35,105 nt of DNA from NCBI GenBank assembly GCA_001687465.1, contig LVLI01000087.1, forward strand, positions 1 through 35,105, in the 5' to 3' direction. Under the pieces are notes generated by a model. That model did no database searches. It had not been told where the DNA came from and worked only from the letters and a program-made list of their open reading frames with translations. The position numbers and the translations under genes were made by a program. The DNA is from Halocafeteria seosinensis (lineage: Eukaryota). Shown in pieces: positions 1 through 35,105 of this stretch; the stretch's first letter is position 1; the number at the start of each line of letters is the position of its first letter.

Positions 1-80
1 CCTCATTGACTCGGGCCGACTTTGGCGTATTTTACTACTTACCATTTTCGGCTACAATCACACGTTTCCGTTACACCGTA

Positions 81-2357
81 ATGAGAGTGATTCGTGGCCG
101 TAAAGTTCAAGCTGCATCAGTGGCTTTGGTTGTATCGGTTCTAGTCTTGCTCGCTTGGCAACTCGCAGTGCTTTGTTGCTTCACGGAAAGACGTGATGGC
201 AACAGGATGGTAGCTCTGAACCACCCAGTGGGCTGCGAATCAGCCTGCGATGGTCGTGCAGGCAATGGTGTCTACCACATTCACAACGCTAGCATATACT
301 ATGAGGGTTTAGGTGATGCAGACTTTGAAGACGGTGCGCTCCGGCGGATGGTCCCCAGCAAGGGGCGAGGGCGTGATAGTGCTGCAGATTTTGTTCGGAC
401 CGCGAACTTTCGTGTACTTGTGCGTGAATCCGGAGTCCCTACCATCTATCAGGGCTATGATACTCCAATATGCTTTTATAGTGCGAGCAGTGTGTCAACA
501 GAAGTGATTGTACAGGCGCGCGTTATTGCTGGAAGCAAACGATTGAACCTTCTACAATTTACTGTTCCCATTATTAGTGGCATTGGGTGTTTATCATTTC
601 CAGGATCGCTCCCGGTACGTGCCACAGATGTTGTGGTAGAGATTTGCCCGATAGCTTCAAAATGTGGCAAGAGTACGGGAGATGTAGTGTCGAATTTCCA
701 AGTGAGCCGTCTGGAGTGTGACACTGTTCTTTCACCGAACAAGTCGCCCAGAAGCATACGATCCTCTTTTTCAACATTTTGTGTTGAAGGAGATGTTCCT
801 CTCGAAGAAAGTACAGTGACTCTTGGTGAGGGATCAATCCTTGCCATCAACTCAAGGTCATGTTTACGACAACAGAGCTCCCGACTTAATCTGGTAGGTA
901 CAGGACCCAACCCGGTCGTCATATTAACCTCCACGGAAAGACCTGTGAATAGCAGCAGCATCCATATAGGCCCAGCCTCCTCTTGCCTATTCTTCAATGT
1001 TTGGGGAGCTCACTCAGCCCACGGAGACAGTTCTCTTTTCCTTTCTATCAGCGGAGGAGGTCTGTCATGGACTCATGGAGGCATCATCTTTGGAGGGCAG
1101 TTTATACGTGGCGAGAGTAGCCGTCTACAAGTTTCTCATGTAATGCTGTGTAGCACCTCAGTGGATACTGCAATTGCTTTGAATTATTCCTCTCTCTGGT
1201 TCGAGTTCAACATCCTTCACTCTCATTCCCTCACTGCGGGGTCGCCCCCGGTAATTACACATCCTAAGCCTTTCTTTTATGTGAATGGGACTTTGCTCGG
1301 TCTTTTTGAAGTCACCATAAAATCTTCAGTGGTATCTTCCTCTGCCGGAATACCGCTTTTCATCGAGAACGGGAGGCAAATTAGCATAGCACACTGCTAC
1401 ATTGTCTCCCAAAACGGATCGACCGCCATAGAACTTGGGACTGACAGTATACTGAACATTGGCAGCGTTAGTCGTATTAAGCTTTTCAGCTTTATGGATA
1501 TATCAGTCCATAAACAGGGTTATTGGAGAACATACTCTACGAGCCGCCGCCACACTGGGTGTAGGCTTACAACATTTTTGAACCGTCCTCGTATGATTGA
1601 ACCAGCGGGCACTGGAGAAAAGTCTTTTCAAGGGATAAACATTTTTGGAGAATGGGTGGAATGTCCTTCCGTACGTGGACTGAAACGGCTGAATACCGGG
1701 TTTTCCCACGCGGTATACAATGTGACCATGAACGGGCACAATATGTTACTGCGTGCTCTATATAAATTTAGAGGCTCGAGGGTCAAGACAGTCGCCGGTG
1801 ACACCCTCCAACAACGCCTTTGGAGAGCAGTGAAATTATCATTACGTTTCTCTCGCTGGGGACGGCAGGAAGGATACTGCATGGTAGGCGAGGCAGGGGA
1901 GATTCACGACTTGCTGGAAAATACAGGAGGTCATGGTTACTATCAATTGAAGAAGCGACGTATTTTGACGCGGCTTCCCGCAAGAGTAGCAGTAAATATG
2001 CAAGTTGATATCCTGTATGCAGTGGCTTACCTTCAACTTGCCAATCCAATTGGCCCTATGCACCACGATGATCTATATAAAGGGCGTAAAGGATACAAAA
2101 ATGTTCAGTTCCTTTATTCCGGCGATGGCGGTTCCAAAATTATCGATTTGGATACTCTGAAGTTTACTGCTTCCAAGCGAGAAATGAAGGAAGTGTGTTT
2201 GGCTATGAATGATATGAACAAGATGATAAACAAGGAAGCTCGCGAGACGATATGTGTACAGTATCCTCAACATTGTGCCTTGATAAGGCAATGTTTAAGG
2301 GCTCCTTCTATCCTGAATATTGTGGAAAGGTACTTAGCACATGACTCATGCACATGA
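81..2357 (+). CDS. Host membrane-anchored protein with C-terminal PKDCC/POMK-like (secretory pathway) kinase-like domain
   Basis: Uninterrupted ORF (track starts at TTG 6; first ATG 81). N-terminal signal anchor VALVVSVLVLLAWQLAVLCCF. C-terminal GFSHAVYNV (G-loop-like) and NPIGPMHHDD..VQFLYSGDGGSKIIDLD resemble the PKDCC/POMK 'SPLG..D..QF..DLD' pattern. Confidence 0.5.
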   Translation: MRVIRGRKVQAASVALVVSVLVLLAWQLAVLCCFTERRDGNRMVALNHPVGCESACDGRAGNGVYHIHNASIYYEGLGDADFEDGALRRMVPSKGRGRDSAADFVRTANFRVLVRESGVPTIYQGYDTPICFYSASSVSTEVIVQARVIAGSKRLNLLQFTVPIISGIGCLSFPGSLPVRATDVVVEICPIASKCGKSTGDVVSNFQVSRLECDTVLSPNKSPRSIRSSFSTFCVEGDVPLEESTVTLGEGSILAINSRSCLRQQSSRLNLVGTGPNPVVILTSTERPVNSSSIHIGPASSCLFFNVWGAHSAHGDSSLFLSISGGGLSWTHGGIIFGGQFIRGESSRLQVSHVMLCSTSVDTAIALNYSSLWFEFNILHSHSLTAGSPPVITHPKPFFYVNGTLLGLFEVTIKSSVVSSSAGIPLFIENGRQISIAHCYIVSQNGSTAIELGTDSILNIGSVSRIKLFSFMDISVHKQGYWRTYSTSRRHTGCRLTTFLNRPRMIEPAGTGEKSFQGINIFGEWVECPSVRGLKRLNTGFSHAVYNVTMNGHNMLLRALYKFRGSRVKTVAGDTLQQRLWRAVKLSLRFSRWGRQEGYCMVGEAGEIHDLLENTGGHGYYQLKKRRILTRLPARVAVNMQVDILYAVAYLQLANPIGPMHHDDLYKGRKGYKNVQFLYSGDGGSKIIDLDTLKFTASKREMKEVCLAMNDMNKMINKEARETICVQYPQHCALIRQCLRAPSILNIVERYLAHDSCT

Positions 2358-3643
2358 GATCATGTTTTTATAATGTAATTGGGGAATATTAGCTCCTACA
2401 TGAATTGTCATCGAAATCTGCCTGGTAAGTGGCAACGCCGGTCACCCGTCTGAACTTAACCAAAACAAAGATCGATATTACTAACCCCATCTTCCCCTTG
2501 CTTTAAGCAGTAGTTATATTTCAGTGCAACTAAGACAAATATTAAATTTACAAATTAGTCGCAAATTCAGGCTGGCACAAAAGTTACGTAGGTCCGGGTT
2601 ACGTGGAGTATAGGTTACTACTTCAACTTCCCATTTTCCCATATCTACCATCTATTTGTACGCTGAAAAGGTCGTCGTAGCAATCTATGCTCTTCAGTGT
2701 TTTCTTTCGTGCATGTATCGTATACAATCGTTGACTTAGATGACCGTTTTGAGGGACGGTACTCCGAGTCTTGGTCAGAAGATGAAAAGCTGATCTGGCG
2801 CATTCGTACTACACTAATGATGACATTGTCTTCCTCCCATCATCGGCATTTTCATTATCGTCTCTCGCTCGTTTGTGTGAGCACCTCATCTTCCAGAGCC
2901 GATCGTAGGGACGCCTCCGCCGATTGTCTAGTAGTGTAATACAATGTCTACCCCGAACACAGAGCCTCACAATGAATGGTACCAAGAAGCAAAGGTAACA
3001 CACGCCTTCTTTTAATATAGTGAATATACATGTATTATTCGTATACAATATTATAGGCGCAAATGATAGTGGTTGACTACGTTACATGAGGTCCATGTAA
3101 CTTTTGTGCCAGCCTGGCGACAGGTACGGTCAGAGGGCGGCAACTTGATTGCTTGGGTATTTCCCAAGCAAGCCGCCCTTTCGCCCAAGAAGTAACCAAG
3201 GCTTGGGTAAGACGAAGGAAAGTTTGTGGGATTCTTGTACCTTTTTTGTAATTTTTCACAAGGCCGCGGACACGGGGGAGGCCAATACCTCAGGGAAGCT
3301 ACGAGTAGCCTACACGATGTATTGGCTTCATTGGCTTGTGCATTGGGATGAACAGACGCTAAATGATTCAGAATGGTCACAGAGGAGTAGTTATGTATTT
3401 TGATGTATGTGCTACAGTCGTGTCGTTCTTTAGTCTGATCACGTGGAGAGCTGGCGTGTGGGGTTATTTGCAAGCCGGATTTTTGCAGCTAAATTTGATA
3501 CGGTAGGCTAGGAGAGTTCTCAATTGAATATACTCCTGAAATGTGGTAACAAAACGGGTTCTATGAGGCTTAGTAACCTTGTTTCTGGACCCAACGGACC
3601 ACATTTGAATTTTGTAATTTACGCGCGTTTTTTTACCCAAGGC

Positions 3644-3692
3644 TTGGACCGTGCTTGGACCCCGGCCCAAGCACGGTCCAACTTGGACCGTG
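3644..3692. repeat. Perfect 15-bp palindrome plus a third partial copy; probable hAT subterminal repeats
   Basis: TTGGACCGTGCTTGG (3644-3658) pairs with CCAAGCACGGTCCAA (3667-3681) around an 8-nt loop. CTTGGACCGTG recurs at 3682-3692. Lies downstream of the hAT ORF 3' end. Confidence 0.7.
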
Positions 3693-3814
3693 ATTTGTGT
3701 GGGGTCGGCCAAAAAAGTGGATGTACAACCAAATTTTGTGTGGGGTCAATGCCGAAAAATGTGGGGTATTGATCAAAATTGCAGAAATCGTTGGAGGGAC
3801 AAGAAAACAGCGTA

Positions 3815-4646
3815 TTATACGCCAAGTTCATGTTCTTTAGAACGCTGATAGTCAAGACAAGCCTTATCGACGACCCACCTATTGACGGAGACATATATTT
3901 CGTTGCAAAACGTCGGTGCAGACTGCCTGTTTCTTGCAGGATCCTGTTGTCGCCTAGTGACCACTGAAAATGCTCGTTCTACACAAGCTGAAGACAATGG
4001 GACAGACAGCTGCTTAAGTGCCCACGAAGCTAGCTCAGGATATTCACTTCTCAATGCTTTCCAGTGGTTAATGAGAGTCTTACCAGTCGGGGAACACTGA
4101 GAAGGTGTACCGCATCACAATGTTCGTTGAAACAGTTACGGAATTCAAGGACTGTATCGCATGCAGCTAAGCCAGTAGGAACTAGCCACTTAAGCTTTTC
4201 AAAGCGTTCGATTGTGGCTCCCATGTGATCATCATACTTCTTTTTTGCTTTAGTCAAACCATCAAAGTAGCGGTTCAGAAGTTCGCGAAGGTCTGCTCCG
4301 TCAATAAGAAACTCTTCCAAGAATTTCTTCAAAGTACTCCTGCTGCCCGCCTCCAAGTCGCTAAATGTTTGTTCTAGGAACTTTCGCACCAGCTCGATTT
4401 CGTTAAAATCCACCTGATACACCTCGAATGCACAACGTGCTTGTATTGTCGTCGTCTTTGGAATAGCCTTACCGCTTTCACCATGTACTGCGCATTATCG
4501 CTGCAAACTGCAGTAAGTTGGTTGGGGCTGATACCGTTCTCCTGCAGTACTGAGTCCATCATTTCATCTACGGATTCCCCAGAGTATGAGTCTGGTGTCC
4601 GAACCGACAGCAAAATGGGGTGCTCAAAGTAAGCAGATGTGATCAT
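3815..4646 (-). pseudogene. Fragmented hAT-family transposase
   Basis: Three overlapping minus-strand ORF pieces. VCSDNAQYMVKA matches the hAT 'DNa.nm' catalytic motif. YPELASWALKQLSVPLSSACVERAFS...RNR matches the hAT C-terminal dimerisation domain. N-terminus missing next to the viral element. Confidence 0.8.
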
Positions 4647-4701
4647 CAGTAATTGTAATAGGCTATGTTCATACCAAGTTACAAATTAAAAATACCTCCT
4701 G

Positions 4702-4890
4702 AGGATTAACCCCAGACTCACAGGGATAACTCCCCAGCTCCCTATGGAACTAGGAAAAAATCCCCCATTATAATTTTTTAAATACAAATGTTACTTTATA
4801 TTTAAAATTACATTCAAAAGTTAATGTCAAAATGTTACTTTAAAAATTNCACTTAAAATTNCATTTCAAAATTATGTTCTGAAACGTTAC
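4702..4890 (+). repeat. Left terminal inverted repeat
   Basis: AGGATTAACCCCAGACTCACAGGGATAACTCCCCAGCTCCC...CTGAAACGTTAC matches the reverse complement of 29118-29322 with some mismatches and indels; starts with AG. Confidence 0.93.
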
Positions 4891-5447
4891 TTTTTATATG
4901 TATGAAATTTATTTTCTCTAAATATTGAAGCTGAATAATCTGGGTTTCTTTTTCTTTCTCTATCAATTTCTTTAAGACGACGTATACAGTCTTGTTTTTC
5001 TTCTTCCTTTCTTTCTTCCTCCCGTTCCCTCCTTTCTCTTTCCTCTGCTTCTTTTCTTTTGATAGGGTCATCCCTTTCTGGAACAAATCTAACTTCATCC
5101 CCACCGATTCTATTTTGAAAATTCACCCGAACCGCTTTTGGATAAGTTCCACTAGCTGAATTTATAGGTGGTGAATATAAAACTAAATTATGTAGTTCAA
5201 TGTTTTTTTCTGTATTAAGTTTTCGTACAACATATTTTTCATTATCAACCATAGGATGAAAGCTATAAAAAATTACTCGTCTTAAATCTTCTGTTCTACT
5301 GTTTATGCTTACTGATGGAACGTTATTATTATGATTTATTTTTTGATACCGACCAGATTTATGGTTGTAAACATCACCTTTTTCAGATACTGAATAATTT
5401 GATTGATTTCTTACGGGAGCCCAACGAACACCATTATACCTTTTCAT
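4887..5447 (-). CDS. NUMOD4-domain protein, degenerate HNH endonuclease-like
   Basis: WAPVRNQSNYSVSEKGDVYNHKSGRY resembles the NUMOD4 motif of the two intact HNH genes, but the HNH catalytic residues are not evident. Charged coiled C-terminus. Confidence 0.6.
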   Translation of the reverse strand: MKRYNGVRWAPVRNQSNYSVSEKGDVYNHKSGRYQKINHNNNVPSVSINSRTEDLRRVIFYSFHPMVDNEKYVVRKLNTEKNIELHNLVLYSPPINSASGTYPKAVRVNFQNRIGGDEVRFVPERDDPIKRKEAEERERREREEERKEEEKQDCIRRLKEIDRERKRNPDYSASIFRENKFHTYKK

Positions 5448-5508
5448 TTTTACTATAACATTATAAGTTAAATTAGCTCTAAATTAATTTTCAAACGATT
5501 GTTACAAA

Positions 5509-6495
5509 TTATTTAGCTGACGGTTGAATATCTCGAACCTGCTTCTCTGGTATCCATTGATTGAATTTTTCCGGAAATCCTACCCACTTTACTAAAACAA
5601 ACTTTTTTCCATTTATCTTTTTACGTTGTAAGACTTTTTCAACTAAAAATTCTTGCTGTTGTTTGGTTTTTTGTAGTTCCGGTTCGTGAAAGGTACCTTC
5701 AACGCGTTGACCGTCTAAATCTTGTAGCTTATAAGTTATGGGGTCTGTTCGCTTGACTTCTGCGATTTCAAATATTTCTTCTGACCACTTCACCCGAGTT
5801 CCTTTCTCAAAAATATTCTTCTTTTTTATTTTGCGTACTCTATCACCTTCTTTAAACTTAGGTTTCCTCTTTTTCTTCTTCTCAAGGTCTTCGGGAAAAA
5901 TATTAATAGGGTTAGCTCTGGCTTTTCCTTTGTAAACGTCTTTCGGTTTTGCTCCGACGGTAGAATGAACTGTAGTATTGTACTCTTTCACTAGTTCTGG
6001 CAAAACATCTAACCAATTAAAGTCTCGTTGATTTGAAAATTCTTCTTCCATTTTCTCCCGAAGAGTACGATTAAAGCGTTCTACAATAGAATTTTTGGTG
6101 CGTCCGGTTGTATTGTAGATTTGCATTCCTTCATCTTCCAGAAAATTGAGAACTTGTTGATTAAAAAATTCACTTCCTTTATCTACCCAAATAAAATTAG
6201 GTTTCTGCTTGACTTTCTTTAATAATTGCGTTAAGACTTCTACCATCTCAGAACCTTGTTTTGTTTTTAAGGGTAGAGCGAAAGCAAACCGACTATGAAG
6301 CTCAATAGCGTTCAGAATAAATCGGAAACCTCGGTTATCATCTTTCACATCTGACATATCTAGCAAATCTAAAGCAATGATATTATGTAAGCCTCCGGAG
6401 ATGACTTTTCGTCTCGGGAATTTACGTTTTACGCCTTTGAATAGTTCCTTGGTTAATTGACGAACTTCTGGATCGGCTTGTCTACGACTAGACAT
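5509..6495 (-). CDS. Retroviral-like (rve) DDE integrase with C-terminal chromodomain (Polinton-type)
   Basis: Catalytic triad in ALDLLDM, WVDKGSEF and SIVERFNRTL. Chromodomain FLVEKVL..KKFVLVKWVGFPEKFNQWIPE. Confidence 0.96.
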   Translation of the reverse strand: MSSRRQADPEVRQLTKELFKGVKRKFPRRKVISGGLHNIIALDLLDMSDVKDDNRGFRFILNAIELHSRFAFALPLKTKQGSEMVEVLTQLLKKVKQKPNFIWVDKGSEFFNQQVLNFLEDEGMQIYNTTGRTKNSIVERFNRTLREKMEEEFSNQRDFNWLDVLPELVKEYNTTVHSTVGAKPKDVYKGKARANPINIFPEDLEKKKKRKPKFKEGDRVRKIKKKNIFEKGTRVKWSEEIFEIAEVKRTDPITYKLQDLDGQRVEGTFHEPELQKTKQQQEFLVEKVLQRKKINGKKFVLVKWVGFPEKFNQWIPEKQVRDIQPSAK

Positions 6496-6512
6496 TTTTC
6501 TATATTGATAAC

Positions 6513-9500
6513 TTAGTTCTCAAGAGTCTTATAATGTCCTAGAGCTAAGGTATCAATACCGTTCCCAAGAACGTAGCGTTTATCATCCAGAGGAGATAGA
6601 GCAGATTTTACAGCTTGATGGGTATAGACGCTATGGTGGAAACTGCTGATTTGCTTAAACTTAACCGTCTTCTGAATTTCTTCAGCAGTTGTACCGAAAA
6701 TACTACGCACATAATCTTGGTGTTTGATTTGCTTGCGTACAACAGCTTTCTTAACACCCTTAGCCTTTTTCTCGTTCTCCTCGTCCCGAGTTAAGAAACT
6801 ATAAAGCTTAGCTCTCAAACCACAGAACTCAGACATAGGAACACTATTCGTTTCATCTTTCATAAACCCGACTTTCTTTTTATTCTGAGTCGAATAAAGG
6901 AAGTGGTCTTTGGGATAATCTGAAAAATCAAAATGTGAATTTTTATAGGGTTCAATTTCCTTGTATAAGTCTTTGGTCTGAATATGATAACAGAATGAAT
7001 CGGTATCACTAAAACAGAGATTGGCATTATTTCCATACATTGGTTTAATAAAATTATAGTGAAAGTCCTGCATCAGCAATTTGCTTAAATCTAAAATAGA
7101 GCTGCCGATTAAGATAGGTTTGTCAAATTTGATGGTTTCTTTATTCATATCCAGTAGAACCAGTTTATCATTTTCAATAATATAACTCTGCTTATAGGTT
7201 GGTTTCTTGGTTAGCTTTTGATGGTATTCTTCACTGGTACAGACCTTAATATTGCTATAACCGCGAACATTTTCCATAGTCTTACCGAAAATACTGTTGT
7301 TCATCAGTTTAAATAAGTTTTTCTCAAAATCATCTTTTGCCTTCATTCTCAGTTGGCTATTAAGTTCAATGTAATCTTTCATAAAGGGTTCCTGACGAAA
7401 GCCGAGAACGCTATAGACTTTTTCTAACTCCATACCTTGCTCAAGATAGAATTGGAGGTTACGGATATGAACAACATATTTATCCTTATCATACAAATTA
7501 GGAATAAGTTTATTATCATTTCCATTCTTTTTATCACCTAAGATTTCGGCTATATTTTTCATATGCGGGCTATATTCACCTTTAGTATTTTCGGGAGCCA
7601 GAGGAAAATCATTATGTAGATCGTGAAGTTCTTTCGGATATCTCAGCTTAACTTTTAAGAAATACCCTCGTGAAGAATTCTTATCATAGTTTAGGATAAA
7701 GTTTTTATTAAATTCTTCTGGATTCTCCCAAGCATACCCTCCAGCAGGTAGCTTTTGAACCATACCCCAACCATAGAGATTATTCGCATCCACATAATAA
7801 AGATAACTTGTATTTTCTTCTGGCTTATAGGTTTCTGGGATATANGGGTTATTGGCTTTCGCATATCGTTTCGTGCTAATCATACTGACACCTCCACGTT
7901 TACCGTCTTCGGCAAACGTCAACATTTCGTATTGACCTTCGTGAAACAGTTCTATATTGTATTTACCGCTAATGTTGAGCAAGAAAGCGTCCCAAGATAA
8001 AGCGGGTGCGGTCAGATACCAGCAAGGGTCTAACTGATAATTTTTCATACATAGATTACGGAATTCTTCAAAAACATCAGCCAGTAGTAAAGTATCAGTC
8101 ATTAAGTAGAGTTCGTGATAATCTTTGAAGGTTTGACAACCAAATCTATCCCAAACTTTTTGTGCGTGTTCATAATCTTCATCACTGATTTCTTCTTCTT
8201 CTAAATCATTGTAAAAAGCACTCTTAGGAGGCAAAGCGTTATAGTTCATTCTTTTGGGATCACCGTTTGACCAAGTATAAGGGTAGACACCTTTTTGTCG
8301 AAGGAGCTCAATATTTTCCTGACTATACTCAGAGAAATAAGAATTAAAGTTAGCAAATAAGCTTTCGTCGTTTTTAGTTTTTAAGTTGTCCACTAAATTC
8401 TTGATAGAGGAACCCATAAAAGCGAAAGAATCAACAAATCTAAAGCGTCCGAGACCAAAGGTTATAAATTTTTCGACATTTTGAGGAAGTGCGTTAAATT
8501 TTCGGTTATTTGTTTTAGAATAATCAACTAACTGCTTAATTAATAGATGACTGTCATACCCTTTCAGATTATGAAAGATAACCGGAATAATAAACCTATC
8601 TTTATACTTTTTGTTTAAATTACAACCTGCGTGAGTAGCTCCTCTATACTGTCCGGTCAAGTGACAGTGATCACGATGTGGATTTCTTTCAAGCGGCTTA
8701 TGGCAAATGTAGCAGTGGGTAGCATTAAAGAAATGTTCTTCATCTTCTTCACTCATTTGTAGAGGGACATAACGATTAAAGACGATATCTTTTAGTTCTT
8801 TTTCTTTTTCAACCAACCAATCAATATATTTAATAATACAGTCTCCTTCAGTATCAGAGTAGAAAACCACCTGTTCATTAAATTCTGGAAGTATAGAGAC
8901 AAGGACAGCGTTAATACTGTTTGGGATGTGTTCGTGTGTCAGAATGTTTTGTGGGTTGTCACCTTTTTGTTTATGACACTCCACTAAACTGCTTTCAATA
9001 TCAGAATAAATAGCAAAAGGAAGTCTTAATTGTTTGTGAAAATTAGAGAACTTTAAATAATGTTCACCCTTTTTAGGCATAATAGGCCTAGCGCTTGGAT
9101 TTTTCAGACAACTATCTTTTTGATGTTCTTGAAGAGCAGTATTGTTTTCAAACGACTGGAGACAATTACTGCAGTAAACTCTAGCATGATTACCGTTAGC
9201 ACCTAGCAGAGAACTAAGAGATTTAATAGAGCAATAATGATAAATGTCTTTAACTTCATCTTCATAGAGTAAAAGATTAACGTGTTGTCGGTCTTGATGT
9301 TTAGTAATTCTCACTGGGTTGAGAGTAGATAAACGAAGGAAGTCTTCTTCAAGTCTTTCACGTGTGCGCATATTTTTTTCAGTTTGTTCCTCTAATACTG
9401 GAGTAAAGACATTGATAGACAACCAAGGATTTAAAATTTCTAATCGTTCAATATCTCTTGGACACTGAAGAGGAAAGTTTACCTTAAACTTTTTATCAGA

Positions 9501-10670
9501 AAGGATAACTTGGTTTTCAAACTTTTTATAGACAGAGGCTTTAGAACGATGTCCTTTACTGACTTGTTCGCAAAAGAGCGACATTAAGATGGAGTATAAT
9601 CCACATTTTCCGTCCTTAGCTCCGGTAGGATTTAACAATCCACGATTCTTTTTCAAACATTGAGGAAGAGCCACATCATCACCATCACGCCCCTTCATAG
9701 GAGTGAAAGCAATTAAATTTATTTGAAGGTTATCTACCCATTCAAGAACCCATTGCGAGCCACCATCAAGTAATTCATCTTCTATTAAAAGAATGGTATT
9801 TTCAAGCTCACGAACAGTATCTTCAACCTCATTTGCGTTAAAAATAGGTTTAGCATTTTCTTTTCTAGAAGTGTTCAATAGAAAAGGTGTTCCACTTGAG
9901 GTTGTTGGACTTGCCACATTATAAAAGAAGGCATCTAGAGCCATTTGAATTTTTATATTTTGTTTCTTTTCTTGAAACTTTTTAACTTCATCAACGACTT
10001 TTGAGCGAACCACGTTAAAGAATTTTTTAGAGTCACCGATTAAAGGTTCAGTCGTAACTTTTAGACCTAAGTCAACATTTTTAAATCGTTTTCGCTCTTC
10101 AACTTTTACAGTATAATCGGTTTCTGCTAATTCTTGTTGAGCCTGAACTCTTTGAGCTATATTAGCTCTATCTTGTTGACGAAGAATAATTCTAGTTAAT
10201 TCACGGCGCAAATTCTCGGTTTTTTCAGTTAACTTAACTTTGCGGAGGATTTGGTTAGGGTTTTCTTGCTGAAGTTTGTTTAGCTCACGACTGTTAGAGG
10301 GTCTAGGGAATTGTCTAAGACGATTTTGTAGAGCTTGACGACTTAAACCCTGAACACCAGTTCCTTGTCGATTCAAGGCACGATTAACCGAAAATTTTCG
10401 GATAATCTCAGACCGAATATCTTCTGAAGGAGCAGTCAGACGGACACGGCTTAATCCTCTATTTTTCAATTCATTCAAACGATTTTTAAGCTCATTACGG
10501 TTTGCTTTCTTTATTGTGTCAATAAACTTCTCGGGCACCCCGTGGAGAAGAGGCTTCTTCTTGTTCAGTTCCTGACGAAGTTTATTCTTTTTGGAATTGA
10601 GGTTGATTCGGGTGAGACCTAGCTGTTTTAATTCTTTTAATTGATTTTGTAATTCTTTAAACTCATTCAT
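6513..10670 (-). CDS. polB: Protein-primed family B DNA polymerase with N-terminal extension, OTU-like region and endonuclease VII-like insert
   Basis: Exo motifs SDIES, FHNLKGYDSH, YLMTDTLLLAD. Pol motifs YVDANNLYG, KLMNNSIFGK, FSDTDS. Insert CYIC..HRDHCHLTGQYRGATHAGCN. First ATG at 10670 (track start 10682 is TTG). Confidence 0.97.
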   Translation of the reverse strand: MNEFKELQNQLKELKQLGLTRINLNSKKNKLRQELNKKKPLLHGVPEKFIDTIKKANRNELKNRLNELKNRGLSRVRLTAPSEDIRSEIIRKFSVNRALNRQGTGVQGLSRQALQNRLRQFPRPSNSRELNKLQQENPNQILRKVKLTEKTENLRRELTRIILRQQDRANIAQRVQAQQELAETDYTVKVEERKRFKNVDLGLKVTTEPLIGDSKKFFNVVRSKVVDEVKKFQEKKQNIKIQMALDAFFYNVASPTTSSGTPFLLNTSRKENAKPIFNANEVEDTVRELENTILLIEDELLDGGSQWVLEWVDNLQINLIAFTPMKGRDGDDVALPQCLKKNRGLLNPTGAKDGKCGLYSILMSLFCEQVSKGHRSKASVYKKFENQVILSDKKFKVNFPLQCPRDIERLEILNPWLSINVFTPVLEEQTEKNMRTRERLEEDFLRLSTLNPVRITKHQDRQHVNLLLYEDEVKDIYHYCSIKSLSSLLGANGNHARVYCSNCLQSFENNTALQEHQKDSCLKNPSARPIMPKKGEHYLKFSNFHKQLRLPFAIYSDIESSLVECHKQKGDNPQNILTHEHIPNSINAVLVSILPEFNEQVVFYSDTEGDCIIKYIDWLVEKEKELKDIVFNRYVPLQMSEEDEEHFFNATHCYICHKPLERNPHRDHCHLTGQYRGATHAGCNLNKKYKDRFIIPVIFHNLKGYDSHLLIKQLVDYSKTNNRKFNALPQNVEKFITFGLGRFRFVDSFAFMGSSIKNLVDNLKTKNDESLFANFNSYFSEYSQENIELLRQKGVYPYTWSNGDPKRMNYNALPPKSAFYNDLEEEEISDEDYEHAQKVWDRFGCQTFKDYHELYLMTDTLLLADVFEEFRNLCMKNYQLDPCWYLTAPALSWDAFLLNISGKYNIELFHEGQYEMLTFAEDGKRGGVSMISTKRYAKANNXYIPETYKPEENTSYLYYVDANNLYGWGMVQKLPAGGYAWENPEEFNKNFILNYDKNSSRGYFLKVKLRYPKELHDLHNDFPLAPENTKGEYSPHMKNIAEILGDKKNGNDNKLIPNLYDKDKYVVHIRNLQFYLEQGMELEKVYSVLGFRQEPFMKDYIELNSQLRMKAKDDFEKNLFKLMNNSIFGKTMENVRGYSNIKVCTSEEYHQKLTKKPTYKQSYIIENDKLVLLDMNKETIKFDKPILIGSSILDLSKLLMQDFHYNFIKPMYGNNANLCFSDTDSFCYHIQTKDLYKEIEPYKNSHFDFSDYPKDHFLYSTQNKKKVGFMKDETNSVPMSEFCGLRAKLYSFLTRDEENEKKAKGVKKAVVRKQIKHQDYVRSIFGTTAEEIQKTVKFKQISSFHHSVYTHQAVKSALSPLDDKRYVLGNGIDTLALGHYKTLEN

Positions 10671-10756
10671 TATATTATACAATATATAATATAAAATTCT
10701 TTAATAGTAACTTATTATGATTATAGAGAGTTATCAATCTTTTCTTCGTCTTTAAT

Positions 10757-10891
10757 TCAGTTCTTAAATTGGCTTGCCACTTGACCTATTTTATGAACAG
10801 TGTTTAGCGCGCCTCCAACTTTCTTTACAGTATTGCTTAGATTTCCGTTACTTGTTGGTTTTTGTGGGAGAAACTTTTGATGAAGACTCAT
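10757..10891 (-). CDS. Small 44-aa protein (not in ORF track)
   Basis: MSLHQKFLPQKPTSNGNLSNTVKKVGGALNTVHKIGQVASQFKN, preceded by the element-typical TATAGATAAAATG context. Confidence 0.55.
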   Translation of the reverse strand: MSLHQKFLPQKPTSNGNLSNTVKKVGGALNTVHKIGQVASQFKN

Positions 10892-10957
10892 TTTATCTAT
10901 ATTTAGTCATTAATTTTTGAAAAATAAACTATTAATATATAAGCAAAATATATTAAT

Positions 10958-11788
10958 ATGTCCCGCGCTTCTGAATCCAATAAAGTACGATTGTTAGTAA
11001 ATAGCGAACTAGATAGAAGACCTGAAGACTCTCGCGACAATTTTAAAGTTTTCTTGTCCGAACCCTTGGAGCACCACCGCAATACCATCAAAATGGCATT
11101 ACGAAAAATTTCAGTGCCGAATTTGGCGTATACCTTCCATAAAAATGAATCTACCCTATATTACATTACCGATGTTGGAGGTGGGAGCGAAACTTTAAAA
11201 TCAATCGTTATTGACACTGGACGAAAGTTTAATTCTATTTCTGATTTATCAGACCACTTGGAGAATTTGTTTAACAATAATGGAGATAGTATATTAGTAG
11301 ATGTAGACCAAGACACTGATAAGTTAGAAATAACCAACGATACCAGTAGTGATATTCGTATTGTTTCAGGTTTTATATATGAAACTAATGTTCTAAATAC
11401 CCAACTTACCGATCACGCCAATTCTAAGCTTGGATTTCATCAGGATTTAACAAACGAGGTTTTATCTCCCTCAGAGTCGGTTATTGGTTCAGGAATCCCT
11501 AAATTAATCTCAACCGTTGTCTATCACATAGCCTCTACTCAGCTTATGTCAAATAGAATCACGAGAACACCTAACCCTAACACAAAACCCCACGTTTTGG
11601 CGACACTTTTGAACACAGTTTCCTTCGGTGATATTAATGCGGTTAGACTAGGAGAATCAGAGTTGTTTATACTTGAATACGAGAATTCCATTGATAGTTT
11701 TGATATAAAAATTTTAGACGACCAATTCCGAGAAGTTAGCCTAAATGGTGGCGAGATTAATTTAGAATTCGAGTTGTGGTGGTCATAA
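10958..11788 (+). CDS. Minor capsid protein (penton, single jelly roll)
   Basis: N-terminal LLVNS...NFKVFLSEPL...MALRKISVPN and C-terminal IDSFDIKILDDQFREVSLNGGEINLEFEL match the penton pattern of Polintons, PLVs and virophages. Confidence 0.85.
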   Translation: MSRASESNKVRLLVNSELDRRPEDSRDNFKVFLSEPLEHHRNTIKMALRKISVPNLAYTFHKNESTLYYITDVGGGSETLKSIVIDTGRKFNSISDLSDHLENLFNNNGDSILVDVDQDTDKLEITNDTSSDIRIVSGFIYETNVLNTQLTDHANSKLGFHQDLTNEVLSPSESVIGSGIPKLISTVVYHIASTQLMSNRITRTPNPNTKPHVLATLLNTVSFGDINAVRLGESELFILEYENSIDSFDIKILDDQFREVSLNGGEINLEFELWWS

Positions 11789-11841
11789 AAAATTAGAGTT
11801 TGATACAACTTTTTAAAGAATATTTAAAATAATCTTTAAAT

Positions 11842-12270
11842 TTAGTCACTCACGTACTGACTCTCATCAATTTCCTCCACATTTTCTAGGTTAGAGTCAT
11901 CCAAGATTTCAGAACTTTTAATTTTTTCTCCTTCTAGCTTATTTGGGTCTTCAATATTTTTAAGACCATAAAGACAATAACGAATTATATCCTTTTTTTC
12001 TCCCTCTTCCATTTGTTTAAAGAGATACCCTAAATAGTCTTGTTTATTTTGTTTCAACCAGCGGAAAGAATAACCTTTATGTTTCCCATACGTAATTTTC
12101 CTGAAATCAATGTCATAGAACCGACGGAAGAATTCTTTGAATAACTCAAGGTTTTGAATTTTAAAATTATCATCGGCTTTAGTTAGGAGGAAATAGATAT
12201 AATTAGGNTTAGTGTTAATGACTTTATCAACGGTATCGTTTGAATGTTTTTGACCAATGTTAATTTTCAT
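11842..12270 (-). CDS. Hypothetical protein with two 'GK(H/Y)KG..F....Y' type motifs (DUF3820/ExoX C-terminal-like)
   Basis: INIGQKHSN...PNYIYFL and ITYGKHKGYSFRWLKQNKQDYLGYL. Confidence 0.55.
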   Translation of the reverse strand: MKINIGQKHSNDTVDKVINTXPNYIYFLLTKADDNFKIQNLELFKEFFRRFYDIDFRKITYGKHKGYSFRWLKQNKQDYLGYLFKQMEEGEKKDIIRYCLYGLKNIEDPNKLEGEKIKSSEILDDSNLENVEEIDESQYVSD

Positions 12271-12334
12271 TATTTTTGATATAATAATAAGAGTTTAATT
12301 TTCTCTAAGCTGAAAATTAAACGATTATGAATAA

Positions 12335-12826
12335 TTATGACATAAAATAGTTTAAGGGATTAACGTTATTGTCTTTTAAATTTTTTTCATTTATTAGTTC
12401 TCGTTGAATTTCTTCACGAATTGAGGAAATAGTATCACCGAAACTATCAATTATTTTACGAACTTTTTTATTTTCTAGAGTTTCTTTTTTACTTGTAAAA
12501 TGCGTAAAAAGACCTTGAGGAGTAAAATAGCAAATAGAAGGGAAGTTAGGTTCAAAAAATAATTGAATATCACCTAAGAAACTAATAAAATTATTTATAC
12601 TCATTTCTTCAATCTCTTTTTCAGGTTTTCTTATTTCCTCTATTTTTTCACTCCATTCTTCTAAATGATCTTCAGAGTGAAACTGATAAGCAAATATTAA
12701 TAAATTTTTGATATAGTGTGGTGGGTTGAAGACTATAATATTATATTCTTGACTATAAACGAAACCAGCGTTCATTAAAAGTTTATCTATGATTTTTTCG
12801 CTTTGTTTAATCTCTTTGTTATTCAT
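12335..12826 (-). CDS. Hypothetical protein
   Basis: 163-aa ORF in AT-rich DNA with TATAGAAAAAATG start context. Confidence 0.7.
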   Translation of the reverse strand: MNNKEIKQSEKIIDKLLMNAGFVYSQEYNIIVFNPPHYIKNLLIFAYQFHSEDHLEEWSEKIEEIRKPEKEIEEMSINNFISFLGDIQLFFEPNFPSICYFTPQGLFTHFTSKKETLENKKVRKIIDSFGDTISSIREEIQRELINEKNLKDNNVNPLNYFMS

Positions 12827-12877
12827 TTTTTCTATAATTAATCTATAGAAAAAAAATTCTTTAACTCAAACTTTTAT

Positions 12878-13054
12878 TTACTTTAGGGTTGTCTTAGTAT
12901 ATTTCCTAATTACACCTGATAAATGCGGATGCCTCAATCGTATATGTCTTGTGATAGATTTAGGGTGAAGAGCCTTGTTACAAAATTGACAATTACTTTT
13001 GGGTGTTGCTTGTTTAGCTTCTACTCTTTCTAATTCTTCTTTTGAACCACTCAT
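12878..13054 (-). CDS. Small C2H2 zinc-finger protein, copy B (58 aa, not in ORF track)
   Basis: MSGSKEELERVEAKQATPKSNCQFCNKALHPKSITRHIRLRHPHLSGVIRKYTKTTLK; paralog of 13151-13345. Confidence 0.8.
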   Translation of the reverse strand: MSGSKEELERVEAKQATPKSNCQFCNKALHPKSITRHIRLRHPHLSGVIRKYTKTTLK

Positions 13055-13150
13055 TTCTTTCTATAATATATAGTAACTAAAAAGCTCTAAGTAAAAAATC
13101 TATGATTTTTCTATAATTAATCTATAGAAAAAATTCTTAAACTCAAACTT

Positions 13151-13345
13151 TTAATTGATTTTAGTTAAATCTTTTAGGACTGTATTTGCATATTTCCTGA
13201 TTGCGTCAGATAAATGAGGATGCTTCATTCTAATATGTCTTGCAATAGATTTAGGGTGAAGAGATTTATTACAGAATTGACAATTTGTTTTTGGTGCTTC
13301 TTGTTTAGCTTCTTGTCTTTCTAATTCTTCTTTACTTCCAGACAT
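13151..13345 (-). CDS. Small C2H2 zinc-finger protein, copy A
   Basis: CQFC..SLHPKSIARHIRMKH (CxxC...HxxxxH). Confidence 0.8.
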   Translation of the reverse strand: MSGSKEELERQEAKQEAPKTNCQFCNKSLHPKSIARHIRMKHPHLSDAIRKYANTVLKDLTKIN

Positions 13346-13409
13346 TTTATTTATAATATATAGTAACTAAAAAGCTCTAAGTAACAAATTTAACGATTTA
13401 TGTTAATTA

Positions 13410-14231
13410 TTAATTAGGACGAGGAACAGCCCGAACTCCACCACTTGGTTTAAGACTAAACGTTTGCTGTTCATCATCATCATCGTCACCCTCATTCAGA
13501 AAACTTTCAAAAACTTCTAGCTTATGATTTTTGATGAGATTCTTCTCTTTAACCGGTAATGTTTTAATAGTAAAGAAAGTTGCTAAAGCTGGAATAGAAA
13601 CCGGATCACGTTTCGTTCTATAAATCGTGACTATATTTCTGAGACGACTGCTAAAAAGACTTTGAAGGATAGATTCAAAATTAGAAGCAGGATTAATAGC
13701 GTAAACACGGTCAACATTATTTTTATTTGTAGCAATAAATATACCCACGGCTGAGCCCAATGAGTGTCCCACAACTGAAATTTCAGAAGGATTAGTTGCG
13801 CTCACTATTTGATTAAACTGGCTTAAATTTCGTTGAAAACGTTGAGTGAAAAATTCCGGTTGAAAACTAGCAAATTGAATATCAGTTCCTACATCTTCAG
13901 CGTTTGCCGTTCCGCGAACAGCAACAAACAAATGATTAGAATCATCTAGATAAACAGCTAACTCATCAGTTGAGAAATTAGGAATAAGTTTAAAACCATC
14001 TACGTTTTCAGCTCTTTCATTTTGTGGACGATAAGCTTGATTCTCGAGTTTCATCGCAGTTTGTTCTATTGGACTTAATTCATCTACGGTATTTCGCTCA
14101 AAATTAAAGGTAGATTGTAAATCCTGACCAATTTTTTTAATACCTTGTCCACGATTCCCGAGCTGTCCAATAGGGTCACCACCTAGCCGAGCAATATCAC
14201 TTGCTAAACCTCCAATCTTTTTTAAGCTCAT
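13410..14231 (-). CDS. Class 3 lipase / alpha-beta hydrolase
   Basis: VAVRGT oxyanion region, GHSLG nucleophile elbow, DPVS acid and NHKL histidine. Confidence 0.9.
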   Translation of the reverse strand: MSLKKIGGLASDIARLGGDPIGQLGNRGQGIKKIGQDLQSTFNFERNTVDELSPIEQTAMKLENQAYRPQNERAENVDGFKLIPNFSTDELAVYLDDSNHLFVAVRGTANAEDVGTDIQFASFQPEFFTQRFQRNLSQFNQIVSATNPSEISVVGHSLGSAVGIFIATNKNNVDRVYAINPASNFESILQSLFSSRLRNIVTIYRTKRDPVSIPALATFFTIKTLPVKEKNLIKNHKLEVFESFLNEGDDDDDEQQTFSLKPSGGVRAVPRPN

Positions 14232-14242
14232 TTGTCTATATA

Positions 14243-14275
14243 ATAGATGGTTTCTTTAAAAAAGAAACCATCTAT
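14243..14275. terminator. Perfect 15-bp intergenic hairpin
   Basis: ATAGATGGTTTCTTT-AAA-AAAGAAACCATCTAT between the stop of the Q/P-rich gene and the lipase start. Terminator role is inferred. Confidence 0.6.
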
Positions 14276-14299
14276 ACAACTTCAAAGAAAATTTATTTC

Positions 14300-15286
14300 T
14301 CAACTTTTGAAAAATGATAGAGGATTAATCGGCTGAGGCTTCTGAGGTTTAGCAGGAGCAGGACCAGGAGCAGGATTTTGCTTTCCTCCTCCTTTAGCTT
14401 TCGCTTTAGGTTGAGCAGATGACTGTTTGAAACCAAGGCTTGAAATCACATCAGTGGTTTGTAAATTGGGGTCGGGGGCAGAAGGCATAAGTCTAGTTGT
14501 TTGAGGAATATTTTGAGGAACCGCGTAAGGATTAGGTGGTGGGTCAAAACTCATATAATTTTCTTCCGGTTGATAGTATACTGGTTGCTGTGGTTGTGGT
14601 TGTTGATAGTATCGATTATCTATGACGTTTCCACGTTGTTGAGGCTCTAGATAATTTATTTGAGGTTGAGGTGGGTTTTGAGGAAAATATTGTTGCTGTG
14701 GGAGATATAGTTGAGTATCAGCTAAAGTTTGCTGAGGAGGATATTGACCAGTTGTTTGAATTTGTGGATTTTGCTGTGGTTGAGCTTGTTGTTGAGGTTG
14801 TCCTTGATTCTGCTCGTGGAAACGTACTTGTTTTTGTGGTGTTTCTTGTGCTTGATTTTGTGGTTGATTTTGTGGTTGATTCTGCTTCTGCTTATTTTTC
14901 TGATGATTAGGGTTAGCTTCTTTCATTTTTTCAATTGCTTGTCGTCGGGCTTCAGTCATTTTTCTCTTATACTGTTTCGGTTGAGGTTTCTGAGTCTCTT
15001 CTTGTGCTTGCTCTGTCGCTTGAGATTCCCGTGGATTTTGGCTTGTAGCTGATGAAACAGGGTTCGAGGCAACGCTGTTCGCTTGTTGCTGTCTTAGTCT
15101 ATAATATTCGTCTAGCTGTTCCGGTGTAAGGGAGAGAGAATAAAACCTTGATTTTGCTTTACTTTTAGATTTTTTAGCGGGTTTCCTAGGTCGTCTTTCT
15201 TCTCCTGATTCGGTAGAAGAATCGGTTGATTCACTTTCACTTTCTTCTAAGTGTCGGTTGAGTTCGTTGATGTCTAAACTACTCAT
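14300..15286 (-). CDS. Gln/Pro-rich low-complexity protein
   Basis: 328-aa ORF with basic patches (RRPRKPAKKSKSK, KRKMTEARRQAIEKMK) and QPQNQ repeats. Confidence 0.8.
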   Translation of the reverse strand: MSSLDINELNRHLEESESESTDSSTESGEERRPRKPAKKSKSKAKSRFYSLSLTPEQLDEYYRLRQQQANSVASNPVSSATSQNPRESQATEQAQEETQKPQPKQYKRKMTEARRQAIEKMKEANPNHQKNKQKQNQPQNQPQNQAQETPQKQVRFHEQNQGQPQQQAQPQQNPQIQTTGQYPPQQTLADTQLYLPQQQYFPQNPPQPQINYLEPQQRGNVIDNRYYQQPQPQQPVYYQPEENYMSFDPPPNPYAVPQNIPQTTRLMPSAPDPNLQTTDVISSLGFKQSSAQPKAKAKGGGKQNPAPGPAPAKPQKPQPINPLSFFKS

Positions 15287-15386
15287 TTTATTTACTATAA
15301 TTTACAATTAATTTTTACAATAGTACGATTTCGTAAAACAATATTGTAACATTGTAAANNGTAAAAANTAAGNATATTATATATTA

Positions 15387-15668
15387 ATGAAAAAAGCAAT
15401 GATAATTACGTTTGGAATTCTCGGAGCAGTAGGAGTTTACCACCTTCTTCAGAAATATCCGCAGAGGTTCAGAGATTTTATACCATTTTATCAAGAACAA
15501 GCAGAAGAAGAGAATATACCTCTTGAACTCAAAAATAAAGTGGAAGGAATGGGGGAGAGAATACCGGATGATGTACTGGAGAAAATGTTTATAAATTACA
15601 ATAATCATCATAAACATCATAAAATTAACTATGAAGATATAGATAAAAATGCCAGCTTCAACGCTTAA
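15387..15668 (+). CDS. Small protein with N-terminal hydrophobic anchor
   Basis: MKKAMIITFGILGAVGVYHLL followed by a charged domain. Confidence 0.65.
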   Translation: MKKAMIITFGILGAVGVYHLLQKYPQRFRDFIPFYQEQAEEENIPLELKNKVEGMGERIPDDVLEKMFINYNNHHKHHKINYEDIDKNASFNA

Positions 15669-15795
15669 CTTCTTCAAAACCTCTGACCAACGACAACGAG
15701 CCGGATATAAGCGGTTTAACCGCAAGATGTTCAACATCGTGTCAACCCTTGATCCAACATTTATTAATTTGGGGAAAGGAGCACAGAGAATATAG
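15649..15795 (+). CDS. Small basic 48-aa protein (not in ORF track)
   Basis: MPASTLNFFKTSDQRQRAGYKRFNRKMFNIVSTLDPTFINLGKGAQRI, preceded by TATAGATAAAAATG. Confidence 0.5.
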   Translation: MPASTLNFFKTSDQRQRAGYKRFNRKMFNIVSTLDPTFINLGKGAQRI

Positions 15796-15855
15796 TTTTA
15801 GTAACTAATTAAAAAATTGACTTAGAAATATTTTCTTGTATAGAGTTATAAGAAA

Positions 15856-16368
15856 ATGAATAACTCTAATGTTAGAAACTGGAAACGAGTTAAGGACTAT
15901 GAACAGTATTTAGTCAGTGATGACGGGCTGGTTTTTTCGATGAAATATCAAAAATATATGAAACAAAGAATACAAAATGATAACTATCATACAATTGGTT
16001 TAAGAAAACAAGGGAAACAAAAACAATTTTTTATTTCTCGCCTTGTTTTCTGTACGTTGAACGAATTTGATTATTTTGATAAATCTTTTCAGATAGATCA
16101 TATCAATCGTGATAAATCAGATAATTGTTTAGAAAATTTAAGAAAAGTTTCACGATCTCAGAACAAATTAAACACTAATTTGTATAAGAATAATACCACA
16201 AACTTTAAAGGAATTACTTGGTGTAAAAAACACAATAAATGGGTCGTTCGTCTTACGGTTTCTGAAGGTAACCAAAAATCTTTTGGTTATTTTAAGAATT
16301 TGGAAGACGCAGTTATTAAACGTGACCAAGTCCTTAAAGAAACACGAGATGGAATTAACTACATTTAG
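15856..16368 (+). CDS. NUMOD4-HNH-AP2 homing endonuclease
   Basis: WKRVKDYEQYLVSDDG (NUMOD4), IDHINRDKSDNCLENLR (HNH), NFKGITW..KWVVRL..FGYF (AP2-like). Confidence 0.9.
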   Translation: MNNSNVRNWKRVKDYEQYLVSDDGLVFSMKYQKYMKQRIQNDNYHTIGLRKQGKQKQFFISRLVFCTLNEFDYFDKSFQIDHINRDKSDNCLENLRKVSRSQNKLNTNLYKNNTTNFKGITWCKKHNKWVVRLTVSEGNQKSFGYFKNLEDAVIKRDQVLKETRDGINYI

Positions 16369-16436
16369 TCTTAAATAATTACTTTCAAAAAAGTAATTAT
16401 CAATCAAAAATTTTCTACTAATTATAGAAATAAATA

Positions 16437-17912
16437 ATGGCACAAAATCCAGAACAGACAGATAGCGTACAGAACGCCAGAGCACCTCCGGCAACTATAT
16501 CTAGAACTCCAAATCAACTGTCAGATACTTCTCAAAACTTCTACTTCGATCCTAAGCTATGTCAGGAAAACTTCCAGATTTTAGATGATATTAATTCACG
16601 CGAAACAATTAGGACAGTTCCGCAAGCTGGTCGTGGACCTTATAAAGAGGGAGACGAAGTTTTGTTTAATTTACAATCTTCAGCTTCTCTTCTGGATCGT
16701 CAACAGACAAACATTAGGATGAAGATAAGAAATACAAGTAACTTGGATGGAGATGATAATCCATCATACGTTCTTTCAGATGGTGCTAATGTTCTTTTGG
16801 ATAATATGGAGCTGGAGTTAGGTGACCAAGTGGCAGAAAAAATTGAAGATGGAGCACGATATTTTCAACATTTAATTTTAGGGACTGTCAATCAAGGATG
16901 GTACGACCACGAAGCAAACGCACTAATGAGGAGTTGGAAATACCGAAGCTTTGCTAATAAATATGAAGTAAGGGTAGATGGTAACAGTGGTAATTGGAAA
17001 AATTTAGTTGGAAATGTTACTGTCGATGCTGATAAAAAATTAGAATTACGTGACCGTGATTTATTCCAATTTTCAGCAGATGAAATAGAATCAAACCCAC
17101 CCGGTAAATCTTTTTGGGTTATTGTTCACCCTGATAACTTAAGTTATTTCCGAGGTTCACGATTTGCTCCTCTATTTGTCAATAACACATTAAGAATTAA
17201 ACTACCCGAGGCTAAAAAGATTATGGAACCAAATTTAAACGCAAGTACAAGTGGAAACCCTAGCTATCAAATTGACAGTATTGAATTAATGGCTGAGCAC
17301 GTCTTCCCCTCATCAGAGCTTCTAAACAGTGTTCACGAAAGAATTTGTCGTTCTCCCTCTGGTTTAAGTATGGTTCTACCCAATTCTGCAGACTTATACC
17401 GAAGAGAATTAGGAAATCAAACACAACATAATATCACTATTTCGGCTAGTTATTCCAATATTCAAGGATTAGTTATGATGGTTTTCGACAAAGACATTGG
17501 TGAAAGCGTGGATAATATTGGGGAATGTCCTCTTCCTTCTTTAGAAAGTTATACTGTTTCTATCCAGACTCACGAACTGGGAACACGTGGTGGAGTCTTC
17601 ACCCTCCCCGAAGCCTATGCTAATTATAGAAAACACTATAACTTCTTATCTGATGTTTCTGGGCAAGGAATGTTAGACTATGAACGTTTTCAATTTAATC
17701 ATACTATTATGGCTGTTAACACTGATTTGCTTCCACACGCTCCACCTGAAGTTCTACAGAATAGCCTTTCAACCAATGATCGAGGGTCTCAGATTAATAT
17801 TGAACTGAATAATTCAGTTGCTGGAGAAACAAATAATAAACGACTGTATATTTGGGTAATCCACAAAAGAATCGCTCATTTAAGTAACGGAATGTCAAAA
17901 ATTGGAATCTAG
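16437..17912 (+). CDS. Putative double jelly-roll major capsid protein
   Basis: 491 aa, beta-rich. GDEVLFNL...LLDRQQTNIRMKI...LLDNMELELGDQVAEKIED resembles PLV MCP N-termini. Heads the structural gene block upstream of the ATPase. Confidence 0.75.
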   Translation: MAQNPEQTDSVQNARAPPATISRTPNQLSDTSQNFYFDPKLCQENFQILDDINSRETIRTVPQAGRGPYKEGDEVLFNLQSSASLLDRQQTNIRMKIRNTSNLDGDDNPSYVLSDGANVLLDNMELELGDQVAEKIEDGARYFQHLILGTVNQGWYDHEANALMRSWKYRSFANKYEVRVDGNSGNWKNLVGNVTVDADKKLELRDRDLFQFSADEIESNPPGKSFWVIVHPDNLSYFRGSRFAPLFVNNTLRIKLPEAKKIMEPNLNASTSGNPSYQIDSIELMAEHVFPSSELLNSVHERICRSPSGLSMVLPNSADLYRRELGNQTQHNITISASYSNIQGLVMMVFDKDIGESVDNIGECPLPSLESYTVSIQTHELGTRGGVFTLPEAYANYRKHYNFLSDVSGQGMLDYERFQFNHTIMAVNTDLLPHAPPEVLQNSLSTNDRGSQINIELNNSVAGETNNKRLYIWVIHKRIAHLSNGMSKIGI

Positions 17913-17953
17913 TTACTTTAACCGTATCTATCGGTTGTGTAAATAATTAAGTT

Positions 17954-18028
17954 AGCTCAATGACGCCTCGGTCATTGTAGCGTCAGACTACAAGCTTAAA
18001 ACCACGCAAAGGCTACAAGCGAGATTAA
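17954..18028 (+). repeat. Structured intergenic element, copy 1
   Basis: AGCTCAATGACGCCTCGGTCATTGTAGCGTCAGACTACAAGCTTAAAACCACGCAAAGGCTACAAGCGAGATTAA; near-identical to copies at 19561 and 25602. Confidence 0.9.
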
Positions 18029-18061
18029 TCATTAAAATTTATCTTTACATTATAAAGATAA

Positions 18062-19558
18062 ATGAAAGGTTTCGCACAAACATTTCCCTTAAACAGTTCG
18101 TCGGGTAATATGAATTTTGTTTTTTCTCCACGACAAAATACCCCCAATCGTCCAAGTGTTTCTCAAGTTCCTATTTATCAAGATTTTCCCGTGGAAGGAA
18201 TTAAAGAATCGGCTGACCCTTATTATAAAGAGAGAAATCTTCCCCCTTATATTTTTGGTGCTGGAGTTATCCACGAGCCTCAAGATAAATATGTCAAACC
18301 TCTGAATGGAGGAAATCGGGCACCGCCTCCCATCAATTACAACAGATTAACCATTGGTCGTAATCTAATGAAACGTGGTGTTGATAGACCTGCGGTTATT
18401 GCGGATGAAGAAGAGAAGAGGGTAAATGTCCCCAATTACTTTAAGAAATATGGAGTTCGTAAACCTCCTATGTCACAACTACAAAGAACCTTTCTTGAAC
18501 AACAAGTTAATAGTTATCAGAGTCAAGAACCAGAACGAGCACGTCAAAGTCTTTTACAGGAAATGAAAGCCCGCGGGATTTTCCGACCCGAAATGAATCA
18601 GTGGCCGTTTATGGCTCTGAAAGAAGAAGTTCAAAAGTTTGGTGGAAAAGGTGGTTTTGCCGATAATCCTTTTGAAAGTGATGATGTATTTGCTGGAATT
18701 CTTCAACGATTCAATACAGCAAAACAGGAGAGTAATACCGGTGTTCAAAAAGATATTAATGAACTTCGTCAAGAACTGGGTAAACTCAACCAGAATATTC
18801 AACAAGAAGAAGAAGAACGTCAACGACGTGTGGAAGAAGATTTTAGACGACGACAAGAGCAAAACGAATTAAATTCTAATTTTAACGCTCCATCACCCCT
18901 AGGTGATTCCCCCCTTCCTAATTTTACAAATGGTTTAAATCAAACTAACCAATCTGTTATTAGACCACAACCTGACCGAGTATCACAAGAAGAAACGGGT
19001 GCGCACGGTATGGGTGTTAGTGATAATTTTTTGAGTGACCAACGAATACATATAGGTAGTCAAAATAATGCTTCAGCCTTCAAACCTGTTAATCAATCAA
19101 TTGGTCAAGGACAATTTTCCGGAGCTCCTCCAGAAGCATCAGCAACAGGAAGCGGTGGAAATGTAGTTGAGGAAGGGCAGGAAGAACGAGAAAGAGAAAG
19201 TGTATCATCATTAGATGATGAAAAACTGAAAAAATTGAACGAGAAAAATATTGAAGGTTTAGATAGAGTTCCACCTACTTCTGTTGCTGAAATTTTAAAC
19301 AAAACGCAATCCAGTAAGGTTAGAATCGAACCAGCATCAATAGAACCGGTAGAAGTTCCTACTGGTCAACGTAAAGCTTTTAATATTGTTGTTAATAAAG
19401 AATCAGAAGAAGGTGAGCCAAACCCAATAAGATCTATATACTGGGTTGATCCCTCTACTGGAAAAATTTATCCTAGTGCTAACAGTAAAAAACAGTCAAC
19501 TGCTAAATGGACAAAAGGAGAAATCGGTACAAAACTCAAACGAAAAGCTACAACTTAG
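18062..19558 (+). CDS. Hypothetical protein with central coiled coil, possibly a virion core protein
   Basis: 498-aa ORF between MCP and ATPase; INELRQELGKLNQNIQQEEEERQRR coiled coil. Confidence 0.75.
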   Translation: MKGFAQTFPLNSSSGNMNFVFSPRQNTPNRPSVSQVPIYQDFPVEGIKESADPYYKERNLPPYIFGAGVIHEPQDKYVKPLNGGNRAPPPINYNRLTIGRNLMKRGVDRPAVIADEEEKRVNVPNYFKKYGVRKPPMSQLQRTFLEQQVNSYQSQEPERARQSLLQEMKARGIFRPEMNQWPFMALKEEVQKFGGKGGFADNPFESDDVFAGILQRFNTAKQESNTGVQKDINELRQELGKLNQNIQQEEEERQRRVEEDFRRRQEQNELNSNFNAPSPLGDSPLPNFTNGLNQTNQSVIRPQPDRVSQEETGAHGMGVSDNFLSDQRIHIGSQNNASAFKPVNQSIGQGQFSGAPPEASATGSGGNVVEEGQEERERESVSSLDDEKLKKLNEKNIEGLDRVPPTSVAEILNKTQSSKVRIEPASIEPVEVPTGQRKAFNIVVNKESEEGEPNPIRSIYWVDPSTGKIYPSANSKKQSTAKWTKGEIGTKLKRKATT

Positions 19559-19560
19559 AA

Positions 19561-19635
19561 AGCTCAATGACGCCTCGGTCATTGTAGCGTCAGACTACAA
19601 GCTTAAAACCTCGCAATAGCTACAAGCGAGATTAA
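19561..19635 (+). repeat. Structured intergenic element, copy 2
   Basis: First 50 nt identical to copy 1; starts just after the upstream stop at 19558. Confidence 0.9.
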
Positions 19636-19675
19636 TTTACCTTTTAAATTAATCTATAGAATATAAGTAGATAAT

Positions 19676-20518
19676 ATGCCTTTAGAATTTGATTTGTTTT
19701 CAGGAAAACAAGGTGAAGTCCAAGAAGAGAAGAAGATTCCGGAAGAACTTCATTTCCCCTTTCGTTTTTGTATCGTAGGAAGTACCGGCACGGGTAAAAC
19801 CAACCTAATTAAAAATTTCATTTATAAACATTATAAAGATGTCTTGGACAAAGTTTTCTATTTCTCCGCCAAAACCAAAACCTTGAATCAAATTAAAGAA
19901 CAGCACGAGAAATCAAGCCCTAGTTTTGATTTGGAATTGTTTAGGAGTTTTGACGACTCTAGAGTGAAGCAATTGGTCGACCAAGAAGATGAGGCTGACA
20001 ACTCAGCGTTGTTTGTCTTTGATGATATGTTAAGCAAGAATGTCCTGAGTAAACAAAAGAACAATAGTATTGACCAGATTCTTCAAAATGGACGAGAAGC
20101 CGGTATGTCGGCTATAATTTCAGCTCAACGTTACGCAGATTTAAACCCAAATGCCAGAAGGGACAACTGCTCAGCTCTGATTCTTCTTGAGAGTCTTGGA
20201 GATAGTGAGATAAAACGTATCGTGGATGAGCAAAAAATCAACGTGACAAAAGAGAAACTAAAAAAATTAATGTCTGAACACACTGGAGGTGAAGACCATA
20301 AATTTTTGGTTATAGATTTCACGGAGCCAATCCAAGAAAGATTTAAAGATTCTACATTTGAAAAAATAGACTTGAATGAGGATAATCACGAAGTCATCAG
20401 AGGGAAAAAACCTAGAGAATTCAAAAATAAAGCTAAAGTAAAGAGAAAAAGCAAATGTCTGATAAAGAAGATGGTAAAAAATCATCCCGTAAATCCTGCG
20501 GAAAAAATATTGAATTAA
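19676..20518 (+). CDS. A32/FtsK-HerA family genome packaging ATPase
   Basis: Walker A GSTGTGKT, Walker B LFVFDD, and NGREAGMSAIISAQRY (A32-type GR..Q motif). Confidence 0.92.
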   Translation: MPLEFDLFSGKQGEVQEEKKIPEELHFPFRFCIVGSTGTGKTNLIKNFIYKHYKDVLDKVFYFSAKTKTLNQIKEQHEKSSPSFDLELFRSFDDSRVKQLVDQEDEADNSALFVFDDMLSKNVLSKQKNNSIDQILQNGREAGMSAIISAQRYADLNPNARRDNCSALILLESLGDSEIKRIVDEQKINVTKEKLKKLMSEHTGGEDHKFLVIDFTEPIQERFKDSTFEKIDLNEDNHEVIRGKKPREFKNKAKVKRKSKCLIKKMVKNHPVNPAEKILN

Positions 20519-20874
20519 TTTAGTTCGAGAGCCCGCCTGACGGGTCAGGTAAATTATTACAGGCTGAATTTAAAGTAAATGGAAAAGAAAAGACTATAGC
20601 TTTCGGTTCACAAGATCGGGAAACTTATGTTAATTCAAAAAACCTTGAAGCAAGGACAAAATTTATTGAAAAGTTTGGTAATAGAGAAAGTAATCCATTA
20701 AACCCTAAAACTTTAGAAAGGTGGTTGCTTAACGAAACACGCAACTTTAGAGACAATGTTCGAATCTTTCGTGATAAATTCAATATTGATAGAAAACTGA
20801 AGAAAGATCCGGAGGTTGGGACAAGAAGGAGAACAAAGAGGAAAAAGCGAAGACGAAAACGACGTGAAGATTAA
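20455..20874 (+). pseudogene. Tlr6F-like gene with one in-frame TAG (20521-20523)
   Basis: MSDKEDGKKSSRKSCGKNIELI*FESPPDGSGKLLQAEFKVNGKEKTIAFGSQDRETYVNSKNLEARTKFIEKFGNRESNPLNPKTLERWLLNETRNFRDNVRIFRDKF...RRRTKRKKRRRKRRED. The 'kt..FG....Y...k...R..y....p..p..l.RwlL' pattern fits Tlr6F. Confidence 0.7.
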
Positions 20875-20921
20875 GTTTTAAATTAAAAAAAAATTTTCTA
20901 TAATTATTTAATATAGAAAAA

Positions 20922-21551
20922 ATGACTTGTATCAATTGTGAGTCTGGTAATCTTGATTGGGTAGGGTATGAAATGATTTGCTGTAATTGCGGTTCTGTTC
21001 AACCAGATAATTATATAATTGAATTAGAAGAACTACCAAGTCTCTCACCCTCGCCGATTGAGCGGGCTATCGATTTTATCTCAACTCACAACTTTAGCAA
21101 ATATCTGAAAAGCTTAAGTGGAATTGAGACCAAGAACATTTCCGATAAATTTTTGGATGAGGTCAACGAATTCTTGTTTAGAAATAATCTAGATACTAAC
21201 CACGAAAACATCCTTAAATTTTTAAAAAGCAAACGATTATATTCGTTATATTCACATACTTCTGTCATTCATCATAAATTGACGGGGGAACCACAATACT
21301 ATATCCCTCCAGAGTTACGGGATGAATTAGTTGGAATGTTCAAGCGGATAGAAATTATTTGGGGTTATGTCAGACCTAGAAACCGGATTTATTTACCAAA
21401 TTATAGCTTTTTCTTAAGAAAGATGCTCTTCTTGAAAAATTACGACGATCTGGCTTATAAATTTACATCCGTCAGTTACAAGTCAGCTAAGAAAGTTAAA
21501 GAAACTGAGGATATTTGGTTACGAATTTGTCAAGAATTGAACTGGAGTTAA
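20922..21551 (+). CDS. VLTF3: VLTF3-like (poxvirus A2-type) late transcription factor
   Basis: N-terminal Zn ribbon CINC...CCNCG, then ILKFLK..LYSLYSH..IHHKLTG, RNRIYLPNYSFFLRKML and KSAKKVKETEDIWLRICQELNW. Confidence 0.9.
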   Translation: MTCINCESGNLDWVGYEMICCNCGSVQPDNYIIELEELPSLSPSPIERAIDFISTHNFSKYLKSLSGIETKNISDKFLDEVNEFLFRNNLDTNHENILKFLKSKRLYSLYSHTSVIHHKLTGEPQYYIPPELRDELVGMFKRIEIIWGYVRPRNRIYLPNYSFFLRKMLFLKNYDDLAYKFTSVSYKSAKKVKETEDIWLRICQELNWS

Positions 21552-21599
21552 AAATATCACTTAAAGCTTTTCCAATTTTATATTTGTATACAATATAAA

Positions 21600-22127
21600 A
21601 TGGATGTTATCTATGAACAACAAGAATACTTTAAAACTATTCCTCACTTTCCTGAGTATCAAGTTTCTACTTATGGTAGAGTTTATAGTACAAAATCAGG
21701 TAGAATGTTAACACTTGGAAATAATCGTGGTTATTTTGAAGTTAAGTTTCACTATTCTGGAAAAAATTATATTAGAGGGGTACATCGTCTAGTTGGACAA
21801 ACTTTTTATGGACTTGAAAAATTGGAAGGAAAGCAAATTGATCACAAAAACAATATTAGAAATGATAATCGTCTATCAAACTTGCGAATTTGTACTAGAC
21901 CGGAAAATTTATATAATACTGGAAAGAGAAGTGATAATTCTTCTGGCTACAAAGGAGTAGGATACCGAAAAGGACGTAAATATCAGAAAAACCCTTGGCA
22001 CGCAAGAATAATTTTTAATGGTAAAAGACATATTCTAGGTTATTTTCCAACTGCTGAACGAGCCTATGAAGCTTATAAGGAAAAAGCTAAAGAAGTTCAC
22101 GGAGAATTTTATCACTATAATGATTAG
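21600..22127 (+). CDS. NUMOD4-HNH-AP2 homing endonuclease
   Basis: FPEYQVSTYGRVYS, VHRLVG, IDHKNNIRNDNRLSNLR, SGYKGV..WHARI..LGYFPTAERAYEAY. Confidence 0.92.
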   Translation: MDVIYEQQEYFKTIPHFPEYQVSTYGRVYSTKSGRMLTLGNNRGYFEVKFHYSGKNYIRGVHRLVGQTFYGLEKLEGKQIDHKNNIRNDNRLSNLRICTRPENLYNTGKRSDNSSGYKGVGYRKGRKYQKNPWHARIIFNGKRHILGYFPTAERAYEAYKEKAKEVHGEFYHYND

Positions 22128-22161
22128 TTAAAAATTTATCTTTTAACTATAAAGATAAATA

Positions 22162-23964
22162 ATGAGTGGAACAATACGATTACATCACCAAACATCTGGT
22201 GGCTTGGCTGGGACAACAAAGGTTCACAAAGGGCTTAACGTAAGTAACGGAAGATTAAGTGTAGATTCTGGTTCCGGTCTTGCTTTTAACAATGACAATA
22301 AACTCGTTAATGAATGGTATAATGTTTCAGACGGTTCTAACCTTGATATGAACTCTAACCGAATCACTAATTTGGCAAATCCAACCGGTTCAGGTGATGC
22401 TACTACTAAGAGTTATATTGATAATCAAGTTAGCGTTCCTCAGCTAAGGAAAGGTGCTAGAGCCTACTATAGTTTTGATGATAGTAGTGAGCCTTATGCT
22501 GATTCAGTGGGACAATATGATGGACGAGCAGTAGGTGGAATAACTATTACAAACAGCGGGAAAATTGGAAGTGCTGTTGAATTTGATGGAAATCAATCTT
22601 ATGTTGAACTCCCAAACAATGCGTTTGACGTAGCAGGAAGCGACTTTTCCTTTTCCTTTTGGGCTTATGTAAAACTTACAAGTTCAGCTCAAATTCTTAT
22701 GGTTAGTCAAACGGATCAAGACAACAGATTGTTAATTACACAAGAAAGCGGTGATTATATCCGAATATTTACTAGTTCAGGAGGGACAGAGAAAGAAGTT
22801 CAATCGTCAACTTTATCAGGAAATACGTGGTATCATTTTGTTATCGTTGGACAAGGTACAACAGGTACAATTTATGTAAACGGAACACAAGACGCAACGG
22901 GAACAATATTTAATGATGCTACAATGACTGGTTCTACTTCGTTGGTTGGTATTGATAATCAAAACGCATTGTCCAACGGCTACCGCATAGATAAATTCGG
23001 TTTGTGGAATCGTGTTTTAACTGGAGATGAAATTGATTTTCTATATAATGGAGGAAATGGAACAAATAATTGGCAAGATACCTATTTAGCCACCAAGGGT
23101 GAAGTCACACAATTACGTCAATATACCAACGCATTGGCGGGACTTCCACAACTGAGACGTTCAGCGAGAGCCTATTATAGTTTTGATGGAAATGACCCTT
23201 ATGCTGATTCGTTTGGGACATATGATGGAACAAATAATGGGGTGAGTCAGAGCAATACAGCCAAAATTGGAAAATCTATTGAATTTAGCGCAGATGGTCA
23301 ATATGTAGACATCGGTCAAGCTCTAAAATTTGGAACGGGAGACTTTGCTGTTAGTTGTTGGTTTTATCCAACACAAACATCCAGCAGTAGCCACGACATA
23401 ATGTGGGGAACTGATGAAACAGGAGATGGCTTTAGGGCATTTGGTCTTTTTAATGATGATCAAACAATTGAATTCTTTACAACAGATGGTTCGACGGCAA
23501 AAAAAGTCATTACAAACACAACTGTAGCCCTAAATACGTGGCATTTTATTACGATGACACGTTCGGGTGGAACAGGTCAGATATATATTAACGGTTCGCT
23601 AGAAACGTTCGGAACAGTACGTAGCGATAATATTGCAAGTTCAGATATTACTTATATTGGAATCCCGGGCTCAAGTCATTCACCCCGTGGATTTATTGAT
23701 GAATTCGGTGCGTGGTCTCGAGTTCTATCGCAAGATGAAATCGTATATCTCTACAATAATGGTAACGGCACGAATGATTTTCAGAGTTTTGATTGGTATT
23801 CTCGTCCCGCACAAAGCAATGTTGATATGAATGGTAATTCAATAACCAATGGACAGGATATCACAACCAAACAACTCTTCCTAACCAATCTTCCGACGAG
23901 TGACCCTCTAGTTGCTGGTCAAGTTTGGAATAACAGTGGAGTATTGAACATTTCAAGCGGTTAA
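22162..23964 (+). CDS. Fibre / receptor-binding protein with two LamG (concanavalin A-like) domains
   Basis: Two repeats of AYYSFD...KIG.(A/S)(V/I)EF...NTW(Y/H)..F...IY(V/I)NG...ID.FG.W.RVL...EI..LYN.GNG, flanked by LDMNSNRITNLANPT..DATTKSYID fibre motifs. Confidence 0.85.
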   Translation: MSGTIRLHHQTSGGLAGTTKVHKGLNVSNGRLSVDSGSGLAFNNDNKLVNEWYNVSDGSNLDMNSNRITNLANPTGSGDATTKSYIDNQVSVPQLRKGARAYYSFDDSSEPYADSVGQYDGRAVGGITITNSGKIGSAVEFDGNQSYVELPNNAFDVAGSDFSFSFWAYVKLTSSAQILMVSQTDQDNRLLITQESGDYIRIFTSSGGTEKEVQSSTLSGNTWYHFVIVGQGTTGTIYVNGTQDATGTIFNDATMTGSTSLVGIDNQNALSNGYRIDKFGLWNRVLTGDEIDFLYNGGNGTNNWQDTYLATKGEVTQLRQYTNALAGLPQLRRSARAYYSFDGNDPYADSFGTYDGTNNGVSQSNTAKIGKSIEFSADGQYVDIGQALKFGTGDFAVSCWFYPTQTSSSSHDIMWGTDETGDGFRAFGLFNDDQTIEFFTTDGSTAKKVITNTTVALNTWHFITMTRSGGTGQIYINGSLETFGTVRSDNIASSDITYIGIPGSSHSPRGFIDEFGAWSRVLSQDEIVYLYNNGNGTNDFQSFDWYSRPAQSNVDMNGNSITNGQDITTKQLFLTNLPTSDPLVAGQVWNNSGVLNISSG

Positions 23965-23978
23965 TTATAAATTTATCT

Positions 23979-24049
23979 AGTTACCGCGTTGCCTCGAACC
24001 CTGTAACAGCTTCTACAAGCGAGTTAAACCACGTAACAGCTACAAGCTA
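23979..24049 (+). repeat. Structured intergenic element, divergent copy
   Basis: GTTACCGCGTT-GCCTCG-AACCCTGTAAC hairpin with the same loop, then CTACAAGC, AAACCACG and GCTACAAGC motifs. Confidence 0.75.
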
Positions 24050-24082
24050 TTATTAATAAAATTATTATTATTAATATAGGAA

Positions 24083-25600
24083 ATGAGTTATATTTTCAGT
24101 AACTTAGGAGATTCTAAATTTTTGCCCGCTCAAAAAGGGTTTATTCTGGAAACAGAAGACGAAGACCATCATCCTCCCGATCGTTGGTATGAACATCCCG
24201 CCCAAGATAACGTTGATTTAAACTCAAATAAAATTACTAATCTAGGTGCTCCCTCCGGTGATGATGATGCGGTTAATCTTGTACATTTAGAAAGCAATTA
24301 TTTTTCGTCGAACGAGGCTAACAATCTTTTTCTTAGTGTTGACGGAAGCAATAGTATGAACGCGGGTCTTGATTTGAACTCTAACAAAATTGTTAATTTG
24401 AATGACCCTACTGAGCTAAACGATGCTGTAAATCTAAATCATTTAAGTAGTAATTATTACCAATCTTCAACCGTTGACAGTGATTTTTTACAAGTTAGTG
24501 GGGGTAATTCTATGAACTCGAATCTTGATTTGAGTTCGAACAAGGTTGTCAACTTATCAAATCCGGTTGATTCTACCGATGGGGTTAACCTATCTCATTT
24601 ACAAACCAATTACTACACATCTTCCGAGACCGATAACCAATTTCTTCAAGTTGATGGGTCTAACGCTATGACCAACAATTTAGATTTAAATTCTAATAAA
24701 ATTGTTAACTTATCTAATCCGGTTAATTCTAACGATGCCGTTAATCTGGATTATTTGACAGTTAATTATTATTCCTCTTCTGCCACTGATAACCGCTTTC
24801 TTCAAGTAGACGGCTCCAATTCAATGGAGAACAACTTAAATTTAAACTCTAATAAAATTGTTAATTTAGCTAATCCAGTTAATTCGGGTGATGCCGTCAA
24901 TAAAACTGAAGCTGACAGCACTTATTTAAAAATCAACGGTAGCACTCCTATGGCTGGAAACCTAAATATGGATACTAACCAAATTACTAATATGGGTAAT
25001 CCTACTGATTCAAACGATGGGGTTAACAAGACTTTCGCTGAATCAAACTATCTCTTGTTAGATGGTACTAATTCTATGAATGCTAATCTCGACGTAGGTC
25101 TGAACAAAGTAGTAGGAGTGAATAACCCCTCCAATAATAAAGATGGGGTAAATCTTCAGTATTTGACTACCAATACCAAAAATAAAGTTCAACACTTTAA
25201 AAATTCTGGAAGTGTGTTTTTGGACGGTAGTGATAATGAAGAAGAAATTGTTGACGACTTTTTCCTAGATGCTAATCAAACTTATATCGTGTTTGCTAAA
25301 TTTTGGACTTGGGACGTACCAAATAATCTAGGAGGTGGTGGAAGTCGTCTAGAACATTATCGTGATTTAAACATTATTGATCCATACGGCGGGTTTTGGT
25401 TAGATGACGACCGATTTAGTCATTTTGAAACCAATGGGTTATTATCTTTCTACGGTCATTATACTACTACAATTACCACTGATGGTACCGGCGCTGAGAC
25501 TTGGAAAGTTCGATTAGTAAACCTTTCCAGTAATAGTTTTACTGCGACTCTACAGCACGAAATGGAATTTTTACCAATTGGAAGTGTAAGTGAAATATAA
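24083..25600 (+). CDS. Fibre protein with ~52-aa tandem repeats, paralog 1
   Basis: Repeated FLQVDGSNSM..NLDLNSNKIVNL.NPV.S.DAVNL..L..NYY.SS units and a distinct C-terminal head. Confidence 0.85.
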   Translation: MSYIFSNLGDSKFLPAQKGFILETEDEDHHPPDRWYEHPAQDNVDLNSNKITNLGAPSGDDDAVNLVHLESNYFSSNEANNLFLSVDGSNSMNAGLDLNSNKIVNLNDPTELNDAVNLNHLSSNYYQSSTVDSDFLQVSGGNSMNSNLDLSSNKVVNLSNPVDSTDGVNLSHLQTNYYTSSETDNQFLQVDGSNAMTNNLDLNSNKIVNLSNPVNSNDAVNLDYLTVNYYSSSATDNRFLQVDGSNSMENNLNLNSNKIVNLANPVNSGDAVNKTEADSTYLKINGSTPMAGNLNMDTNQITNMGNPTDSNDGVNKTFAESNYLLLDGTNSMNANLDVGLNKVVGVNNPSNNKDGVNLQYLTTNTKNKVQHFKNSGSVFLDGSDNEEEIVDDFFLDANQTYIVFAKFWTWDVPNNLGGGGSRLEHYRDLNIIDPYGGFWLDDDRFSHFETNGLLSFYGHYTTTITTDGTGAETWKVRLVNLSSNSFTATLQHEMEFLPIGSVSEI

Positions 25601-25601
25601 A

Positions 25602-25675
25602 AGCTCAATGACGCCTCGGTCATTGTAGCGTCAGACTACAAGCTTAAAACCACGAAAAGCTACAAGCGAGATTAA
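25602..25675 (+). repeat. Structured intergenic element, copy 3
   Basis: Near-identical to copy 1; starts just after the stop at 25600. Confidence 0.9.
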
Positions 25676-25714
25676 GCATTTTTTCTTTATAAAAGAAAGC
25701 ATCTATTATAAAGA

Positions 25715-27253
25715 ATGTCATATATTTCAAGTAACGTTTCATCTAATATTAGTCTAGGTAGAAAAGGTTATATTTTTGAGCTTGAAGATGAAGATGTTCA
25801 TCCTCCAGAAGAATGGTATAAACATCCCGCTGGGGAGAATATAGATTTAGCTGGAAATCGTTTAATAAATTTAAGCACAGCTAGTTTAGGTGATGAAGCT
25901 GTCACATTAAATTATCTTCAGAGTAATTTCGACACCGATTTAAATTTAGAAGAAAAATTTCTTCAGTTGGACGGAAATAATAGCTTAAACGCTAATCTTG
26001 ATATGAATTCAAACAAAATCCTTAATTTAGGTAATCCGGTTGATTCCGGAGATGGGGTTAATCTGGGTTATTTACAGAGCAATTACTATACATCGTCAAC
26101 CGTTGACAGTGATTTTCTACAGGTTAGCGGGGGTAATTCTATGAGTAGTAGTCTTGATTTGAGTTCGAACAAGGTTGTCAACCTAGCTACTCCAGTTGAT
26201 TCTGGAGATGGGATTAATCTAGACTATTTGACGGTTAATTATTATTCCTCTACGGGTGCTGATAATCGGTTCCTTCGGGTTGATGGAACGAATCCAATGG
26301 AAAATAACTTAAATTTGAATTCTAATAAGATTACTGGTTTAGCTAATCCAATTGATTCTGTGGATGGGGTGAGTCTAAATTATTTGGAAAACAACTACTA
26401 CTCTTCCACTGAGGCAGATAATCAATTCATTCAAGTTGACGGGGCTAATGCTATGAACAATAATTTAGATTTAGCAAATAATAGAATCGTTGATTTAGCA
26501 GATCCAACAGACTTAAACGATATAGCCACAAAAAATTATCTAGAGGCTGATTTTGTTAATTTGTCGGGGGATACAATGGCAAATAATTTAATTTTAGGTG
26601 GGAATAGAATTACGAGTGTGTCCGGTTCCTCAGACCTAGCTACTTTAGACTATGGAAATCTAACTTTTCCTCGGTTGGATGGGACAAATACTTTTGGAGC
26701 TAACCTTTCAGTCGGTGATAATAAAATCGTCAATTTGGGTAATGCTAGTAATGACAGAGATTTAGTTAATCTGGAGACGTTCAACAATCAAACAACAAGT
26801 TTTCCACGAGAAATTTCTCACTTCAGTTTTGAAGAAACGGATGTAACCATAAACAACGGCACCACATACGATTCATCTGTTACTAAAACCTTGTCTAAAA
26901 ATACAGATTATTTAGTATTTGTTCGCATATTTTCAGTTGGTGTAAATTCGGGCGTTAGTAGCGAATTTTATATGTTACATAAAATTAATGGTAATTCAAC
27001 TGACCCGTGGAGTTTTACAGGGGCTTATAAAGGAATCGATCTTTCAAAAAAAGCCACTTCCTATTTTGAAAGCGCTAGCGGAATTCATTTCACAGGGTAT
27101 TACTACACAACCCTAAGCGTTGGAACAAGCAATAACGTTTCTTTCAATCTTCAAATTGTCAACGATTCCGGAAGTAATCAAACAATTAATAGGATAACTC
27201 AAAATATTCATCTGCTAAAAATTGACGGGGTTGAAGAAATTTCATTAGCTTAA
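25715..27253 (+). CDS. Fibre protein with ~52-aa tandem repeats, paralog 2
   Basis: Shares the N-terminus (MSYI.SN..KG.I.E.EDED.HPP..WY.HPA) and shaft repeats with 24083-25600; divergent C-terminal head. Confidence 0.85.
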   Translation: MSYISSNVSSNISLGRKGYIFELEDEDVHPPEEWYKHPAGENIDLAGNRLINLSTASLGDEAVTLNYLQSNFDTDLNLEEKFLQLDGNNSLNANLDMNSNKILNLGNPVDSGDGVNLGYLQSNYYTSSTVDSDFLQVSGGNSMSSSLDLSSNKVVNLATPVDSGDGINLDYLTVNYYSSTGADNRFLRVDGTNPMENNLNLNSNKITGLANPIDSVDGVSLNYLENNYYSSTEADNQFIQVDGANAMNNNLDLANNRIVDLADPTDLNDIATKNYLEADFVNLSGDTMANNLILGGNRITSVSGSSDLATLDYGNLTFPRLDGTNTFGANLSVGDNKIVNLGNASNDRDLVNLETFNNQTTSFPREISHFSFEETDVTINNGTTYDSSVTKTLSKNTDYLVFVRIFSVGVNSGVSSEFYMLHKINGNSTDPWSFTGAYKGIDLSKKATSYFESASGIHFTGYYYTTLSVGTSNNVSFNLQIVNDSGSNQTINRITQNIHLLKIDGVEEISLA

Positions 27254-27276
27254 ATTTTTCTTAAAATATAAAAGAA

Positions 27277-27435
27277 ATGTTAGAAATAATTATAGGTGTG
27301 ATTTCATTCGTGGGAGGTAGTGTTAGTGGTGTAGTCGCAAAGCTCATAAGGGACAAGCTATTAAAGTCAGATTGTGAGTTAAATGTTGGAATCCATAGCG
27401 GAGAGCGTGAAGAAGAAGAAACAAATAATAATTAG
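27277..27435 (+). CDS. Small 52-aa membrane protein (not in ORF track)
   Basis: MLEIIIGVISFVGGSVSGVVAKLIRDKLLKSDCELNVGIHSGEREEEETNNN with TATAAAAGAAATG start context. Confidence 0.65.
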   Translation: MLEIIIGVISFVGGSVSGVVAKLIRDKLLKSDCELNVGIHSGEREEEETNNN

Positions 27436-27493
27436 TTAAAATTATTTAAATTTGGTATTAGAAATTATAGTATTATATAATATTATAATAAAA

Positions 27494-28021
27494 ATGCCAA
27501 AACTTCCAAAAGATTTTTCAAAATCTGTCATTTACAAATTATGTTGTTTAGACCCCGAAGTTAAAGAGGTTTATGTGGGAAGCACAACTAATTTTAAACA
27601 AAGAAAAAGTCTACATAAAAGTCGTTGTACAAATCCTAATGTTAATGGTTATAATTGTTTTGTTTATGAATTTATTCGTGAAAACGGTGGTTGGGAAAAC
27701 TGGCAAATGATTATGGTTGAGAATTACCCGTGTGAATCAAAACTAGAATTGGAAAAAAGAGAACGTGAAATTATAGAAGAGTTAGAAGCTAGTTTGAATA
27801 AAAGAATTCCTACTAGAACTAAGGAAGAATATTATGAAGAATATTATGAAAAAAATTTTGATTATTTAAAACAACAACGTAAAGAATATTATGAAAAAAA
27901 TTTTGATTATTTAAAACAACAAAAATCAGAAAAAATTCAGTGTGAATATTGTGGAAAATATCATAGAAAAGATAATAAATTAAGACATCAAAGAAGTCAA
28001 AAATGTAAGAAACACCAATAA
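27494..28021 (+). CDS. GIY-YIG endonuclease with C-terminal zinc finger
   Basis: SVIYKL...VYVGST...RKSLHKSRC, LEKRERE, CEYCGK..HQRSQKC. First ATG 27494. Internal 45-bp-period duplication at 27839/27884. Confidence 0.9.
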   Translation: MPKLPKDFSKSVIYKLCCLDPEVKEVYVGSTTNFKQRKSLHKSRCTNPNVNGYNCFVYEFIRENGGWENWQMIMVENYPCESKLELEKREREIIEELEASLNKRIPTRTKEEYYEEYYEKNFDYLKQQRKEYYEKNFDYLKQQKSEKIQCEYCGKYHRKDNKLRHQRSQKCKKHQ

Positions 28022-28066
28022 TTTTTTAGCTTAAAACTTTTTCTATATCATTTTAATATAGAAAAA

Positions 28067-28303
28067 ATGGAACAAGTAGAGCAAAAAATTTTAGAACTGG
28101 AAGAATTAATGAAGGAACANTTCCAGCACGATTTTTATAATTTGGAGTTCGCGGACTTTCAAGTATATGATCGTGTAAATGATCGTTTGTGGCAAACGTG
28201 GTCTAGCCTTGATAATATCAGGTTTATGATAGACCGCTATCAAGATTTTCATAATGTAATTAGTCAAAATGAGCTACCGACCACAGAACGTTTGGAATGT
28301 TAA
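28067..28303 (+). CDS. Hypothetical protein
   Basis: 78-aa ORF with palindromic TATAGAAAAAATG start context. Confidence 0.65.
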   Translation: MEQVEQKILELEELMKEXFQHDFYNLEFADFQVYDRVNDRLWQTWSSLDNIRFMIDRYQDFHNVISQNELPTTERLEC

Positions 28304-28351
28304 TAAAAAATTTGACTTAAAGAATTTTTTTCTATAGAATAATATAGAAAA

Positions 28352-28681
28352 ATGAAAGTAATAGGATGTGTTTCTATACACCGTACTAACTACACTATAA
28401 ACATAAAAACAACCTATAACGAGGGTTGTATAAAAACTGTAGACGTTCCAGTACCTCATAGTTTTGGAGTTCAAAGAACTGAAGAAAAACGAGAAAAATG
28501 GCAAAAATTTCGTAAAGAAAAGTTAGATCAATATGTAACAGATATTAAAAACGATATTTATTTTCAATTTTTAAATGAAGACGATAAACCAACAATTGAT
28601 AAACTTGAAATTGAAAATTTTTTATCACGAGAAATTGAACTTGATTCACCTTTAAAAGAAATAGCTGAGTTTAAAAATTAA
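28352..28681 (+). CDS. Hypothetical protein
   Basis: 109-aa ORF with the same start context. Confidence 0.65.
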   Translation: MKVIGCVSIHRTNYTINIKTTYNEGCIKTVDVPVPHSFGVQRTEEKREKWQKFRKEKLDQYVTDIKNDIYFQFLNEDDKPTIDKLEIENFLSREIELDSPLKEIAEFKN

Positions 28682-28720
28682 TTNTTTNTTATNGNGCTCT
28701 ATTAATTATTCAGTTAATAG

Positions 28721-28792
28721 AGCTGTGTAGCTCAACGGTTAGAGCAGTCCTTTGTGGCAGGACAGATGTGGTTTCGACTACCACCACAGCTA
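28721..28792 (+). tRNA. tRNA-His (GUG)
   Basis: Full cloverleaf: acceptor AGCTGTG/CACAGCT, D stem GCTC/GAGC with GG in loop, anticodon stem GTCCT/AGGAC with loop TT-GTG-GC, T stem GTGGT/ACCAC with loop TTCGACT, discriminator A. Confidence 0.92.
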
Positions 28793-28834
28793 TAAAAAAT
28801 TCAGGTTAAAGAAAATTTATTAATTATATATAAA

Positions 28835-29110
28835 ATGGGAGTTGAAATTCATAAATGTGAAAGATGTGATGGAGCTTACACAGAATTTGACGTTCCAAGT
28901 GTTTTAATTAAATTATCAGATAAAGAAGATGATGAATTTACTTTTTCTTCATTATGTTATGATTGCCACGACTTTTTCCTTAAAAGTGAAATGCTTGAAT
29001 TATATCCTATTTTCGATCCTGAATGTGATTTTAATTACAAACTAAAAGAAGGTTTTAAACTTGTTAAAAAGCTGAAAACAATAGAATATTATGATATTGA
29101 AAAAGTCTAA
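28835..29110 (+). CDS. Small zinc-binding protein
   Basis: CERC and CYDC pairs in a 91-aa ORF ending just before the right TIR. Confidence 0.7.
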   Translation: MGVEIHKCERCDGAYTEFDVPSVLIKLSDKEDDEFTFSSLCYDCHDFFLKSEMLELYPIFDPECDFNYKLKEGFKLVKKLKTIEYYDIEKV

Positions 29111-29117
29111 TTTTTAT

Positions 29118-29322
29118 GTAACGTTTCAGTTCATAAATTTTAAAGTGAAATTTTTAACATTAACTTTTAAGTGAAATTTTTAAAGTAACATTTTGAATTA
29201 ACTTTTGAATGTAATTTTAAATATAAAGTAACATTTGTATTTAAAAAATTATAATGGGGAGTTTTCTCCTAGTTCTGTAGGGAGCTGGGGAGTTATCCCT
29301 GTGAGTCTGGGGTTTGAATCCT
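29118..29322 (-). repeat. Right terminal inverted repeat
   Basis: Ends ...GGGAGCTGGGGAGTTATCCCTGTGAGTCTGGGGTTTGAATCCT, the reverse complement of the left TIR. Confidence 0.93.
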
Positions 29323-29572
29323 GTATGATGTGACAATGGCTCTATCTATACTACTACCGAAATTTTTTTGAATGAGCCCCATGATTGTGCTTGATGACCA
29401 TAGTTATAATTGTTACTATTTATTGTGGTTAATAAGGAACTCGCTATCAAGATAAGTCGGGATTTGGGAGGCGTCTGAAAACGGCTCGTCATAAAGGGCT
29501 GGCAGCTGAGGGATAACATTCATGGCTTCTTCCTCCGTCACGTAGGATTCTGTATGGTCGGTCCTAAGGTGC

Positions 29573-29883
29573 TCAGAACTCGTACCGGGCTATCACGTCG
29601 AATATGGGGGGATGGTTTTTGCTATTTTTTTCCTAGCTGAGTATGCTAATATGCTGCTTATTAGTGCGATAACAAGCCTATTCTTCTTGGGAGGGTGGCT
29701 ATCTCCTTTTACGAATATTCCTGTTTTAGGCTCGCTATTTGCTTGGGTGCCAGGTGTGATTTGGTTTGTATTAAAGACATGCTTATTTATGTTTGTTTAT
29801 TTTTGGATGCGGGCTACTTTTCCACGCTATCGTTATGATCAATTAATGTATTTGGGATGGAAGGTATTGATACCAATAAGCGG
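29573..29883 (+). pseudogene. nuoH: Bacterial NADH:quinone oxidoreductase subunit H, C-terminal fragment
   Basis: [27 protein letters not shown]...FLGGWLSPF...[27 protein letters not shown]-terminal two-thirds and the last helix are absent. Confidence 0.9.
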
Positions 29884-30564
29884 TATCACCTCGGCCACTC
29901 TTCGACATCGCTCCTGAGTAAAAAGATTAAATTTCAAGAATAGTTGGCATTGCTCTTTAAGCTCCGTCATATTACTTTGATCGGGCTTGCTTTGACATGT
30001 TTCACATTGATGCTTAAAATGATCGTAAGATGAATGATTATTTAATTTTGATGCAATGTCTTCTGGAGTATAAATAGTTATCTCCGGAAAAGGCGCTTTA
30101 ACTACTTTTAAAGGGTTTTTACGTTTTATAATTTTATCGCGAAGGTTTACCAAGTATTCCGCTAATTGGTTAAAAAGAACCTGATCATCTGGAAAATTAA
30201 TTAAAAGAGCAGAACTCACTCCTACTTGTAGAGAATACTTTTGACATGAAACTGGTTTTTGGGATAAAGCTGCCCATTTTAAAATATTAGTTAAAAGACA
30301 ATTGAAATTTTCATTTCTCATCTCAAAATAGTTTTTTTGTTCTATAATATTAACGTCCTCACTAGGTATATCTTGTTGATTAGCAATTTTCTCTATTTCA
30401 ATTTTCAACAAATTAAGTAGTTGGTTCTGTTTATATTTTGAAACCTTTGCCAACAGATCTGTCATCAAATTATGGGAAAAACTCAGTGCCGTTACTAGCA
30501 CTTGAGATAAGGGAGACTCTGGCAGTGCGTGAATACAATAGCGATCAAGCAGCACGATAGCCAA
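29839..30564 (-). pseudogene. AT-rich ORF of unknown, probably bacterial, origin; likely chimeric at both ends
   Basis: Open 241-codon frame between the nuoH and smc fragments with similar composition; no motif recognised. Confidence 0.35.
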
Positions 30565-30935
30565 AAACCATCTTTTGATAAAATAGAATGACCTGCTTGG
30601 AGTGTCGAACGATAACTTAAAGCATGGTCCAATGACTCAGCTGTCCAAATTGATGCGAGCAAATCAATTTCTGCGCCAGGACCTTGTACATAATTATTTA
30701 ACGGGGCAAGTTCGTTTTGAGATGATTTTTTTTGCTGGTTATTATTGCCTTCAATGAAAGTTAAATCTTGTTCACAATCTTTAATCTGCGCTAAATAATT
30801 TTCTACTTCTGTTAGATAAACTCCCTCATAAAAGCCGCTCAAAACAATTTCCACTAAAACTTCCCAGCCCGCCGCAACAGTAATTTTATCTGCCAAACGC
30901 GGTTCATTTGCTAAATATTGACCCTCTAACCAGTT
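30558..30935 (-). pseudogene. smc: Bacterial SMC hinge-domain fragment
   Basis: NWLEGQYLANEPRLADKITVAAGWEVLVEIVL...LLASIWTAESLDHALSYRSTLQAGHSILSKDGFWL resembles the gammaproteobacterial SMC hinge (PRLA..V..GWE.AVE.VL; S..S.DG.W). Confidence 0.75.
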
Positions 30936-32083
30936 TTAAAGGTTGTCAAAAAGCCGCGTCGCCTCGACAACCAGTGCCCCAGCCCAATCATTTGCAACAT
31001 TTTCTGAAAACGGCCTTTATTTTTATTTTATTTTACTGCACGAATCCAAGAGTACGGGGCCTTGTCGACATTCAGACATCATTGATCGACCACCAGTATT
31101 TAGTCGAGCACCACCAACGGCTTCGCCGACGGGAGCCCCGCGAAAAAGCACTTCTGCAAATTCTGCAACATTCAGAAGATGATACACGAAAGCTTCAAAC
31201 CTGTCCCAAGTGCTATATTTATCAAATTGCAAGCAGAGGAGGCGATGGTTCGGTTTCAGAAGTACATCACTGGAGTGTATTACTGCTCGAACGCCGCAAC
31301 TTAGTATCGCAGTGGAAAACTTCAGTATATCCTGCTCATGCAGAGGGGGACAGCGTCTTTTTAAATCCTCAATTCTTCTTATTGTTGTGGGAAGCTCTGC
31401 AGTCAGCGACTGGGTCTTTGGCTTGTGGCGGACAAGCTGGTGTCACCGCGCCTGATCCTGCTCATTATCAGTTTTGGCTACGGCCTTGCTCTGACCCTGC
31501 CTCTGGGCTGTTCACAGATGACCGATGGGAAATGATATTTGGTTGGTATCACCCAGAAACGTGGTGGTCTAAGCGGGTTCTCCAAGGATGGGCGTGTCAC
31601 CACACGGAAGCAACTGGGACCCTCCGTGGAGCTATCTTGCTTGTATCACGCGAGCAGGCAAATGACGCGACGAATCTCCTACTCCCCAATCTCCGTCCGT
31701 TGTGGAAACACCTTTTCTTAGATTACGAAGGGGCAGTACTCTACCTTGCACATGCTCCTAGCGGTTATCCGGAGCTCCAACAGTGGACTGCTCAAGTACC
31801 CCAAATCACGCTCCTCGCTGACCACCGTCAACAACGCTGCACCAACCTCAAAATGCCTTGGATACCTCTTCCACCAAATTTCGAGATAGTTCATTGGTGG
31901 CTTGGCAATTCCGTTGAGGAAACCATCGACTGGTATCTCGGGCGTCACTTCACGTACACTGTGCAGAATCATTCAATTCGCCTGTACGACAAGCTCAGTG
32001 CCATACCGTTTGTCAAAAAAGTAGGTGGGATCGGTGGATTACTTACTTTTTTGACTCAGTCAAAATTGGCCAACGGCCACTAA
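30908..32083 (+). CDS. Host hypothetical protein; start uncertain
   Basis: 391-codon open frame with a hydrophobic stretch (AFIFILFYC); its 5' end runs into the smc fragment, so it may be truncated. Confidence 0.4.
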   Translation: MLNIDPLTSFKGCQKAASPRQPVPQPNHLQHFLKTAFIFILFYCTNPRVRGLVDIQTSLIDHQYLVEHHQRLRRREPREKALLQILQHSEDDTRKLQTCPKCYIYQIASRGGDGSVSEVHHWSVLLLERRNLVSQWKTSVYPAHAEGDSVFLNPQFFLLLWEALQSATGSLACGGQAGVTAPDPAHYQFWLRPCSDPASGLFTDDRWEMIFGWYHPETWWSKRVLQGWACHHTEATGTLRGAILLVSREQANDATNLLLPNLRPLWKHLFLDYEGAVLYLAHAPSGYPELQQWTAQVPQITLLADHRQQRCTNLKMPWIPLPPNFEIVHWWLGNSVEETIDWYLGRHFTYTVQNHSIRLYDKLSAIPFVKKVGGIGGLLTFLTQSKLANGH

Positions 32084-32229
32084 AACAAAAAGCATCGGGG
32101 GTAAAAAATTCAGGGGAGATGAAGGGTGAAAGAAAATCGGGGGGCAATGCCCTGTGCGTGATGGGAGGGCCGTCCGAGTCTTGTGATGGCGGAGCTCACC
32201 CTGTTTTCCGCCCCACCTACTTTTTTGAC
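32012..32229. repeat. 218-bp segment bounded by perfect 18-bp inverted repeats (MITE-like)
   Basis: GTCAAAAAAGTAGGTGGG (32012-32029) and CCCACCTACTTTTTTGAC (32212-32229); partial internal copy TACTTTTTTGAC near 32044. Confidence 0.6.
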
Positions 32230-32705
32230 GACCTCTGACCCCCGTTTTCTCATCCTACAGAGGGACAAAACGAACAAAAAGGGGTATTACTAAAATAAAA
32301 TCAGTAACAATAAGATATGCACAAGTAGAATGCTCTCACATGTAACACATAGTGAAATAACTCAAGTTATTTTTTCGAAGTTGAAGTTTCGGACTAGAAT
32401 TCAAAAATGTTGAAACTTGACCACAAAAGTCCAGTAGGAAGACACAATAATGCCATCATCATCCAAACATGGATACGACAAGGTGTAGAAAATTCCATAC
32501 TGCTCAACTTCAATTCAATGGGACCAACGGCATCACAATGGATGTCCTTTGGGACCAACAGCACCTTCGGGAGTACATGAAGGACAACAACAAGACTGCC
32601 TATATCCAATTCAGCAACTCTCAGAAATCTGAATATAGGAACATCCTCCGGAATAACCGGAGACTACGTGCCTCCAACCAAGGGTCTAGTGGGTTCGGGA
32701 CAAAC

Positions 32706-32842
32706 TATCCCGGGATGCTCCCGCCCAGTATCCCGGGATGCTCTGGGATGCTCTGTCCGGGTATCCCGGGATGCTCTGCTGGAGTATCCCGGGATGCTCT
32801 CCGATTGTATCCCGGGATGCTCTCCGATTGTATCCCGGGATA
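32706..32842. repeat. Minisatellite with palindromic core ATCCCGGGAT, ~23-bp period
   Basis: TATCCCGGGAT at 32706, 32729, 32762, 32785, 32808 and 32831. Confidence 0.9.
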
Positions 32843-34377
32843 CCCTCACGAATCGCATCCCAAACGCATTTTAGTACCGTACATTCTATTTTTATTGACA
32901 GTAATGTAACAGTAGAGAGTATTATACTTTTATGCATAAGAATGGTGTTTTTACAGTAGAAAGGCGGCCAAAATTGTACCATAATGGGCGAATTGGATCT
33001 CGTTTTTTCCGGCTCGAGCTTAGCCTTCGCTAGGTCGCTCAAGAATGCCTGTCATTTTGTGTTATACTGACTCCTATGGAGCGAAACTCCGTACACGTAC
33101 TCTATATCGAATGCGGATCCTGTTCATTTGAAATGCTTCCAGAAATATGAAGAAGGATGCGATGAAAAAGGGGCATTAATGAGGGGAACTTGGTGTGAAC
33201 TTCAGTGTGAAGCCGTCCGCCGGGCATACCTTAAAAGAGCCTAATATCTTCGTTGGGATGACTGTCTGACCTGAAGATGGTACCAAATGATTTATCGTTG
33301 ATATAGCGAGGGTAATATGACCTTGGATAGCTCCTAAGCCTTACCGGATACTCCTAGATACGGCCGAGAAAGCAGCGGCCAAAACTAGCGAGGAGGAGGT
33401 ACCAGTGACGAAAACATGCGCCGCAACATTACGCGATTACAAAGACGAATGGGCCAGGCAGATACCAGTTCCCAAGTTCATATTTCTTGTAGGCTTTACA
33501 TCGTGCACATATATCGTTGCTGCGTCTGTTTGGACACCACCATATCGAGCCCCCCAACGAGGATACCCGAACTACTCCCCTGACTGCGAAATATGCAGAA
33601 ATTCCAACGCCGTAGAGCACCCAGGATAGAGGTGTCGGGCATCTCCTTTGCGTGAATTCCTTTACAACGTACGTTCATCTGTGTTTGTTGGTGATGCTTT
33701 GTGGCGTCCGTCATCGGGGATACTTTGAAACGAGGTTTAGACGACGATGGCTTTTTCCTCGGAATTCGGCTGCGCTGCCAGCGGAAAAGCGGGTTCGGTA
33801 CAAGACTGTTTATCTATGTTCTATTAGGAGTCCTGGATCAGTATTTTGATTTTCATATGGGAATTCATAATATCTTTGCTGGAGGAAAAGTTTTTCTGGA
33901 TTTGGCAGAGTTGGATACTCCTAGTCCTGATGATGGACTCGGAGACCGCCGAACCGGCGCGGGTGGCGAAATGAGAGTTCTGTACCACGTCTAACTTGAG
34001 ACGTACCAATCTCCAAATGCAACGTTTGATTTGAATCAAACTCTAAGTAACATCATTCCGCTGTATGCAACATTAATCGGGAGTATTGGGGTAAGAGATA
34101 CCTCCAAAATAGTATCGTAAATGAAGGCTTTCGGACGAGTATCGGAGCAAGAAACCTGGAAAGTTATACATGCTTTCTAAGTCAAATCGAGGCAGGGGAA
34201 AACTGCGGGGGCTCTCGTTCCTTCTTCTATATTGAAAATCCTTTTGATCGCATCCATTCAAGTGAAATTTGTCGAAGACGGATACTCCCAAAGAGTGTTG
34301 TGAAATCGAAGTCTTCTACTGAAGTTCGCGTGGGGAGAAGAGTGCAGCTCTAACCTTATTGAGTTCGGGCATACGGA

Positions 34378-35004
34378 GTGCATGAGTCCACAAATCACCA
34401 TCACAGTTGCCTGTCGATTCTATACGTGTACGTAATCGGGATTACGGTGCCCCGGATAACCTCAGACTTTGGGTCTTGGACGAAAGGCTTTGGGGCGTTT
34501 AGAGGGCCAGCAATGTTCAAAGTGGGAGATGCCTTTTGTGTGCAATGCTGGTGGGAACACTATTGGCGCTCTAAATCCTTACTTTGTATTTTGTTTCCTT
34601 TGCATGCAGCTATTCATGCAGAATTCATTGTAGGTGGATACTCTAAACCAGGATGGAAGTTGGAGGCTGCCACAAGCGGTGGAGTGCGGAAAGTAGAATA
34701 TCATTCCCATCACTGTTTCGGCTCATTAAGGGAGTACTTGAATGGTTTGTTTCCTCTTAGTCAGTCTTCCGGACCATCTTTCCTGTCCATGCATGTTCCT
34801 TCAGCTTTGGACAGCGTCCAAGAGGTAGGTGCAGGTGTTTGCCCAACGCAACGTAACCATATTGATTGCGGGCCTCTAGTCGCCTGCGTGATGCGTTCTC
34901 TAGCATGGGACCTCCCGTTTGATTTCTCCCAAGAGACAATCGACGTCGAAAGAGCTAATATAGCTCTACAGTTGATCAAGGCATTTGCAGAAGATACAAG
35001 ATAG
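34378..35004 (+). CDS. Ulp1/C48 peptidase-like C-terminal domain, possibly inactive or partial
   Basis: ILFPLHAAIH, VEYHS (where YDS is usual) and PTQRNHIDCGPLV...FDFSQ...RANIALQL. Confidence 0.6.
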   Translation: MHESTNHHHSCLSILYVYVIGITVPRITSDFGSWTKGFGAFRGPAMFKVGDAFCVQCWWEHYWRSKSLLCILFPLHAAIHAEFIVGGYSKPGWKLEAATSGGVRKVEYHSHHCFGSLREYLNGLFPLSQSSGPSFLSMHVPSALDSVQEVGAGVCPTQRNHIDCGPLVACVMRSLAWDLPFDFSQETIDVERANIALQLIKAFAEDTR

Positions 35005-35105
35005 GCGAAGTACCAAAGTCAAGCGTGCTGTAAATTCGTCCCCAGTAAAACTTGCAATTGTACCGTCTCCGCCTTAAGCGAAAAAGCATCCAACCATTGT
35101 ACACT

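What the first reader, a model, noticed from the sequence alone, without database searches (positions are those of the whole stretch)
4702..29322. Near-intact endogenous Polinton-class virus with an unusual gene mix
Seen: TIRs, integrase, pPolB, penton, MCP candidate and ATPase, nearly all with open frames. Known: rve-chromodomain integrase plus pPolB is the Polinton core; Tlr6F and lipase occur in PLVs and virophages; VLTF3 and tRNAs are typical of giant nucleocytoviruses. Inference: this combination in 24.6 kb may represent an undescribed lineage between Polintons and nucleocytoviruses, or a satellite of a giant virus.
Basis: partly seen in the sequence, partly recalled or inferred. Interest (0 to 1): 0.88.

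Follow-up and report, generated by a model that had tools for sequence, protein, structure and literature searches.

The report
Multicopy endogenous Polinton-like virus, rare capsid
This is a 24.6-kb Polinton-like virus lying among transposon debris in a eukaryote's DNA, one of many diverged sibling copies, with a rare capsid lineage and signals suggesting it likely borrows a giant virus's transcription machinery; each of its 'unusual' genes is already known from such viruses.

Summary
The element is real: TIRs, rve-chromodomain integrase, group-2-type pPolB, double-jelly-roll MCP (fold match), A32 ATPase, VLTF3, lipase, three fibres and tRNA-His. The penton is unconfirmed. 'Near-intact' needs qualifying. 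The right end most likely lies at 29355, not 29322. The left TIR then lacks its outer 33 bp and abuts a broken hAT transposase, and there is no TSD. The Tlr6F-like frame has an in-frame stop. One sequencing run holds 1088 contigs (88-100% alike) on 13 kb of it, so it belongs to a multi-copy family; two other runs with the same organism label lack it. The 'bridge to nucleocytoviruses' reading is not supported: VLTF3, tRNA-His, lipase, Tlr6F and fibres are each published in PLVs, and the MCP has no NCLDV-capsid Pfam hit. What is new: an unplaced capsid lineage (closest 54-57%, unlabelled metagenomes); TATA just before 26 of 26 starts and AT hairpins in 17 of 25 spacers, as in giant-virus-dependent virophages; and an unexplained 85-nt repeat after structural genes that some siblings appear to lack. 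Verdict: new variant of a known kind, probably a satellite.

The parts
4702..4891 (.). Left TIR, lacking about 33 bp at its outer end; abuts a hAT transposase fragment
   Evidence: the outer 33 bp of the right TIR occur nowhere else in the window (next best 20 of 33)
4887..5447 (-). NUMOD4/HNH-like protein, decayed nuclease part
   Evidence: weak hits
5509..6495 (-). rve integrase with C-terminal chromodomain; D43/D105/E139 read from the sequence
   Evidence: rve 5e-8, Chromo 6e-7; 32-40% to integrases beside related pPolBs; motif positions
6513..10670 (-). Protein-primed DNA polymerase B, 1385 aa, group-2 type with EndoVII/HNH insert; one X from an N
   Evidence: (Exo I-III, Pol A-C motifs)
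10757..10891 (-). 44-aa ORF, unknown
10958..11788 (+). Likely penton (minor capsid), 276 aa; assignment rests on recalled motifs and size only
   Evidence: no hit; model pLDDT 32, fold search empty
11842..12826 (-). Two unknown ORFs (142 and 163 aa)
12878..13345 (-). Tandem pair of small C2H2-like zinc-finger ORFs (58 and 64 aa)
   Evidence: D5; weak
13410..14231 (-). Class 3 lipase (GHSLG motif)
14300..15286 (-). 328-aa Q/P-rich ORF holding an in-frame sense copy of the 85-nt repeat (15008-15087)
15387..16368 (+). 93-aa ORF and NUMOD4-HNH-AP2 endonuclease (15856-16368)
16437..17912 (+). Double-jelly-roll major capsid protein, 491 aa, unplaced lineage
17948..18030 (+). 85-nt repeat, copy after MCP (others 19555-19637, 23974-24057, 25596-25677): hairpin with GCCTCG loop plus two CTACAAGC
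18062..19558 (+). 498-aa ORF, unknown, probably structural by position
   Evidence: no hit
19676..20518 (+). A32 packaging ATPase; tail longer than in its homologue
   Evidence: one-base length variants at 20434-20436 in sibling contigs
20455..20874 (+). Tlr6F-like frame with in-frame TAG at 20521-20523
20922..21551 (+). VLTF3-like late transcription factor with N-terminal CxxC-CxxC
   Evidence: E 1.7e-19; no homologue found
21600..22127 (+). NUMOD4-HNH-AP2 endonuclease
22162..27253 (+). Three fibre genes (600 aa with two LamG domains; 505 aa; 512 aa) with 156-bp internal repeats
27277..28681 (+). 52-aa ORF, GIY-YIG nuclease (27494-28021), ORFs of 78 and 109 aa
28721..28792 (+). tRNA-His(GTG); G at -1 encoded, AT hairpin before it, no T-run after it
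28835..29110 (+). 91-aa ORF with CxxC pairs
29118..29355 (.). Right TIR; inferred true end 29355 (…ACTACT)
29356..31023 (.). Flank: patchwork of bacterial gene fragments (asnB, nuoH, unknown ORF, SMC hinge), Coxiellaceae-like
3818..4701 (-). Flank: broken host hAT transposase, cut off at the left TIR

Best explanation
[quoted passage not shown] Shown: it encodes pPolB, rve integrase, DJR capsid, packaging ATPase, lipase, fibres, VLTF3 and tRNA-His, and no RNA polymerase, capping enzyme or maturation protease was detected. Known from the families: pPolB copies the linear genome from its TIR ends, rve inserts it into host DNA, and A32 packs it into a capsid with fibres and lipase. Inferred: the TATA a few bases before each start acts as a viral initiator and the AT hairpins as mimivirus-type 3'-end signals, so a helper's RNA polymerase would express the genes; the element's VLTF3 would steer or compete for that polymerase. 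This assembled copy is probably defective or mosaic at its left end. Odds: about 0.9 for PLV identity, about 0.5 for the satellite step.
For: Gene set. Family: 1088 contigs of run X1 on 13.3 kb (354/285/340/109 at 99+/95-99/90-95/under 90% alike); runs X2 and X3 give 1 and 2 contigs but hold the host repeat to the right. TATA at -4 to -16 in 26 of 26 ORFs against 8.9 +/- 2.4 in 2000 base shuffles; this is too near the ATG for a TATA box that acts 25-30 bp before the start of transcription, and like the ASFV late initiator (passages of PMC5294985). Hairpins of 10 bp or more in 17 of 25 spacers against 1.07 +/- 0.96 in 300 shuffles, including a 13-bp one between convergent 3' ends; Sputnik has the mimivirus hairpin signal after 16 genes (PMC6723459). 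Gezel-14T, with lipase, Tlr6F, fibre and GIY-YIG, is helper-dependent.
Against: No helper virus, transcript or virion was seen. The two signals are not independent: the TATA often lies in the 3' arm of the hairpin, and one hairpin lies between divergent starts where no 3' end is expected. Shuffles were mononucleotide and the ORF list hand-picked. TCTA, the mavirus/CroV motif, is in only 8 of 26. RNA-polymerase-less autonomous viruses also carry VLTF3 (Mriyaviruses; chloroviruses and medusavirus, recalled). Run X1 may be the window's own source. The host is not identified.
Confidence: 0.5

Rival explanations
1. Autonomous, nucleus-replicating temperate PLV: host RNA polymerase II, helped by the viral VLTF3, transcribes it, with no helper.
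For: It has its own pPolB and a late factor; TsV-N1 and Yaravirus are described as lytic without helper; Mriyaviruses carry VLTF3.
Against: TATA sits too close to the ATG for a classical TATA box; hairpins are enriched about 16-fold; the tRNA has no Pol III-type T-run.
Confidence: 0.33
2. A member of the nucleocytovirus-related small viruses (Mriya/Zora/Zephyr groups) or of a new lineage bridging Polintons and NCLDVs.
For: VLTF3 present; Zephyr VC123/126 have VLTF3 (about 30%) and lipase, Zora and VC218 often have rve and are 20-30 kb. 4 of 27 aligned MCP relatives hit Capsid_N, best 8.9e-6. Atlas neighbours of the ATPase homologue are mostly labelled Nucleocytoviricota.
Against: The window's MCP hits no capsid Pfam at E<=0.1 and none of 27 hits Capsid_NCLDV; the 27-sequence profile finds no PDB capsid; best BFVD match is a MELD virus (low-confidence model); no HUH or VLTF2 hit; pPolB and integrase are Polinton-type. 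Atlas labels rest on few records.
Confidence: 0.12
3. The window is an assembly mosaic of several sibling viruses, and this gene order with these flanks does not exist as one molecule.
For: 13 N; imperfect TIRs, no TSD, flanks that do not continue each other; contigs with other letters throughout and skips of single genes; such artefacts are described for protist EVEs (PMC10120064).
Against: Several contigs of 290-505 bp match with no difference; every bin is covered in one run; the gene set is coherent. A mosaic would change details, not the family's nature.
Confidence: 0.3

Closest known systems
Gezel-14T (PgVV) and PgVV-type PLVs, Aquintoviricetes
   Same: DJR MCP, A32, Tlr6F, lipase, fibre, GIY-YIG/homing nucleases; VLTF3 appears in the legend for related Phaeocystis PLVs; helper dependence as proposed here (passages)
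   Different: Gezel uses TVpol and tyrosine recombinase and the AAAATTGA early promoter; this element has pPolB+rve and a TATA motif. MCP kinship not tested against PgVV sequences.
Cryptophyte PLVs of cluster C3 (GKS1/Gossevirus)
   Same: Endogenous, multi-copy, about 22 kb, phage-like fibres, Tlr6F, tRNA-His in 7 elements (passages)
   Different: C3 has a cysteine protease (277 of 305) and cryptophyte PLVs lack lipase; here no protease, lipase and VLTF3 present, no TSD.
Maverick/Polintons with group-2 pPolB (Polintoviricetes), incl. coral polintoviruses with VLTF3
   Same: pPolB with inserted HNH/EndoVII domain next to rve-chromodomain integrase, TIRs, VLTF3 in a subgroup
   Different: No adenain; MCP profile does not match the capsid of a protease-bearing pPolB relative (hhalign probability 0.5%).
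Zephyrvirus VC123/VC126, Zoravirus, Mriyaviruses
   Same: 20-30 kb, VLTF3 and lipase in some Zephyr members, rve in Zora
   Different: Their MCPs are NCLDV-related; no endogenous Zephyr is reported; no HUH or VLTF2 found here; Mriyaviruses lack integrases.
Mavirus/EMALEs and Sputnik (Virophaviricetes)
   Same: Mavirus: pPolB+rve, strain-specific endogenous copies, one motif before all genes; Sputnik: hairpin 3' signals
   Different: No virophage protease; TCTA in only 8 of 26 upstream regions; capsid not shown to be virophage-type.

Membership tests
Polinton-like viruses (broad; Aquintoviricetes-type module) | Double-jelly-roll MCP | tested here: met
   Foldseek top hits are DJR capsids, E 1e-5; VIA Z 10.1, rmsd 14.1, 254 aligned, and Z 9.2, rmsd 3.9, 146 aligned; model pLDDT 47
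Polinton-like viruses (broad; Aquintoviricetes-type module) | A32 packaging ATPase | tested here: met
   Pox_A32 E 2.7e-9
Polinton-like viruses (broad; Aquintoviricetes-type module) | Minor capsid protein (penton) | tested here: inconclusive
   276-aa candidate; no hits, unusable model
Polinton-like viruses (broad; Aquintoviricetes-type module) | Reduced module without cysteine protease; 14-40 kb with TIRs | tested here: met
   24.65 kb; no protease hit
Polinton-like viruses (broad; Aquintoviricetes-type module) | MCP falls in a named cluster (PgVV, TsV, Dino, Trimcap, GKS, PaM1) | not testable with these tools
   Reference HMMs are in a preprint supplement that is closed; all 25 relatives in the tree are unlabelled
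Polintoviricetes (Maverick/Polinton) | pPolB plus rve integrase | tested here: met
Polintoviricetes (Maverick/Polinton) | Adenain-like cysteine protease | tested here: not met
   No Pfam hit in 22 element ORFs; a two-sequence protease profile found nothing in six frames (weak test)
Polintoviricetes (Maverick/Polinton) | 5-6 bp target site duplication | tested here: not met
   None of 5-9 bp for either right end within 3 bp offsets; left terminus is missing
Polintoviricetes (Maverick/Polinton) | Mavpol/Gossevirus-type MCP | tested here: inconclusive
   One comparison only, probability 0.5%
Mriyaviricetes and NCLDV-related PLVs | VLTF3 | tested here: met
Mriyaviricetes and NCLDV-related PLVs | NCLDV-like MCP detectable by NCLDV profiles | tested here: not met
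   Window MCP 0 families; 0 of 27 Capsid_NCLDV, 4 of 27 weak Capsid_N; no PDB capsid by profile
Mriyaviricetes and NCLDV-related PLVs | HUH endonuclease and VLTF2; no integrase (Mriyaviruses) | tested here: not met
   No such hit; rve present
Mriyaviricetes and NCLDV-related PLVs | Mriya48 gene | not testable with these tools
   No profile available; several ORFs remain unknown
Virophaviricetes | Virophage-type MCP and cysteine protease | tested here: not met
   Protease not found; mavirus and Sputnik capsids are not singled out by the fold searches (inconclusive for the MCP alone)
Virophage lifestyle (works like) | Giant-virus-type promoter and hairpin 3' signals | tested here: inconclusive
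   Enriched motif and hairpins, but no helper or transcript ends to match them to

The most novel reading that the evidence does not exclude
An unnamed PLV lineage that parasitises a giant virus, brings its own VLTF3 to redirect the helper's late transcription, and carries a new 85-nt structured element that has spread behind capsid and fibre genes (and in frame into one ORF) and serves as a shuffling site or RNA signal for swapping fibre cassettes among endogenous copies.
Probability: 0.2. Interest if true: 0.75.

Novelty: new variant of a known kind. Interest (0 to 1): 0.45.

Why it matters
It adds a full-length, host-linked genome to a capsid lineage seen so far only as unlabelled metagenomic fragments. 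It also gives a testable case of what VLTF3 does in a small virus without RNA polymerase. A family present in one of three runs of the same organism label fits the idea of strain-specific endogenous antiviral satellites. The 85-nt repeat and the fibre swaps could show how such viruses vary their attachment proteins. It does not change the picture of giant-virus origins.

Tried and rejected
No whole genome is held, so siblings were seen only as short contigs. Peptide-pattern scans of IMG/VR with MCP, MCP alignment, ATPase and whole pPolB, and of JGI metagenomes with the MCP alignment, confirmed no relative; these scans are insensitive. A conserved pPolB piece gave 81 loci: all share pPolB, 13 the integrase, 1 the ATPase by BLAST, none the MCP, penton, lipase or VLTF3; most are short or degraded. 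VLTF3 homologue search was empty, so no VLTF3 or ATPase tree was made. The first collection scan for the 85-nt repeat used a pattern that does not match the window's own copies, and its 5 single hits are treated as chance; the corrected pattern found 0 in IMG/VR and the RNA model none below E 0.7 in 38 of the fetched loci. Rfam gave only the tRNA; single copies fold with z of -0.7 to -2.7; I checked twister and HDV-like layouts by eye from recall and they did not fit. TAG recoding rejected: 5 of 26 ORFs end in TAG. No RNA holder listed. Penton fold failed. The 208-aa flank ORF has no relative in GTDB genomes. Earlier-findings look-ups were empty. A paper search for the AGTAGT terminus found nothing relevant, so that motif is recalled.

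Full report
Observation. The island is 34% GC against 46% in the left flank and is densely coding. Pfam confirms rve+chromodomain, Pox_A32, Pox_VLTF3, Lipase_3, LamG and T7-type fibre repeats, NUMOD4/HNH and GIY-YIG among 28 proteins scanned. ARAGORN and Rfam give one tRNA-His. The polymerase has all six motifs and aligns over 1122-1242 aa at 33-37% with pPolBs that share its EndoVII/HNH insert, a feature described for group-2 Polinton polymerases (10.1101/2023.08.22.554363, passages). The 491-aa ORF is a DJR capsid: on a model of pLDDT 47, the listed top matches in PDB are DJR capsids. The penton stays a guess from recalled motifs.

Ends and integrity. In run X1 one unique contig starts at 29326, 30 bases before 29356, and the depth bins stay above its level until about there. 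With 31-letter words this puts the branch between shared and unique DNA at 29355/29356. The sequence there reads AGTAGT from outside, a Polinton-like end as I recall it. I infer that the right end is 29355. The left TIR lacks these 33 bp and joins a hAT transposase fragment whose remainder is not on the right. No TSD was found. The Tlr6F-like frame has a stop at 20521, and the ATPase tail exceeds its homologue, with one-base length variants in sibling contigs. Such breaks are often assembly artefacts in protist EVEs (PMC10120064, passages). The left junction was not tested with reads.

Family. X1 lays 1088 contigs on 15374-28683, 449 of them under 95% alike; X2 and X3 (same organism label and study) lay 1 and 2, a LamG piece about 90% alike. 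All three hold the repeat right of 31024. X1 may be the window's source, and depth is no copy number. Listed joints skip an HNH gene, the 498-aa ORF, the LamG part, or HNH plus two fibres, which suggests variable accessory content; their short sides (20-40 letters) make them moderate evidence.

Lineage. The MCP has 5 homologues at 54-57% and 25 representatives at E<=0.001; the ten looked up carry no informative name. In a tree of 26 rows (one short row dropped) it sits in a clade of 10 with 100/100 support; no labelled reference is in the tree. It hits no capsid Pfam; 4 of 27 aligned rows hit Capsid_N weakly. The best BFVD match is a MELD virus protein (E 2e-7), closely followed by NCLDV capsids, which does not place it. 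The ATPase has one homologue at 64%; VLTF3 has none found.

Is the gene mix new? No, gene by gene. I read parts 1-4 of 5 of bioRxiv 10.64898/2026.06.19.733378: VLTF3 in about 30% and lipase in about 50% of some Zephyr PLVs; groups linking PLVs to Nucleocytoviricota are already named. Passages show VLTF3 in Tetraselmis and Phaeocystis PLV figure legends, MELD viruses with VLTF and tRNA flags (PMC8502044, section 10), VLTF3 in coral polintoviruses (PMC11131425, section 8), tRNAs in 18 high-quality virophage genomes (PMC6905037) and tRNA-His in 8 cryptophyte PLVs (PMC12220804). Parts 1-3 of 10.64898/2026.10.13.758929 show that replicase-integrase modules move freely between capsid types. Passages of two more papers added nothing. 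I saw no figure or supplement, so I cannot say whether one described element carries VLTF3, tRNA and lipase together; the closed preprint supplements (HMMs, genome tables) bear on this.

Mechanism. No RNA polymerase or capping enzyme was detected, so transcription must come from the host nucleus or a helper. TATA lies 4-16 bases before the ATG in 26 of 26 chosen ORFs (expected 8.9), and 17 of 25 spacers hold a hairpin of 10 bp or more (expected 1.07); 12 of 13 hairpins of 11 bp or more are intergenic though spacers are 11% of the element. The first resembles the ASFV late initiator (PMC5294985), the second the mimivirus signal used by Sputnik (PMC6723459); EMALE types carry type-specific motifs read as helper matches (PMC8547959). 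I therefore favour a satellite of a giant virus (0.5), with VLTF3 acting on the helper's polymerase; this last step is inference only. Against it: the two signals overlap, TCTA is in only 8 of 26, and autonomous small viruses also have VLTF3.

The 85-nt repeat. Five copies, all in the sense of transcription: after MCP, the 498-aa ORF and two fibres, and in frame in the 328-aa ORF. CTACAAGC occurs 9 times against 0.6 expected. Two subtypes keep a hairpin with a GCCTCG loop; 5 of 10 pairs show changes on both sides, but on only two subtypes. Sibling contigs skip each of the four intergenic copies; the letters between are given for three of them. No Rfam family matches and it was not found elsewhere. 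Two paper searches (listings only) showed nothing like it in PLVs. A small selfish repeat is the plainest reading; a recombination or RNA signal is not excluded.

Verdict. A genuine endogenous PLV family with a Polinton-type replicase and integrase and an unplaced capsid; not filed under Polintoviricetes (no protease, no TSD), Mriyaviricetes or Virophaviricetes. New variant of a known kind; interest 0.45.

Noticed in passing
window 29356-31023: Patchwork of four bacterial gene fragments in mixed orientation (asnB, nuoH, unknown 208-aa ORF, SMC hinge); nuoH is 77% identical to a Coxiellaceae MAG. It is one unbroken contig of depth 33 in X1 only, so probably captured symbiont or prey DNA beside the viral end rather than a co-sequenced bacterium.
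   Followed up: partly
window 3818-4701: Broken hAT transposase (Dimer_Tnp_hAT E 7.5e-8) cut by the left TIR.
   Followed up: partly
window 2568-3116: 550-bp MITE-like stretch with perfect 20-bp terminal inverted repeats starting CAGG.
   Followed up: no
window 81-2357: Intronless 758-aa host ORF with an N-terminal hydrophobic segment; no family hit above cut-off.
   Followed up: no
window 31024-35105: High-depth host repeat shared by runs X1-X3, with a 352-aa open frame, a 23-bp tandem array (32706-32845) and a weak Ulp1-like frame.
   Followed up: no
window 28720-28792: tRNA-His has a genome-encoded G at -1, a T-A pair at the base of the T-stem and no T-run after it.
   Followed up: partly
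L086 and L156: Near-identical 9-10 kb Polinton-like contigs with GIY-YIG, pPolB, rve-chromodomain integrase, cysteine protease and an MCP unlike the window's.
   Followed up: partly

What the first reader, a model, noticed from the sequence alone, without database searches (positions are those of the whole stretch)
20922..21551. VLTF3 late transcription factor in an element with no RNA polymerase
Seen: an intact VLTF3-like ORF within the structural block. Known: VLTF3 is a near-universal nucleocytovirus marker acting with the viral transcription apparatus and is not part of the canonical Polinton core. Inference: it redirects host Pol II or a co-infecting giant-virus polymerase to the element's late promoters.
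Basis: partly seen in the sequence, partly recalled or inferred. Interest (0 to 1): 0.8.

Follow-up and report, generated by a model that had tools for sequence, protein, structure and literature searches.

The report
VLTF3 gene in a Polinton-like virus
A small virus-like mobile element with its own DNA polymerase and integrase, but no RNA polymerase, carries an intact short copy of the giant-virus transcription factor VLTF3, which likely steers a borrowed RNA polymerase to the element's own promoters; the same gene has already been reported in related small viruses, so this is a new example and not a new kind.

Summary
ORF 20922-21551(+) encodes a 209-aa protein that matches Pfam Pox_VLTF3 (70.6 bits, cut-off 25). 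Its AlphaFold model (pLDDT 88.7) matches VLTF3 proteins of many giant viruses. It lies in a low-GC element with ~170-nt terminal inverted repeats. The element also carries an rve-chromodomain integrase, a protein-primed PolB, an A32 ATPase, a lipase, fibre genes and four homing-endonuclease-like genes. No RNA polymerase domain was found.

VLTF3 without a viral RNA polymerase is already in print for Tetraselmis and Phaeocystis Polinton-like viruses, about 30% of two "Zephyrvirus" clusters, mriyaviruses, chloroviruses and ariadnaviruses. The nearest relative of this lineage probably also has VLTF3 next to its ATPase.

New here:
- The protein belongs to a short-form clade (209-221 aa).
- The family has a TFIIB-type zinc ribbon plus a cyclin-like domain whose best structural matches are TFIIB, Brf1 and Brf2.
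- A TATAG/TATAAAG word lies within 30 nt upstream of 16 of 24 gene starts, against 5% of the other ATGs.

Best reading: an element-encoded, TFIIB-like initiation factor, more likely for host Pol II than for a helper giant-virus polymerase. This is untested. Verdict: a new member of a known kind, of modest interest.

The parts
20922..21551 (+). Short-form VLTF3 gene (209 aa): an N-terminal CxxC...CxxC zinc ribbon (C3, C6, C20, C23) followed by a helical VLTF3 core
   Evidence: ORF. Pfam PF04947 at 70.6 bits. Model and BFVD matches. All 11 positions conserved in >=90% of the 52-sequence alignment are present: C6 C20 C23 L101 Y110 F140 R155 Y161 K167 W199 C203.
20886..20921 (+). Palindromic promoter-like word directly upstream of VLTF3 (TTTTCTATA, a spacer, then TATAGAAAAA followed by ATG)
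   Evidence: Inverted and direct repeat families I6, D9, D11 and D16. TTTTCTATA occurs 13 times against 1.29 expected. Upstream sequences listed.
4704..4873 (.). Left terminal inverted repeat
   Evidence: the repeat finder gives arms 4708-4873 and 29149-29314, 166 nt, 84% complementary. Read by eye, the arms extend to 4704 and 29320.
29149..29320 (.). Right terminal inverted repeat. Low-GC DNA found only in run X1 continues beyond it to about 31024-31053.
   Evidence: GC profile. An X1 contig covers 29326-31053 at depth 33.3 with no differences, while X2 and X3 have zero depth there.
5509..6495 (-). Retrovirus-type integrase with a C-terminal chromodomain
   Evidence: Pfam rve 33.5 bits (cut-off 32.6); Chromo 29.7 bits (cut-off 25.1).
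6513..10682 (-). 1389-aa protein-primed family B DNA polymerase with a long N-terminal extension and an endonuclease-VII-like zinc finger
   Evidence: Motif-like strings FHNLKGYD (703), YVDANNLYGW (963), NSIFGK (1129) and FSDTDS (1224). The Atlas search of residues 947-1389 gave 23 of 30 named hits in clusters carrying PF03175, with scores up to 0.98. Pfam itself gave no polymerase hit. Endonuclease_7 scored 22.7 bits, below its 23.6 cut-off.
13410..14231 (-). Class 3 lipase-like gene
   Evidence: Pfam Lipase_3 24.0 bits (cut-off 22).
16437..17912 (+). Candidate major capsid protein (491 aa); not proven
   Evidence: The Atlas nearest clusters are viral, some with DJR-like_dom (10% of members) or Capsid_N (24%); lead only, recognition 1851. 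Five homologues at 54-57% identity. The AlphaFold model was too poor to use, pLDDT 46.8.
19676..20518 (+). A32-type DNA-packaging ATPase
   Evidence: Pfam Pox_A32 37.3 bits (cut-off 22.8). Homologue P0178 at 64% identity carries PF04665.
21600..22127 (+). HNH_3/NUMOD4 homing-endonuclease-like gene directly behind VLTF3
   Evidence: Pfam HNH_3 48.9 bits and NUMOD4 34.8 bits.
22162..27253 (+). Three fibre-like genes (22162-23964 with two Laminin_G_3 domains; 24083-25600 and 25715-27253 with a T7 tail-fibre-like segment and 156-nt tandem repeats)
   Evidence: Pfam; repeat families D1-D3.
12878..13345 (-). Two paralogous small C2H2-like zinc-finger genes (58 and 64 aa) in a 291-nt duplication; possible further regulators
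   Evidence: ORFs. Repeat D4. Only weak, sub-threshold C2H2-type Pfam hits.

Best explanation
ORF 20922-21551 encodes a short-form VLTF3 carried by a ~24.6-kb TIR-bounded Polinton-like virus that has its own protein-primed DNA polymerase, integrase and packaging ATPase but no RNA polymerase. The protein likely works as the element's own TFIIB-like initiation factor and would recruit a borrowed multisubunit RNA polymerase, most probably host Pol II in the nucleus, to the TATAG(A)-type word that lies 8-21 nt before most of the element's start codons.

Shown by calls or by the sequence:
- family membership and fold of the protein;
- gene content and TIRs of the element;
- enrichment and position of the promoter word;
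- the TFIIB-type ribbon and the cyclin-like domain.

Inferred:
- that VLTF3 binds the polymerase through the ribbon and promoter DNA through the helical domain;
- that the polymerase is Pol II;
- that the TATAG word is the site it serves.
For: Identity. Pfam PF04947 at 70.6 bits. 37 BFVD structural matches at E<=1e-3, nearly all VLTF3. All 11 positions conserved in >=90% of the family alignment are retained.

TFIIB-like build. A profile of the 52-sequence VLTF3 alignment hits the TFIIB zinc ribbon 1pft_A at E 6.2e-5. Of the 52 members, 21 match Pfam Zn_Ribbon_TF (TFIIB ribbon; best E 3.2e-8) and 8 match the ribbon of Rrn7, the Pol I TFIIB-like factor. VIA-align of the model against 48,161 chains puts TFIIB (5iy6_M: Z 7.4, rmsd 3.4, 96 aligned) first. 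Brf2 (8ity_V, Z 7.0), yeast TFIIB (7o4i_M, 6.4), Brf1 (6cnb_R, 6.3) and the TFIIB core (5wh1_A, 6.1) are also among the top 9; cyclins fill most of the rest.

Promoter word. TATAG is the most enriched 5-mer in the 40 nt upstream of genes (11 of 20 genes, 1.22 expected) and TATAGA the most enriched 6-mer (8 of 20, 0.55 expected). TATAG or TATAAAG lies within 30 nt upstream of 16 of 24 gene starts, mostly 8-14 nt from the ATG, against 29 of 582 other ATGs in the element. VLTF3's own gene carries the word in a palindromic double form.

Long retention. Two homologues of the same length (209 and 210 aa) at 51% and 48% identity form a clade with the window protein (SH-aLRT 99). The nearest ATPase homologue probably shares a 3015-nt contig with one of them (inference).

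Pol II over a viral polymerase, from papers. Chloroviruses encode no RNA polymerase, move to the nucleus, and express VLTF2 and VLTF3 early (PMC7019647 passages). Ariadnaviruses lost the RNA polymerase but kept TFIIB, VLTF2 and VLTF3 (preprint 10.64898/2026.08.29.747986 passages). Mriyaviruses lack an RNA polymerase, keep VLTF2/3, and are inferred to be nuclear (PMC11253617 passages). The element's integrase with a chromodomain also points to a nuclear phase.
Against: No transcript, binding or polymerase data exist for this element.

The structural similarity to TFIIB is middling. The tool itself warns that Z below 8, or below about 13 for helical proteins, may reflect only a common arrangement, and only about 96 of about 167 domain residues align. 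Foldseek found no significant PDB match. The window protein's own TFIIB-ribbon hit is weak (E 0.22).

A promoter word only 8-14 nt before the ATG, AT-rich intergenic DNA and hairpin-bearing repeats behind three structural genes resemble giant-virus and virophage gene organisation more than a classical Pol II TATA box. By recalled knowledge, a TATA box sits about 30 nt before the transcription start.

Tetraselmis PLVs that carry VLTF3 are reported to be reactivated by a giant virus (abstract and legend of preprint 10.1101/2025.10.09.676808).

Integration is seen only in the window's own assembly. No target-site duplication was found, and no run contig listed bridges a TIR-flank junction.
Confidence: 0.5

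Rival explanations
1. Virophage-type use. The element is expressed in the factory of a co-infecting giant virus, and its divergent VLTF3 redirects the helper's RNA polymerase from the helper's late promoters to the element's TATAG promoters.
For: Gene organisation: the promoter word lies 8-14 nt before the ATGs, there are no long leaders, the element is low in GC, and GC-rich hairpin repeats sit directly behind three structural genes. Mavirus-type virophages have the same pPolB + rve integrase + TIR layout and use the helper's late promoter 'TCTA' (PMC8547959 passage; PMC10945749 passages). The palindromic form of the word here contains TCTA. Giant-virus infection reactivates Tetraselmis PLVs whose maps include VLTF3 (preprint 10.1101/2025.10.09.676808, abstract and legend). 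The element is present in one of three runs of the same organism, as expected for a mobile element or one that can be reactivated.
Against: A helper giant virus brings its own VLTF3, so a virophage needs none, and the papers read here describe virophages as using the helper's factors. Every VLTF3-bearing lineage without an RNA polymerase in the papers read is inferred to be nuclear. The mimivirus-type early word AAAATTGA is not enriched (8 found, 6.23 expected). No giant-virus sequence is present in the window.
Confidence: 0.3
2. Interference. The element's VLTF3 is a decoy that competes with a giant virus's own VLTF3 and blocks its late transcription, so that the integrated element protects its host.
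For: The protein keeps the zinc ribbon and core but lacks the roughly 200-aa N-terminal extension that most homologues carry (median length 392 among the best 150 hits). Endogenous virophages are reported to protect Cafeteria populations from CroV (PMC10945749 passages).
Against: This is pure inference and nothing here tests it. The gene carries the same promoter word as the element's other genes. That fits a role in the element's own expression at least as well.
Confidence: 0.08
3. Passenger gene. VLTF3 was picked up from a giant virus and has no role in the element.
For: PLV gene content is highly variable, and only about 30% of Zephyrvirus VC123/126 genomes carry VLTF3. The element holds other selfish cargo in the form of four homing-endonuclease-like genes.
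Against: The ORF is intact and all family-conserved positions are kept. Same-length homologues at about 50% identity form a well-supported clade on a long stem (1.15 substitutions per site), so the lineage is old and constrained. The nearest giant-virus-type homologues are only about 30% identical. The GC content and the promoter word match the rest of the element.
Confidence: 0.07

Closest known systems
Integrated Polinton-like virus elements of Tetraselmis (TsV-N1-like; Chase et al. 2022, PMC9356565)
   Same: These are integrated, TIR-bearing PLVs whose shared genes include ATPase, capsid proteins, lipase and VLTF3. One group (G4) uses a protein-primed DNA polymerase (passages). The best structural match of the window's VLTF3 is the VLTF3-like protein of Tetraselmis virus 1, a giant virus of that host genus.
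   Different: No cytosine methylase was found here. This element adds an rve-chromodomain integrase, four homing-endonuclease-like genes and three fibre genes.
'Zephyrvirus' PLVs, clusters VC123/VC126 (preprint 10.64898/2026.06.19.733378)
   Same: Genomes of about 25 kb. Replication genes include pPolB. VLTF3 is present in about 30% of members and lipase-domain ORFs in about 50% (section 6 read).
   Different: Membership there is defined by MCP profiles that I could not run. Their lipase sits in a very large ORF of up to 7.5 kb, whereas here it is a 273-aa protein. The preprint states that no endogenous examples were found, whereas this element sits between cellular-looking flanks.
Mavirus and endogenous mavirus-like elements (EMALEs) of Cafeteria
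   Same: pPolB + rve integrase + packaging ATPase + TIRs, low GC, insertions that differ between host strains, and one short promoter word upstream of the genes (PMC8547959 and PMC10945749 passages).
   Different: The passages read do not mention a VLTF3 in these elements. No adenain-type protease and no virophage-type capsid gene was recognised here. The promoter word here is TATAG(A), not simply TCTA.
Mriyaviruses (Yaraviridae, 'Gamadviridae'; PMC11253617)
   Same: Small genomes without an RNA polymerase that keep VLTF3, an A32 ATPase and a double-jelly-roll capsid gene.
   Different: Mriyaviruses have a HUH endonuclease, VLTF2, Mriya_48 and a helicase-primase, and lack both a DNA polymerase and an integrase. 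This element has pPolB and an rve integrase and no detected HUH domain.
VLTF3 of giant viruses that lack an RNA polymerase (chloroviruses, ariadnaviruses)
   Same: VLTF3 is retained without a viral polymerase, which implies that it can act with host nuclear transcription.
   Different: Those genomes are far larger and also encode TFIIB, TFIIS and/or VLTF2. In the hit set, the proteins outside the window's short-form clade are mostly longer (median 392 aa among the best 150 hits) and only about 30% identical to the window protein.

Membership tests
Pox_VLTF3 (PF04947; NCVOG0262) | Profile match above the curated threshold over most of the domain | tested here: met
   70.6 bits against a cut-off of 25; profile positions 13-166 of 168.
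Pox_VLTF3 (PF04947; NCVOG0262) | N-terminal four-cysteine zinc ribbon (A2L/TFIIB type) | tested here: met
   C3, C6, C20 and C23 are present in the sequence. C6, C20 and C23 are >=90% conserved in the 52-sequence alignment. The window protein's own Pfam ribbon hits are weak (Zn_Ribbon_TF E 0.22, A2L_zn_ribbon E 2), but 21 of 52 and 12 of 52 relatives match these ribbons.
Pox_VLTF3 (PF04947; NCVOG0262) | Predicted fold like that of recognised VLTF3 proteins | tested here: met
   37 BFVD matches at E<=1e-3. They include VLTF3 of Tetraselmis virus 1, pandoraviruses, marseilleviruses, pithoviruses, ASFV B385R, entomopoxvirus and cowpox virus, with TMq up to 0.70.
Pox_VLTF3 (PF04947; NCVOG0262) | Activates late-gene transcription | not testable with these tools
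   Needs transcription assays; the vaccinia A2L function is recalled, not tested.
Polinton/Maverick (Polintoviricetes) | Protein-primed family B DNA polymerase | tested here: inconclusive
   Pfam gave no PF03175 hit, even at E<=10. Polymerase-like motif strings are present (motif definitions recalled). The Atlas search gave 23 of 30 named hits in PF03175-bearing clusters. I accept it as a pPolB.
Polinton/Maverick (Polintoviricetes) | Retrovirus-type (rve) integrase | tested here: met
   rve 33.5 bits (cut-off 32.6) plus a Chromo domain.
Polinton/Maverick (Polintoviricetes) | Adenain-type capsid maturation cysteine protease | tested here: not met
   No Peptidase_C5 or other protease domain in any element ORF of >=100 aa. 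The weak Ulp1-like hit (E 0.0088) lies in the flank at 34378-35004, outside the element.
Polinton/Maverick (Polintoviricetes) | Double-jelly-roll major capsid protein and penton protein | tested here: inconclusive
   The candidate at 16437-17912 has Atlas leads only, and its model was too poor to search with (pLDDT 46.8). No penton candidate was identified.
Polinton/Maverick (Polintoviricetes) | TIRs with a short target-site duplication | tested here: inconclusive
   TIRs of about 170 nt at 84% identity are present. No duplication is visible at 4704 and 29320, and the right boundary is uncertain.
Polinton-like viruses (PLV, loose sense) | 15-40 kb, A32 ATPase plus capsid genes, variable replication and integration genes, often TIRs | tested here: met
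   About 24.6 kb between the TIR ends, with ATPase, pPolB, rve integrase, lipase and fibre genes. The capsid gene is inferred only.
Mriyaviricetes | HUH endonuclease, VLTF2, Mriya_48; no DNA polymerase or integrase | tested here: not met
   No HUH domain in the Pfam scans, and a pPolB and an integrase are present. VLTF2 and Mriya_48 were not specifically searched.
Virophages (Maveriviricetes) | Dependence on a giant virus; virophage-type MCP and protease | not testable with these tools
   No expression or co-infection data. The capsid gene is unclassified and no protease was found by Pfam.
TFIIB family (works-like comparison) | Zinc ribbon, then linker, then cyclin-fold core | tested here: inconclusive
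   Ribbon: the family profile hits TFIIB 1pft_A at E 6.2e-5, and 21 of 52 members hit PF08271. Core: TFIIB, Brf2, Brf1 and cyclins lead the VIA-align list at Z 6.1-7.4, which the tool calls middling. No Pfam TFIIB-repeat hit was seen.

The most novel reading that the evidence does not exclude
VLTF3 is a stripped-down TFIIB paralogue (ribbon plus one cyclin-like domain). This element belongs to a separate, old short-form lineage of VLTF3 that lives in small Polinton-like viruses and not in giant viruses. VLTF3 would then not be diagnostic of Nucleocytoviricota. A pPolB + integrase + A32 + VLTF3 virus would resemble the proposed small ancestor of giant viruses. This copy would also be a host-linked, endogenous representative of a VLTF3-bearing PLV group for which the preprint read here reports no endogenous example and no known host.
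Probability: 0.2. Interest if true: 0.6.

Novelty: new member of a known kind. Interest (0 to 1): 0.35.

Why it matters
VLTF3 is used as a hallmark of giant viruses, and one paper read here calls it diagnostic of that phylum (PMC11253617 passage). Other papers draw it in the genome maps of small Polinton-like viruses. A clear case adds to the evidence that the factor works without a viral polymerase and circulates among small viruses: an intact, conserved, short VLTF3 in an element with a protein-primed polymerase and an integrase, between cellular-looking flanks. The short form, the TFIIB-like build and the sharply placed promoter word make this element a compact system for asking what VLTF3 actually binds. 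That question is still open even for poxviruses (my recollection). The finding also bears on whether giant viruses inherited VLTF3 from small ancestors or small viruses captured it from them. An unrooted, unlabelled tree cannot decide this.

Tried and rejected
1. Searches for related loci all came back empty. I used the VLTF3, the candidate MCP, the ATPase alignment, a PLV-sized VLTF3 subgroup, P0055 and P0046 against viral contigs and metagenome contigs. A 52-sequence alignment was too diverse for the tool. I therefore could not survey VLTF3 in related elements myself; that point rests on papers and on the contig-length coincidence.
2. The word-based protein search with VLTF3 found nothing. 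tblastn against the phage collection found nothing.
3. No whole genome is held for this window.
4. The MCP structure model was poor (pLDDT 46.8), so I made no fold search of it. Pfam and PHROGs gave nothing for the candidate capsid gene or for the other unknown ORFs.
5. Foldseek against the PDB gave no match at E<=1e-3 for VLTF3.
6. The sub-threshold rpo30_N hit in ORF 11842-12270 was dismissed because the protein has no cysteine ribbon.
7. The mimivirus-type early word AAAATTGA is not enriched (8 found, 6.23 expected).
8. Sequencing runs: no RNA holder is listed, so nothing can be said about expression. The contigs listed break at the repeats and do not bridge a TIR-flank junction, so integration was not confirmed independently.
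9. Yutin et al. 2015 (PMC4642659): the main text has no occurrence of 'VLTF', 'transcription factor' or 'late transcription'. The attribution of VLTF3 to that paper is therefore taken from PMC9356565 only; its figures and supplements were not seen.
10. Three literature searches found no paper describing VLTF3 as TFIIB-like: VLTF3+TFIIB+cyclin (15 papers, 10 listed, titles and abstract openings only); VLTF-3+TFIIB-like (0 papers); VLTF3+TFIIB-like (1 paper, in which the two terms are unrelated). Subscription literature was not searched.
11. Earlier notes of this scan hold nothing near this place or like this sequence.
Full report
**Observation.** The ORF is real and sits exactly where stated: 20922..21551 on the + strand, ATG to stop, 209 aa.
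- It matches Pfam Pox_VLTF3 (PF04947) at E 1.7e-19 and 70.6 bits against a curated cut-off of 25, covering profile positions 13-166 of 168.
- An exhaustive HMMER search of 1.84 billion representative proteins returned 906 hits at E<=1e-3, 84 at <=1e-10 and 2 at <=1e-30.
- I aligned the window protein with 51 of the 150 listed hits. All 52 of 52 sequences in that alignment match Pox_VLTF3.
- The window protein keeps all 11 positions that are conserved in >=90% of that alignment: C6, C20, C23, L101, Y110, F140, R155, Y161, K167, W199, C203.
- AlphaFold2 on the same alignment gave a confident model (pLDDT 88.7, pTM 0.72).
- Foldseek against predicted viral structures gave 37 matches at E<=1e-3, nearly all annotated as VLTF3. 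The best is Tetraselmis virus 1 at E 2e-10 and TMq 0.68. Pandoraviruses, a phaeovirus, marseilleviruses, pithoviruses, ASFV B385R, entomopoxvirus and cowpox virus follow.

**The element.**
- GC is 27-40% from about 5 kb to 31 kb, against 42-50% in the flanks.
- Inverted repeats of 166 nt at 84% identity lie at 4708-4873 and 29149-29314. Read by eye, they extend to 4704 and 29320.
- Between them Pfam finds:
  - an rve integrase with a chromodomain (5509-6495, minus strand);
  - a class-3 lipase;
  - a Pox_A32 packaging ATPase (19676-20518);
  - three HNH_3/NUMOD4-type genes and one GIY-YIG endonuclease-like gene;
  - three fibre-like genes.
- The 1389-aa ORF (6513-10682, minus strand) had no Pfam polymerase hit. 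It carries polymerase-like motif strings (motif definitions recalled). In the Atlas search of its last 443 residues, 23 of 30 named neighbours are clusters bearing PF03175. I accept it as a protein-primed PolB.
- ORF 16437-17912 is a candidate capsid gene on Atlas leads only. Its structure model failed (pLDDT 46.8).
- No protease and no RNA polymerase domain was found in any ORF. One sub-threshold rpo30_N hit was dismissed.

The element is therefore a Polinton-like virus with pPolB and integrase, not a full classical Polinton.

**Integration status.**
- One public run (X1) holds the element. Two other runs of the same coded organism do not.
- The flanks 1-4648 and from about 31024 onward are present in all three runs, often at high depth.
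- The element's 3' part from 28696, and 29326-31053 beyond the right TIR, are covered only in X1, at depths of about 10-53 outside the TIR bin.
- TIR-like ends occur at higher depth, and in other contexts, in all three runs.
- This fits a family of mobile elements with an insertion that differs between samples.
- Two caveats apply. No contig listed bridges a junction, and I saw no target-site duplication. The right boundary is also uncertain, because low-GC, X1-only DNA continues about 1.7 kb past the right TIR.

**Relatives of the VLTF3.**
- Only two proteins are close: P0002 (209 aa, 51% identity) and P0003 (210 aa, 48%). Both come from metagenome contigs of about 3 kb.
- All other hits are about 30% identical and mostly much longer. 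The median length of the best 150 is 392 aa, and the extra length lies N-terminal to the region matched by the query.
- I built a quick maximum-likelihood tree (LG+G4) of the matched domain with 149 rows: the window plus 148 of the 150 hits. Two hits were dropped because their matched stretch was under 150 aa.
  - The window, P0002 and P0003 form a clade (SH-aLRT 99) on a long stem of 1.15 substitutions per site.
  - Its sister is a pair of short proteins, P0055 (214 aa) and P0144 (221 aa) (SH-aLRT 94).
  - All five sit in a 15-row clade (SH-aLRT 80) of mostly short forms, 209-430 aa.
- The longest contigs on record for the other 14 members of that clade are all <=25.6 kb. By contrast, one long-form hit outside that clade has a 562-kb contig. 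This is weak evidence, because metagenome contigs are mostly short.
- The tree carries no organism labels and is unrooted, so it cannot show who gave the gene to whom.
- The only ATPase homologue found (P0178, 64% identity) comes from the same sources as P0002 and also has a longest contig of 3015 nt. I infer that the two genes are neighbours in that relative too.

**What is already in print.**
- VLTF3 is listed among the genes shared by integrated Tetraselmis PLV elements, together with lipase, ATPase and capsid genes. One group of those elements uses a protein-primed polymerase (PMC9356565, passages).
- VLTF3 appears in the genome-map legends of giant-virus-inducible Tetraselmis PLVs (preprint 10.1101/2025.10.09.676808) and of Phaeocystis PLVs (preprint 10.1101/2022.07.28.501842).
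- It is reported in about 30% of Zephyrvirus VC123/VC126 genomes. These are about 25 kb and may carry pPolB and lipase domains (preprint 10.64898/2026.06.19.733378, sections 5 and 6 read).
- Mriyaviruses, chloroviruses and ariadnaviruses all lack an RNA polymerase and keep VLTF3.
- The mriyavirus paper nevertheless states that VLTF2/3 homologues were not detectable outside Nucleocytoviricota, so the literature is not fully consistent.

'VLTF3 without an RNA polymerase' is therefore a known pattern. This element is a further, fairly divergent example.

**Mechanism.** Two new lines of evidence bear on it.

*Architecture.*
- The family's N-terminal ribbon is of the TFIIB type. The alignment profile hits the TFIIB ribbon 1pft_A at E 6.2e-5.
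- Of the 52 members, 21 match Pfam Zn_Ribbon_TF and 8 match the ribbon of Rrn7, the Pol I TFIIB-like factor.
- An exhaustive structural comparison puts TFIIB, Brf2, Brf1 and cyclins at the top for the helical domain (Z 6.1-7.4, about 96 residues aligned).
- The tool itself rates these Z values as middling, and Foldseek saw nothing significant in the PDB. I treat a TFIIB-like build as likely, not shown.

*Promoters.*
- TATAG is the most enriched 5-mer in the 40 nt upstream of genes (11 of 20 genes, 1.22 expected).
- TATAG or TATAAAG lies within 30 nt of 16 of 24 gene starts, mostly 8-14 nt from the ATG, against 29 of 582 other ATGs in the element.
- VLTF3, ORF 12335-12826, ORF 28067-28303 and ORF 28352-28681 carry a palindromic double form, TTTTCTATA...TATAGAAAA.

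*Reading.* I conclude that VLTF3 most likely acts as an element-encoded, TFIIB-like initiation factor for these promoters. The papers read here infer a nuclear, host-polymerase-dependent life for every VLTF3-bearing lineage without an RNA polymerase, and a helper giant virus would bring its own VLTF3. I therefore favour host Pol II (about 0.5) over a helper-virus polymerase (about 0.3). The close spacing of the word to the ATG, the TCTA core of the palindrome (compare the CroV/mavirus late promoter) and the hairpin repeats behind structural genes keep the virophage reading alive.

**Verdict.** The element is a new member of a known kind (a VLTF3-bearing Polinton-like virus), of modest interest. 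It would matter more if the short-form clade proves to be an old lineage of small viruses, or if the TFIIB-like reading of VLTF3 holds up.

Noticed in passing
window 20524-20874 (+): A 116-aa open frame without an ATG, GTG or TTG start fills the gap between the ATPase stop and the VLTF3 promoter, in a different frame from the ATPase. It ends in a very basic tail (RRRTKRKKRRRKRRED) and has a weak, sub-threshold DUF5754 hit (E 0.0034). It could be a frameshifted gene, a gene with an unusual start, or an assembly error; the window contains 13 Ns.
   Followed up: partly
window 17945-18029, 19552-19636, 25593-25677: A GC-rich repeat of about 85 nt (75-92% identity) sits directly behind the stop codons of three + strand genes of the morphogenetic block (candidate capsid gene 16437-17912, ORF 18062-19558, fibre-like gene 24083-25600). 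It contains a conserved hairpin, GCUCAAUGAC-loop-GUCAUUGUAGC. The fold z-scores are modest (-1.3 to -2.5). It may be a signal for 3'-end formation.
   Followed up: partly
window 12878-13054 (-) and 13151-13345 (-): Two paralogous small genes (58 and 64 aa) with a CxxC...HxxxH zinc-finger pattern lie in a 291-nt tandem duplication. The first has the TATAG word upstream; the second has a TATAAAT variant. They may be additional DNA-binding regulators of the element.
   Followed up: partly
window 21600-22127 (+); also 4887-5447 (-), 15856-16368 (+), 27452-28021 (+): The element carries three HNH_3/NUMOD4-type genes and one GIY-YIG homing-endonuclease-like gene. One HNH gene lies directly behind VLTF3. 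Earlier notes of this scan describe homing nucleases inserted at the 3' end of VLTF3 in giant viruses. I did not look for a displaced VLTF3 end here.
   Followed up: no
window 29321-31053: Low-GC DNA that is present only in the run carrying the element continues about 1.7 kb beyond the right TIR. It contains a C-terminal fragment of a NADH dehydrogenase subunit (29612-29917; Pfam NADHdh E 3.4e-28) and an ORF with a weak SMC-hinge hit. It may be captured organelle DNA, a second inserted element, or an assembly join.
   Followed up: partly
window 4699-4848 and 29124-29337: The TIR regions have several-fold higher contig depth than the laid parts of the element next to the right TIR. TIR-like ends with different neighbours occur in all three runs of the organism, which suggests a family of related elements at other loci.
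   Followed up: partly
window 24329-24893 and 25958-26522: The two T7-tail-fibre-like genes contain 156-nt (52-aa) tandem repeats, three copies each, and a 68-nt repeat unit is shared with the Laminin_G_3 fibre gene.
   Followed up: no
window 6513-10682 (-), residues about 350-365 and 650-690: The polymerase's N-terminal extension contains a DGKCGLYS string that recalls the catalytic-cysteine motif of OTU proteases (recalled; no Pfam hit). It also contains an endonuclease-VII-like zinc finger (22.7 bits, just below the 23.6 cut-off).
   Followed up: no
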